From Amoebophrya sp. A120 (lineage: Eukaryota; Protista; Dinoflagellata): a stretch of DNA of 64,000 nucleotides. The notes under the pieces were generated by a model. It did not search any database. It was given only the letters and a program-made list of their open reading frames with translations, and was not told the DNA's origin. How positions within the stretch are numbered: the first letter of the stretch is position 1; each line of letters starts with the position of its first letter. The stretch covers positions 999,311 to 1,063,310 of the forward strand of contig CAJINV010000001.1 in NCBI GenBank assembly GCA_905178155.1, given 5' to 3'. A program made the position numbers and the translations under genes. Below, piece after piece: positions 1 to 64,000 of this stretch.

Positions 1-723
1 GCAAGCAAGAGCAAAGGGCCAAAAGCAAAGGAAAAGAAAGAGGCTCGCTATTGCTTGCTATTAGTGCCGTCGCCTTCCGGGCTGGTTGCGAGTTTGGCGA
101 CTCGCAACCAACCAAGACCAAAGCCCAAAGCACCACCACCCAAGCACCGGGCTTGCCACCACTACAGTAATCGACTTTGCGAGCCCAGCGGGCCCCCGAA
201 GGGCCCGCGCCAAGGGCTCGTAAACATAGTTCGAAAGTAATAAAGGTCCTAGGTAAACTAGGTACCAATGTGTCGCATTGTCCCGTTTTCAGACAATTTA
301 GCGCAAGCTTCTTCGGCACTAAATGAGCTGCCAAGGTGAGTCGTAGACCCCAATAAACAAGATCGCAAGGCAGACTTGTTACTGATGTACTTCGATATAA
401 CTGTCTCATATTTCAGATAAAATCAATTCTCCCCATATTTCAGATAAAATCAAAAGCTACATTCAAGAAGTAGCAGGGCTTCCAATCGTTAGATGTGCGC
501 TAGATGAGAGTGATCACAAGCATCTTCGCGTATCTTTTCGAGAAGAGATTTAGTAAAGACGAAATCCCATTCGCAGGTTAGTTTTTGTAAGCACATTCAC
601 CGGGAGGAGGCGACGAAGATGAATCATGTAGTACTACGAATCAACTTTTACTTCTCTTCAATTATCCCAATCCCCAAAAATTATTGCTTCGCTTCACTCA
701 GCTCCCAAACGACTTACCGCTTC

Positions 724-3700
724 TTACTTTGCCTTCGCGGTAGAAGTTCCAGTTCCTCCCGCGGCGGTGTGCAGCAATCGAGCGTAGATTCCTTGTTCCA
801 GTTTCGCGAGTTCGTTATGGAAGCGCCAGGATAGAAATCGCTCAAGTTGAAATGAAATAGTTTGTCATGCATAAAATGCAACGCAAAAATTGCCTCTATT
901 GCAGAGGACGCAAGGGAGGCAGATTGTAGTGCTGGGGAGGGTCGGAAATTGGGCTGGTGATTAGCATCACAGAGGGGAGTCTCTTTGCCCTAAACAGCAG
1001 CACAAACTGCCCTCCGGTACGGACAACATTTGTCATGCATCGACTAGAAACTGCGGGTCCAATTGGTATCGATTTTATGCATTACAAGTTATTCCAACTT
1101 TTTCGATTTCGATCCTGACGCCTCCATATTCGTCGTGCGTTCCGTATTCCGCGATTTTTCCCTGCGCCAACACGAAAATACAGTCCGAAGCCCGAATCGC
1201 GGACAGCTTGTGGGTATCAAATGTAAAAATGTCTGGGTCTGGAAGAATGCAACTTGTCATGCTAATTCTGAAGCATGCAAAAATCTGTGTTGCATGATTA
1301 CCAAAAGTCGTCCAGTTTTGACCAAGTCCGGAGGGAGTTTCTCATGCAGGATAGGCATGAGAGAGATCGCGCAGAATCTGTCACGCTAGGTCCTGCATTC
1401 CAGACCTCATGGGTCATGTAAAAGCTGCATGACAAATCGCGCACTCTTCCAGATCCAGACATTTTTACAGTTGATAGTGGGCCACCGTGATCGTGATCAG
1501 GCCGCGATCCCGGCTCTGCTTGCGGTCCGTAATTCTGTCGATGGCCTGCTGCACTTCGCGCTCACTTCGGTTATCTAACGCCGAAGTGGCCTCGTCCAGC
1601 AGCAAGATTTTCGGGCGGCGGAGCAACGCCCGCGCGATCGCGATCCGCTGCTTCTGCCCCCCGCTGATTTTGCTGCCCTTCACCCCCAACTTCTCTTTCG
1701 TCCAGGACAGAATGCGCCCGCCGCGCGCGTTTTTCGCAGTCGGCGCTAAATCGTGGCTCTGCGTCTCCGCCGGCGCCTCGATGTCCACGGGAGCTGCAAG
1801 TCCGGCGTGGAATAAATTCACGTCAGCCTCCTCCCACACGTCTGCCTTCTTCTTCCTTCCGCCCCGCTTGTTCAGCGAGGTCCTCGACGTTCCCTGCACC
1901 ACTTTAATCGGGGGCTCCGCGGCTAAAAAGTCCAGGCAGGCCATCTGCGCGACCCGCTGCAGCTCCTCGCGGGTGACGGTGGTCGGAGCCGGGTGGCCGT
2001 AGAGCAAGTTTTCCAAAGCGGAAAGGTCGAACACGATGGGCTCCTGCCCCACGTACCCGATTAGATTCCGCCACTTCCGGAGCTGCACTTCCAGGGAGAG
2101 ATCGTGCGCCGCGAGCGGCGTGTCTGTTGGGGTGACCAGCAAGCAACCGTTCCGCGCCGGGTCATAGTGGAGCCGGATCTCCGGCGGCGGTTTTTTAGAA
2201 CTCGCAGTTGGAGTAGTTGTGGCATTTTTATCAGTAGAAGTAGACCCCTTGATGTTTTTTATTCCGTTTGCAGCAGTTTTGATGTTTGCATCATCATCTT
2301 TTTTCGCACCAACAGGTTGTTTATTTTCTTGCTGTTCATTTTTCCCTTTATTCACATTGCCTTTCTCTTTTCCCCCGCCCGCCGCGCTTTCTACCGGCGC
2401 ACAAGAACTGGTGGGAGAAGGCAGAGTAGGACTAGGACCACCAGCAGAGGTGCTGCTACCAGTTGCGATGGGAGGTGTTGCTGGATTTATTCGACTTTTC
2501 CTCGCCTCAGCCGATCCGTCGCCAGTGTCGTCGCCGGACTTTTTTATTTTGCTGCCCTTCTTGCTGCCGACAGATTTTTTGCTGTCCTTACTCCCCGACC
2601 GAAACAGCTTGCTCTTACTCCCGGACCGGGAGAGCAGTGCCCTCTCGTCCACGATGCAGTTCGGGTCGTAGAACCGGGCAAGCAGCGCAAGGATGCTGCT
2701 TTTCCCGCTGCCCGTTGGGCCGCAGATCCCGATGCTTTGCCCCGCGGTAAAGTGGAAGTTCTGCAGGTTCCGCAGCACCTCCGTGTTCGGCCGAGTCGGG
2801 TAGCGGAATCGCACCCGGTCATACTATCCCACAGAAAAGGAACGACCATAAGGCATATTTGTATATTTATATAAGTATGCAAAACGAAATGTATACTGTA
2901 AGAAAAAACTGTCATGGTCGGGCCCATAGCGTGCTATTTAGGACAATATTCGATTTTTTTGTTTTTCTTTTTTTTGCATTTTGCACCCATTCTGTCTTTT
3001 ATTTCTGTGAGATACATACTCCACCTTACCGACCTCCGGAAACGAGACCCGGGGTTTGTCCGGCAAGTCCAGCAGCTCCAGTGGCGAGCCCCGCTTCACT
3101 TTTCCCTGCGAAGCTTCATCTACGTCGATTCTCGGCTTGCGGTCGATCACTTTGAACAGGTCGTGCGCCGCGGTGAAGGCGCGCCCGGTGTCCGGCCCGA
3201 GGTGCACCATGCGGCCCATTTCGCCGGCCAGGTTGTTCATCATGTTCACCGCCAGCGCGATGCCGGATAGCCACGTGCCGATGTACTCGTTTTTGAAAAA
3301 GTCGAACACCTGGCTCGGGGTCTGGATGTAGGTTAAGTCGTACTGTTTCACCCCCACCGAGACGAAACCAATCACGACCGCCCAATTTACCAGCGGCCCG
3401 AGGAAGCTCTGCATGCTGAAGCCGAGCCCTAGGATGACCGCGTTCTTCAGGGCGTCCGCGTCCTTATTGTCGCGGTGGGTTTTCACGCACTCTGCGTACT
3501 TCCGCGCGAACATGGGCTCCGCGCCGGACAGCGCCCGCACCGCGCGGATGTTGTACAAGCACTCGGAGGCGTAGTGCCCGGCGAGGGTGAGTTGCGGCGT
3601 CACCGCGTCCGCGGCCAGCTGCCGCATCATGCAGGCCATGATCACCCCCATGGACGCGAAGGAAACCAAAATCAGCAGCAGCATCAGCTTATCAACTGCA

Positions 3701-6700
3701 AAAATGTCTCGGTCTGGAAGATTCTGACACTTGTCATGCACGTTTTGCATGAGCCATGATGTCTGTGATGCATACCCTAGCAGTACAGATTTTTTGAGGG
3801 CTTCTTGATGCCTATTCCGCATGAAAAATGCCTTCTCAGCGTAGCAAAACGAGCACTCCCTTTGCTACTTCTGCAATACAGATTTTTTTGGAATCCAAAC
3901 GCAGCATCACAAGTTGCATTCTTCCAGTCCCAGACATTTTTGCATTTCATACAGCTTCCACTGGTTGATACAGCCCCAAACCACGGTGACCAGCAGCAGT
4001 GCGGCCGCCTGGAAGTACTATTGAAAGGAAAAACTCCCCCTCCCCATATCGAAAAGGCATGTTTCCGCGAATTTGTGTTGCTGATTTGAGGTCGCAAATC
4101 ACATTTGTCTTGCAAGAAGACAAGTGCAAAAGCTTCCGCCATATTATCGAGGCGGTTTGTCATGCCGTTGGGCCTAAAGGGAGGCCGTTTGCCATGCTGA
4201 GCAACTAGACCCATACGCCCCCAGCTAGCCGGCGAATCTGGCCGCCATGCCTTTCTGCAACACAAATTTGTGTACCCAAATCCAGCATCAGAAATTTCGT
4301 TTTGATATGGGGAGGGGGGATTTTTCCTTTTGATAAGTACAGGGCGAGATTCGGGCCGCACACGTCCGCGACGTTCTGCGTGGACTTCGACAGCAGGGTC
4401 GAAAGCTGCCCCGGCGAGTGCTCCGGGTGGTCGAAAAAGGCGAGTTCCAGCTTCAGCATCGCCCGCCAGGTCTGCTGCCTTAGGCGGTAGGTAATGTTCG
4501 CGCCCGCGAACGCCAGCGCGGCCTGGCCGCCGACCACGGCTACCGCGTTCACCACAGCGGCCACCAGCATCTTCCAGCCAGCGTCGCGGACGCCCACGTT
4601 CACCTCGGGGGCCTCCCCCTCCATCGTACTGGCTTGCTCCTGCATGGCGTCGCGGAAGAAGGTGGAGATCAGGGGACCGTTGAAGCCCTGCGCGAGGGAA
4701 AAAACCAAGGCCAGCACCAGCAGCCACCGCTCGGCGCCCTGGTTCAGCAGGAGCAAGCGGAGCCAGGGCTTCTCGTAGGTCTTCAGCACCTCCTTCTGCC
4801 GCTCCTTCTCCTTCGCCTCGTCCGACTTCACCTCGTTCAGATTCTCCATTTTTTTCTTCTCCGTCGCCTCGTCAACGACCTTCGGGAGGTGCTTGTCCAC
4901 GACCTGGGCCTCAACCTCCCGCGAGGTCTGGCGAGATGAAGCATCAAACTCGCTCGACTTCCGGGCTCGCGTGGGCTTCCCGGCGGAGGACAAGAGGGGA
5001 GACGATGATCGAAGAGACGTTTTTCCTTGTTCCTTTGTCGACAGACGAATTTTTCCCATATCTTGCTCCTCTTGCCCACCTACCCCCACTCCTGCGTCGG
5101 ACGACCGGCCTTCGCGGTCCTCTTCCAACAGGGTGGCTAACGTCGATTTCTTCGGCTTCATCTCCGGGGTCGCCCTTTGACGTTCCTCCTCAACGATCGG
5201 CGTGAGGATTAACTGCAGACTCGCGGGTGCTGTTGCCTCCTCGGGCTGTTGATGTTTCTCGTCGGTATTCAACGAGGAGGAGGACGGCGCACCATCCTCT
5301 CCTGCACCAGCTACCTCCGCAGCCTTTTCAACATCTGGCGCAACTGCAGCTGCAACGCCCCCGGCCAAGAACTCCCGCGCACTTCTACTCTCGTCGTCCG
5401 TCTCGATGGCGTGGTAGTTTGTTCCCTCCAAATAATCTGCTCGCCCGACGATTGGAGCCGCGGTCGTGCTCTGCAGGTCGTTCGCCACGGTCAACTGGTA
5501 GTACTCGCCCTGCTTTGCCACCAGCTCTTTGTGCGTGCCGGACTCGACGACGCACCCGTTTTTGAGCACGTAAATTCTGTCACTGTTCTGCACGGTGCTC
5601 AACCGGTGCGCCACCGTGATCACGGTGAGATTCTCGGACGCACAAATGCGGTCGATGGTCGCCTGCACCAGCCGCTCAGACTCGTAGTCCAGCGCAGAGG
5701 TCGCCTCGTCCAGCACCAGCAGCCCCGGGCTCCGCACCAGCGCGCGCGCGATGGAGAGCCGCTGCTTTTGCCCCCCGGAGAGTTGCGCCAAGTTCCCGCC
5801 GGACACGAAGGTGTCTAGTCCGTCTGGCAGATTCCGGACCACCTCGCCCACCTGGGCCTTGTCGCAGATTTTCAGCAGCTTTTCGTCGGACACCAGCGCC
5901 GCCTGCTCCGGCTCCATGCCGAACAGTAAATTGTCACGGACGGTGCCGTGAAAAAGCACCGGTTCCTGGGACACCCAGCCGATGTGCTGCTTCAGGTCCT
6001 CCAGGTCCAGCCCGCGTAAGTCCTTGCCGTTGTAGGAGATCGACCCCTGGTCCACGTCGTAAAACCGCGCGAGCAGCTGCAGCACCGTGCTTTTTCCCGA
6101 CCCGGACTGGCCCACCAGGGCCACCTTCTGCCCCGGTTCCACCGAAAAGGAAAAGTTCCGCAACACTTTCTGGTCAGCACCAGCACCCTCTTCTCCGGTG
6201 CTTAGTGCCTTCGTCATCATGCCAGAGGACGGCGCGTCGACATGGTCAACTACATTATCAGTCCGCCCAGCCTGATTTTCCGTTTCCTTCTCGAAGCCCA
6301 CGGGAGTTCTCGGATAACTGAAACTCACATTCTTCGCCTCCACCCGGATGCCGCCTTGGGTGAGCAACTTCTCGGAGCCGTTCTGGATTACCAAATTTTC
6401 CTCCTGGGCCAGCTCGACCACCCATAAGAGGTTCGCCAGCGCAATGCGGCCGCGGCTGTAGGCCTCGATCCAGGGGAGCAGCATGAACATCGACACCGTG
6501 GACATCATCACACCCGCAAGGCCCTGGAAGATGTCCTGCAAACCTGGAAATGACGTGGAAGACGAGGAAGATAATGTGCTATATTTTGCGTATAGCTGTG
6601 AAGTGGCTCCTGTGGTGCGCCCACTACTCTATTAATGCAGCTCGAGTAATACTGAATTATAAAGCGAGGACTGCTATGCACGAGGGAGCAGCAGCCCAGT

Positions 6701-8339
6701 TACTTCTTATTATCAAAATTTATACCGTAATTGACGCCGAACAGTGTGAAGGTGCCGTCCGCGTGCAGCAAGTAGAGCCCGGCGAACACGAAGGTCAGCG
6801 CGAAGGACACCTGGAAGCCAAAGAAAATGAGCGCGAAGCCGAAGGCTTTCGTGACGCCGATCCGTTTTTGCTCGGTGCGGGCGTCGTCAAGCAAACCTGC
6901 GTAGCGCGCCGCGGTCTCCTCTTGCGCGTTGCACGCATGCACCGTGCGGATGTTCGCGAGAGACTCCTCCACGATCACGCCCGCCTGTTCGTAATTCGGA
7001 ACGGTTTTGGACAGTCCCGCGCGCGTATGAGAGTGCACAACTCCCCCTCCCTCTCTACTTTTGTCATGCAAAATACCAAATTCACCGTTTGCCTCTTGGC
7101 AACTTTTGCATGACAGGTTCATCTGGTAGATCAAACAACACTACAATCCTGGGTGAAATTGTCATGGAAAACCCGCATTCTCGCCGACGCTTGTATTTTT
7201 GCTGCTCATGCAACACAAATGAGGGGGAGGGGAAAAGGTTGTGCATTTTCATAGCGCGCGACCCGGATGTACATGGACATGCCGATGGCGACAAAGGACA
7301 CCATTGGGATGGCGACGAAGGCCATCGGCCAGCAGGCGAACACGGTGTAGCCGAGGCCGCCCACTAGCATGAAGATGTATGGATTGTAAAAATGTCTGGG
7401 TCTGGAAGATTTTGAGATTTGTCATGCTTGTCTGGCATGACCAAAAAGTTTGTGATGCGTGTCCAAGAAGAGGCCCTTTTGCCTGTCATGCGAAAACGCA
7501 GTTTGTCATGCGAAAAACGCAACAGCAAGAAGCGCAGATATTTCTCATGCTTGCCTGTGCATTACAGAGCACTCACCATTCCCAACGCTGCATTACAAGT
7601 TTCCAGACCCAGACATTTTTGCAGTTGATAAGATGGAAGCCACCGCCATTTGCAGCTTCATGCCGACCACCTCGGTGAGGTTCCCGATGTCCTCGTTTAG
7701 TCGGGTGGGGACCAGCAGCGCATTTTCCTTGTCGAACCAGCCCATGTCGAGCAGCAAGACGCTGCTGAAGTAGGCGCTGCGCCACTGGTAGCTGAGACTC
7801 TCGTTCGCCAGCCGCAGGTTCAGGGACGCGACGAAGCCGAACACGGTCGCGCCGAGGGCGAACACGAGGAACCAAAACAGCTTCGACCACAGCCGCGCGC
7901 CGATGTCGTCCGCCTCCGCGGTCTTCCAGGCCTCCATCGCGACACTGAGGGGCTCGGGCGGCTGAATCACCGGGACCTGCACCCTCCACAGCTCGGTCAT
8001 CGTGGCGAACCCGATAATCATGGGGGACGCCTGGCACAGGCCCTGCAGCAGCGCCCCGAGGCACCCGCACCACAGCATGCGGCGTTCCTTGGCGGTGGCA
8101 AACTTGAAAAAGCTTCCCAGCTTGATCTCCTCGGGATCGATCTTCCGAACCTTGTGATGATGCTTGGTCTTGGTCTCCTTCGCAAGCTGGTCAAAATTTT
8201 GACCAGTAGACCGATTTTCAACATCGTCCTCGGTCTCATCCAGAACGCCGACGGCGGTGTCTGCAACGGCGTCCAGCAGCGGCAGGGTCTCGTCATTTTC
8301 GCCTATCGTGGGCAAGTAGCTCCTGAGGACAGAGGACAT
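724..8339 (-). CDS. ABCB/MDR-type full-length ABC transporter (TMD-NBD-TMD-NBD), spliced
   Basis: Walker A motifs GQSGSGKS and GPTGSGKS, signatures LSGGQKQR and ISGGQKQR, Walker [11 protein letters not shown] in both NBDs. Removing 7 TIR introns plus a GT-AG intron (~6544-6726) gives continuous ...TVAHKLSAIR...[18 protein letters not shown]...; stop TAA at 724-726. Confidence 0.93.
816..1128. mobile_element. TIR introner (singleton type)
   Basis: TIR TATGGA(A/G)GCG(C/T)CAGGAT; DR TTCGT; removal gives GTHDE|LAKL. Confidence 0.9.
1215..1476. mobile_element. TIR introner family A
   Basis: TIR TATCAAATGTAAAAATGTCTGGGTCTGGAAG; DR GTGGG; removal gives TVAH|KLS. Confidence 0.95.
2825..3014. mobile_element. 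TIR introner (short TIR, AT-rich, old)
   Basis: TIR TATC(C/T)CACAGAAA; DR CATAC; removal gives KVEY|DRVRF. Confidence 0.85.
3690..3951. mobile_element. TIR introner family A
   Basis: Family A TIRs; DR CAGCT. Confidence 0.95.
4019..4335. mobile_element. TIR introner family B
   Basis: TIR TATYRAAAGGAAAAA...CCCCCTCCCCATATC; DR AGTAC. Confidence 0.95.
7026..7253. mobile_element. TIR introner family C
   Basis: TIR TATGARARTGCACAAC...CCCCCTC; DR GCGCG. Confidence 0.9.
7378..7630. mobile_element. TIR introner family A
   Basis: Family A TIRs; DR AGATG. Confidence 0.95.
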
Positions 8340-9249
8340 GATCTAGTACCTAGATGCCTGGAAAATGTAGATATAGAAAGAGTAGCCAAGGTTAAAGAAA
8401 CTCAGCAATCAAAATCTAAGACTGTGTTTAAAACTTATCGTCCCGACGTAAGTCGTTTCACTTTATTTTGATGGAAATGCATAAAAAATAAACCACAACG
8501 GTATAACAACAATGATATGCAACCAGTAATGCTTTCTTTGACATAAACGAGACACCTTTCACTTGCCGCCACAGAATCACCGTGCCAAGATCTGTCAAAA
8601 ATCAAAAGAAAAATAGAGTTTGGCTACCGAAAAAAACTTGACAAGAAGCCGACCTCCAACAGGCACTTCGGTTCCATTTCGGCTTCAGGTTTCTTCCAAA
8701 TGCAAATTGAAACATCAAATACAAATTTCCCGAACATGTACATTGGATCATCGGAATTTTGCGAGCACAATAGTTTGGATCATCGCAAGGAGTCGTGTTT
8801 AAAAATCTGTTTCACAAGAAACCACACGCATCCGACACCAGTGCGACCACCGATCTATCTTCTTGATCCTCTTCACATTGCGCAAAGCAAATGGAATCTT
8901 CTGTAAGTACCACGCCGATGCTGCGAGCAGATGAACGGAAAGGTAATTGAATAAAATAGACTTACTCCTGACCAGCACTACTTGCTCCGAGATGAAGATC
9001 CGTTTTGTTGGTGGAAACAAAATGTTTCTTGAAAAGGAAGGAACATGGGCACGTCCCTTGCTGCTTGCGAGGCTAGCCAGGAAAACCAGCTATGAACGTG
9101 GCGACCACGCGTGCAGCATGTAATGGTAATGAATTTAGAACACCATCCTCCCACGTAAGCGGTTTTTTCGTTTGTTTCAAATATGCGGTTTCTGGTCCAA
9201 TGTTCTGACTTTCAAACTCCTATATACTGCTTATGCGGCACTTCGGCTT

Positions 9250-12200
9250 CTAAAAGTCGGTGAAAATGGTTCTCAACCCTCCGCCAATCGCAGCTAGCAA
9301 GCGGCGCTTTTCTTGCCAGAACACCCGCTTTTTCTCGGCCGCGGTCAGCGGGCCGGGTGGCAAAGGGAAGGACGCCGTGTGCCCATTGTAGGAGTACCGC
9401 ACGGCTGGCTGCCCTTCAACACCGTCACCGTCTTCAAGTAGATCTCCCTCGTGCAGAAGTTGTTGTCCTTGATGTAGTCCTCTTCTACCTACGTCAGAAG
9501 TGGTTGCTGTCCTAGTACCACCAAAAATTTTACTACTATTCCCAGCGCTGCTCTCCTGCACCACAATCCGCAGGGGCAACGTGGAAGAACTTCCTTCCCC
9601 GGTGTCGTCGTCGAAAAAAGCAGCAGAGCTCTTCGCCAATTCGTCGTACAGAAACCCGGGTGGTAAGGCGACTTCCAAGAAGACCCGAGATGCAGTTGCA
9701 GCACAACTTGGAGCTGCATGCTTGTTCGAAGATCCTGTCATCTGGAGGGTGCTGCCAATGGACGCAGTTCCTGTAGAAGTACTAACGCTAGTACCAAACG
9801 CACCAGTCGGAGGTGGTGAAAAACTCGATGAGGATGAAAACTTCTCCTCGACCACCTCTGAACTTCGCAAAGCCCCAGAAAAGGCCCGAGGAGGCGGAAA
9901 TTTCGGTGCTGACGCGGAGTTCTCCTCAGCTTGCTGTACCTCCTCAATAGCCCCGGGGGTTTGAGTACTTCTAAATGAACTGCCCGCTGATGCTTCTCCT
10001 CCTCCTCCCGGTGCTATGTTCATGCCCGGATGAATACTGCTGGAGGCCGTGCTGTTCGTGCTATCGGCGGGCGACGCCGCGTGGAAAGGCTCTTTTTGCT
10101 CGGAACAAAGCGGTTCTGAAACTATTCCGCCGGCTGGCGCTTCCTCCTCTGGTTTGGTGCTGGACGCCATGATTCTTGCGGGCGGCGGTGGACCGACTTT
10201 CGGAAGTTCTTCGCTACCTGGAGGAGGTACTATTGGCTCAGCAGTTCTTGGCCCTTCTTGTTCACTATGCTGCGTTGAACTCGTAGTTGCGACCATTTCA
10301 ACACCTTGTTGCGAACTTCGTTCTCCGTTGCCACCAGCTGCCCCACCACTCGGTGCTGATGTACTATCAACAACCCTCGACGATGAAGCAGGTTCCTGCT
10401 CGACGCTTCTACTGGTAGAAGTACTAGTTCGACTTTCCTCCTTGGCCCCCGCCACAACTTGAACTTTCCGTGCGCCAAACTGCGTGAGCAAAAAATTTTC
10501 CGCGGCTTCCGGCTGCACCCGGCGCACGTTGCTGGTCCCTCGTGGTTTTTCTTCAGCAAGATCATTTCTTTCCAAATCCAACTCCTCCTCCCCCGACATC
10601 CACCGCAGCACTACCACTTCCTCGATTTGCAAACTGTGCTTGAAGCACCGCAGCACGTCGGGCCAATCCGAAAAGGTGCGCGTAAAGGTTTTCGAACTTA
10701 TTGCAGCTTTACTGCCACTGGCTTGATGTCCGGCTTCTGGTTCTTCTTGCAGTCCTCGTCCAGCTGAGCTACAATTGTCCTGCACTCCCGACGGAACCAT
10801 CGTGGTGACGAGGCAGATCTTGTCGCCGACCCGGAACCCCAAGCTCGCCGCGAACTTGGACACGCGGCGGCTTTGCTATGGATTGCAAAAATGTCTGGGT
10901 CTGGAAACTTGTAATGCTAAAAAGGAATGATAGACGCACTGCAATACGCAGCTTGCTATGCATGACAATTTTTTTGGCTGCCATGTGTTACGTATTCCGC
11001 ATCGCAAACTGCGTTTTTGCATGACAAGTAAGAATGCCGCTTCGTGCGTATGCAACACAAACTCTCGAGTCATCCCAGACAAGCATGACAAACTTCAATT
11101 CTTCCAGACCCAGACATATTCGCAATTCATATTTGCCGCGTCGTGCCCATGATGTCCATGCCCCAGCTGGTCTGCGTCGTTTCGCGCTGCAGCTTCAGCT
11201 ATCCTGTGAAAAAGTATCGCACTCGTACTAATTGCAGATATGCATGACAAATCCAACTTTCTACCTGAAATAGCATGACAAATTGCATTTTTGTTCTTGG
11301 GAAAATTTGTAATGCAATTTATACTAGTACGATAGTTTTGCAATGCATATCAGCACCCGGAGCGCCACCTGCTTCTTGGCCGAGACGTCGAGCATGCGCA
11401 TGTAGTGCACCTGCAGCATATCGGCCCGCTCCGGCATCCGCTTCACGTGGGTCAGCAGGTCCTGCGGTTCCAACAAGCCGCCGCGCATGGACGGCAGCAC
11501 CAGTCGCTCGCACCCGGGCACCACCGTCACAACTTGCTGCTCCAGCTGCTGTCTCCCATGCAAATCCTGGGTACACGTCTTCAGCACTTCGCGCAGCACT
11601 TATTACGATGAAAAATGCCCCCACCCCGGAATTTTCAGAAGTTTGTCATGCAAAGCTTCCAAATGAAAGCTTTTTGTCTTGCATAAAAGGATTGCGAGCG
11701 TTCCTGATACAGAATCTGGGTGCTCAAGGCGCCTTGTGTATAACAGATCCAGCTGCTGTTGGGCTACTTCGAAACACAAATTTGACCTCTTCAGCATGGA
11801 AAATTTGTGATGCTGAGATATGCAAGACGGGGAATGTTTCTGTTGGAAAGGTTTGCAATACAAATGCTGCCAAGCTGGGGCATTTTTCATTGTAATAGCA
11901 CTTTTTCGGGCAAGAAATCGACCCGATCCACCACGACTGCGGCGTTGGTGCCGACATTGTACACGTTGGGGCGGTGCAGAATCAGATTGATCACTTTTTC
12001 CCGGCCGAACACCTGCAAGATCCTTTCGGGGTCCGTTTCCCCGTTCGCGACGCGGATCACGTCATCCTTCTGCGGTCGGAACGGCTGCAACCGGGCATGC
12101 GCCTCGTTCCACCGAAAAAGTGCCTTGTCGCTGTAAATTTCCGCCATGAACAGCCGTGGGGTCCGGCTACTGCTCCCCTGAGGACCCGACTTCAGCTGCA

Positions 12201-15200
12201 CGCCCCACGGGCAGTCCTGCACGCTGTCGCGCTGCACGGTCACGGCAAAGAAAAACTGGTTCGGCCGCATCGTGGGGGTCGGACCGCCCGCGGGCCCCTT
12301 GATGAAGTTCTGGATCGCGAAAAACAAGATGGTGCAGACCAGGACGAAAAATATGCATTGCAAATGTGTCTGGGTCTGGAAGAGTGGGACTTGTAGTGCT
12401 GTCTGCGGATTCTAAAAATATCTGTGTTGCATGAGCAGCAAGAGGAGTCAGCTCTTGGCACGCGGAGAGGGCATTTCTCATGCGTAATTAGCATCAAGAA
12501 GCTCTCAAAAAATCTGTGATGCTAGCAACAGCATCACAGACCTCACGGGTCATCGTCATGCAAAATGTGCATGACAAGTCCCGACTCTTCCAGATCCAGA
12601 CCCAGACATTTTTGCAATGCATAAAAAACGTGGCCATGCAAATCTCGTAGTTCTCGACAAACACTTCGAACAGGTAGTGCAAGTCGCGGCCTAAAACCTG
12701 CTTCGCCTCGGCGATTCTGGCCTTCAATTCCTGCTTCACCAGGTCGGCCACAAATATCCTGCGGAGAAACGTCCCCAGCCCATATTTGTCATGCACATCG
12801 GCATGCTGAGAATATTTCTCACGCGGAGCCCCATGAGAAGCGTTTTCGAGTCGTGTTTTGGAATTTGCCATGCTCCAATCAGCATGATGCGCTAGATCTG
12901 TGATGCTACTGGACTACCTAAAAAGGATTACACTACGAGGCCACGGCGCTTGTCATGCGCAACAGCCAAAGCTCGTTGATTTGTCTAGCAGATTTCCCAT
13001 CTTGAGTATGGGGTGGGGACGTTTTTACACAGGATAACAAAAGCAAGATCTTCGAACACATACCGCTCCAAGTACTCCTGGAAATTCTCCGGCGCCTTCC
13101 GGGGCGGGTTTTCGAGCAGAAAGTTCGGCAAGGGGAAGGCTGGAGTGCTGACCACCCCCTGAAGTTGCTGTGCCTTCCGGCCGCGGTGCCGCAACCACCA
13201 GTACCGGGTGGCCGCGTCCAACCCACTGCCCTCGAAGCAGCTCTTCTGCGACAACACTTCCCTCTCTTCATCCAGAAAAACCCCGATCAGGCGGGTCGGC
13301 CCGTCAAACAGCGCCACCCGTGGACAGCTGTTGTTCGCGACCTTCGAGATTTGCTCTGCTTGCTGATGCTGGTGCTGCTGCCCCTTGTTTATTCCGTTAG
13401 TTGATGTTGCTTGACCAACTGCTGCTCCCGCTCCGCTGTTGTGAAAAGTGCTATCAGGATCAAGATCGAGCAACCCTAGCTGCCTCGCGGTTTGCTCCCC
13501 CAGAAACTGGTTCCAGGGCTCCGACGCCCGCATCCAGAAGCAGGCCAGCATGCCCTCCTTGGCGACGCGCTCGCAGAACTCCTGGGTGTGGCGGTAGGCG
13601 GACAGGTTCCTCGCCGCCCGCGCCTTTGCGTTCGCGGCCTGGACGTTCTCCAAGCGGGGGAGAAAGAGAACGAGAAACCGCCCGTTCGGGATCGTTAAGC
13701 TGTTCGCCTCGCGGAGAAAAAATTGCTTCTCGTGCGCGTGCCGCCCCAACTCCTCCTGCAGACTGTGCAAATCGGGGACCTCGATCCCCTCGTCCGTGAC
13801 CGGATCGATCAGCACATACGGCGAACTTTGGATTTGCTGGTAGAGTTCCTCAATACCGTCCGCCCGCTTCACCGCTCCGAAAGAACCAGTCGTGGTTTTA
13901 CCATTTCGCAAATCACCAGAAGTACTAGTTCCGGGTGGTCCATCTAGTATCTCGTTCTGCTCTCTATCGGCCTCCAGCAGTTCGGCGCGCGCGAGGTCGG
14001 GGGGCAACACGTGAAAGAAGCACGCGAAGGGGTACTTCTGGTCCCGGCGCAGGGCCAGCATGAAGAGTTCGAAATTCTCGTCCTCCGTGCGGGCCAGGTA
14101 AATGACCCGCAGACATCCGCTATGGCTTGCAAAAATGTCTGGGTCTGCAAGATTGCAACTTGTCATGCAAAATCCGATTCATGCAAAAATGTGTGTTGCA
14201 TCAGTGCCAAAAGCTGTCCACTTTCGACCAAGTTGGAAGGGCGTTTCTCATGCAGGAGAGGCATGACAGAGACCTCACAGACTCTATCACGCTAGGCCCC
14301 GCATTCCAGACCTCATGGGTCATGGAAAACCTGCATGACAAGTTTACACTCTCCCAGACCCAGACATATTTGCAGTTGATACCCGCTGCCGTCCGGGTGC
14401 TGCAGGAGCTGCTCGTCCGGATTCTCGTTCAGCCGCAGATACTGCACCAGCTGCTTGTAGGGCGCGCCGGTTTGCCGCACCGCTTGGAACCGGACGGTTT
14501 CCGCAACTAAATCGTACTGGAATGCGGTCTCCGACACCGTGAACGGGTCCGACCGCAGTTTTAAATCGGAATGCACCAATACCAGGCAGGGGTGCGTGGT
14601 CACTCCTAAATGCTCCAGCAGCGCGCTGTCCGCCTGAAACACGGGCACGTTGGCGAACCGGAAAAACTCGGATATTACAATGAAAAATGCCCCCTCCCCA
14701 TATCAAAACGGAGATCTGTGATGCTAAAACAACCGCACCGACATTGCCATTGTCCAGCATAGCTTTGGAGGCAAGCCTCCGCAGGCGCTGAATGTGATCT
14801 GTGATGCAGATTTGTGGTCACAAATCAGCTTTGTGATGCTAGAAGGCAAAAGATGCGGACTGTAGTGCTGTCGAGCGTGGGAAAGCCTTGCAGCTCCAGG
14901 ATGACAGGAGGCAACTGGAAGTGGGAAACAGCATGACAGATTACCTGCAATTTAGGCCGCAGCTTCGTCTCTTGGCCTTCTAGCAATACAAGTTGATTTG
15001 TATACTCAAACACAGCATCACAAATTCGCGCATCTTCCGGTTCCGATATGGGGTGGGGGGCTTTTTTCACTTTGATATCGGAATCCTCCAGCTCCGAAAC
15101 CCAGTCGCCGCCCTTCGTGTCCTATGAAATGCAAAAGCGTCTGGGTCTGGAAGATTCTAAACTTGTGATGCTGTCTCTGGATTCGAGAAAAATTTGTATT

Positions 15201-16007
15201 GCATGGCCAGTGAGAGCAGTAGATTTTGTGCTCCGCGGAGATGGCATTTGTCATGCGGAATAGGCATGAGGAAGCGCTCTGCAAATCCGTGATGCTAGGC
15301 CATGCATTACAGGCATTATGGATCATGCAAAATATGCATGACAAATCTTGCAATCTCCCAGACCCAGACATTTTTGCATTTGATATGTCCAGCCGGGAGG
15401 TGCCGTGAAAGACGTGGAGCAGCACGAATTTCTCGCTGTGCTTTGATTCGAAATCGAGGAGCTGTTTCACGGTCGTGATGACCAGATCCGCCTTATTCGG
15501 ATCCGGCCGCCGAGGCTGCCGGGAAGACGGGCCTGGAGTGGAGGTTTGATTTCTTGTTTGCGCAAAAATTATTTGACAAAACAATCGAAGACGAAAGAAC
15601 CATGGAAAAACTACTTCCTTGCATTTATTGTGTCTGGGAGTTCATCTACTTCAACGTACAAATATTATTTTGAAAAGAAAAATCCAATGAGTAGTACTCT
15701 GCGTCTGCACCCCCCGGTCGTACAGTCTTCGCCTGTTCGGGTCGCGCAACACATCGTATGCTTCCTTCACCTGCAAAAATTCCGTGTCGGAGCCCTTTTT
15801 GTCCGGATGCGCTTCCAGAGACCGTTGGCGGAATGCGCGCTTGATCTCTGCCGCAGTCGCGGACCGGTTGATGCCAAGTACGTCGTAAAGGTTTGCCGTT
15901 GCGGCCACTGCATAAGTAGTACCGACTCCAAGAACGTTGAGCAATGCTAGGAGCGTCACCGCGATCCCCAGAAAACCAGTTTGTCGCCACAGTAGAAACA
16001 CAGACAT
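9250..16007 (-). CDS. DnaJ-domain membrane protein (signal peptide, J-domain, thioredoxin-like region, TM helix, PDZ-like segments, low-complexity tail), spliced
   Basis: J-domain LYDVLGINRSATAAEIKRAFRQRSLEAHPDK with HPD motif; TM segment FFVLVCTILFFAI. Frame is continuous across the TIR introns checked (8 in the gene). Thioredoxin and PDZ calls are pattern-based and tentative. Confidence 0.75.
10877..11131. mobile_element. TIR introner family A
   Basis: Family A TIRs; DR TTTGC. Confidence 0.95.
11200..11349. mobile_element. TIR introner (shortest, 150 bp)
   Basis: TAT...ATA ends, imperfect TIR; DR TCAGC; frame restored. Confidence 0.85.
11601..11897. mobile_element. TIR introner family B-like
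   Basis: TIR TATTACRATGAAAAATGCCCC; DR GCACT. Confidence 0.92.
12352..12623. mobile_element. TIR introner family A
   Basis: Family A TIRs; DR AAAAA. Confidence 0.93.
12755..13036. mobile_element. TIR introner family D
   Basis: TIR TATCCTG....AAACGTCCCCASCCCATA; DR ACAAA. Confidence 0.95.
14121..14381. mobile_element. TIR introner family A
   Basis: Family A TIRs; DR TCCGC/CCCGC (synonymous mismatch). Confidence 0.93.
14673..15077. mobile_element. TIR introner family B with nested 71-bp insert
   Basis: DR TCGGA; body similar to 59889-60199; insert 14725-14795 lies between 12-bp repeats. Confidence 0.93.
15123..15385. mobile_element. TIR introner family A
   Basis: Family A TIRs; DR TGTCC. 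Confidence 0.95.
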
Positions 16008-17139
16008 TTTGGTCGATCTGGACGTGTCGTGTGGTTTTGATATGTGTCGAAATTCGTTTTACTTGGTAAAACTTAGCATGTAAATTTTCCATGTAGATGT
16101 AAATGTAAACAAAGTAATCAGTGATAGCCTAAGGTCCAAAGCACACACAAGCGCACTGATGAAATAGATTGACTTTCAATCATAAATGGAAAACAACCGT
16201 AACAGCTTGTTCAAAATACGACAACAGCGGCAGATTTTGAATAGGATCCCAAGAATTTTTCAAATCAGGTGGATCCAGGTCTTCTCTCTGCTTTTCTCCC
16301 TCCCAAGCTAGCGCTCGGCTCCCGGAAAACTAAAGTGAGATCTTCGCATATGAAGCACGCGACCAAATGAAATTCGAAAAATCAGAATAGCTGTGCGCTC
16401 CTTCACCGATTTGCATACCTGTCAGAACCGAGCTTAGCACAACTTTGATCTTCCTTCCTCCAATAAGCACACATCTGCGGCCGAGAAGGTACTTGGTGAC
16501 GACGCCCTGTCAGCCTCGCAGAGATACCTCTGTGACCAGTCCAACAAACCGTAACCATGAGCGCTCGTCATGGAATTCGCAGCCTAGCGTATTGTATGTT
16601 TTTGCGACGATTAGCCGAAACTGTATTTGAAAAATTCGTACAAAAGTTCATTTCCATTCCAGCGCGTCCGATCGCCCAAAACAGCGTGGCGCGGCCAGTG
16701 TTTGCATATCCGAACTTGATGCAGGGGCTGCATCTGCAACGAATCAAGACACGAATCGCGAAACCAACTAAGCTGCAGAAGCAAGGCTCGGTAATTTACA
16801 AGGATATAGCGACTTGTGTGTAGCAGGAGATCTTAGTGTAACCTGCTTTAGCAGATGTGGAAGAAGTCTTTCCAGGGTTATATCGTACACGATTTTGAGG
16901 ATATTTTATTTCGCTTTCCTGCTCATACAGTGAGGGATGAAGTAAACGATTCTTACTGAATTGATATTATACAAAATTCGTGCAGCAGCCCTGATGCACT
17001 GGCGTCGGCACGGTCACTTCCGTTTTATAGGAACTACCCGGATAGAACTCAACTAGTTTTGTCAAAGTTCCAGCCGAGTATAGCTCTTACTCTTTAAGTT
17101 GTACCTAACTAGCGGACTAGAGGAAAAACAGGCAAACTC

Positions 17140-20100
17140 CTATTTGCACATCTGCTGGATTCCCTCGAAGCACCAATCTTGTTTTTCGTACTTGAGCAAC
17201 CCCGCCAGCGTGATCATCAGGGTCGCAAAACAAATGAGGAACGCGAGGAGAAAGATCTATCCTGTGTAAAAACGTCCCCACACCATAGTTGTCACGCAAC
17301 TCTTTTTTTTTTTTTAGTTGTCACGCAACTCTGCATGCTTAAAATGTTTCTCATGCGGAGCCCCATGCAGAGCATTTTCTAATGGTGTTTTGAAATTTGT
17401 CATGCTCCAATCAGCATGAGAGACTAGATCTGTAATGCTGCTGAACTAGCTCAAACAGCACTACGCTACGCGTCCAAATTTGTCATGCCAAACAGCCAAA
17501 GCTTGTGGATTTGTCTAGCCGAATCCCCATCTTGACTATGGGGTGGGTACGTTTTTATTTAGGATAAGATCAGGATGCTCGTCATCTGCTTCTCCTTGAC
17601 CACCTTGTCGATTTTCGACTTTCCGAGCAGCGCCCCGACGAACGCGACGACGCAGAACAGCACGGAGTAGTATCAAATGCAAAAATGTCTGGGTCTGGAA
17701 ACTTGTGTTGCTGATACTTGCATTGCAAAATTGCTGCTTGTACGGCATAACAGCATGAGAAATTTCCCTCGGCTCCTTGCGGATTCATTCGTGTTTAGCA
17801 CTACAAACTGCCATCCAGCACGACAAAAAAGCTGACCAAAAATGGTATCCATGCATTCTGTAATTTACAGATCTTGTTGTCCTTGAAGTCCTGTAAGTAT
17901 CACAAATCCAGACCCAGGCATATTTGCACTGCATAAGTAGCTCCAGGGCACCAGACCAGAGGACACGAACATCAGGGCCGCCGAGGAGCTGGTGAGGGCG
18001 ATCAACGTCGCGGTGGTGGCGGTAGAGACCTGCGGGAGCACGCCCATCTGCAGCATCAAGGGCCCCAGCACCATGCCGCCGCCGATCCCGATTAACCCGG
18101 CCAGGATGCCGGCCAGGAAGGTCCAGCGGGCGTAAAACGCCGCCTTCTCAAAGGTCCACAGCACATCGCCCTCGACGAAGGGGTAGTCCACCGCCTGCTT
18201 CCGGACGGATTTGTGCACCGCCCGACGCGCCATCTGCACGCCGAAGCCGAACAGAAACACGAAGGCCAGGGCGGTGAAACTCCAGTAGGCCTCGCCGCAC
18301 ATGGGCACCAGCTCGTCCCCCAGCAAGCTGTCCATGCCCTTGCCGCCGCGGAAGAGCAAGACGAGCAGCAGAAAAATCCAGAGCACGAACAGGTACCCGA
18401 ACTGTCTCCAGGGCTGTTTTATCAAATGTAAAAATGTCTGGGTCTGGAAGAGTGCGCAATTTGTCATGCAGCTTTTCCATGACCCATGAGGTCTGGAATG
18501 CAGGACCTAGCATGACAGATTCTGTGCGATCACTTTCTCATGCCTATCCTGCATGAGAAACTGCCACCCGACTTGGTCAAAACTGGACGATTTTTGGCAA
18601 TCATGGTTGGTTGTGGATCGGCTCTGCCGACCGGGTAACCCAACGCCTTGCATACAAGTGACCGACTTAGGCGAGCCCCGTTGTGGGACATACAAATGGC
18701 CGTACGGAAGGGCCCTAAGCGCTACATACATAGTTCACCCTAAGCGCCTATTTTTGGGCAATCATGCAACACAGATTTTTGCATGCTTCAGATTTAGCAT
18801 GACAAGTTGCACTCTTCCAGACCCAGACATTTTTACATTTGATATGTTTGCTGTCGCGCGTCAGCCACTCGGTCGACCCGTACACGTGGTCCAGGTCTCT
18901 TTTGGACCGCATCCATTTCGGCGACTGCGCCTCCAGCTCGTCCAGCCGCTGCGACACGTTTGCGGGCAGGAGGGAAACAGGAGCTGGTTGCGAGGTCATA
19001 ATTCCGGGCTGAGCGTCGTGAACAACATGAACATCTTCTTCTCCGCGGTTTGCTACTTGGTCGAGATTCTCAGTCTGAATCGTCAAGCAGGCTTGCGGGC
19101 TGCTCGTGGCTGCTTTTGGCGCAGTGGAATTGTCCAGCAGGTTGAGGTTCGTGTCCTTTTTACTATCCCCGGCAACTACGCAGGGGGAGCCAGTGGCAGA
19201 TGGGCCCGCTGCAGGCGTGTTCACTTCGTTCGGTTGGCCGGTCGGTGGGTCGTCTCCTTCAGCTCCTGGTGCGGACTCATCCATGCCGGCCTAGTAGTAG
19301 GTTTAGTTTGGTAGTGTCTTTGTGCCGTTGATGGTGTACTAGCTAGAGGGCGTTATACGTTGTCTGCAGAAGCAGAATGATCTTCATCTTTCTCTAGCGG
19401 TAGGTACAAATACGTAGGCTACTGTTGCAAATAAAAATCGGTTGATTTTCGTCGTAAAAAAAATCCGCACAAAACTAAGTACCTCCCGGTCCTGCGTTAC
19501 AGCTGCGGGGACAACTTCCACATTCACATCGTCAGCAGTGATAGCCGCTGGTGCATCCTCTATCGCAGTAGAAGAACTCGGTTTATTGTTTTCCGTACTG
19601 GTTGCAGCAGCTGTCGGTCCGTTCTTCTTGGCCTCTTTTTCTGCACGAAGCTTCTTGTCTTTTTCGTGTTGCTTGAAAGCTGTGCAAGAAGAATTTTCAA
19701 TATTTCGGGTGATCGTTGTGGTAGTTTTCATCTGGTTCTACTCGATAATAGTTCCACGCGCGATCCATCGTATCAAAGAAATTCATCCGCTAACAAGAAA
19801 GTCCTATTATGTAAGTACCTTTCTTGAACGTCAACCTTCCAGTCTGCCCTAAGATCACCGCCATGATCAGAATGACGGCCCAGTCCGGCAGAAATTTCTG
19901 CACCAGTACCCCCAGCACCGCGCCTGCCATTTCCATCGGCGCCAGAAACAGAGCCATGTCTAAATCAATCAGCGGCCGGTCCGCGAGGGGGTGGCGGTTT
20001 TGCAAGTTGATCACCAGTCCGGCTATCGAGGCGCCAAAGATCGACGCCTGCGAGAGGCCGGTCGCCGTTTTTGCGCCAAAGCGAAGCAGCAGAATCCCCA

Positions 20101-21172
20101 CGGGAACGAAGATGCCGCCGCCGCCAACGCCGGCTGCCATCGCCAGGCCGGCTCCCACAAACCATATCAGCACCCCGAACAGGTCGTGCACCCAGTACTT
20201 GGACGAGAAAACCTGAAGGAAGAAATTGATGAATAAATTGTAGCTAAAACAAAAACAATTTTATTGATGTGGACGAAATTCAAAAATGTAATGCCGCTTC
20301 TTTTCACGAAGGGTCGGTGTTTCGAATGAGCGCTTTTTGGGAATAAGCACGATGTCCGTAGACCATAGTACATTCGACCGTGTACTACATGGTACATCGC
20401 TCCATGCTAATATGACATCGGTAGAAATTGCACCTGCCTCTTGATGCAGACTTTGGGATCCGAATCGGCGTCGGACACTTTGTAGTCTCCGCATTTAGTG
20501 CAGTCGGACTCTATATGCATTGCAAATATGTCCGGGTCTGGAAAGATGTAAACTTCTGATGCGCATCCATTTGAGAGCAGAAAAAAATCTGTCATGCATG
20601 GACCGCAAAAGTTGCTCACTTCTTGTCACCAAAAGAGGGAACTTGTCATGCGGATTAGGCATCGCCTAACCTACTCGAAACCTGTGTTGCTAGGACTTGC
20701 ATACCAGACCTTCTGGGTCATGCACAAACAGCATCACACTCGTTCAGACCCAGACATATTTGCATTTGATACTCTAGCGTGTTGGTTTCCGGGCAATAAA
20801 ACTTCGAGGATTCATATCGTGAGAAAAAAGTGTTACAGTTACACACTCTGATGGGAGACAAGCAAGACAGATAACCTCTGTCATGCAGGAAATGCTTGCC
20901 AACCTCATTTCATACGTGTTTTCCCTTATAGTCTGCGCATCACAGGTTTTCTTTGCCATGTCGAGCAACTTTGTGATGCAGAAACTCCAACAGGTGTGTA
21001 ACTGTAACACTTTTTCCTGTGATAATTCACAAGCAAAAACGGCGACACTGTCAAGCTGCACGGCGGTGAGGAATGCAAGAGCCAGAAAAGTACTAGTGCC
21101 ACGACCTGTGGTCCTTGTCGACGTCGAGAAATGTTTTCTGCTCATCTTGCCCGAATGATCAATACAATACAA
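17140..21172 (-). CDS. TauE/SafE (TSUP) sulfite-exporter family membrane protein, spliced; 5' end approximate
   Basis: Motifs AMAAGVGGGGIFVP, RHPLADRPLIDLD and AGLIGIGGGMVLGPLMLQMGVLPQVSTAT; 4 TIR introns; stop TAG at 17140-17142. Confidence 0.85.
17258..17566. mobile_element. TIR introner family D with nested poly(T) insert
   Basis: DR AGATC; T12 lies between 17-bp repeats. Confidence 0.95.
17671..17935. mobile_element. TIR introner family A (divergent body)
   Basis: Family A TIRs; DR AGTAG. Confidence 0.92.
18420..18844. mobile_element. TIR introner family A with nested ~145-bp insert
   Basis: DR TGTTT; opposite orientation to 1215-1476. Confidence 0.95.
20514..20771. mobile_element. TIR introner family A
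   Basis: Family A TIRs; DR CTCTA. Confidence 0.9.
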
Positions 21173-22501
21173 TAATCATTCACAAAAAGTTTTTTGTGTG
21201 CAGGTCCCAAAAGGGGGGGGCAAAGGCCTAAATTTGCGTCTCACCTCGCATGGGAAGATGCGGTTCCCAGGTACCTCGTCAGCATACCAAAATTTGCGAA
21301 AAAACTTGTGGTGCGTGCAGTCGCTCAAGTCGTAAAAAAAATAAACGAACTAGCTGTGCGTGAATACACGAAAAGAATGGTGGAGCAATGATGTCGCCGA
21401 TGAGGATAAAGTGCCACACTTACAATCTAAAAGTTGTGCCGACGAGGGTCTACAAATCGAAAAAAAGCGCTAAGAGCCTCAGCCTCACGCAGAGACGAGT
21501 GTAGTATGTTCGGAAGAGATCGCTGCGAGAACTTGGAAGAACTTCTCGCTCGCGCCACGACACACCATGCAGAAGATCATCTGCACTGTCAGTTTGGGGA
21601 GAAAAACTGACGGCACAGAATGCGTGCGTTTAGACAAGGACTAGACGCTCACTCGTTTCGAACTCAGATGGTATACAGGCAAAGACGACACGCCCTCGTC
21701 TTATTTCATCGTGGAACAAGAGAACATGTTCACGGAGAACGATGTTGCGCACCAGAGTAATTCGATTCATCCGGGATATGCAGCCAGTCAGGCTCTACTA
21801 TAAGCATTTTCAACATCGCGTGAAACTAAAATGTCGTTTCTATTGAAATAAAGTTCGCTTGCAATGGAAGTTCTTTCTTCCTTGTTTCGATAACTACTTA
21901 CCATCGAATCCGTAGCACATCACCGGTATGGCTATTCGATAAAATTATATATTCTCAAAATTCTCTATAAACGAATGGATCTACTTGCCCCCTTCGCCGG
22001 CCCATTTTTGCCGGCCCATGGCGGTGCAACTCGGCAGCGCGGGCAGAAACAGAAAGTTGCTGGCGATATTAAAGTGAAAAAAAGTATCAAACAATTCCTA
22101 TGGCGACTTTTACAGCAATTCGCTATATTTTCATCTTTGGATATTCGTAAATTTTTTGGCAAATCGCGCTTTAGTTTTAGTCATTGGTTTCATTTTGAGA
22201 TGCAAATTGATACAGTAAAAACCTCGTGTTCCTTTCATTATATCTGCACAGACAGCAAATTTTTCGCTGCCCTCTCATCAAGAGAGGCTACTTATTCGAA
22301 TCTGGACAAAGAAAGCTCCGAAAAGTCACGGGTTCCGCGATTAACTGTCATGTCTGTATTCACTAAAATTTGTGATGTGGATGCAAAAGTAGAAACGCGA
22401 ACTTCTACTGCATGGACTGAGTCATGATGTTGTGCACGGCGAATGCATATCTGGTCCGTAGTCGATCGTACCTGTTGCGTTACACCAAAGTCGATACCTC
22501 G

Positions 22502-25500
22502 TCAACTTTGATTCTCTTCCGCCTCCACAAAGAGCTCTTCAATCCTCTGGGGCCTCCGCTGCAACACCTCTTGTAAGTTGTTTAGCCGGAGAAGCGTTTT
22601 CGCCTGTATCTCGGTTTCCCAACCGTGTTTGTTGGAGAACAGAATGACAGAAGCTCCACTACCGACGTTCGACAGTTCCTGGCCGCCTTCCTGCTCCTCC
22701 TGGCACAACACCGCTTGTTGCGAGGCCCGCTCGACCTGGCGAAAGCGAAACCGCACGGCATCGGGGCGGCTGTTGGTCTCAAACCCACCGGCGGCCGGGA
22801 ACCGCGACGGTGCTGAAGCCCCAGATAGTGGCGCTTCATTTTGTCCGCTGGATGTTGCCGGTGGAGAGTTTGTGTTTGAGTTTTTCGGTGTAGAAATGCA
22901 GAATTCCTCGACGTGGTGCTCTGCTCTCGCCCCGGTGGGCTGCTGCTGGGACGATGCAGCTCCAACTTGCTGCAACGAGGCGCTGCTGGAACTGGAGGGA
23001 AAGCTCAAGATCGGTTGCTCCAACATCCTTGGCAATTCGGAGAGTGTTGACATCGAGGCTCCTGCAGGAGCCCCGGACAGTGCTGGGATGCTATACGTGG
23101 CGGTGGGAGAGAGGAGGATCGGCGGAGGGTGCAGCTGTTGTTGTGCTGGCGTCTGAAGAACATGATGCTGTTGCTGCTGTAGTTGTGCTGGCGTCTGAAG
23201 AACATGATGTTGCTGCTGTGTAATGTTGGCACTAGAAACAACCACACCTGGAGGTCCACCGCTAGTTCCACCCCATGTACCGGGCGAATAGTAGGACAGT
23301 GACTGGTGATGTGATGGTACAGTCTGTGGGTTGTAGAAGTCGGGCTGCTGCTGGTGATGCTGCTCCAGCCAGATAGCAGGAGACGAGGAACTCGAGGGCC
23401 CCGCCTCTGCTCGTCCCCCAGGACTGTTGCCGCCTTGTTGCTGCATTTGGATTAAATGCTGCTGCTGGTTCGGAACAAACTGGTGGTGCACAGTACTACT
23501 AGGCGAGTAAGATGGGCCGCCGTGTTCTTGCGGGGGAACAAACAGGCTCTGCGGCGGCCCAGAACCACGGTTTCCTCCAGTGCTATCCACATGATCAACC
23601 ACGGGCACAACTGCCACGGGCTGCAGATGGTAAGTCGGGAAAAAACCGACCGGGAATAGACCGCCGGGCGGGGGATTCGCCATTTGCTCAGGGCCAGCGC
23701 TGGGATATCAAATGCAAAAATGTAGTCTGGGTCTGGAAGAATGCGCGACTTGTCATGCAGATTTTCCATGACTCATGAGGTCTGGAATGCAGTAACTAGC
23801 ATGACAGATTCTGTGAGATCTCTGTCATGCCTATCCTGCATCAGAAACGCCCTCTACACCAGGTCAAAAGTGGACACCTTTAGGTAAGCATGCAACACAG
23901 ATCTTTACAAGATGCAGACTTAGCATGACAAGTTACAACCTTCCAGACCCAGACATATTTGCAATGCATATGGGAACTGACGACACGATCCCGCTGTTGG
24001 TGCCCGCACTCACGTCCGACAAACTCCGCGACAGGCTGCACAAGTTGTGGGTTTCTTGCATCCGTTCCCGCTCCGCGAGGACTTCTTCCCGTGTCACCAA
24101 TTGCCAGGCCCGGACAGTGCCTAGGTCGATATCGCCCGCGCTAACGTCCGCGAAGTGCAAGTCCAAGTCTCGCAAACACTGGAGCAGCAAGTTGCCCCGC
24201 GTGATCTCGCCCAGCTTCTTCGTCATCCAGGTGTCCGCCTTCGTGAAGCCCTTCTCCAGGCACCACAAGGCCAGCAGCTCCGGAACCCCGACCAGCGACC
24301 GCAACCGCGCTTCGCTGGAGGTAGTAGAAGAAGAGCGGGCATCAGCAGCAGAAGCTCCTGCGAATGCAATATCGTTGCCAAACTCGTCGCCAGGAATTTC
24401 TTGCGCGACAGCGACTCCCGCACGGATGAGGAAGAGAGACAAAAACCGAAACGCGGTGTGCACAATCGGGGGCAAATGAGAAACCAGAGCCTCCAGCTGC
24501 GGAATGGGCGACCGGAGTTCTTGCTCCGACCAGACGTCATCGCTCTATGAAGTCACACAATAGAACTCCGGCACCATCGCGACTACGATAGCTATCGGGA
24601 AATGTTCACGATAGCTAGCAGAAACGAGCGCGCTGCCGCTTTAGGTTGTGCCGATTAGAGCCCGACGGGGCACCTCAAACACCGCAAAAAGGGCTCTGTG
24701 CACGTGCAGGCGCATGCGCATGCGCATGCAATGCGCAACTGCCGAGCTCCGGCGGCCCGGCCCAACACACACGTTGCGCGTCGATTCTTGGGGAGGAGGG
24801 CCTGGGTCAAGCCACAGTCGCTACCGCTAGCCCCACGCCAAGCAACAAATAAAAGCAAAAGGACGAAAATTGGCCCGAGCAGTCCCCGCGCAACCGAGGT
24901 TGCTGGCCTTCCATTCACCCCTGCCTACCAAGAAACGCGTGGTGGTCTCGGTGGCCGAGAGCCCCACGGGCTCTGCGTCTGCGCCAACCTTGACTCAAAA
25001 ATAATATGAACTGGGCAGGCACGCACGTTGTCGCACAGCGGCAGTGCGCGTCTCGCTCGCAGGGCCAAGAAAGGTGCGGCCCAACCTCCCACGCAGAGCT
25101 ATCGCCCACCTGGGAAAAACCTCTGGAACGGGGGCCGGCCAAGAAAAAAAAGGCTGCGCAGACGAGAGCCAACCAGGACGGGGTTACCGATTCTAGCGGC
25201 GAAACAGCTCGGGCGAAGGTGTTTCGACGTCGAAACACCTCCGCGCGACCTGTTTCGACGATAGAATCGGCCGGGAGAGCGCCTTGGCCCAACCTGTTTC
25301 GCCGATTAAATCGGGACGCTGGGCCCGGGCTGCTGCGCGTTGACGGCGCCCGCGCGACAGAAACAGAACAGGAAATGGAGGAAAGCTCCGCGACACAGGG
25401 CCACAGCTGTTCATAACCTATTGCCGGCGGAAGTTGGAGAGAAAAGCCGCCCGGCCAGCGCGTGCTGGCAGTGGCAAGCGTCGAAGAAAGAGGCGAAGCA

Positions 25501-50400: not shown

Positions 50401-50735
50401 TACAAACAACATCTGCATTTTTTTCCCGGTGAAAAAACGTCGTAGTTGATATGCATATCAGTTTAAAATCAAGCGACATGGGAAACAAGTAAAGAGAGCA
50501 AGTGCTGCACCTTGTCTTTGGTTTGCTTTTCTATTTCCTTTTGTATTGTCTCCAGCGCATCCTTGCAGTCGACGTTGTGGTCCGCCAATTCGGGTGTCTT
50601 GGTGTCAAATTCACCCTTCGCTTCACCCTTCAGTTTCTCGAACAGCGTTGTCAAAGTGGTGTACGCCGCGCCCGGAGCAGCCTGGACGAGCCCCGCCCCA
50701 GCAGAAGCGAGCAGCGCCCTGCGCGAAACCCGCAT
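47469..50735 (-). CDS. Secreted coiled-coil protein of a dinoflagellate-type family, spliced
   Basis: Signal-like N-terminus MRVSRRALLASAGAGLVQA; heptad-rich exons; C-terminal CKDYKSMYASRMEARK...EIDNLKKAKDAL; several GT-AG introns and 1 TIR intron. Confidence 0.7.
48134..48452. mobile_element. TIR introner family B
   Basis: Family B TIRs; DR TGGCG. Confidence 0.93.
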
Positions 50736-51297
50736 TGTATCCTGTCCTCTCAACTACCCGATAACTCTACCCCGAGCAACTGCCAATGCGGGGGTCTTCG
50801 AAATAAACGAGTAGTTGTAACAGTTGATTGTTGCGGGACGACCACACAAACTTGCAATGTGTTTTGAAAAAGGCAAGGAAAACGAAACAGTTGGATCTTC
50901 TGTCAGATCCCGGTTGATCGATCAGTGCGTCAACATAAGCACAGAAAAAATAAAGCACACTAAAAACGGCTCACAGAAGAGAACAACCTTGCCGCTTCAT
51001 CTTTATTGCCACCGTGCTTGCACTAGTTCCAAATTCCATAACCGAAAATGAGGTTAAAATGCAGAGCAGCTCACTGTACCCCTACGTGCTGCGCGGAAAA
51101 ATCCTTTCAGTCAGATCTTTAGATGTCGCGTCAAATGAGCCGCATTTCGAAACAACTCGTGAGGTCTTTAGATGTAAAGTTGTGCGCCAGTCGAGGTCTC
51201 GCTTTATTTTCCTAAATGATGAATGAGAACTTGCGATCAACAATGCCAAAGCGCGTCTTTTTCCACAAATATCAAAATCTGCTTTGTTATCCTATTT

Positions 51298-54277
51298 TCA
51301 CCACGTTCGCTTCCTTCGCCGCGCCGACTTCCGGTGTTTCGGAAGGGTAGCCGTCCGCCGGAGGGTTTCCCCCGACAGGCTGCTGGCCCGCCGCATCTCG
51401 TTTGGTAGGACCGTGCCGACAAAGGTCTCCAGCTCGTCGTACTGAACATGCAGACGCTGCAGTGCCTGCGACAGCTGCAGCGCTTCGAAGGGGGAGAAGT
51501 GGGACGCGACGTCCAAGTCGCGTCGCAGTTGTTGGACAAGCAGGTGGAGCAGGGGAGGGTGGGAAAACTGCACCTTGCCCATGGCATTTATGTACTTCAA
51601 AATATCGGCGGTGGACAGGAGCTGATCATCGTCTCGTCGTCCACCCGAAGCGGGTGGTAAAAATGCCGTTTCCGCCGCCCCGTACTGGCTGGTGCTGGCC
51701 GATGCTGAACCAGTACTACTACTAGAGAGCTGCTGTCCTCGTGGTCTCTCCTCGTAGCTATCTGCAGTTCCTGTGTTACCTCCGAGTGAAGGCGAACACA
51801 CAGCACGGCCTCGTCCGGGAGGCAGCCGCTGGAGTTGTAGTACACATCGGGAATGTAGCAAGTCTGCGATGCCCCGCAACAACTCCTCCTCGCAAACGTG
51901 GACCTTTCCGTATGCCTGGGCGACATTGACCCAGTCGGCCGTAGACACGAAGGTAAACTGGTTCCCGGATTATCGAATGCAAATAATGTGGCTGGGAAGT
52001 CCTCGTGTGGAAACTTCTGATGCTGAAATGCGGATGAGATCCCAGCTCTTGCAGCCAAGCATGACACGTTTTTGGACCGCTTTCTGATGCCCGGTACGCA
52101 TCACAGATTGCGCTTTCGCACGAGAAAGCAAGTGACTCTTTTGCTGCTCGTGCGTCTTTCATGAATGGAACACATGCATTTACAAGTTCCAACCCTGCAC
52201 ACCCTGAAATATTTGCAGCTGATACGGAAAACTCTTCCACCAAGTCCTCCAGCTCCTCTTCTTTCCGTTCCGCGGCCGTCCGTGTCTGCGCGGCCCGCCG
52301 GCGCAGCTTCCGCAACCCCTTCTGACTCTGGCACGGATCATCTTCCTGAGCAAAATTTATTCGAGTAGACAGGGTCGCGGAAAAGACGTCAGAGTCGGCG
52401 TGTCGTGATGGGGATGAGGATGCCCCGTCGGACAGTACGGTTTGCCCCTCCTGCGGCAGGAAGGAGCGGAACACGGGCCCGAAGTACTCCTTGAATAACT
52501 TCTCGTCCTTCACCTGGAACTTTGCCAGCCCCATCGCCAGATTCAGCACATGCTGGAAGGAGCAGTGGGAATTTCGAATCCCCTCCAGCATCCCGCGAGC
52601 CGCGTCCTGTTGCTTCACGCGCGCGCAAAGGCGCGCAATCAACACTTCGTTGACGACGCCGGCGCGGGCGAACGAGGTGATGGTCTGGCTCATAGCCGGA
52701 ATGTCGAACGCGTGAAGGTGCCGCCGAATCAGAATGCCCAAGCGGTCGAACACGTCCGTCGCGTGTTGCGACACACGAAACTTTGCAAAACCGTACGCGA
52801 GCTTAGATAACACGGTCGGAACGGCGGCCACGTCCCACACAGAACAACTCGTTGCACGAGGCTCGGTTTTGTTGTTCGTCGCACTGCTGGCAAAAGTACT
52901 TCTTGGTTTTCTGTTTCCCAGTAATGCCCCGTGATCGCTCCAAAGAAACCGATGCGCTTTCCCCCCGTACTGCGGGATGCAGAACGTCTCGCAGCTTTCC
53001 AGAAAGGCGGTGGGGTCCGCGAAATCTCGCAGACGGCACGCCACCCTATCTAACGCACCGCCGTCTTCTACCCGAAGTTTAGCCAACGCGTGCACCAGCT
53101 TCGCGCACTCGGGGACGGACAACCCTGTACAGTCTCGGAACCCGCCACGGAGAACACCATCGCGGAAAAGCCGCAGCACAGTGTTGAGCTGCAACACGGC
53201 CTCGTTATCTTTATGCGTTTCTCCGACAATCCGCTGCAGCTCGGCCAATCCCACGCAGGCATCCGCAATCTGCACCCGGTCCGCCTCGGTCCAGGTGGTT
53301 GTTGCGATTACGTTTTTCAGCCAGGGTATGTCGAAGAGCTCGGAGAAAATTTCCAGATTCGCACGTTCCGGATGTAGATTTCTTGTTTTATTCCGGTGTA
53401 AGGAATCCAAGCATCCTGCTTTCCTTTTCCAGTTCGAATACAGGGCGAAAACCTCGCTCCAAAACAAGGACGCTACTGCCGATGCGGAGGAAGAAGCGCC
53501 AGCGTCGGTCGCATTGGTGCAATTTACAGCATGTTGTAAGAACTGTTTGCGCATGAACCCCTCGCCCAGGGTCGTATCATACAAAGAAAGCCGGACGCAG
53601 TGAGCCCAAAAGTCAATTCCGAACTGCTGGCTCATCTCGGCCGCGTCTGGATCATTGACAAGCGAATCTTGCACCTTCAGCACCTGACAGTATGTGAGTG
53701 TAGTAGAAATTGCGGTGTAACTGATCGCGCCTCATCGTGAATACGTTAGAAGAACCTGATGAAAACGCACGCGTATACGTACCTGGTTGAAGAAGTGCAA
53801 GTAGGACTCCGCGCTCACTCCACTTTTGTCCCACTGTAGTGTCACAAGTAGAAAGTGCAGTCCCGCCCTGGCGTCGTATGCCGATGTGAAAAAAAGTTCG
53901 CGGAACCGACCCTGCAGCTTCTTCCAAAACGATTGATCTATCACTCCGGCCTTGTTTCCCGCGTGTGCCTCCCGCGCAAGCTGGGCGACGTTTTTGATTT
54001 CGCTAGGCAGCGTAGCTATGAACTGGTCCACACGGGAGGCGGGGTTTGCTGGCGTAGCCGTCGCTTGCCTGGACGAAGCCAAGCTCCGGTGCCCCGCTCC
54101 GGCCTTTGCGCCCGTCTCCTCGCAGCGGTGCTGCTTTGCAGCTTCCCTCGCCTGCAAGTAGCGAAGGTACTCCACTGCATCGCGACGGGCTTCGGGGGTG
54201 ACATGTGCCGCTGTACTAAAGTTACGGCGCCTCCACGGCATGCGGCCACGCGCTGCGGCGCGATGTCTCTGCAACAT
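51298..54277 (-). CDS. Helical-repeat (HPR/OPR/RAP-associated-like) organellar RNA-binding protein with putative mitochondrial presequence
   Basis: Repeated units LSKLAYGFAKF, MSQTITSFARAGV, VLNLAMGLAKFQVKDEKLF, WVNVAQAYGKV and ILKYINAMGKV; Arg-rich N-terminus ending RRNFST; one GT-AG intron (~53686-53781) and one TIR intron. Confidence 0.65.
51971..52224. mobile_element. TIR introner family A-like (diverged)
   Basis: Ends TATCGAATGCAAATA / TATCAGCTGCAAATA; DR CGGAT/CGGAA; removal gives EEFS|GNQFTFVSTADW. Confidence 0.85.
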
Positions 54278-55337
54278 GTCGAATAAGGCCACAACGCGGT
54301 GGCTTTCCGATCATTTTTTTCACTGCGTGGAGAAACCTCGCTTAACTAAGTGGGCTCACTTCCACAGACTCACCTACAGAAACGCTCCCTTCCATTGGTT
54401 GTAACGCATGAGAGGGGGGAGGGTCTGAAGAGGACGCAATACAACACAGCGCAATTATAATTGTTCACAAACAAAGCGATCGCGTTTCGTATCTCGAGCC
54501 TCACGGAAACACGAGTAGTGTGTGTTTGGGACAGATCGCTGCAAGTTCTACAAAGGAAGAACTCTTCGACAAATTATTTGTGTCTCCAGGCTGACAGACG
54601 CGAATACAAAGGACCTCGGATCAAGAACTGCATCGCGGATTTATTTCAGAAAAAATAAAATGGATAAAGTCACAGGTGCAACCGAATAGCTCTATCCGGT
54701 TGATACACGAGAAGAAGAAAAACCGAAGGCACAGGGAGCAGCATACTTAATACCGATAAAGCACGGAGCGAAGGAGCCGGGTTCGTGGGCGTTCACAAAA
54801 CGGACCGCATGAACTAAAACAGGAACGTTCCACCTGTCAAACTGGACAAATCCAGCGCACTAAGCGTGTAAACTCGCACGTCCCCAAGGATTCTAAGCAC
54901 ATCTGACCCAGCACACTTGCAAGGTCTAAAACCCGACACGAGCTCTTCATCTTTTTATCACGGGAAACCATAGACTCAAATTACACAGCTGCAACCTTAT
55001 CAAAACTATCGAAACAACACGCGCTATCTTCTGTACTGTAGTAAAACCATTGCTATCAGAGGAAAAAAGAACTTATACCATTGCTATCTGAACTACGGAA
55101 AAACCTTGAACTTCTGCTATCTGAACTACGAACATGAAATCTGAACTACAACTAAGTACGTAAAAATGAAAAAAATAAAATGAAAAAATAAAACGGTCTT
55201 CAACTCGGTGTCAAGTAAGGCCACGAAAGTTTGCTTGGAAAGTGCGCACCCAGTGGTCAAGTGCTGCTTCCTCTCGGGTGTGCTGTGACACGGGCGGAAA
55301 GTGGGTGTACTACCAAAAATCTTCAAACCTTCAGCAC

Positions 55338-58300
55338 TCAAAAGCCCTTCTTCGCGGAATCCAAAATGCAATCGCAGTCGTCGCCGGTCTTCTTGCTGAC
55401 CATTTTGTTGGACTTGCTATCCAGGATGCAGTCGCAGTCGTCCTTCTTTTTCTGCGCCTTCTCTTTCTGCACCACCATGGCCACGGTCTTCGAGGGTTGC
55501 TTGGAATCCAAAATGCAATCGCAGTCGTCTCCGGTCTTCTTGCTGACCATCTTGTTCGACTTGCTATCCAAAATGCAGTCACAGTATCCTGATTGAAAAC
55601 GTCCCCACACCAGAGCTCAAGATGGGAATTCTGCTAGACAAATCACACAGCTTTGGTTGTTTGGCATGACAGGTTTATTTCCCTCGTAGTGTGATCCTGT
55701 TTAGCTAGCTCAGAAGCATCACAGATCTAGCATAGCATGCTGATATCAGCATGACAAATCCCAAAACACGATTAGCAAATGCTTCTCACAGGGCTCCGCA
55801 TGAGAAACCATTTTGGCATGCAGAATTGCATGACAACTCTGGGGTGAGGATGTTTTTTCACGGGATACGCAGTCGTCCTTCTTCTGCTTCCTCGCCAGCA
55901 GTGGCTTTTTCTCCGCTGGCTTGCTCGGCGTGGCGCGATATGCATTGCAAATGTCGATCTGGGTCATGTCGCAGATCATATCTTTGCGAGATCATTAGTC
56001 ATGCCGGTCTGGCGTGAAGAGGACTCCGAGTTTTGTATTCCGTGGCTTCCTCGAAGAAATCTGTTGTTGCCTGTCCTGCAAATAAAGAACGTTCAACTAC
56101 ATTTCCGCAGCGTTTTTTGCTGACCAATCCCTGATTTATGCAACATCACAGAGCTTTTCCGAGCAGGACCCAGATGAACTATTTACACTTGATACGCGGA
56201 CCTGCAGGAAGGACTCCTCGTCCGAGCTGAGGATCTCCAGCGCGTCCTTCAACCCCGCGATCTCGGCCTCGCGCCGCTTCTGGCGCTCCTCGTAGCTCAT
56301 CGCCTTGTTGGCGCAGGCCTCCATGACCCCCTTCAAAAAGTCCGTGGCCGCCTGCAGCGCCTTGTTGGCCTCGGTTAAATCCTCGGACATCATGCCGATG
56401 CTCTCCTTCACGCCCGCCTTCTCCTGCGTCTTGCCCTTCACCTCGGCCTCCTTGGTGGCTTTCGCGACCTGGGACTCCTGCATAAACTTCTCATACTTCT
56501 CCACCGCGTCCGACTCTGCAGCCTCCGTCTCCTGCTTCAGCTTCTCAAAGTCCTCCTGGGCGGTCTCCAGAATGCTGATGATGGTGTTCGCGGCGTCGGT
56601 CTGCGGCTGCTGCAGAAAGCTGGTGCTCTTGCCGTAGAACTCGGACAAGGCGGTGATGGCACCGTTGATGGCCTCGACGGACTCAGCACTGTCCTTGATC
56701 ACCGCGTCATTCTCCTTCTTTTCCTATCAAATGCAAAACTACTGTCTGGTTCCGGAAAGTTGCAGTGCTCGAAGGCGTACTAGATGCTCAGCAAACTGCA
56801 ATATTACCCGACCAAGCATGACAAGTTTATGAGCTTCTGCGCTGTGGTGCGCATAATTCCGCATGGCAAGATGCGCAAGACCGGCAAGACGGTGCTTTAT
56901 TCGTGCATTTATTGCACCAAAGAACTCAAAGTCGTGTGAAATGAGCATGAGAAATTATTCGCTATCTTCCAGACCACCAAGACATGCTTTATTGCAATGC
57001 ATATTTCCTTCCCACGGATGGCCGTGCGCTCCTTGACGTCCGCGGCTAGCTCGGCCAACTGCGCCTCCAAATCGCTGATCTCCGTGCCCAGCTGCGCGAA
57101 CTTGGCCTCGGCGGCGTCGACCCGGCTCTGCAGCTTCTTGGACTCGCCCTTGCGGAGCTTCAGGTCCTTGGTGCCCTTCTCCTTGTCGGCCTTGCACTTG
57201 GCCTCCTTGGAAGCCTCCTTCGCCGCCTCGTCTTCCAACTTTGTGATCATCTCCTTAATCATGCCACGTACCTTCACAAACGGGTCGGCCTGGGCGCTGT
57301 TGGCGGCCTGGATCAGCGCAAATTGGTTGTAGGTGCGCCCCAGTCGGCGGAGCATCAGGCTCACCTTCGCGCGCTTCTGCGTCTCCTCGGAACCAACCTC
57401 GTCGGAAATCTGAAATTATAACCAAAGGGATTTTTATATGGTGGAAGCGAATTGCGATTAGAACTTCCCACAGGTAAAAAAAAAATTTTAAATTCAAATG
57501 CAATGAGCATGCCGTGGGTCTAATCTTCATGCCCTATCATCATATGCAGCGTCTGAAAAAAATGAGGAAGATGTAAATCGCAACACTTTATGACCGCAGT
57601 GATCGCTCAACGTGGTCTGTCAGATAAATTTCCAATACCTGCAAGAAGGATTCGCCGCCGAACTTGCCACTGAGGATCTCGATCGCCTGCCCGAGGGCGC
57701 CGGACTCCTGGGTGGCTTCCTCCTTCCGTGCGGCCCAGCTCTTGGCCTTGGAGTCGCACTCGGCCTTGGTGTTGGCCAGCTCCTCCGTGTCGGACTTCAG
57801 CACTTCCTCGGCGGACGCGAGGTCGCCGCCCGCGGTCTTACCCGCGGCCTCGGCCTTGGCCGCGTTCTCCTTGGCTGCTTCCATTTGTTCGGTTTTGCTG
57901 GTCTCCTGATTCTTCAAATCCTGCATCAGCAGCTCAAACTCGTGGCGGGCCTTGAGATCTTTTTCCCGAATACCAGCCAGAACCTCGGCGTTCTTCTCCT
58001 GCATGCCCTGAATCGCGTCCAAAGTTTATGGAGATGAACAAAACTGCCTCTTCGATAAGAAAGGAAGAGATTCTTTAGATTTGCCAATATTTTGTTTCCG
58101 AACTTCTTCATTATTCAATGCGAGAACAAAAGTTCATCGTTGGTCTCTCGTGTTGAACAAGGAAAACTACTCATGTTAATTTTAAAATACAACCCGCAAG
58201 ACAAAAGATTTCGCAACTATTATAACAGTTCCGTGGGTGATGTAGTTCTCGTTAAACTTAAAAGCAGTTGTTTTCAGTCGCATAGAATTCCGCCGGACTT

Positions 58301-60214
58301 GCTCTGGTAGCTGGACGACACTGCTTGCGGCTGGCCCAGTATGGCATTCTCAACCGTTACACTCTGAACTGTCACATGAATTTGTCACGCAAGACTACCT
58401 TAAGCCGCCAGATGATCAAGCGGCTTCGCATGACAAATCCCCGAGAAGCGAAGCAGCATCCAAGTCTGTGCCAAATCTGTGATGCGAAAGCAGCAAGCTT
58501 GCCCTACTTTTGGCTGTTGCTGTTCTTGCATCACAAATTCATGGAACAGTTGAGAATGCAACAGTTGAGAACGCCATACCCAGACGGAGCTCGTTCGACT
58601 CCTCCAGGAACGCCTTGATCTTTTGTTGGCTCTCCGCGTCCATCGCAACTGACTCGATGATGGTGGACAGTGCCGTGACGGCGTTCTGGGCTTCCCGAAC
58701 CGCCTTGCTGGACGCGATTCCGTCCGTCTGCGTGAAGGACAGGGATCGCTTCAGGACGGAGTATGCCTTCTGCAGCATGGTGTCGGCCTCCACTAGCTCC
58801 GCCTCTTCCTTTTGAAACGTCGCGTGGGCCTCCTTGCGTTTTCTATGCAGGGAAAATCCAACGACAATAAAAGTCATGCCGAACTGTAGCATGTGCCTTA
58901 ATCAACTCGAAGTAGAGTATACTACGCCTCATTATCATTTGATCCAGATTGTTCTGCTTACAGCTAGTGCTCCGCCCACGCACAAAGACCATGCGGTGCA
59001 GAATACACTTGTATCTCTATGCCGTTGGATTTCATTTTTCCCTTTGCGTACTCATCAGCAGCCTTTGTTTGCTCGCCCTGCAGTGTGGCAATCTCCGGAG
59101 TCAAAGTAGCAACCTGGAGGGAGAGTTGATGATGAGACTTTTAGATTTACAGCTGTTGGCACTCACTGTACTGCAAGTAGATCGTCGTAATTTCTTGCCC
59201 GATAATCATCCATCTCTTTCTGCTACATGTTTTTTATTCTGACAATCACAGTAGTTCTAGTTTCAATAGTACTACTTATATGCTGTTTCACTTTTTATTT
59301 CCCTATGAATAAAACTAGCGCAAAATAAATCTCAAGACCTCGTTCGCGAAGCCGGAGGCCTTTGCTGCTTCGTTCTCCACAGTTGCTTTTAACTCCTCAA
59401 CCTTCTCCCCGCCGTACTTCACGTCCGCTTCTCCTTCCGTGGTCGTTTTGATGCACCAATTCTCGAATTCCTCGGCCTCTTTGTCGCCGTCGGTAATTTC
59501 CTGTTCCACCTTCGTCTTCATGTCCGTGAGTAGAGAAATCACTTTTTTGATGCCGCTGTTGCCCGTATGGATTGCAAAAATGTCTGGGTCTGGAAGATTG
59601 CAACTTGTCATGCTAAATCCGACTCATGCAAAAATCTGTGTTGCATGAGTGCAAAAAGCTGCCCACTTTCGGCCAACTTGGGAGGGAGTTTCTCATGCAG
59701 GATAGGCATGAAAGAGACCTCGCAAGCTCTGTCATGCTAGGTCCCGCATTCCAGACCTCAAGGGCCATGGAAAACCTGCATGACAAGTTCACACTCTTCC
59801 AGACCCAGACATTTTTACATTTGATAGCCCGCTTCCGCCCGACTTTTCAGCGCGACCACGGCGCCCGTCGCGCCGGACGCGACGAGAATATCAAAATGAA
59901 AAATCCCCCCTCCCCATATCAAAACGGAAATCTGTGATGCAGATTTGTTGTCACAAATCAGCTTTGTAATGCTACACGGGAAAAGATGCGGACTGTAGTG
60001 CTGGGTGGCGTGGGGAAGCCTTGCATGTTCAGCATGATAGGAGGCAGCTGGGAGTGGGAAACAGCATGACAAATTGCCTGCAAATGAGGCCACGACTGCG
60101 GCTCTTGGCCTTCTAGCATGACAAGTCGATTTGTGACCTCAAATACAGCATCACAAATTTCGTTTTCGATATGGGGAGGGGGGATTTTTCCTTTCGATAG
60201 AGAACACGACGCAT
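55338..60214 (-). CDS. Secreted coiled-coil protein (dinoflagellate 'SFLQ'-type) with Cys-repeat C-terminal tail, spliced
   Basis: MRRVLVASGATGAVVA...SGIKKVISLLTDMK...FENWC, QPQAVSSSYQSKSGGILD, ADPFVKVRGMIKEMI, SYEERQKRREAEIAGLKDALEILS and several SFLQ motifs; 7 TIR introns plus GT-AG introns. Confidence 0.8.
55355..55584 (-). repeat. Coding tandem repeats encoding DDCDCILDS(K) units
   Basis: Four CDCILDS units and two KSNKMVSKKTGDD linkers. Confidence 0.9.
55585..55867. mobile_element. TIR introner family D
   Basis: DR CACAG/CGCAG (TGT/TGC, synonymous). Confidence 0.92.
55939..56194. mobile_element. TIR introner family A-like (diverged)
   Basis: DR CGCGA/CGCGG (synonymous); frame restored. 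Confidence 0.85.
56725..57003. mobile_element. TIR introner family A-like (diverged)
   Basis: TATCAAATGCAA...TTGCAATGCATA; DR TTTCC. Confidence 0.88.
58027..58284. mobile_element. TIR introner (highly decayed)
   Basis: Ends TATGGAGATGAACAAAACTG / TATGCGACTGAAAACAACTG; DR AAGTT/GAATT; removal gives SGGI|LDAI. Confidence 0.7.
58340..58578. mobile_element. TIR introner (singleton type)
   Basis: TIR TATGGCRTTCTCAAC; DR CCCAG; removal gives LRLG|QPQA. Confidence 0.9.
59566..59826. mobile_element. TIR introner family A
   Basis: Family A TIRs; DR GCCCG. Confidence 0.95.
59889..60199. mobile_element. TIR introner family B
   Basis: DR GAGAA; inserted after the fifth codon of the gene. Confidence 0.95.
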
Positions 60215-62573
60215 CCTTTCTGTCCAACTGGCTCTCGCGATGCGTTCCTCCTATCAAGTGGGGGCAGTAATTATCGTTATTGATTCTTATTTCATAATCT
60301 TCACGAGAAAATAAACAGATACCCGCCGCTAGAGCAGGCGACGATACGTACACCATAAAAATTTTGATTTCGTACAGACCAAAACTTTAGACCACATGCG
60401 CCCGAAACAAAGCCGCCCGCTTTCCACCGACAAACGATCCAACACAGTGGGGACGACGAGGACGCTAACAGGCAAAGAGGCAAAACACCAAAGAAACTGG
60501 GAGACGCAAAATAAAATGTGGTGGACACAACGACACAAAGAATGTGCGAAATATGGAAAACCGGATCAGACCATAAACTTTGTGAACCTGCTGTTACCTT
60601 CGCGAACACAAACTTTTATTGGAGTCCTTGCCAATCAATCTGTATGATCTGCGGCAAGCTCTCTAAACAGTCCCCGGGACGACTGGTGCATGAGGACTCA
60701 CTGTCACTTACAACTGTAATACAACACACAATTCTATGAAACTTCAAAGCGTGCGTCAGGTGGAAATGGAATGCGAAGCAGTGGGATGCGAAGCATAATT
60801 ACCACAGCAATTAATAGCCCGATTCAACAAACTCTACCGTGTCTTCAGCAACGACACGGCCCCATCAGAGCAGCCCGAAGCAGGAGACTCGCGTCATTTT
60901 GCCTATGCATTTCCGTTGTATTCTGTCCAAAATACGCATCTACATTGGACGGAGCCTAAAAGTTGTCCACTGCCGCAGTGCATCAAACATATCTTCGCAC
61001 TGGCGCCGAGTGTCTTGTTACTCATACCATCGATGTAGTACCCAGCTGTTTCAAACTAGTCGCTGCTTGCCAAGCTTATTATACAGTTTTAAAAAGTGAT
61101 ATTTAGCAAATACAGTTTTTACCGTCCACATTACACACACATGAAAACTTCGCTACTAGCTTCAACTTGCGCAGCACGCAGCTCTAATTCTCGCCGCAAT
61201 GGCGTGCATGCCGAAATCGAGTGCTAAAGATTAAGCAGACAGCGGCCGCTGCTCATCTCGCGCCACATCGTTTTGCAGCGAAAAGAAAGTAGTAAATACA
61301 AGCCAAAAATAAAATTCTACCCCGCGTGAAGAGCTAAAAGAAGAACCTGCACGAAAGAAATACAACAGCAACTGATATTGATTTTATATTTCCATGTCGA
61401 GACACAAAGATGCGGCCCTTCTTTAAAAAATATCACCTCGATCGAGAGGTACAGACGTCACAGTATTCGCTGTTGGGCCTTGTTATGACAAAACAGATTG
61501 TATTAGCTACTGCACTGCTTTCCGCGCCGCTGCAACCTGTGTACTCATTGGCAGGGACGGCCTTCTTTGCTACGTGCGTTTAGGACATTGGGAGAGAGAA
61601 ACTTTCGTGAATGAGAAATAAATAAACGAGATAGAAAGTATGTCAAAAAGTAGAAAATCAGGATGTACAGGATACAGCAAACCATTTTATCATAGGCATG
61701 AGCCATCCGATATAACAACTATTGCGACGTCTATTCGTATAATTCGAGCAGAAAAGTTACAAGTTTGGACCTTGCGAGAATGCTACAATAAAGTTTGGAT
61801 CATTGTCAGGCTTGAGAAGGACTACAAAACGGCATAAATAAAGGGGCCCGAGGTACATTTGAGTGTGCATTTGTATGATTTCGTTTCCGAAGCGCAAAAC
61901 GCATCAGTCTCACGGGATGCTCGTCCGTTGCCTGACGAGACAAAAGAGCATCGGCGCGAAGTTCCGGCTGACATATCGGCTACTCGGAACTGCTATTTCG
62001 AAAACACATAACAAACTTTAGTTCTTAAACTAAAATGACCCGCCCTTCGTGTCCTCCGTTCCCCGTGGTCAATGAGCATCCCGAGTACTAGAGACTTGTG
62101 TGCGATTAAGTTTAGTTTCCATTTGAAGAATTTGATTTTTCGCTTTTAAGTTTGATATACGAGTTCACGATAGAGTTTGGTAAAAGTTTGAATCGATTGA
62201 GCTCTTCTTGCACGACAGTCCGCGCGCTTCATTTTTGAATATTCCTGGTTTCTAATTAGCAAATGCAGCTTGAGGTGCAGTCAGTGTACTTAGCAGTATG
62301 GGAAACGAATAGTACGAAAAGAAACAAAAATACAAATTGGCGTTGTTGATGCCAGGACAGAAGGACCCTGGCGACAGCCTGCGCGCAGGAGAGCGCATAG
62401 GTACTAACTTCAATGGGTACTGACATTTTACACGATATACGGCGACAAGCTCCGGTGCGCGGCCATTGTTGTGGACATTTCGATGTTGCTCTGGAAAAGA
62501 ACCGCAACTACTCCAGTGATACATATTAACGTTTTATTTCCGAGCATGTCACCCAACCACCGCATCCTTATTT

Positions 62574-64000
62574 TCACGGAGACTTGCTGTCTTCCCGACC
62601 GAACCAGCGTTTCACTGTGGTCGCAACGGTGTTCAGCACCGTAGCCGCCCCGGCCGGTTCCGTCGTGTCGCCCTTTGCGATATGCATTGCAAATATGTCT
62701 GGACGTCTGGAGAGATGCAGTTTGTCATGCGAACTTTCGATCAAATAAAAAAAAAATCTGTGTTGCGTAGAAGCCAAAAGTTTTTTGCACACTTGTTGCT
62801 AATTATAGCAACAGGCGTGTTTCTCATCAAATGGCGTAGGCATTAGGAAGGTCATCTCGCGAATTTATCTGCGAAGATGCTTCTGCGTGCAATAGAGACA
62901 AGCCGGTTGTAGTTGTTCGCTTGGATGCATGACGAATAGTCCTGAGATCTTTCAGACCCAGACATATTTGCAGTTGATACGCAAGCTCTGGACCCCAGGT
63001 TGCATGGTTTTGGATCAGCTCCACGATCTCAAAATGCCCTTCGCACCTGCAGATTTAGAAAAATATGTTGCAATCATGTGAGATGGCGCTCGAAGAGCTA
63101 CATACTGGACAAAAATTAGATGCAAACGACCAAAATTTTTATATGAGTTCATGCACGTCCGCTGCAACACGGTGGCGGTGCCACCCAACATTCTTCACAA
63201 CCACAAGACAAGTGCCTCTTTCCTGACCACACGGAAACAGAACATACTTCGCCAGGTCCAGGCAGGTTTGCGCGCCGCGGTCCTTGCAAAGCACGAGTCT
63301 TTTGGTGCAGTGCTTGTGGTTCATCAGAAACTGTACGATGTCCATGAATCCCTTTTCGCAGGCGGCGTGCAGGCAGCTTGTGCCGTACTTAGTTTGCGCG
63401 TTTATCAGGTGAGGTGGAAAATGCTTGTGGTCCAGTAGGTACTCCACGATGTTGGTGTGTCCCGCCTCGCAAGCCGAAAACAAGCATGTTGCGTGGTACA
63501 CATTGAGCGAATGCGTGATCAGTTCCTGAAATTGGAAATAAGGTTCTCTTGTCTTTTCGAAGGTCTCCTAGAAAAAGTTCTTGCTCCGAGGGAGTGATGT
63601 AAAAAAACGGTGGAAGTCATGAGACTCATCATTTTTTGATTGTTTGGGTATTAAGCACTACTGAACAAAGCCAAATAAACCTGTCACAAAATAAACGTCA
63701 GAGATGAATCTTCTACAACGCACCTTTCTCTTCCCGGTGTTGTCGTTTGTGGTGCAGAAATTCATCAACGATTCGACGACGTTCAAGTGGCCCTCGCTGC
63801 AGGCGAGCTGCAGACAGGTCATGTCCTGTTTGTTCTTGGAGAAGAGTAGGTTGTACTTTTCGGCCGCGGGTGACTTCACCAGGTATTCCACAATTAGCAA
63901 ATGCCCCTCGGCCGCCGCCACGTGCAGGCAAGTGTCCCCGAGATTGTTGCGGTACATCACCAGCTATCAAATGCAAATATGTCTGGGTCTGGATCTAGAA
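62574..64000 (-). CDS. Ankyrin-repeat protein (3' part; continues beyond window)
   Basis: Ankyrin motifs GDTCLHVAAAEGHLLIVEYLV, TCLQLACSEGHLNVVESL and GTSCLHAACEKGFMDIVQFL. Confidence 0.85.
62681..62979. mobile_element. TIR introner family A
   Basis: DR TGCGA/CGCAA (both mismatches synonymous). Confidence 0.88.
63965..64000. mobile_element. TIR introner family A, left end only
   Basis: TATCAAATGCAAATATGTCTGGGTCTGG; truncated by the window edge. Confidence 0.85.

Follow-up and report, generated by a model that had tools for sequence, protein, structure and literature searches.

Introner elements in a 64-kb window of Amoebophrya sp. A120: transposon-like anatomy and a likely fixed cut beside the terminal hairpin

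Introner elements of Amoebophrya sp. A120 were described by Farhat et al. (2021; PMC7789003), who give their inverted-repeat motifs as TAT, seven less-conserved bases and at least three A (section 11) and report direct repeats of 3-5 nt, specified as 5 bp in the legend of Fig. S19. According to the legend of Fig. 3, splice sites vary in position with respect to the hairpin. The introns were validated by RNA-seq against DNA assemblies, and the gene models were built from assembled transcripts (section 25). The removal mechanism is left open there, no transposase was found in A120, and of the snRNAs U2, U4, U5 and U6 were found while U1 was not. Gozashti et al. (2025; PMC12130899) distinguish 58 A120 families, mostly TIR DNA elements of unknown superfamily, 150-320 bp long and with mixed splice dinucleotides; their family 38 combines TIRs with Copia/Gypsy-like ORFs. 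Integrase-like homology exists in A120 introner families. A120 transcripts lose non-GT-AG introns in the tens of thousands, by a route that the papers found leave open.

The elements in the 64-kb stretch of DNA analysed here (the window) are these published introner elements, so that the system itself is already known. They carry the TAT+7+AAA motif and a 5-nt repeat and occur as families and singletons. With the elements of Farhat et al. they share the strain label (through proteins of 100% identity), the motif, the direct repeats, the mixture of families and singletons and the location in co-oriented genes, and we see no difference in kind from what is described there; they likewise fit the description by Gozashti et al. 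The earlier note on this DNA, which had related the non-GT-AG elements to described introners of Amoebophrya with an open removal mechanism, agrees with Farhat et al., whereas the end rule that it offered as the new part is already stated in their section 11 and Fig. S19 legend.

After curation, the window contains 47 complete TIR elements covering 13,166 bases (21%) and a 48th, an A-type end truncated by the window edge (63965-64000), close to the 45 previously claimed. Scanned for N5-TAT...ATA-N5 with a span limit of 700 bp, the window yielded 40 pairs; in 32, no fewer than 12 of the 20 terminal bases are paired. Block-wise dinucleotide shuffling, repeated 30 times, produced 0-6 pairs per shuffle and, at that pairing threshold, none in 29 shuffles and one in the other. 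TAT...ATA ends are present in 42 of the first 43 curated elements and a TAC end in one (40749), as noted before. The transcript 5' end is TAT in all 43, A occupies element positions 11, 12 and 13 in 38, 41 and 41 of them, and the 5-bp repeat is exact in 35 and carries 1-2 mismatches in 8. Core clustering resolved five multi-copy groups (15, 7, 3, 3 and 2 copies) and left 12 of 42 copies unclustered, which bears out the claim of at least four families plus singletons. Among 386 element pairs, collected with the repeat ignored and still including duplicates from overlapping loci, the ends are TAT..ATA in 351 and TGT..ATA in 3, and the repeat is an exact 5 nt in 304 (79%), 4 nt in 2 and 6 or 7 nt in none. 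The target duplication is 5 bp in nearly all families; to this extent the proposed 5-bp rule stood, but it is not strict.

Across families the elements share the end sequence TAT-S-N6-AAA and an internal TGTSATGC motif, and the flanking bases follow no strong purine rule. The terminal inverted repeats (20-36 nt) can pair, and the element at 1215 folds as one long hairpin (z -9.8). Short, TIR-bounded, with a fixed target duplication and no coding capacity, the elements are MITE-like. Three candidates were dropped: 53327-53440, whose excision breaks a 651-codon frame, and 16590-16806 and 47349-47730, which have a weak inverted repeat and give no frame rescue. An Rfam search of the window returned 0 matches.

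Family A1 (elements are given without strand) comprises 1215-1476 (exact repeat), 3690-3951 in the opposite orientation to it, 12352-12623, 14121-14381 (repeat mismatch at position 5, synonymous), 15123-15385, 18420-18844 (with an internal insert), 20514-20771, 23706-23970, 31070-31734 (with an internal insert of ~400 bp and no long ORF), 34499-34813, 39152-39417, 39697-39966, 41131-41391, 45231-45491 and 59566-59826. Family A2 is represented by 7378-7630, 10877-11131 and 26811-27062, family B1 by 4019-4335, 40749-41074 (the TAC end) and 48134-48452, and family B2 by 14673-15077, a longer copy, and 59889-60199. To family C belong 12755-13036, 17258-17566, 35705-36023 (mismatches at positions 3 and 5), 38464-38742, 38803-39078 (position 5, synonymous), 41450-41723 and 55585-55867 (both position 4, synonymous). 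A-type ends are carried by 17671-17935, 30121-30389, 51971-52224 and 55939-56194 (both mismatched at position 1), 56725-57003 and 62681-62979 (positions 2 and 5). The elements at 17258, 17671 and 18420 lie in a TauE/SafE gene. Unclustered copies are 816-1128 and 2825-3014, both with exact repeats, and 58340-58578. The remainder are 33746-33982 (repeat imperfect at position 2) and 7026-7253, which has the same ends; 11200-11349 of a 150-bp type; 11601-11897 with B-like ends; 20815-21024 of a 210-bp family; 37624-37811, an older element with a repeat mismatched at three positions; 58027-58284 (mismatches at positions 3 and 5); and 58844-59050, an old degenerate element reading TAC...ATA on the minus strand, with a repeat differing at 4 of 5 positions.

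The long transposase-coding copies for which a search had been proposed did not turn up: no transposase-like ORF was seen by eye in the 11 copies longer than 420 bp from the window and 605 kb of loci, and viral contigs gave no match to an autonomous copy.

The host genes and frames given here with coordinates lie on the minus strand. Excising each element together with one 5-nt repeat copy (element+5) restores frames of 1,511 codons (5 elements removed), 1,388 codons (8) and 4,506 codons (14). The 1,388-codon stop-free frame occupies 9253-15641, and a Pfam search of its raw pieces gave no match; the 4,506-codon frame occupies 25542-43326, where the annotation has more than one model. An ABCB/MDR-type transporter gene (727-8342) contains seven elements and one GT-AG intron near 6544-6725 (approximate bounds). 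With an ABC profile, six in-frame lengths were compared at each of its 7 junctions; element+5 came first at 6, and nearby GT/GC-AG alternatives scored worse at 6 of 7. Conserved ABC motifs are ungapped at element+5, and the two ABC junctions cited earlier as restored by removal of the element and one repeat were correct. The window's own protein was absent among the 120 matches listed in a search with the ABC exons.

Furthermore, the window is matched at 100% identity by three proteins deposited under the name Amoebophrya sp. A120. P0121 (762 aa; PF27870, precomputed) is encoded at 55341-60214 with eight element junctions and two GT-AG introns; P0241 (2,433 aa) is encoded at 22505-32769 with a GT-AG intron at 29351-29569 and joins at element+5 at 31070, 30121, 26811 and 23706; P0243 covers one junction. 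Altogether, the deposited proteins join at element+5 in 13 of 13 covered element junctions (8, 4 and 1 in P0121, P0241 and P0243). At 58844 the deposited model does so although a GT-AG intron could be drawn in frame there; that alternative would insert a residue which homologues lack. Since these proteins derive from transcript-built models, the 13 junctions indirectly indicate that the elements are absent from mRNA and have non-canonical borders.

Perfect repeats hide the cut position, and imperfect ones reveal it. At 35705, of all offsets only -2/+3 and -1/+4 reproduce P0243. Two further sites, 58027 and 58844, rule out the three upstream-most registers: at 58027 homologues show that position 3 of the upstream copy belongs to the exon, with Ile in 18 of 18 aligned sequences that have residues there, and at 58844 the two closest homologues read E-R-K. 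Register 1 moreover produces a stop codon at one locus. With one decisive and two consistent sites, the RNA is likely cut at a fixed offset, 1-2 nt upstream of TAT and 3-4 nt downstream of ATA. Codon usage gave a mixed picture, favouring the upstream copy in 13 of 18 cases at positions 2-5 but in 2 of 6 at position 1; at an SNF2 locus (L013), alignments to solved structures end short of the informative residue.

The decisive site is a single gene model, and -1/+4 starts there with GT, possibly favoured by the aligner. Two early hints were set aside: 5 of 8 window elements differ at repeat position 5, as if mismatches were asymmetric by strand, but 160 locus elements are flat (10, 7, 6, 7, 4), and an enrichment of G before TAT failed to replicate.

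The two repeat copies differ at every position (11, 8, 8, 9 and 9 mismatches at positions 1-5 in 202 oriented elements), and 16 of 34 mismatches are synonymous and 18 non-synonymous, a split in line with one copy being free to vary (0.447 expected) but not with both (0.288, p=0.023). Because the copies mismatch at all five positions and many mismatches are non-synonymous, the repeat is not read by identity, contrary to the earlier proposal of a machine that reads it.

GT-AG occurs in some register in 1 of 43 window elements (39697) and in 12 of 205 in a larger set, against 13.3 in shuffles, and therefore at chance level; the statement that no register gives GT-AG thus held for most elements, not for all. 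Neither GT nor AG was enriched at target sites, whichever register was taken. A donor consensus derived de novo from 78 introns predicted as GT-AG was not used, as the predictions were unreliable and one contradicted a deposited model. There is no orientation bias: the largest family is split 34:37 and the others 18:10, 11:10, 5:10, 8:5, 5:5, 2:4 and 3:3, none significant.

We hold at about even confidence that the TIR elements, which lie within coding exons, are removed from pre-mRNA by a modified, U1-less spliceosome, at a fixed offset and in either orientation. One DDE transposase, probably integrase-like, would mobilise all families, leaving 5-bp duplications and reading the shared ends TAT-S-N6-AAA and the internal TGTSATGC motif. 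Because the element ends are mirror copies, the RNA would have the same ends in both orientations. A cut one base before TAT would give the intron a donor-like N-U-A-U start with an invariant U at +2, and towards its end a U-run would lie 11-15 bases upstream of ATA; the terminal stem may hold both ends close to each other, with the 3' cut measured from the stem and AG dispensable. Coding sequence would be restored because one copy's worth of repeat leaves with the intron. T at +2 in all nine predominant A120 motifs (Table S4, PMC7789003) is aligner-biased and hence compatible only, and U1 is present in a strain with GT-AG introns (PMC12005148). The variable splice positions relative to the hairpin reported by Farhat et al. 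count against the offset model. Against this reading also stand the missing enrichment of GT or AG, the negative transposase searches and the lack of a transcript-strand signature of RNA pairing, for which figures follow below. A more specific version, which we put forward tentatively, is a U1-free and AG-free splicing code in which the symmetric transposon end supplies both signals and every family has one offset (N|TAT minus one and ATA plus four). A protein of transposon origin, bound to TGTSATGC, may mark the intron, and any such element would form a perfect intron wherever it inserts and in either orientation.

A separate non-spliceosomal endonuclease and ligase, or a domesticated transposase-like protein, measuring from the terminal stem of the same transposon-derived elements in RNA, is a serious but less probable possibility; such a route is suspected for the nonconventional introns of euglenids. 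It would need canonical dinucleotides at neither end and work in either orientation, the strong whole-element hairpin would suit it, and a dedicated protein could bind to the internal motif that the elements share; moreover, the offset, with its longer overhang on the 3' side, is similar to the rule in Euglena (3 nt before and 5-6 nt after the paired motif; PMC12501133), and a review describes euglenid introns as excised in circles (PMC11282704). However, selection for RNA pairing was not seen: G.U and A.C mismatches are equally frequent (145 and 143 in 193 elements), which counts against pairing-based selection, sense folds are lower in 104 of 187 elements (p=0.14), and positions 4, 5 and 7 pair at chance level in 97 A-type copies. 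Furthermore, the narrowed cut gives a donor-like N-U-A-U start, the loss of U1 with retention of the other snRNAs fits a changed spliceosome, and tunicate MITE introns removed by the spliceosome provide a precedent in the same review. Of the second, hairpin-guided RNA route put forward in the earlier note, removal as element plus one repeat stood, while the cut position leans slightly towards a modified spliceosome.

A cut floating within the repeat from molecule to molecule, with the repeat as exon-joining guide for a spliceosomal or other machinery, we consider improbable. The variable splice positions of Farhat et al. and the 79% of exact repeats would suit it, but exact repeats are also expected from recent insertion, a floating cut would constrain both copies, in conflict with the 18 of 34 non-synonymous mismatches spread over all five positions, and the three informative sites all point to the same registers.

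Precise DNA excision in an expressing stage, as in programmed DNA elimination and as also suggested before, is still less credible. TIRs with a target duplication are DNA-transposon anatomy, and no test detected strand asymmetry, as from a double-stranded substrate. Against this, both independent assemblies, including the one containing the window, carry the elements in their DNA at similar density (the sampled loci differ between them), while the gene models without them are transcript-built and RNA-seq set against DNA assemblies validated the introns (PMC7789003). This parasite is not known to separate germline from soma. Cut-and-paste excision normally leaves both repeat copies.

Dead host genes, or splicing at neighbouring GT-AG sites that yields an altered protein, are largely refuted and retain almost no credence: stop-free GT/GC-AG alternatives exist near all seven ABC junctions, one (2825) scoring above element+5, but the conserved motifs are ungapped, all 13 deposited junctions lie at element+5, and the 58844 model avoids its GT-AG option.

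With an imperfect repeat in about one fifth of the elements, RNA-seq data already available could be used to map the register across the genome. If the offset is fixed and the U at +2 invariant, a rewired spliceosome would be indicated, and a fixed cut just outside the hairpin would make the removal mechanism easier to test. Independence of orientation and site would explain low-cost invasion of exons.

Among other known systems, nonconventional introns of euglenids (Nomura et al. 2025, PMC12501133) and hemistasiid diplonemids (PMC12621601) likewise occur as non-GT-AG introns beside canonical ones, with pairing that draws the ends together and a cut offset from the paired motif. They differ in motif (CDG/CH'G), the purine at exon start, spacing and an unrelated lineage, and their abstracts mention no fixed 5-bp duplication rule; the pattern N3-CDG...CH'G-N5-6 with a purine at exon start does not describe our elements, which end in TAT/ATA. 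The MITE-derived introns of Fritillaria borealis, as reviewed (PMC11282704), share TIRs, target duplication, non-canonical ends and species-specific positions; there AG-AC/AG-AT prevail and the target site gives the 3' signal, whereas A120 target sites look unselected. Ginger/TDD transposons (PMC2836005) are TIR elements with an integrase-like enzyme, and TDD-4 and TDD-5 make 5-bp duplications as here; their TGTNR termini and mostly 4-bp duplications contrast with our TAT ends (TGT in just 3 of the 386 pairs), for which no enzyme was found. Canonical U2 introns are set apart by their GT...AG ends. Compared with Gozashti et al., whose automated duplication lengths scatter between 2 and 6 across the 32 of 58 family rows considered, 5 is near-universal here, and the window has no autonomous copy. 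Compared with Farhat et al., the repeat is 5 in nearly all families instead of 3-5 and the inverted repeats are 20-36 instead of 8-20 nt. The cut border left undefined there is narrowed to two registers, and orientation independence and the shared internal motif were not found in the searched text of that paper. What this analysis adds to the published system is thus the narrowed cut, the lack of orientation bias, a repeat that is not read by identity and the shared TGTSATGC motif.

Scanning the window for N5-TAT...ATA-N5 up to 700 bp in length returned 40 pairs, and in 32 of these, 12 or more of the 20 terminal bases pair; shuffled sequence gave 0-6 pairs and at most one so paired. With relaxed scans and matches to other loci added, the count rose to 47 complete elements covering 13,166 bases, and one truncated by the window end; the earlier note had counted 45. 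The 5-bp repeat was exact in 35 of the first 43 elements and carried 1-2 mismatches in 8, and for nearly all of these the note's statement that no register gives GT...AG holds, the exception being one element with GT-AG in one register. Core clustering placed all but 12 of 42 window elements in five multi-copy groups. Element 1215 is predicted to fold into a single long hairpin (z -9.8). Internal inserts or duplications lengthen the family members at 31070-31734, 18420-18844, 14673-15077 and 34499-34813, whose repeats are still exact; as three of these four lie inside rescued frames, the core tolerates change. Candidates 53327 and 47349 were dropped, as was 16590-16806, which has an exact repeat of 5 bp and one end resembling family C, but has a weak inverted repeat and lies outside long frames, possibly being a decayed element within an untranslated region. 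At 25187-25270 a 42-bp inverted repeat without spacer is of a type other than TAT.

All rescued frames of the window lie on the minus strand. Removal of element plus one repeat copy (element+5) yielded frames of 1,511 codons (5 elements), 1,388 codons (8 elements) and 4,506 codons (14 elements), the longest raw frames in these spans being 807, 541 and 1,205. Pfam matched an ABC transporter and a TauE/SafE protein among 30 raw pieces, most of which had no match. In the ABC gene, six in-frame lengths were scored at each of 7 junctions with a profile from 78 ABCB homologues: element+5 ranked first at 6 of them, all but 3690. It also outscored the best GT/GC-AG alternative in the vicinity at 6, all but 2825, where the alternative gains by trimming a linker. 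The two ABC junctions quoted previously align to this profile without gaps after element+5 removal. The stop-free 4,506-codon frame (25542-43326) is split by the annotation, which continues beyond 25785 via one more intron; its raw pieces had no Pfam match and the homologues found were A120 models only. Upstream of the 1,388-codon frame, a short minus-strand exon with an HPDK motif (15700-15900) is, going by the motif, presumably DnaJ-domain-like. A C-terminal extension of a PF27870 protein (55341-55600) consists of repeated DDCDCILDSK-like units missing from aligned homologues, and 62600-64000 (minus strand) holds candidate exons, ankyrin-repeat-like by eye, with GT-AG introns and two elements.

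A window exon query matched, with 100% identity, a protein of 762 aa that carries the label Amoebophrya sp. A120 (next A25, 85%), and two more A120 proteins were identical (100%) to other window exons. Mapped onto the window, the deposited proteins join at element+5 at all 13 element junctions covered, including 23706, read from the mapped peptide; ordinary GT-AG introns occur alongside at 57410-57638, 29351-29569 and near 59110-59337. According to section 25 of Farhat 2021 (PMC7789003), A120 gene models came from assembled transcripts after standard predictors had failed, so the deposited proteins are indirect RNA evidence for element removal, which very probably occurs at the RNA level.

An end-motif (family-A end) scan of metagenome contigs gave at least 148 loci (605 kb), the matches listed all belonging to one record series; the same scan of viral contigs gave no match. 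Locus elements reach 97.7% identity to window families, and no gene shared between window and loci was found. Pairing ends without any repeat rule yielded 386 pairs (overlapping-locus duplicates included, 35 from the window), with the 5-bp repeat exact in 304, 4 bp in 2 and 6 or 7 bp in none; 351 had TAT..ATA ends. After de-duplication and strand calling by the coding model 160 locus elements passed, 333 being scored in all. One locus element interrupts an SNF2-family helicase just past a conserved motif (L013:6209-7735), thus essential genes carry elements too.

Orientation relative to the transcript was unbiased in all eight families with at least four copies (largest 34:37), implying that an internal signal with a fixed orientation is unnecessary; being mirror copies, the ends present the same termini either way. 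Canonical GT-AG ends were at chance level (12 of 205 elements vs 13.3 in shuffles), and no transcript-strand pairing signature was detected at element ends (G.U 145 vs A.C 143). As bases at end positions 4, 5 and 7 are restricted yet pair at chance, end conservation seems to reflect sequence read-out by a transposase or splicing factor more than pairing selection. The motif TGTSATGC, with 110 of 112 window matches within elements, occurs in most families, whose cores are unrelated, often facing the interior at a distance of 33-48 bases from each end; 36 of 330 elements have no exact copy, and in the loci 882 matches fall within called elements, many of them truncated, and 438 elsewhere. The anatomy supports well that the elements are MITEs of one transposase making a 5-bp duplication. 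The mobilising enzyme would be such a transposase; none was found in window or locus data, and integrase-like candidates are in print. For removal we give a modified spliceosome an even chance, and consider a separate cut-and-ligate system a lesser, though real, possibility.

Repeat mismatches occur at all five positions and 18 of 34 are non-synonymous. The synonymous share (0.47) fits the 0.447 expected if one copy is free and the other constrained, and departs from the 0.288 expected with both free (p=0.023); as the reading frames come from the same coding model, this result is supportive only. At 35705 the copies show a non-synonymous difference at each of positions 3 and 5, and only cuts at -2/+3 or -1/+4, counted from TAT and ATA, yield the sequence of the deposited protein P0243. 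At 58027 and the old element 58844, the residues in the deposited protein and in homologues rule out the three registers furthest upstream, and register 1 would add a stop at one locus; codon usage did not narrow the register further. With -1/+4 every intron begins N-T-A-T, and T stands at +2 in all nine predominant A120 motifs of Farhat Table S4 (PMC7789003), which aligner preference could cause. With one decisive site, taken from a gene model, the cut likely sits at a fixed offset from TAT/ATA, and a floating cut is improbable. At 58844-59050 drift of the repeat copies has produced both a GT and an AG, three bases out of register with each other. The deposited model keeps the element+5 junction there, and the site may capture a stage in the drift of an element into a canonical intron. 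Set beside the transcript-derived models, excision from DNA is very unlikely. That host genes are dead or spliced at nearby GT-AG sites is scarcely credible given the deposited and ABC junctions.

The introner system is already known in this very strain. Farhat 2021 (PMC7789003) reports over 60% non-canonical introns, 29,850 repeated introns in A120, inverted repeats measuring 8-20 nt with direct repeats 3-5 nt long, and A120 motifs of TAT, seven bases and at least 3 A, with neither U1 nor a transposase detected in A120, and states intron borders relative to the hairpin as unknown. In Gozashti 2025 (PMC12130899), compared over 32 of its 58 A120 entries, most A120 families are classed as TIR DNA elements and one has Copia/Gypsy-like ORFs. 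Our literature search, with subscription journals mostly outside it, found no paper resolving removal mechanism or cut. MITE-derived introns of Fritillaria borealis are considered here via a review (PMC11282704), with further comparison to PMC12005148, PMC9860276, PMC2836005, PMC12501133 and PMC12621601. The modest additions to the published system are a narrower cut register, independence of orientation and a test based on imperfect repeats.

What the first reader, a model, noticed from the sequence alone, without database searches (positions are those of the whole stretch)
1215..59826. Elements appear to be removed regardless of orientation
Closely related family A bodies occur one way at 1215, 14121, 41131, 45231 and 59566 and reversed at 18420, 23706, 34499 and 39152. 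All host genes are on the minus strand and stay intact. Spliceosomal signals (donor, branch point, acceptor) are polar, so the working signal must be the symmetric TIR or hairpin.
Basis: partly seen in the sequence, partly recalled or inferred. Interest (0 to 1): 0.72.

Follow-up and report, generated by a model that had tools for sequence, protein, structure and literature searches.

The report
Transposon introns removed in either orientation
Small transposon copies sit inside genes facing either way, and RNA contigs lack them exactly in both orientations; they match the known introner elements of the parasite Amoebophrya, and the cell likely reads their mirror-image ends, by a still unproven mechanism.

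Summary
Nine family A copies (80-95% identical) lie 5 forward and 4 reversed, each with TAT-N7-AAA terminal inverted repeats and a 5-bp direct repeat, in minus-strand genes. Deleting element plus one repeat rebuilds long ORFs, up to 4506 codons across 14 elements. RNA contigs (one sample) show exact L+5 removal for 4 of the 9: two forward (45231, 14121) and two reversed (34499, 18420). Five were not covered and efficiency was not measured. Another assembly gives 13 versus 11 orientations. The elements match the introner elements described for Amoebophrya A120 (Farhat 2021). What stands out is that 41 of 46 calls cannot be read G[TCA]..AG. No RNA-level pairing bias was seen (G-U 202, A-C 191). 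One mismatched repeat puts the 5' cut upstream of TAT. Best guess: a U1-less spliceosome reading the TIR ends (0.5); a Euglena-like non-spliceosomal route is 0.35.

The parts
1215..1476 (.). Family A element, forward, 262 nt, repeat GTGGG; interrupts the H-loop of the second nucleotide-binding domain of an ABC transporter
   Evidence: only L+5 removal rebuilds the H-loop stretch against the gene's first domain (score 154 vs 143 for +/-3 nt and 89 or less otherwise); no bridging RNA piece shown
14121..14381 (.). Family A element, forward, 261 nt; repeat copies differ at one base (TCCGC/CCCGC), which fixes the cut register at k<=4
   Evidence: RNA contig piece ends at 14116, as predicted for k 0-4 and not k 5; skipped length 1109 = 266+410+268+165
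18420..18844 (.). Family A element, reversed, 425 nt (about 160-nt internal insert), in a TauE-family gene
   Evidence: 1901-nt RNA contig reproduced exactly only if this element is removed; 2331 if kept
23706..23970 (.). Family A element, reversed, 265 nt
   Evidence: ORF 590 codons when removed vs 401 when kept; no RNA laid
34499..34813 (.). Family A element, reversed, 315 nt (internal duplication of the left subterminal part)
   Evidence: joint 34493->34814, skip 320 = L+5, one contig, depth 3.1, 37 nt on the short side, 1 of 4 runs; ORF 4506 vs 2550
39152..39417 (.). Family A element, reversed, 266 nt
   Evidence: ORF 4506 vs 3588; within the stretch laid but not bridged
41131..41391 (.). 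Family A element, forward, 261 nt, in the same ORF as the reversed copies 34499 and 39152
   Evidence: ORF 4506 vs 3975; not bridged
45231..45491 (.). Family A element, forward, 261 nt
   Evidence: joint 45225->45492, skip 266 = L+5, in 4 of 4 runs of one sample, depth 23-75
59566..59826 (.). Family A element, forward, 261 nt
   Evidence: lies in a 117-codon minus-strand frame after removal; no RNA laid
816..62979 (.). 36 further TAT..ATA elements with 5-bp repeats (45 in all, 12,701 nt, 19.8% of the window); clusters B, C, D, E also hold both orientations
   Evidence: repeats exact in 35 of 45, one mismatch in 7, two in 2, three in 1
724..8342 (-). ABC transporter gene(s) (ABC_tran, ABC_membrane) carrying 7 elements
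9250..16151 (-). Gene with 8 elements and one GT-AG intron (15533-15697); 1388-codon frame
   Evidence: 4641-nt RNA contig skips 717, 564 and 1109 nt exactly as predicted
17140..21196 (-). TauE-family gene with 5 elements and three GT-AG introns (19291-19482, 19680-19818, 20213-20433); 663-codon frame
25539..43326 (-). 4506-codon ORF of unknown family rebuilt by removing 14 elements of both orientations
   Evidence: no Pfam hit on 10 segments; no Atlas hit on one segment
44744..45862 (-). 3' part of a polyadenylated transcript with element 45231 and a GT-AG intron (45688-45862)

Best explanation
These are miniature transposon-like elements with inverted-repeat ends and a 5-bp duplication that sit in either orientation in coding sequence, and RNA contigs lack exactly the element plus five bases in both orientations; the removal is likely done on pre-mRNA by a modified, U1-less spliceosome that would read the identical ends. 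Shown: anatomy, both orientations, L+5 removal in four family A copies, retention in a DNA-like run, free choice of flanking bases, and a 5' cut at least 1 nt upstream of TAT (one element). Inferred: insertion by a cut-and-paste transposase making a 5-bp stagger; the two cuts are placed at a fixed distance from the TIRs so that one repeat copy leaves with the intron. The likeliest register starts the intron one base before TAT (N-U-A-U, like the G-U-A start of 4 of 5 canonical introns found here) and ends it four bases past ATA. Pairing of the arms would bring the ends together, but its fine detail appears not to be under selection. The body's direction is irrelevant because both ends, and even the internal motif layout, are mirror images.
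For: L+5 joints and contig arithmetic. The same contigs lack GT-AG introns and carry poly(A), while DNA-like run X5 keeps the element ends next to exons. ORF and H-loop restoration. 13 vs 11 orientations for family A in another assembly. No arm polarity. Amoebophrya keeps U2, U4, U6 and 83 of 89 spliceosomal proteins but no U1 was found (PMC7789003 section 10). Fritillaria's TIR-derived non-canonical introns are spliced by the U2 spliceosome (review passage; preprint passage). Weak hints for the register: k<=4 at 14121; repeats reading NNAGG 10 of 226 vs 4.6 expected, antisense 2 (p 0.027, one of nine tests); all nine commonest A120 non-canonical boundaries in Farhat Table S4 begin N-T (aligner-placed, so weak).
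Against: No lariat, branch point or snRNA dependence was tested. 41 of 46 window calls cannot be read G[TCA]..AG at any register; the broad class is not enriched (32 of 227 vs 26.7). 12352, with an all-T repeat, is removed exactly. No G preference at repeat position 5 or 1 (77 and 67 vs 70.8). Deviations in the terminal TAT are equal at 5' and 3' ends (4 vs 3 in 110 coding-called elements), which a donor-only role would not predict. RNA evidence comes from one sample's contigs, labelled RNA by a guess, and the explicit reversed joint is a single low-depth contig.
Confidence: 0.5

Rival explanations
1. A spliceosome-independent route, as proposed for Euglena nonconventional introns: the paired TIRs, or a protein bound to them, guide an endonuclease and ligase that cut at fixed distances and release the element.
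For: No requirement for G at either end; no 5'/3' polarity in the arms; predicted arm pairing at positions 11-20 exceeds 0.5 in 95% of 217 elements; folding z -4.4 and -4.8 for one forward and one reversed copy; U1 not found. Euglena precedent: paired motifs needed, circles released, machinery unknown.
Against: No G-U over A-C excess (202 vs 191, p 0.61); sense and antisense fold equally (-99.7 vs -99.9 kcal/mol, p 0.88); arm positions 4-7 pair in only 38-76%; three elements skipped in RNA contigs (2825, 11200, 20815) have low predicted in-register pairing (0.29, 0.13, 0.0). Mild excess of strict GT..AG-readable sites (17 of 227 vs 9.6, p 0.03). These tests lose power if arm variants are inherited and orientation is random.
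Confidence: 0.35
2. The RNA joints are reverse-transcriptase jumps between the 5-bp direct repeats across a stable hairpin (falsitrons), and the elements stay in the mRNA.
For: Exon-embedded introns seen only in cDNA sequencing are documented (abstract of PMC8240250); direct repeats drive template switching. All RNA data here are cDNA-derived contigs.
Against: Retention would break conserved proteins: all nine family A copies carry stops in all three minus-strand frames, one splits the ABC H-loop, and 14 lie in one 4506-codon frame. Single contigs skip eight (4641 nt) and four (1901 nt) elements together, including weakly paired ones.
Confidence: 0.05
3. The elements are excised from DNA in part of the life cycle, or the RNA comes from element-free alleles.
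For: Exact restoration of the pre-insertion site is what precise DNA excision would give. X1-X4 are only guessed to be RNA.
Against: DNA-like run X5 keeps element ends joined to exons at the same sites (table 8; its joint table was truncated). The element-free contigs also lack GT-AG introns and carry poly(A). The RNA exons match the window with no other letters.
Confidence: 0.04

Closest known systems
Introner elements (IEs) of Amoebophrya sp. A120 (Farhat et al. 2021, PMC7789003; read: abstract, sections 10, 11, 12, 16, passages, supplement legends and Table S4 rows)
   Same: IR starting TAT, seven variable bases, then at least three A; 3-5 nt direct repeats (5 bp in Fig. S19 legend); about 240 nt mean length of non-canonical introns; about 17% of the genome (19.8% here); non-canonical boundaries; co-oriented gene blocks; hairpin proposed.
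   Different: Nothing tested differs. The paper's text does not treat element orientation (4 main-text hits for 'orientation', all on genes; 2 of 3 supplement hits seen, also on genes; supplement figures not visible) and leaves the cut position unknown. The host's identity here is inferred from this signature, not from a label.
Bidirectional introners of Polarella glacialis and Aureococcus anophagefferens (Roy et al. preprint 10.1101/2020.10.14.339549, passages; Huff et al. 2016 not held, known only through that preprint)
   Same: TIR elements with target-site duplications that create introns in either orientation without changing the mRNA.
   Different: They take G[TCA] and AG sites from the element end or the duplication, so target sequences are constrained, and all classes favour one orientation. 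Here the repeat is nearly free and family A is balanced (18 vs 15 over window and loci).
Euglena nonconventional introns (PMC12501133, passages; review PMC11282704, section 6)
   Same: MITE-like, terminal inverted repeats, flanking direct repeats, no GT-AG, coexisting with canonical introns.
   Different: Their code is N3-CDG...CH'G-N5-6 followed by an exonic purine, and they leave as circles. The TAT-N7-AAA ends here do not match it, and no circle or lariat was tested.
Fritillaria borealis non-canonical introns (review PMC11282704 section 6; preprint 10.1101/2025.08.15.670264, one passage)
   Same: TIR transposon-derived introns with non-GT/AG ends, tolerated genome-wide.
   Different: Preferred AG-AC/AG-AT ends and shown U2-spliceosome dependence; here no preferred dinucleotide and no such test.
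IS3EU/GingerRoot DNA transposons (PMC10045372, passages)
   Same: TA..TA termini.
   Different: Usually 6-bp duplications, against 5 bp here; no transposase was found, so this is a lead only.

Membership tests
Amoebophrya A120-type introner element | IR begins TAT, seven variable nt, then three or more A | tested here: met
   Consensus TATCAAATGCAAA; 40 of 40 window ends found without requiring TAT have it; A at 11-13 deviates 1 in 120
Amoebophrya A120-type introner element | 3-5 nt direct repeat at the exon/intron borders | tested here: met
   5-bp repeat exact in 35 of 45, at most one mismatch in 42 of 45
Amoebophrya A120-type introner element | Repeated families, non-canonical boundaries, removed in RNA | tested here: met
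Amoebophrya A120-type introner element | Host is Amoebophrya | not tested
   No tool named the organism; inferred from the element signature, co-oriented genes and eukaryotic gene structure
U2-type spliceosomal intron | GT/GC(/GA)..AG boundaries | tested here: not met
   5 of 46 window calls and 32 of 227 overall can be read so, against 26.7 expected by chance
U2-type spliceosomal intron | Branch point and lariat intermediate; snRNP dependence | not testable with these tools
   Only assembled contigs covered the genes; raw-read runs X8, X9 had no exon cover
Polarella/Aureococcus bidirectional introner | Both orientations make introns | tested here: met
Polarella/Aureococcus bidirectional introner | Splice sites supplied by element end and a constrained duplication | tested here: not met
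   No G requirement at repeat positions 1 or 5; all-T repeat at 12352 is removed exactly
Euglena-type nonconventional intron | N3-CDG ... CH'G-N5-6 | purine signature | tested here: inconclusive
   No formal motif scan run; the arm consensus does not show it, and the exact cut is unknown
Euglena-type nonconventional intron | RNA pairing of the ends is required | tested here: inconclusive
   Arms can pair but no selection signature
Euglena-type nonconventional intron | Released as full-length circles | not testable with these tools
   needs raw RNase R-treated reads
MITE (non-autonomous TIR transposon) | TIRs, fixed-length duplication, short non-coding body, many copies | tested here: met
MITE (non-autonomous TIR transposon) | Cognate autonomous transposase | not tested
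   No whole genome held; no element over 900 nt was sought in the loci
IS3EU/GingerRoot | TA..TA termini with 6-bp duplication | tested here: not met
   Termini fit; duplication is 5 bp

The most novel reading that the evidence does not exclude
Amoebophrya runs a second, spliceosome-independent mRNA repair system that recognises the transposon end motif TAT-N7-AAA itself, perhaps through a domesticated TIR-binding protein, and cuts at a fixed distance regardless of orientation, flanking bases or fine base pairing. It would make any insertion of these transposons into an exon silent.
Probability: 0.25. Interest if true: 0.9.

Novelty: already known. Interest (0 to 1): 0.45.

Why it matters
More than 60% of introns in Amoebophrya A25 and A120 are non-canonical, U1 snRNA was not found, and how they are removed is open (PMC7789003). 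The elements are known, but three points narrow the question and were not found in the text read or in searches. Removal is exact (L+5) in both orientations. The flanking bases are nearly free. Elements whose two repeat copies differ give a natural ruler for the true cut site, which is usable genome-wide with existing RNA reads. A transposon that is spliced out whichever way and wherever it lands can invade exons at little cost, which would explain a fifth of this window being such elements.

Tried and rejected
No whole genome was held, so no transposase or snRNA search was possible. No run was on record as an RNA holder; raw-read runs X8 and X9 gave no exon cover, so splicing efficiency by orientation was not measured. 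In one search the DNA-like run swamped the joint table (1520 rows not shown); most of the 4506-codon gene had no cover, so five mismatched-repeat elements (33746, 35705, 37624, 38803, 41450) could not be used as rulers. Removal of L+2 or L+8 keeps the frame but is rejected by the RNA lengths. G-U/A-C bias, sense/antisense folding and arm polarity tests were all null. The terminal TAT is more conserved than the inner TIR (13 of 477 vs 88 of 1590 sites, p 0.011), but not more so in coding-called than uncalled elements (p 0.39), so it cannot be assigned to splicing. The call at 47373-47746 was set aside as probably false (11 of 20 paired, no typical body); it is included and left out of 55, 62, 64 and 70. 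No match in viral contigs. No Pfam hit on 20 of 25 segments; no Atlas hit. Earlier scan notes: nothing returned. Huff et al. 2016 was not held.
Full report
OBSERVATION. The window holds 45 elements bounded by terminal inverted repeats (TAT, seven variable bases, AAA; mirror image at the other end) and a 5-bp direct repeat. Together they cover 12,701 nt, 19.8% of the window. A 46th call (47373) was set aside as probably false. The scan gave 61 raw hits against 3-5 in three shuffles. They are 80-95% identical, and the forward copy 1215 is closest to the reversed copies 18420 and 34499 (95%), so orientation does not follow lineage. Clusters B, C, D and E also hold both orientations.

HOST GENES. 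Removing each element plus one repeat copy in silico gives eight ORFs over 340 codons, all on the minus strand. The longest has 4506 codons and crosses 14 elements, among them two reversed and one forward family A copy. All nine family A copies have stops in all three minus-strand frames. For six of the nine, removal of L+5 (or L+2, L+8) gives the longest frame. For 1215 that test does not discriminate, but only L+5 rebuilds the H-loop stretch of the ABC domain when compared with the gene's own first domain. For 45231 the frame gain is small but RNA decides. 59566 rests on a 117-codon frame; another removal length gave a longer frame. Pfam confirms ABC-transporter and TauE domains on the minus strand (5 of 25 segments hit).

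RNA. No run was on record as an RNA holder; four contig sets from one sample (X1-X4) are guessed RNA. They behave as mRNA: they lack GT-AG introns, and one ends in non-templated poly-T at 44744. Explicit joints: 45225->45492 (forward copy, skip 266 = L+5, 4 of 4 runs, depth 23-75) and 34493->34814 (reversed copy, skip 320 = L+5, one contig of depth 3.1, 1 of 4 runs). A 4641-nt contig skips 717, 564 and 1109 nt between its listed pieces, exactly the sums for eight elements (including forward 14121) and one 165-nt GT-AG intron. A 1901-nt contig is reproduced to the base only if reversed copy 18420, three other elements and three GT-AG introns are removed. This assumes that a 167-nt loose end belongs to it; predicted bin depths of 49.4 and 45.4 match the observed 49.4 and 45.1. 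Seven observed piece ends match predicted L+5 joints. The DNA-like run X5 keeps element ends joined to exons. So 4 of 9 family A copies are shown removed, two per orientation; five had no bridging RNA. Raw-read runs X8 and X9 did not cover the exons, so efficiency is unmeasured.

ELSEWHERE. Its best family A matches are 85-94% identical to the window's; no shared exon was found, so it may or may not be the same strain. Of 286 distinct element calls, 181 got a gene strand from a codon model trained on the window (40 of 42 loci with several calls were concordant; not RNA-checked). Family A was 13 versus 11, B 10 versus 19, C 4 versus 10, D 0 versus 5, E 2 versus 2. Viral contigs gave no match.

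WHERE IS THE SIGNAL. In transcript orientation the 5' arm and the reverse-complemented 3' arm do not differ at any of 28 positions (227 elements). An internal motif GCAT(G/C)A is 16-fold enriched in bodies and laid out as a mirror image, with equal counts on both strands. The direct repeat is nearly free: 5 of 46 window calls and 32 of 227 overall can be read G[TCA]..AG, against 26.7 expected. The arms can pair (positions 11-20 above 0.5 in 95% of 217 elements of up to 340 nt). But mismatches show no G-U bias (202 vs 191), positions 4-7 pair in only 38-76%, sense and antisense fold equally, and three elements skipped in RNA have weak predicted in-register pairing. These null results lose force if arm variants are inherited and orientation is random. 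The terminal TAT is more conserved than the inner TIR (p 0.011), equally at both ends and in coding-called and uncalled copies.

CUT SITE. Identical repeats hide the cut. At 14121 the copies differ at one base, and the RNA keeps the downstream copy's fifth base, so the intron starts at least one base before TAT. Starting exactly one base before gives N-U-A-U, like the GTA start of 4 of 5 canonical introns found here. Weak hints point the same way: strict GT..AG-readable sites number 17 of 227 against 9.6 (p 0.03), mostly from repeats NNAGG (10 vs 4.6, antisense 2; one of nine tests). The commonest A120 boundaries in Farhat Table S4 all begin N-T and the A25 ones TT, but aligners placed these within ambiguous repeats. 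Against it, G is not preferred at that position (77 vs 70.8).

A symmetric signal is required, but that does not exclude the spliceosome. An inverted repeat shows the same polar sequence at each end in both orientations, and Polarella and Aureococcus introners splice in either orientation with near-canonical sites. What is unusual here is the lack of any dinucleotide rule.

COMPARISON. The anatomy matches the introner elements described for Amoebophrya A120: TAT, seven variable bases, three or more A; short direct repeats; about 17% of the genome; U1 snRNA not found; mechanism open (PMC7789003). The organism is inferred from this match, not from a label. I found no statement on element orientation in that paper's text or in searches; supplement figures S19-S25 were not visible, and Huff et al. 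2016, Henriet et al. 2019 and the final Roy et al. 2023 paper were not read. Gozashti et al. 2025 report TIR-flanked A120 introners with integrase-like ORFs (passages). Euglena and Fritillaria give the two precedents for mechanism.

VERDICT. A real feature of an already described element class. Orientation-independent exact removal is well supported (about 0.9). The mechanism is undecided: modified spliceosome reading the TIR ends 0.5, non-spliceosomal 0.35, reverse-transcriptase artefact 0.05, DNA-level 0.04. Interest 0.45, mainly because mismatched repeats make the cut site directly testable.

Noticed in passing
window 25539-43326 (-): A 4506-codon ORF with no Pfam hit on ten segments and no Atlas hit on a 1018-aa segment; barely covered by the RNA contigs laid. 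Two 40-50-nt stretches near 36757 and 42320 match other long transcripts, hinting at paralogues.
   Followed up: partly
element bodies, window and loci L001-L160: Motif GCAT(G/C)A occurs about 17 times per kb in bodies against 1.1 elsewhere, in mirror-image layout, in 42 of 46 window calls and 178 of 181 locus elements; possibly transposase-binding subterminal repeats.
   Followed up: partly
window 18600-18765 and L002 1337-1475: The internal insert of element 18420 recurs at 94% identity in another locus: a second repeat nested within the element.
   Followed up: partly
window 31290-31690: Element 31070 carries a unique insert of about 400 nt with no match in the window or the fetched loci.
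   Followed up: partly
window 40749-41074: One end reads TAC instead of TAT, yet its removal is needed to join the 4506-codon frame.
   Followed up: partly
all element ends: TIR positions 4-10 come in a few variants (for example TATCAAATG, TATGCATTG, TATGGATTG) mixed freely between the two ends of one element, so these positions often do not pair.
   Followed up: partly
window 63965-64000: A further left TIR at the window edge; its element runs off the end.
   Followed up: no
5-bp repeats, 226 elements: Repeat positions 1, 3 and 5 differ in base make-up from flanks (p 0.011, 0.008, 0.029), suggesting a weak target preference.
   Followed up: no

Follow-up and report, generated by a model that had tools for sequence, protein, structure and literature searches.

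The window, by which we mean the whole 64-kb stretch of DNA analysed here, contains 45 curated elements (12.7 kb) with TAT...ATA termini. All but one begin with TAT (44 of 45; the exception, at 40749, begins with TAC), and 35 of the 45 show an exact 5-bp target duplication, while a duplication exact at 6 bp was seen in none. A TIR search of the window that was blind to the internal motif made 44 element calls, which contain 123 of the 133 copies of the motif YTGTSWTGC; curation removed four weak TIR calls and added five elements manually at uncovered motif copies, each with matching TAT..ATA ends. In the following list, site offsets give the G of TGC counted from the element start and the sign gives the strand, the elements themselves being unstranded. 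The contigs X1 to X4 represent one sample and are termed transcript-like, their RNA status being a guess.

816..1128, H-family TIR element, sites +54 -150 +222 -265
1215..1476, A1 introner, sites +47 +78 +132 +171 -214
2825..3014, decayed E-type element without motif site
3690..3951, A0 introner, sites +49 +81 -92 -131 -185 -216
4019..4335, B8 introner, sites +62 +94 +146 +178 -240 -268
7026..7253, D introner, sites +43 -84 -186
7378..7630, A2 introner, sites +49 +80 +113 +133 +172 -183 -214
10877..11131, A2 introner, orientation opposite to 7378, sites +40 -85 -124 -144 -177 -208
11200..11349, I-type introner, 150 bp, sites -44 -75 +115
11601..11897, B2 introner, sites +50 +81 -172 +212 -256
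12352..12623, A0 introner, sites +78 +131 +170 -181 -219; removal inferred from X1 contig piece coordinates
12755..13036, C introner, + strand sites only, +39 +118 +151 +203 +234; removal inferred from X1 contig piece coordinates
14121..14381, A1 introner, sites +47 +132 -214; 266 nt (element+5) missing from X1 contig
14673..15077, B-type introner, 405 bp, sites +51 +134 +166 -260 -312 -344
15123..15385, A0 introner, sites +48 +79 +133 +172 -183 -215
17258..17566, C introner, sites +98 +147 -158 +180 +230
17671..17935, A-type introner, sites +40 -51 +55 -84 -228
18420..18844, A1-type introner with ~150-bp insert, sites +49 -92 -133 -348 -379; 430 nt (element+5) missing from X1 contig
20514..20771, A7 introner, + strand sites only, +48 +83 +137 +176
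20815..21024, F introner, sites -49 +71 -124 +164
23706..23970, A1 introner, sites +52 -95 -134 -188 -219
26811..27062, A6 introner, sites +48 +79 +112 +132 +171 -213
30121..30389, A1-cluster introner, sites +48 +79 +133 -220
31070..31734, A0-type introner with ~400-bp insert, sites +47 +78 +132 +171 -182
33746..33982, decayed D introner, sites -53 +143
34499..34813, A1 introner with internal duplication, sites +49 +98 -141 -184 -238 -269
35705..36023, C introner, sites +88 +143 +176 +237 +268
37624..37811, E-type element, sites +47 +78 -147
38464..38742, C introner, orientation opposite to 12755, sites -49 -80 -129 -162 -210 -241
38803..39078, C introner, sites -80 -133 -166
39152..39417, A1 introner, sites +49 -92 -131 -189 -220
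39697..39966, A0 introner, sites +46 -143 -221
40749..41074, B8 introner, sites +51 +88 -182 -233 -265
41131..41391, A1 introner, sites +47 +78 +132 +171 -214
41450..41723, C introner, sites +71 +129 +165 +197 +223
45231..45491, A1 introner, sites +47 +78 +132 +171 -182; X1-X4 joint skips 266 nt
48134..48452, B8 introner, sites +82 -144 -176 -259; X1-X4 joint skips 324 nt
51971..52224, decayed A2 introner, sites +52 -90 -129; joint skips 259 nt
55585..55867, C introner, opposite to 12755, sites -50 -81 -133 -166 -215 (+236 weak) -245; joint skips 288 nt
55939..56194, decayed A-like introner without intact internal site; in an abundant contig the joint skips 261 nt
56725..57003, decayed A-type introner, sites -93 -138 -222
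58340..58578, G introner, sites +50 -90 +145 -190
59566..59826, A1 introner, sites +47 +78 +132 +171 -214
59889..60199, B13 introner, sites +51 +83 -177 -229 -261
62681..62979, decayed A-type element, sites +49 +85
63965..64000, left end of another A-type element, truncated where the window stops

Known introners with a shared internal motif

The window elements are known Amoebophrya A120-type introners, short mobile introns that crowd the genes of this parasitic dinoflagellate. Published A120 introners have a TIR that starts with TAT, followed by seven variable bases and an A-run, carry direct repeats of 3-5 nt and are removed non-canonically (PMC7789003, PMC12130899), and ours resemble them in the TAT starts, the mostly seven variable bases plus A-run, the short direct repeats and the non-canonical removal. 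The A-run after TAT and the variable bases is present in families A, B, C, E, F and I and absent from D, G, H and J. Family lengths of about 106, 150, 209, 234, 252-260, 278 and 305-321 bp agree with the published A120 introners, and most of the matching A120 families are classed as 'TIR DNA, unknown' (PMC12130899). A 133-aa stretch encoded by one window exon matches P0001, named an A120 protein by its source, with 100% identity. We also observed that element removal leaves a stop-free minus-strand frame in 44 of 45 cases, a weak test as several frames are often open.

The concentration of the motif in the elements is real. YTGTSWTGC occurs 133 times in the window (71 on the + and 62 on the - strand), and 130 of these copies lie inside the elements, compared to three in the remaining 51.3 kb (10.21 versus 0.059 per kb). 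This bears out the impression of an earlier note on this DNA that the motif is rare in exons and intergenic DNA, and its frequency in the elements is far from background: family A holds 75 copies where dinucleotide shuffles predict 1.35, and non-element DNA holds three where 4.1 are expected. Two of the three outside copies, at 48922 and 58196, are located within decayed non-canonical introns or intron candidates. Of the 45 elements, 42 contain one or more strict copies, and looser, matrix-based scoring places 207 sites inside elements and five outside.

Together with 367 elements from metagenome loci, the window set amounts to 412 elements, of which 378 fall into 20 clusters of at least three members and thus belong to repeated families; the 74 metagenome loci listed have a common record prefix and therefore probably represent one assembly rather than independent organisms. 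At least two motif sites are present in 404 of the 412. Across the introner families, the shared 13-bp word RAWYYTGTSATGC recurs about once per 45-50 bp in either orientation, and GCATGA is present in 20 of 20 family consensuses and GCATGACA in 18. The number of sites increases with element length (rho 0.65), and all sites lie on one strand in family C (consensus), A7 and E14.

The earlier note had described the families as otherwise dissimilar, which is true of part of them. With the motif masked, 6-10 unrelated groups are left and z exceeds 6 in only 11 of 190 consensus pairs, but D and J (z 8.9), B8 and H (7.2), D and B13 (7.0) and F and K (6.1) still align, and at z>4 nine families link in one chain. 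These alignments indicate that some families share internal ancestry.

Phasing and conservation of the motif

Copies of RAWYYTGTSATGC in both orientations are spaced at multiples of 10.4 bp in the 20 family consensuses, with a period of 10.41 bp (bootstrap 10.33-10.48; p≤0.001); 10.4 bp is the helical repeat of B-DNA and not that of RNA. In a scan of 7-15 bp, the peak lies at 10.55 bp for pairs on the same strand (R=0.58, n=38) as well as for convergent ones (R=0.65, n=27), with p=0.001. After related families had been merged into six groups, the mean cosine was 0.51 compared to 0.03 for the null (maximum 0.24 of 2000), and the phasing was retained under each leave-one-group-out (p=0.002); at a period of 11 bp, the mean cosine is about -0.1. 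The strict motif of the earlier note gives a phasing of 0.57, the signal persists at thresholds 7-15, and 15 window elements alone give 0.42, compared to at most 0.16 for seven control 3-mers. Taken singly, groups B2, C, E, U and I19 show no significant phasing, and families C5 and B2 are weakly coherent in phase (R 0.35 and 0.39).

Between motif sites, a spacing of 31-33 bp predominates, and other adjacent spacings of 10, 20-22, 39-44, 50-54 and 62-65 bp occur with mixed orientations. The position of the first site moves by about one turn between related families (D 40, G 49-50, J 60-62; B13 51 versus B8 62), and, taken end by end, first inward sites are concentrated at 39-40, 47-51 and 62. 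The earlier note had remarked on the spacing but missed its helical phasing, and the facing inverted pairs 10-15 bp apart that it reported were not recovered: among strict facing pairs with gaps of up to 60 nt, none has a gap of 10-15 nt; the gap is 8 nt in two pairs and 38-50 nt in 11. With the looser matrix, a tight facing pair (6-8 nt gap) is seen in nine of the 45 window elements. A/T-dinucleotide phasing outside the motif was raised in one bin of seven (0.39 versus about 0.26). The idea that the termini are motif copies themselves was discarded, as it fits only some A and I ends.

The motif core forms the most conserved internal columns of the elements. On internal, i.e. spreading, branches it changes at 0.21 of the background rate (0.21-0.23 context-matched), and on terminal branches at 0.39. 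In old copies, defined by at least three private indels, the core carries 32/1382 changes (ratio 0.45), whereas TIR positions 17-32 have relaxed to 0.85 (39/893; p=0.009 versus core); in family A alone, this contrast is not significant (p=0.18). Across young and old copies, the private-change rate of the core is 0.45-0.53 of background (0.46-0.55 context-matched), and that of TIR 17-32 is 0.75-0.99 in old or non-A copies, where 'private' changes may include unsampled mobile sublineages.

Some of these features might be expected if the motif had merely been inherited from one repeated-unit ancestor and its spacing were a relic without present function. The alignments that survive masking, the nine-family chain and the predominance of 31-33 bp all point in this direction. 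However, only few consensus pairs exceed z>6, the phasing outlasts the merging into six groups, and the mixed-orientation spacings listed above are not produced by one tandem unit. It is the excess conservation of the core over other columns on internal branches that largely refutes such an origin, which we consider very unlikely.

Elements missing from transcript-like contigs

In the X1-X4 contigs, the element plus 5 nt is missing at seven joints seen directly and two inferred, unlike in the X5 contigs, which continue into the elements. Family C elements are removed in either orientation, and abundant contigs also show removal of three non-canonical introns (55934-56194, 47556-47847 and 48819-49067) that have no intact internal site. 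The raw RNA runs X8 and X9 yielded only partial repeat matches from other loci.

These observations bear on a role of the motif in RNA, for which the earlier note had suggested side hairpins of a common fold or sites for a splicing protein in the pre-mRNA. In predicted folds, many copies that face in opposite directions pair with each other, as do the terminal repeats of 20 out of 20 consensuses; tight facing pairs do exist, and one motif strand reads GCAUG, which we take to be an RBFOX-type word. Nevertheless, the six tight pairs show 20 compensatory double changes compared to 340 mismatch cells (324 single and 16 double mismatches, besides 68 G-U), the C5 and A7 sites all lie on one strand, with motif-motif pairing of at most 0.08, and the variants GCATCAC, GCAACAC and GCATTAC are common among motif copies. 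The period is 10.4 rather than 11, and removal of family C in both orientations means that the RNA carries opposite words. An Rfam search gave no match. Hairpins fail on little covariation, on single-orientation families and on splicing that occurs in either orientation and even where no site is intact, and the removal data likewise speak against a splicing factor; we regard either RNA role as extremely improbable.

The main rival to a transposase or cofactor is a host chromatin or DNA-binding protein that would read the phased array on inserted copies and help the host to tolerate them, for example as a DNA-level intron mark for co-transcriptional excision or by nucleosome or DVNP positioning; motif-less copies would then harm genes. 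Against this stand the removal of three introns without an intact site, the stronger conservation on internal than on terminal branches, the possible inclusion of unsampled mobile sublineages among private changes and the presence of the array even in elements of 109 bp. Moreover, the period is slightly above the roughly 10.2 bp of nucleosomal DNA. On the other hand, the core remains protected from change in copies of either age while TIR 17-32 relaxes in old or non-A copies, and a DNA-level mark would act in both orientations, matching the observed removal. As far as the available text of PMC7789003 reports, U1 snRNA went undetected in both A25 and A120 and no transposase is known in A120, both of which would fit a host role. 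Overall, we see such a protein as possible but somewhat doubtful.

A putative DNA-binding protein and related transposon systems

The proposal of the earlier note that the copies are binding sites for one trans-acting factor gains support at the DNA level from the 10.4-bp phasing and the conserved core, although not in its RNA forms. We lean towards the view that the phased copies serve one DNA-binding protein, probably a transposase or a bending cofactor, which would bend the element for transposition. Judged from sequence patterns, this protein would bind the motif, its target would be double-stranded DNA, and it may bend the element and act in mobilisation. Via the RAWYYTGTSATGC copies spaced by whole turns, a single protein would line the short element along one face; the element would then bend and bring the two TAT ends together. 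One shared factor could explain why the TAT ends, the 5-bp duplication and the common word are kept in all families though their terminal repeats diverge beyond base three. A simple loop-closure model would also predict length periodicity and a phase of outward-pointing sites, and neither is clear: a 10.5-bp periodicity of total element length was not found (R about 0.2) and outward-pointing sites have no clear phase relative to the ends (p=0.10), which counts against this view. Furthermore, a pure mobility signal should decay neutrally, and the protected core of old copies may argue against mobility as the only role, unless it reflects unsampled sublineages; since even there its rate of decay is about half that of the background, the putative binding probably continues after insertion.

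Given the element termini, the 5-bp duplication and family 38 of the literature (~810 bp, TA/TA, 5-bp TSD), the putative enzyme is likely an integrase-related DDE transposase. The annotation '5-bp TSD, TA/TA termini' has been given to an A120 family that contains a Copia-like ORF (PMC12130899). Neither the window nor the metagenome loci (598 kb) yielded a transposase or a long coding element, there was no evident integrase-like ORF among 847 ORFs inspected by eye and with crude motif patterns, and viral contigs contained no match to the TIR pattern. Five long TIR-bounded candidates (L021:505-1608, L027:632-1465, L057:3862-4492, L074:6001-7031 and window 31070) turned out to be ordinary elements that carry inserts or adjoin neighbours.

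Short helically phased motifs also occur at IS607-family ends, where IS1535 TnpA binds phased 9-bp motifs 20-60 bp from the end and cooperative binding builds a paired-end complex (PMC6188088). In contrast to introners, that system has a prokaryotic serine transposase, no TIR, no target duplication and direct repeats at one end, whereas introners carry both orientations across the whole element and a word common to many TIR families. Introners further show features of subterminal arrays, namely several short motifs close to and within the ends and conservation in spreading lineages. Emigrant/Lemi1 (PMC1636448), Muta1 (PMC5499845) and hAT/Hermes (via PMC6188088) are likewise non-autonomous TIR elements with repeated internal motifs, subterminal in the Emigrant MITE and Muta1, that are bound by the transposase. 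Emigrant and Muta1 repeats are family-specific and often half of the TIR (PMC1636448, PMC5499845), and hAT repeats are variably spaced (PMC6188088). Unlike these MITE, foldback and hAT repeats, the introner word is common to families with unrelated TIRs, phased and located within introns. Among DDE groups, Ginger2/TDD (TDD-4/5) share the 5-bp duplication, IS3EU/GingerRoot have TA..TA termini and IS481EU TNT..AYA termini, but as described in the available parts of PMC2836005 and PMC10045372 none fits both introner termini and duplication. Membership in Ginger1/Ginger2 was rejected, as these require TGTNR termini (PMC2836005), and so was IS3EU/GingerRoot, whose usual duplication is 6 bp (PMC10045372); IS481EU duplications are about 4, 15 or 25 bp (PMC2836005, PMC10045372).

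While introners themselves were already known, the helix-phased motif across their families appears to be new. The available portions of the A120 accounts (PMC7789003, PMC12130899 with 56 of the 58 rows for A120 in dataset file 8) give terminal and direct repeats only and do not mention the shared internal motif, its phasing or the internal excess conservation, and our literature search found no account of the motif or its phasing. How A120-type introners move, and how they are spliced with non-canonical ends and no U1 found, are both presented as open in PMC7789003. The 13-bp word on one helical face provides a direct DNA pull-down bait for the candidate factor, and the phased word a signature for locating an autonomous partner. 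Our findings suggest that many nominal families with different terminal repeats form one mobilisation system, and they offer a possible rule for how transposons close to the DNA persistence length (109-320 bp) are designed. A single protein might even read the phased code on double-stranded DNA of all families both to assemble the transposition complex and to flag inserted copies for precise RNA excision. We consider this dual role unlikely; if true, introns would be defined on DNA, in a lineage reported to be without U1 snRNA.

A motif confined to introners

The gene content of the window is eukaryotic, almost all on the minus strand, and broken up by short inverted-end elements. Searching for TAT...ATA inverted ends without regard to the motif gave 44 calls, which became 45 elements (150–665 bp) once 4 weak calls had been removed and 5 added by hand at uncovered motif copies; 35 have an exact 5-bp flanking duplication. 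In ends and duplication they match the A120-type introners known from Amoebophrya; those have ends that begin with TAT, followed by seven variable bases and an A-run, according to the searched text of PMC7789003. A protein assigned to A120 by its source (P0001) is 100% identical to a window exon over 133 residues. Moreover, in four sets of transcript-like contigs from one sample, whose RNA status is guessed, the element plus 5 nt is absent at seven directly seen joints (266, 430, 266, 324, 259, 288 and 261 nt), and removal was inferred from piece coordinates at two further joints, whereas contigs of a fifth set continue into elements. Since these features, the exon identity and the joints fit A120-type introners, the elements are of a known kind.

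A metagenome scan with a family A end as query returned 157 stretches, giving 151 loci (598,550 bases), probably of one assembly, as 74 listed loci share a record prefix. In this set, biased to family A, 367 additional elements were called, and 378 of all 412 elements fell into 20 clusters. GCATGA is present in all 20 consensuses and GCATGACA in 18; this shared word is the top common word at each length from 6 to 9. At least two motif sites occur in 404 of the 412 elements and none in four, with a density of about one per 47 bp.

The rarity of the motif in exons and intergenic DNA, claimed in an earlier note, was borne out: 130 of the 133 copies of YTGTSWTGC in the window lie inside elements and 3 outside (10.21 versus 0.059 per kb), while in shuffled sequences a family set would have about 1 copy and the DNA outside elements 4. 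The motif-blind calls by themselves take in 123 of the 133. The refined motif, RAWYYTGTSATGC, has 207 sites within window elements and 5 outside. Four canonical introns were examined and hold no motif site. Of the strict copies in the metagenome loci, 790 are within called elements and 321 outside; as 216 of the latter lie near a terminal-repeat word, this catalogue is incomplete. The proposed geometry of facing pairs 10–15 bp apart proved wrong: no strict facing pair has such a gap, which is 8 nt in 2 pairs and 38–50 nt in 11. Under the looser matrix, 9 of the 45 elements contain a tight facing pair.

Phasing of the motif along the helix

Regardless of orientation, inter-site distances tend to be whole multiples of a period of about 10.4 bp. 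In a 7–15 bp scan the peak is at 10.55 bp for same-strand pairs (n=38, R=0.58) as well as for convergent ones (n=27, R=0.65), and at 15 for divergent pairs (n=22), which reach R=0.57 near 10.8; p=0.001 for each class against 1000 random placements. With related families collapsed to six groups, the mean cosine is 0.51 versus 0.03 for the null (2000 trials, maximum 0.24), and phasing persists whichever group is left out. It also persists with the strict motif, at other thresholds and when 15 elements of the window are taken by themselves; the highest value among seven control 3-mers was 0.16. Taken singly, groups A, B/D/H/J/G and F/K reach significance but B2, C, E, U and I19 do not, with I borderline; coherence is weak in C5 and B2. 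The fitted period is 10.41 (bootstrap 10.33–10.48), or 10.38 (10.24–10.48) for ten representatives. The A-form helical repeat is 11 bp, where the phasing signal is about -0.1; the period fits B-DNA.

The first inward site lies 39–40, 47–51 or about 62 bp from the element end and shifts by about one turn between related families (D 40, G 49–50, J 60–62; B13 51, B8 62). A simple loop model is disfavoured, because total element length showed no periodicity and outward-pointing sites no clear phase relative to the ends. In some elements of families A and I (for instance 12352 and 55939), the terminal TATGCATTGCAAA scores, at 14, as a degenerate motif copy facing outward; this is not so at most other ends.

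Conservation of the motif, and splicing independent of its orientation and intact sites

The families could have been collinear homologues lacking extra conservation at the motif. Kinship held for some: of the 190 consensus pairs, 11 (among them D~J, B8~H, D~B13 and F~K) still aligned at z>6 once the motif was masked, leaving 6 to 10 unrelated groups. The second part did not hold, as the core's rate of change relative to background is 0.21 on internal branches and 0.39 on terminal ones, or 0.23 and 0.41 with trinucleotide context matched, and for this reason common ancestry does not explain the conservation of the motif. D/G/J, B/H and F/K have an internal core in common and terminal repeats that differ beyond TAT, which suggests that terminal repeats are swapped or remodelled with the phased core retained.

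Neither RNA-level role in the earlier note found support. For side hairpins, tight inverted pairs gave 20 compensatory versus 340 mismatch cells; all sites lie on one strand in families C5, A7 and E14, and motif–motif pairing is absent in C5 and A7. For an RNA-binding splicing factor, family C copies in minus-strand genes lie four in one orientation and three in the other, with one copy of each orientation removed (12755, inferred; 55585, direct). Abundant contigs also lack three non-canonical introns in which no internal site is intact. Given these observations and the B-DNA period, splicing does not require the motif, which is best regarded as a signal on double-stranded DNA.

Other sequences at these loci include the following.
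46900-50740 and 54870-59890: two adjoining, highly represented coiled-coil genes, with canonical and non-canonical introns mixed; relatives of the second carry Pfam PF27870.
47556-47847, 48819-49067, 58022-58284 and 2820-3014: old introns, or intron candidates, of the non-canonical kind, whose ends have decayed and which have at most slight similarity to current families; they look like what introner decay finally leaves. The first two are precisely removed in abundant contigs.
24498-25830: a 1.24-kb insertion starting TATGAAG, lying within a minus-strand coding region, with a flanking direct duplication of ~45 bp and an internal inverted repeat of ~84 bp (25187-25270); it has no motif sites, no introner-consensus match and no second copy in the fetched loci.
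18600-18750: a ~150-bp insert in element 18420; it may be a further small mobile sequence nested within introners, because it recurs in a metagenome locus (L002:4338-4476, 94% identity).
L021:505-1608 (metagenome): an element of family H into which ~770 bp of low-complexity sequence is inserted close to the right end; its open frame of 238 codons looks non-coding.

A candidate binding factor and the fate of inserted copies

Of the proposal that one trans-acting factor binds these sites, the splicing role falls away, and DNA-level phasing and conservation favour the rest. One protein would bind the word along a single helix face and bend elements of 109–320 bp, which could help the TAT ends pair for transposition. 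Precedents in the searched texts are the phased motifs bound by IS1535 TnpA (PMC6188088) and the bound subterminal motifs of Emigrant (PMC1636448) and Muta1 (PMC5499845). Ends of the form TAT..ATA, together with the 5-bp duplication, indicate an integrase-related DDE clan enzyme, with no complete fit to any named superfamily. The searched text of PMC12130899 lists an A120 family that has a Copia-like ORF and is annotated as having TA/TA ends and a 5-bp duplication; that of PMC7789003 reports no transposase in A120, and no such protein was found in the window or fetched metagenome loci.

The main rival is a host chromatin or intron-marking role on inserted copies, and it keeps this standing because the core is protected in old copies. 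In copies with at least 3 private indels, the core changes at 0.45 of background (32/1382) versus 0.85 (39/893) for terminal-repeat positions 17–32 (p=0.009; p=0.0004 outside family A, not significant inside it, p=0.18), which is not what a signal for mobility alone would show. One reading is that the sites keep a role, or are shielded, once the element has inserted; the other is that the "private" changes are inflated by mobile sublineages outside the sample. Private insertions among 331 aligned copies are mostly of 3 nt (129, versus 56 of 1 nt and 36 of 6 nt), which suggests that this lineage is strongly biased towards trinucleotide insertions.

The introner elements themselves are in print. 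Neither the internal word nor its phasing appears in the searched main and supplementary text of PMC7789003, PMC12130899, PMC9860276 and PMC11282704, and a literature search was likewise blank. The phasing of an internal word at about 10.4 bp is, on that search, a new feature of A120-type introners.

What the first reader, a model, noticed from the sequence alone, without database searches (positions are those of the whole stretch)
14116..62984. Mismatches between the two 5-bp repeat copies are mostly synonymous
Ten of 44 complete elements have imperfect repeats, 13 mismatches in total. Eight are synonymous in the host frame: GGG/GGA (14121), GGG/GGC (38803), CAG/CAA (41450), TGC/TGT (55585), GTC/GTT (55939), CTG/TTG (58027) and CTT-GCG/CTC-GCA (62681, two). 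If one copy were neutral intron sequence, only about a quarter to a third would be expected to be synonymous. Inference: either copy can reach the mRNA (sliding junction), or the intronic copy is constrained by the excision machinery. These sites are natural markers for mapping the cut position. The sample is small.
Basis: partly seen in the sequence, partly recalled or inferred. Interest (0 to 1): 0.8.

Follow-up and report, generated by a model that had tools for sequence, protein, structure and literature searches.

The report
Fixed cut site in parasite introns
These are the already described transposon-derived introns of the marine parasite Amoebophrya; the silent differences between their two flanking 5-base repeats are real but likely ordinary drift, and they serve as markers showing that the intron is likely cut at one fixed place (four bases kept from the first repeat, one from the second) rather than at a sliding one.

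Summary
The window is Amoebophrya sp. A120, and the elements are its published TAT...ATA introners. I find 46 complete elements; 11 have imperfect 5-bp repeats, with 16 mismatches, 10 synonymous.

With a fixed cut both copies drift at silent sites but mainly the intronic copy at replacement sites, so 43-51% synonymous is expected, not about 33%. In 205 elements of a closely related assembly, 25 of 51 mismatches are synonymous, as predicted.

RNA contigs bridge 4 of the 11 mismatched junctions. Only one cut fits all four: bases 1-4 come from the upstream copy and base 5 from the downstream copy. An annotated protein, a decayed element and a conserved enzyme agree. The intron would be N-TAT...ATA-NNNN, with U at +2, any base at +1 and no AG. 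Contigs cannot exclude rare sliding.

Side result: a distant palindromic target preference, T(-13) G(-11)...C(+11) A(+13), explains the codon-phase bias.

The parts
14116..14386 (-). Introner 14121-14381 with repeats GCGGG (upstream, 14382-14386) and GCGGA (downstream, 14116-14120); mismatch at repeat position 5, Gly/Gly
33741..33987 (-). Introner 33746-33982, repeats TTCAC/TGCAC; position 2, Ser/Ala
35700..36028 (-). Introner 35705-36023, repeats AAGAG/AACAC; positions 3 (Lys/Asn) and 5 (Ser/Thr). The annotated A120 protein P0003 reads Lys-Thr, so 3 or 4 upstream bases are kept
37619..37816 (-).
38798..39083 (-). Introner 38803-39078, repeats GCGGG/GCGGC; position 5, Gly/Gly
41445..41728 (-). 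Introner 41450-41723, repeats GCAGC/GCAAC; position 4, Gln/Gln
51966..52229 (-). Introner 51971-52224, repeats TTCCG/ATCCG; position 1, Phe/Leu. RNA contig carries the upstream allele (1-5 upstream bases kept)
55580..55872 (-). Introner 55585-55867, repeats CTGCG/CTGTG; position 4, Cys/Cys. RNA contigs carry the upstream allele (4 or 5 kept)
55934..56199 (-). Introner 55939-56194, repeats CCGCG/TCGCG; position 1, Val/Val. RNA contigs of two samples carry the upstream allele
58022..58289 (-). Introner 58027-58284, repeats AATTC/AACTT; positions 3 (Ile/Thr) and 5 (Leu/Leu). RNA contigs carry the upstream base at 3 and the downstream base at 5 (3 or 4 kept)
58839..59055 (-). RNA-bridged GT...AA intron that reads as a decayed element (TAC...ATA, 58844-59050) with diverged repeats ATGAG/GAAAA; again 3 or 4 upstream bases kept. 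Not counted among the 46
   Evidence: no clear family match, so element status is inferred
62676..62984 (-). Introner 62681-62979, repeats TTGCG/TCGCA; positions 2 and 5, both synonymous in the frame of the ankyrin-like gene's last exon
   Evidence: not bridged by RNA contigs
816..60199 (-). 35 further complete elements with perfect repeats, starting at 816, 1215, 2825, 3690, 4019, 7026, 7378, 10877, 11200, 11601, 12352, 12755, 14673, 15123, 17258, 17671, 18420, 20514, 20815, 23706, 26811, 30121, 31070, 34499, 38464, 39152, 39697, 40749 (one end TAC), 41131, 45231, 48134, 56725, 58340, 59566, 59889
   Evidence: four of them RNA-bridged with exactly element+5 nt removed
25542..43326 (-). Host frame of 4506 codons, open only after removing each element plus 5 nt; holds five of the mismatched elements
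   Evidence: parts match annotated A120 proteins P0001-P0003 at 99-100%
55300..60250 (-). Host gene whose transcript contig joins across 10 introns: 7 catalogued elements, the decayed element and 2 GT-AG introns

Best explanation
These are Amoebophrya A120 introners whose two 5-bp target-site copies start identical and likely diverge by ordinary mutation, while splicing likely cuts at one fixed place that keeps four bases of the upstream copy and one of the downstream copy. SHOWN: element plus exactly 5 nt is absent from transcript contigs (8 of 8 bridged catalogued elements); one allele combination is seen per bridged junction; 4+1 is the only register compatible with all four mismatched ones; mismatches rise with element age; the synonymous share matches a fixed cut. 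INFERRED: at every repeat position one copy is exonic and one intronic, so silent changes survive in either copy and replacement changes mainly in the intronic one, which gives about half synonymous. INFERRED mechanism (about 55% for this part): the host's U1-less major spliceosome reads the intron as N-TAT...ATA-NNNN. The first T of the terminal repeat would be the usual U at intron +2, G at +1 and the final AG would be dispensable, and the 3' cut would be set four bases beyond the terminal repeat. Because 1+4 equals the 5-bp duplication, any insertion in either orientation would be removed without a scar.
For: RNA joints 51965>52225, 55579>55868, 55933>56195 and 58022>58286 allow 1-5, 4-5, 1-5 and 3-4 upstream bases; only 4 fits all. 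P0003 reads Lys-Thr at 35705, which allows 3-4. The decayed element at 58844 allows 3-4. At L026:3778 Lys (upstream copy at positions 2 and 4) is the commonest residue, 32 of 67 aligned homologues (6 gapped), including the A120 and A25 orthologues; the alternatives Asn and His are not among the residues listed. At L026:5305 the upstream copy gives Gly, found in 67 of 67. If cuts were random per locus, the chance that all eight fit register 4 is 0.002, and that they fit any one register 0.018. Synonymous share: 25 of 51 in 205 elements of the second assembly, silent/replacement rate ratio 2.0-2.5 against a predicted 2; pooled 35 of 67 against 43-49% expected. Mismatch number correlates with distance to the nearest relative (Spearman -0.26, p=8e-7). 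No base preference at repeat positions 1-5; only 7 of 205 would be GT-AG. All 9 predominant A120 non-canonical motifs in Table S4 of PMC7789003 begin N-T. Terminal-T variants occur at the 3' end (3 of 13 strand-resolved variants) and not at the 5' end (0 of 13). Nearest relatives lie in both orientations, 125 against 99.
Against: Only 4 of 11 mismatched junctions are bridged by RNA, in two genes, from one study, as contigs that drop rare forms; alone they would share some register by chance half the time (0.51). Register 3 is excluded only by 55585 (one sample) and by the homologue argument at L026:3778. Exon dN/dS was not measured: at 0.5 the fixed-cut model under-predicts the pooled share (P=0.021), while both copies constrained at dN/dS 0.3-0.5 also fits (P=0.07-0.73). 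The N-T pattern of Table S4 may be partly aligner bias (EST2GENOME and BLAT), and P0003 comes from that pipeline. The terminal-T asymmetry is 3 against 0. No sign of selection on an RNA hairpin: G-U wobbles 139 against A-C 147 over repeat positions 4-20 (summed), and the one element folded is no more stable than shuffles (z=-0.08). No lariat or spliceosome evidence was obtainable.
Confidence: 0.72

Rival explanations
1. Sliding junction: the cut falls at variable places within the repeat in different molecules, so both copies reach the mRNA and both are under coding selection.
For: The pooled synonymous share, 35 of 67 (52%, 95% interval 40-65%), is at or slightly above the fixed-cut expectation, and both-copies-constrained fits if exon dN/dS is 0.3-0.5. 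Contigs cannot show minor forms. PMC7789003 (Fig. [quoted passage not shown]
Against: One form per bridged junction and no 'other letters' at a 2% threshold in the four runs. The downstream copy would break an invariant Gly at L026:5305 and give His or Asn for Lys at L026:3778. A cut after base 1 would make a stop at L059:2532. Rejected at dN/dS 0.1-0.2 (P=7e-9 to 0.001).
Confidence: 0.08
2. The cut is fixed for each locus but the register differs between loci or element families, and 4+1 is only the commonest.
For: Four RNA junctions alone share a register by chance with probability 0.51. Polarella introner classes use several frames (passages of 10.1101/2020.10.14.339549). The A120 paper reports repeats varying in length and position.
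Against: Eight informative sites, in several genes and two assemblies, all admit register 4 (any common register by chance 0.018). Repeat length is 5 and not 3, 4, 6 or 7 in 376 elements.
Confidence: 0.12
3. The cut is fixed, but the machinery also needs the two copies to stay alike, or needs particular bases in the intronic copy, which thins replacement mismatches.
For: Five of 6 position-5 mismatches in the window have G in the upstream copy, which would give a GT donor. There is a residual excess if dN/dS is high.
Against: The G bias did not replicate: upstream G 3, downstream G 2 among 7 in the second assembly. Elements with 3 or 4 mismatches still leave an open frame or are spliced (37624, 58844). 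Mismatches accumulate with age. No base preference within the repeat.
Confidence: 0.06
4. Removal is non-spliceosomal (endonuclease plus ligase, or circle-forming excision as proposed for euglenid nonconventional introns) with the same 1+4 geometry. This is a rival for the machinery only; it is compatible with the fixed cut.
For: No GT or AG requirement; U1 snRNA not found in A120 or A25; euglenid introns also have an inverted repeat set nearer the 5' than the 3' end.
Against: U at +2 appears retained and 5'-specific. Nearly all spliceosomal proteins and U2, U4, U5, U6 are reported for A120. No wobble-pair signal for an RNA stem. A Fritillaria precedent uses the spliceosome (review passage).
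Confidence: 0.3
5. The elements are removed from DNA, as with ciliate internal eliminated sequences, or the mismatches are assembly errors.
For: The type of runs X4, X5, X7 and X8 is only guessed as RNA. The DNA run's joint table was cut (393 rows not shown).
Against: The same contigs also lack GT-AG introns. X1 contigs run through whole elements at flank depth (about 44) with 0 other letters.
Confidence: 0.02

Closest known systems
Amoebophrya sp. A120 introner elements (Farhat et al. 2021, PMC7789003)
   Same: Same organism; TAT-starting inverted repeats with an A-run, 3-5 nt direct repeats, non-canonical RNA-supported introns of about 240 nt.
   Different: In the text I saw, the border is left as unknown or variable (Fig. 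3 legend) and repeat mismatches are not used ('synonymous' has 0 occurrences in the main text). [quoted passage not shown] Figures 3, 4 and S19-S25 could not be seen.
Micromonas, Aureococcus and Polarella introners (review PMC11282704; 10.1101/2020.10.14.339549; PMC12130899)
   Same: Non-autonomous inverted-repeat elements that become introns; part of the target duplication ends up in the intron; phase bias follows insertion-site sequence.
   Different: Those recruit GT/GC/GA or AG from the duplication or the element, so usable targets are restricted. Here the duplication has no base preference, and the phase bias comes from bases 11-13 nt outside it.
Euglenid nonconventional introns (PMC12501133)
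   Same: Inverted repeats near both ends, offset from the cuts with a longer 3' trailer; direct repeats make most borders ambiguous; non-slidable cases are used to fix the border.
   Different: CAG/CTG motif rather than TAT/ATA; proposed to be non-spliceosomal; another supergroup.
Fritillaria borealis non-canonical introns (seen only through the review)
   Same: MITE-derived introns with inverted repeats and target duplications, removed by an adapted spliceosome.
   Different: Prevailing AG-AC and AG-AT ends; here N-T...NN.

Membership tests
Amoebophrya A120 introner elements | Host is Amoebophrya sp. A120 | tested here: met
   Window exons match proteins named A120 at 100% (P0001, P0003)
Amoebophrya A120 introner elements | Inverted repeat starting TAT, seven looser bases, then at least three A | tested here: met
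   End profile TAT at 1-3 (required by the search) and A 0.87-0.95 at 11-13; definition
Amoebophrya A120 introner elements | Direct repeat of 3-5 nt overlapping the exon-intron border | tested here: met
   5-bp repeat only: identity 0.88-0.91 at length 5, 0.21-0.31 at lengths 3, 4, 6, 7
Amoebophrya A120 introner elements | Removed from transcripts as non-GT-AG introns | tested here: met
   8 of 8 bridged catalogued elements lose element+5 nt; run type is guessed, GT-AG introns are also absent
Amoebophrya A120 introner elements | Repeated in families | tested here: met
   Mean nearest-neighbour identity 86% for perfect-repeat elements
Non-autonomous TIR DNA transposon (MITE) | Terminal inverted repeats and a fixed-length target duplication | tested here: met
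Non-autonomous TIR DNA transposon (MITE) | Palindromic target preference as expected of a symmetric transposase | tested here: met
   T at -13 and G at -11 with A and C at the mirror positions, no co-variation between sides
Non-autonomous TIR DNA transposon (MITE) | Cognate autonomous transposase with the same ends | not tested
   No genome held; superfamily not assigned
Canonical U2 spliceosomal intron | GT (GC)...AG ends | tested here: not met
   0 of 46 in the window and 7 of 205 in the second assembly are GT-AG under register 4
Canonical U2 spliceosomal intron | U at intron +2 | tested here: inconclusive
   Follows from register 4; 3 against 0 end asymmetry; Table S4 agrees but may be aligner-biased
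Canonical U2 spliceosomal intron | Lariat intermediate with branch point | not testable with these tools
   No raw reads of this strain were offered
Euglenid nonconventional intron | CAG near the 5' end and CTG near the 3' end | tested here: not met
   Ends are TAT and ATA; definition
Euglenid nonconventional intron | RNA stem between the ends under selection | tested here: inconclusive
   Ends can pair, but G-U 139 against A-C 147 and z=-0.08 for one element
Ciliate-type DNA-eliminated sequence | Excised from somatic DNA | tested here: not met
   DNA contigs traverse whole elements at flank depth; one sample only

The most novel reading that the evidence does not exclude
Amoebophrya has reduced splice-site recognition to a ruler set by the transposon end. 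A U1-less spliceosome needs only U at +2, supplied by the first base of the terminal repeat, cuts one base before it and four bases after the other end, and ignores G+1 and AG. Any insertion with a 5-bp duplication, in either orientation and at any sequence, thus becomes a scarless intron, and intron phase is set only by a transposase contact 11-13 bases outside the target.
Probability: 0.45. Interest if true: 0.8.

Novelty: already known. Interest (0 to 1): 0.45.

Why it matters
The elements are published, and the synonymous excess needs no new biology. What is useful is the marker. The source paper leaves the border of these tens of thousands of non-canonical introns open; mismatched repeats fix it at 4+1 and turn an open question (how a U1-less eukaryote splices introns without GT-AG) into sharp tests: U at +2, a 3' cut four bases past the terminal repeat, lariat or circle. 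The distant target preference gives a signature for finding the unknown transposase and shows that intron phase bias can arise without recruiting splice-site bases. I did not find either result in searches, but could not see the paper's figures or subscription-only papers.

Tried and rejected

No listed holder was on record as RNA. Laying the DNA run with the RNA runs swamped the joint table. 62681 was not bridged.

A homologue search with exon 36029-37618 found nothing among 929-2650-residue proteins. P0001 and P0002 span no mismatched junction. A Pfam scan of 54 exon pieces hit 9. Solved-structure alignments did not reach the site for L032 or the upstream exon of L055; the downstream piece gave His at the Arg/Pro site in the best hit, a weak preference for the downstream copy at position 5. 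L022 is not the orthologous locus.

Rejected: drift towards a G at intron +1 (5 of 6 in the window, not replicated); AG at repeat positions 3-4 (not enriched); phase-0 excess as support for register 4 (explained by target preference, p=0.20); exon-exon pairing at -13/+13 and -11/+11 (56 observed against 70 and 65 expected); polarising mismatches by AT bias (no clear pattern, read by eye). Two look-ups of earlier scan notes returned nothing.

Full report
WHAT IS THERE. A scan for TAT...ATA pairs with inverted-repeat similarity, plus one element with a TAC end, gives 46 complete elements of 150-665 nt, each flanked by a 5-bp direct repeat, and one cut off at 63965. Removing element plus 5 nt opens minus-strand frames of 4506, 1511, 1388 and 724 codons. 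Exons match proteins labelled Amoebophrya sp. A120 at 100%. The elements fit that strain's published introners (PMC7789003: abstract, sections 10, 16, 25, passages of 11 and 32, supplement legends and Tables S4, S5, S7 seen; figures not seen).

THE OBSERVATION. Eleven of 46 elements have mismatched repeats: 16 mismatches, 10 synonymous. By repeat position in gene orientation the counts are 2, 3, 3, 2, 6. DNA contigs agree with the window at the five mismatched elements inside 51500-64000.

THE NULL. A target duplication starts as two identical copies. With a fixed cut, each position has one exonic and one intronic copy; silent changes persist in both, replacement changes mainly in the intronic one. 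The expectation is 2S/(2S+N(1+w)), not S/(S+N). With a spectrum taken from 162 related element pairs (transition/transversion 2.1, CpG transitions 5.4-fold), the one-copy null is 33.9% (P=0.038 for 8 of 13, 0.018 for 10 of 16) and the fixed-cut null is 50.6% to 44.1% for w=0 to 0.3 (P=0.24 to 0.11 for 10 of 16).

A LARGER SAMPLE. A pattern scan returned 152 loci (522 kb) of one other assembly. Its enzyme at L026 is 95-100% identical to the A120 orthologue in the cleanly aligned exons, with a few differences, so it is a close relative and not an outgroup; none of the 30 non-element hits I printed (of 82) showed an orthologous window exon. A detector that does not use the direct repeat recovered 43 of 45 window elements with 2 extras and found 376 unique elements. 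I dropped 25 with two or fewer of five repeat matches, then 146 without a confident frame, leaving 205; the frame caller agreed on 43 of 46 window sites, partly circularly. Result: 25 of 51 mismatches synonymous (strict filter 22 of 45, loose 30 of 65). The one-copy null is rejected (P=0.010) and the fixed cut fits (P=0.55 to 0.21). Pooled 35 of 67: fixed cut P=0.36 to 0.075 for w=0 to 0.3 and 0.021 at 0.5; both copies constrained P=7e-9 at w=0.1, 0.001 at 0.2, 0.07 at 0.3, 0.73 at 0.5. Since w was not measured, the ratio alone cannot separate a fixed cut from both copies constrained under weak selection. Mismatch number rises with divergence from the nearest relative (Spearman -0.26, p=8e-7), as post-insertion drift predicts.

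THE MARKER TEST. Let k be the number of upstream-copy bases kept. Contigs of runs guessed to be RNA (X4 and X5 one sample, X8 another, one study) bridge 4 of 11 mismatched junctions: 51971 k=1-5 (X4), 55939 k=1-5 (X4, X5, X8), 55585 k=4-5 and 58027 k=3-4 (X4, X5). Four perfect-repeat elements lose exactly element+5 nt. No second form and no other letters were listed, but contigs drop rare variants. Only k=4 fits all four. Further sites: annotated protein P0003 reads Lys-Thr at 35705 (k=3-4; its independence from the laid runs is not established); the GT...AA intron at 58840-59051 reads as a decayed element with k=3-4; in the second assembly Lys at L026:3778 (k=4-5) and invariant Gly at L026:5305 (k=1-5) match 67 aligned homologues, taken from the top 69 of 120 hits. 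If k were random per locus, some common value would exist with probability 0.51 (four RNA sites), 0.066 (six window sites) and 0.018 (all eight).

HOW IT LIKELY WORKS. Inferred: a symmetric transposase inserts the element with a 5-bp stagger. The flanks show T at -13 in 51% of symmetrised sites against 23% background (346 sites) and 44% against 19% in the window (45 sites), G at -11, and the mirror bases on the other side, with no co-variation. This predicts phase shares of 19, 33, 48% against 42, 56, 107 observed (p=0.20), so phase says nothing about the cut. With k=4 the intron is N-TAT...ATA-NNNN. The repeat has no base preference, and only 0 of 46 and 7 of 205 would be GT-AG. The first T of the terminal repeat falls at +2, as in the window's canonical donors GTATTG and GTCTTG. 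All nine predominant A120 motifs of Table S4 begin N-T and all nine of A25 begin TT, though aligners that favour GT may have produced part of this. Among 22 elements with one changed terminal base, 13 had a resolved strand: position 1 changed 3 times at the 3' end and never at the 5' end, positions 2 and 3 evenly (2:2, 3:3). Relatives lie in both orientations (125 against 99), so the signals must sit in the terminal repeats. I favour the U1-less spliceosome with a relaxed +1 and a distance-set 3' cut (about 55%) over a nuclease-ligase route (about 30%). An RNA stem is possible but unsupported: no wobble excess (139 against 147), z=-0.08 for one element.

COMPARISON. It is a member of the A120 introners (all tested features met). 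It works like other introners in splitting the duplication between exon and intron (review passages; preprint passages; PMC12130899 passages) but recruits no GT or AG. It resembles euglenid nonconventional introns in geometry (PMC12501133, passages and section 5) but fails their motif.

VERDICT. Observation confirmed and slightly extended; sliding not supported; a fixed 4+1 cut is likely (0.72). The system is known; the register and target preference are modest additions that I did not find in searches. Unseen figures S19-S25 of PMC7789003 may already show the register. Interest 0.45.

Noticed in passing
flanks of all elements, window and L001-L152: Palindromic target preference far from the duplication: T at -13 and G at -11 (T avoided at -11), mirrored by C at +11 and A at +13; no preference inside the 5-bp repeat; it explains the codon-phase bias.
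   Followed up: yes
window 58840-59051: RNA-bridged GT...AA intron that looks like a decayed element keeping the 1+4 geometry; old introners may account for other odd introns.
   Followed up: partly
window 40749-41074 and 21 elements in the loci: Elements with one changed base in the terminal triplet; changes of the first T were seen only at the 3' end among strand-resolved cases.
   Followed up: partly
window 25542-43326: A continuous 4506-codon frame after splicing. The public annotation covers it with separate pieces (P0003, 123 aa partial; P0001 starting at 32769 and running on to 22505). No Pfam hit in the three exon pieces scanned.
   Followed up: partly
window 37619-37816; element pairs: CpG transitions are about five times commoner than other transitions in element alignments, which suggests CpG methylation; all three mismatches at 37624 are of this type.
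   Followed up: partly
window 59576-59826, run X9: Raw RNA reads of a 2026 run with the same species label hit only the element family, with foreign flanks, and no exons at 92% likeness: another strain or locus holds an unspliced copy of the same family.
   Followed up: no
element ends, window and loci: End variants TATCAA, TATGCA, TATGGA and TATGAA recur and are often paired unmatched within one element (position 4 mismatched in 82 of 205), which hints at shuffling of ends between copies.
   Followed up: no
window 59889-60199 and L022:2965-3280: Near-identical element copies at unrelated loci of the two assemblies, which suggests recent activity of this family.
   Followed up: no
window 62560-64000: Ankyrin-repeat-like gene (label from my reading of the translation, not from a family scan) with both GT-AG introns and introners.
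   Followed up: no
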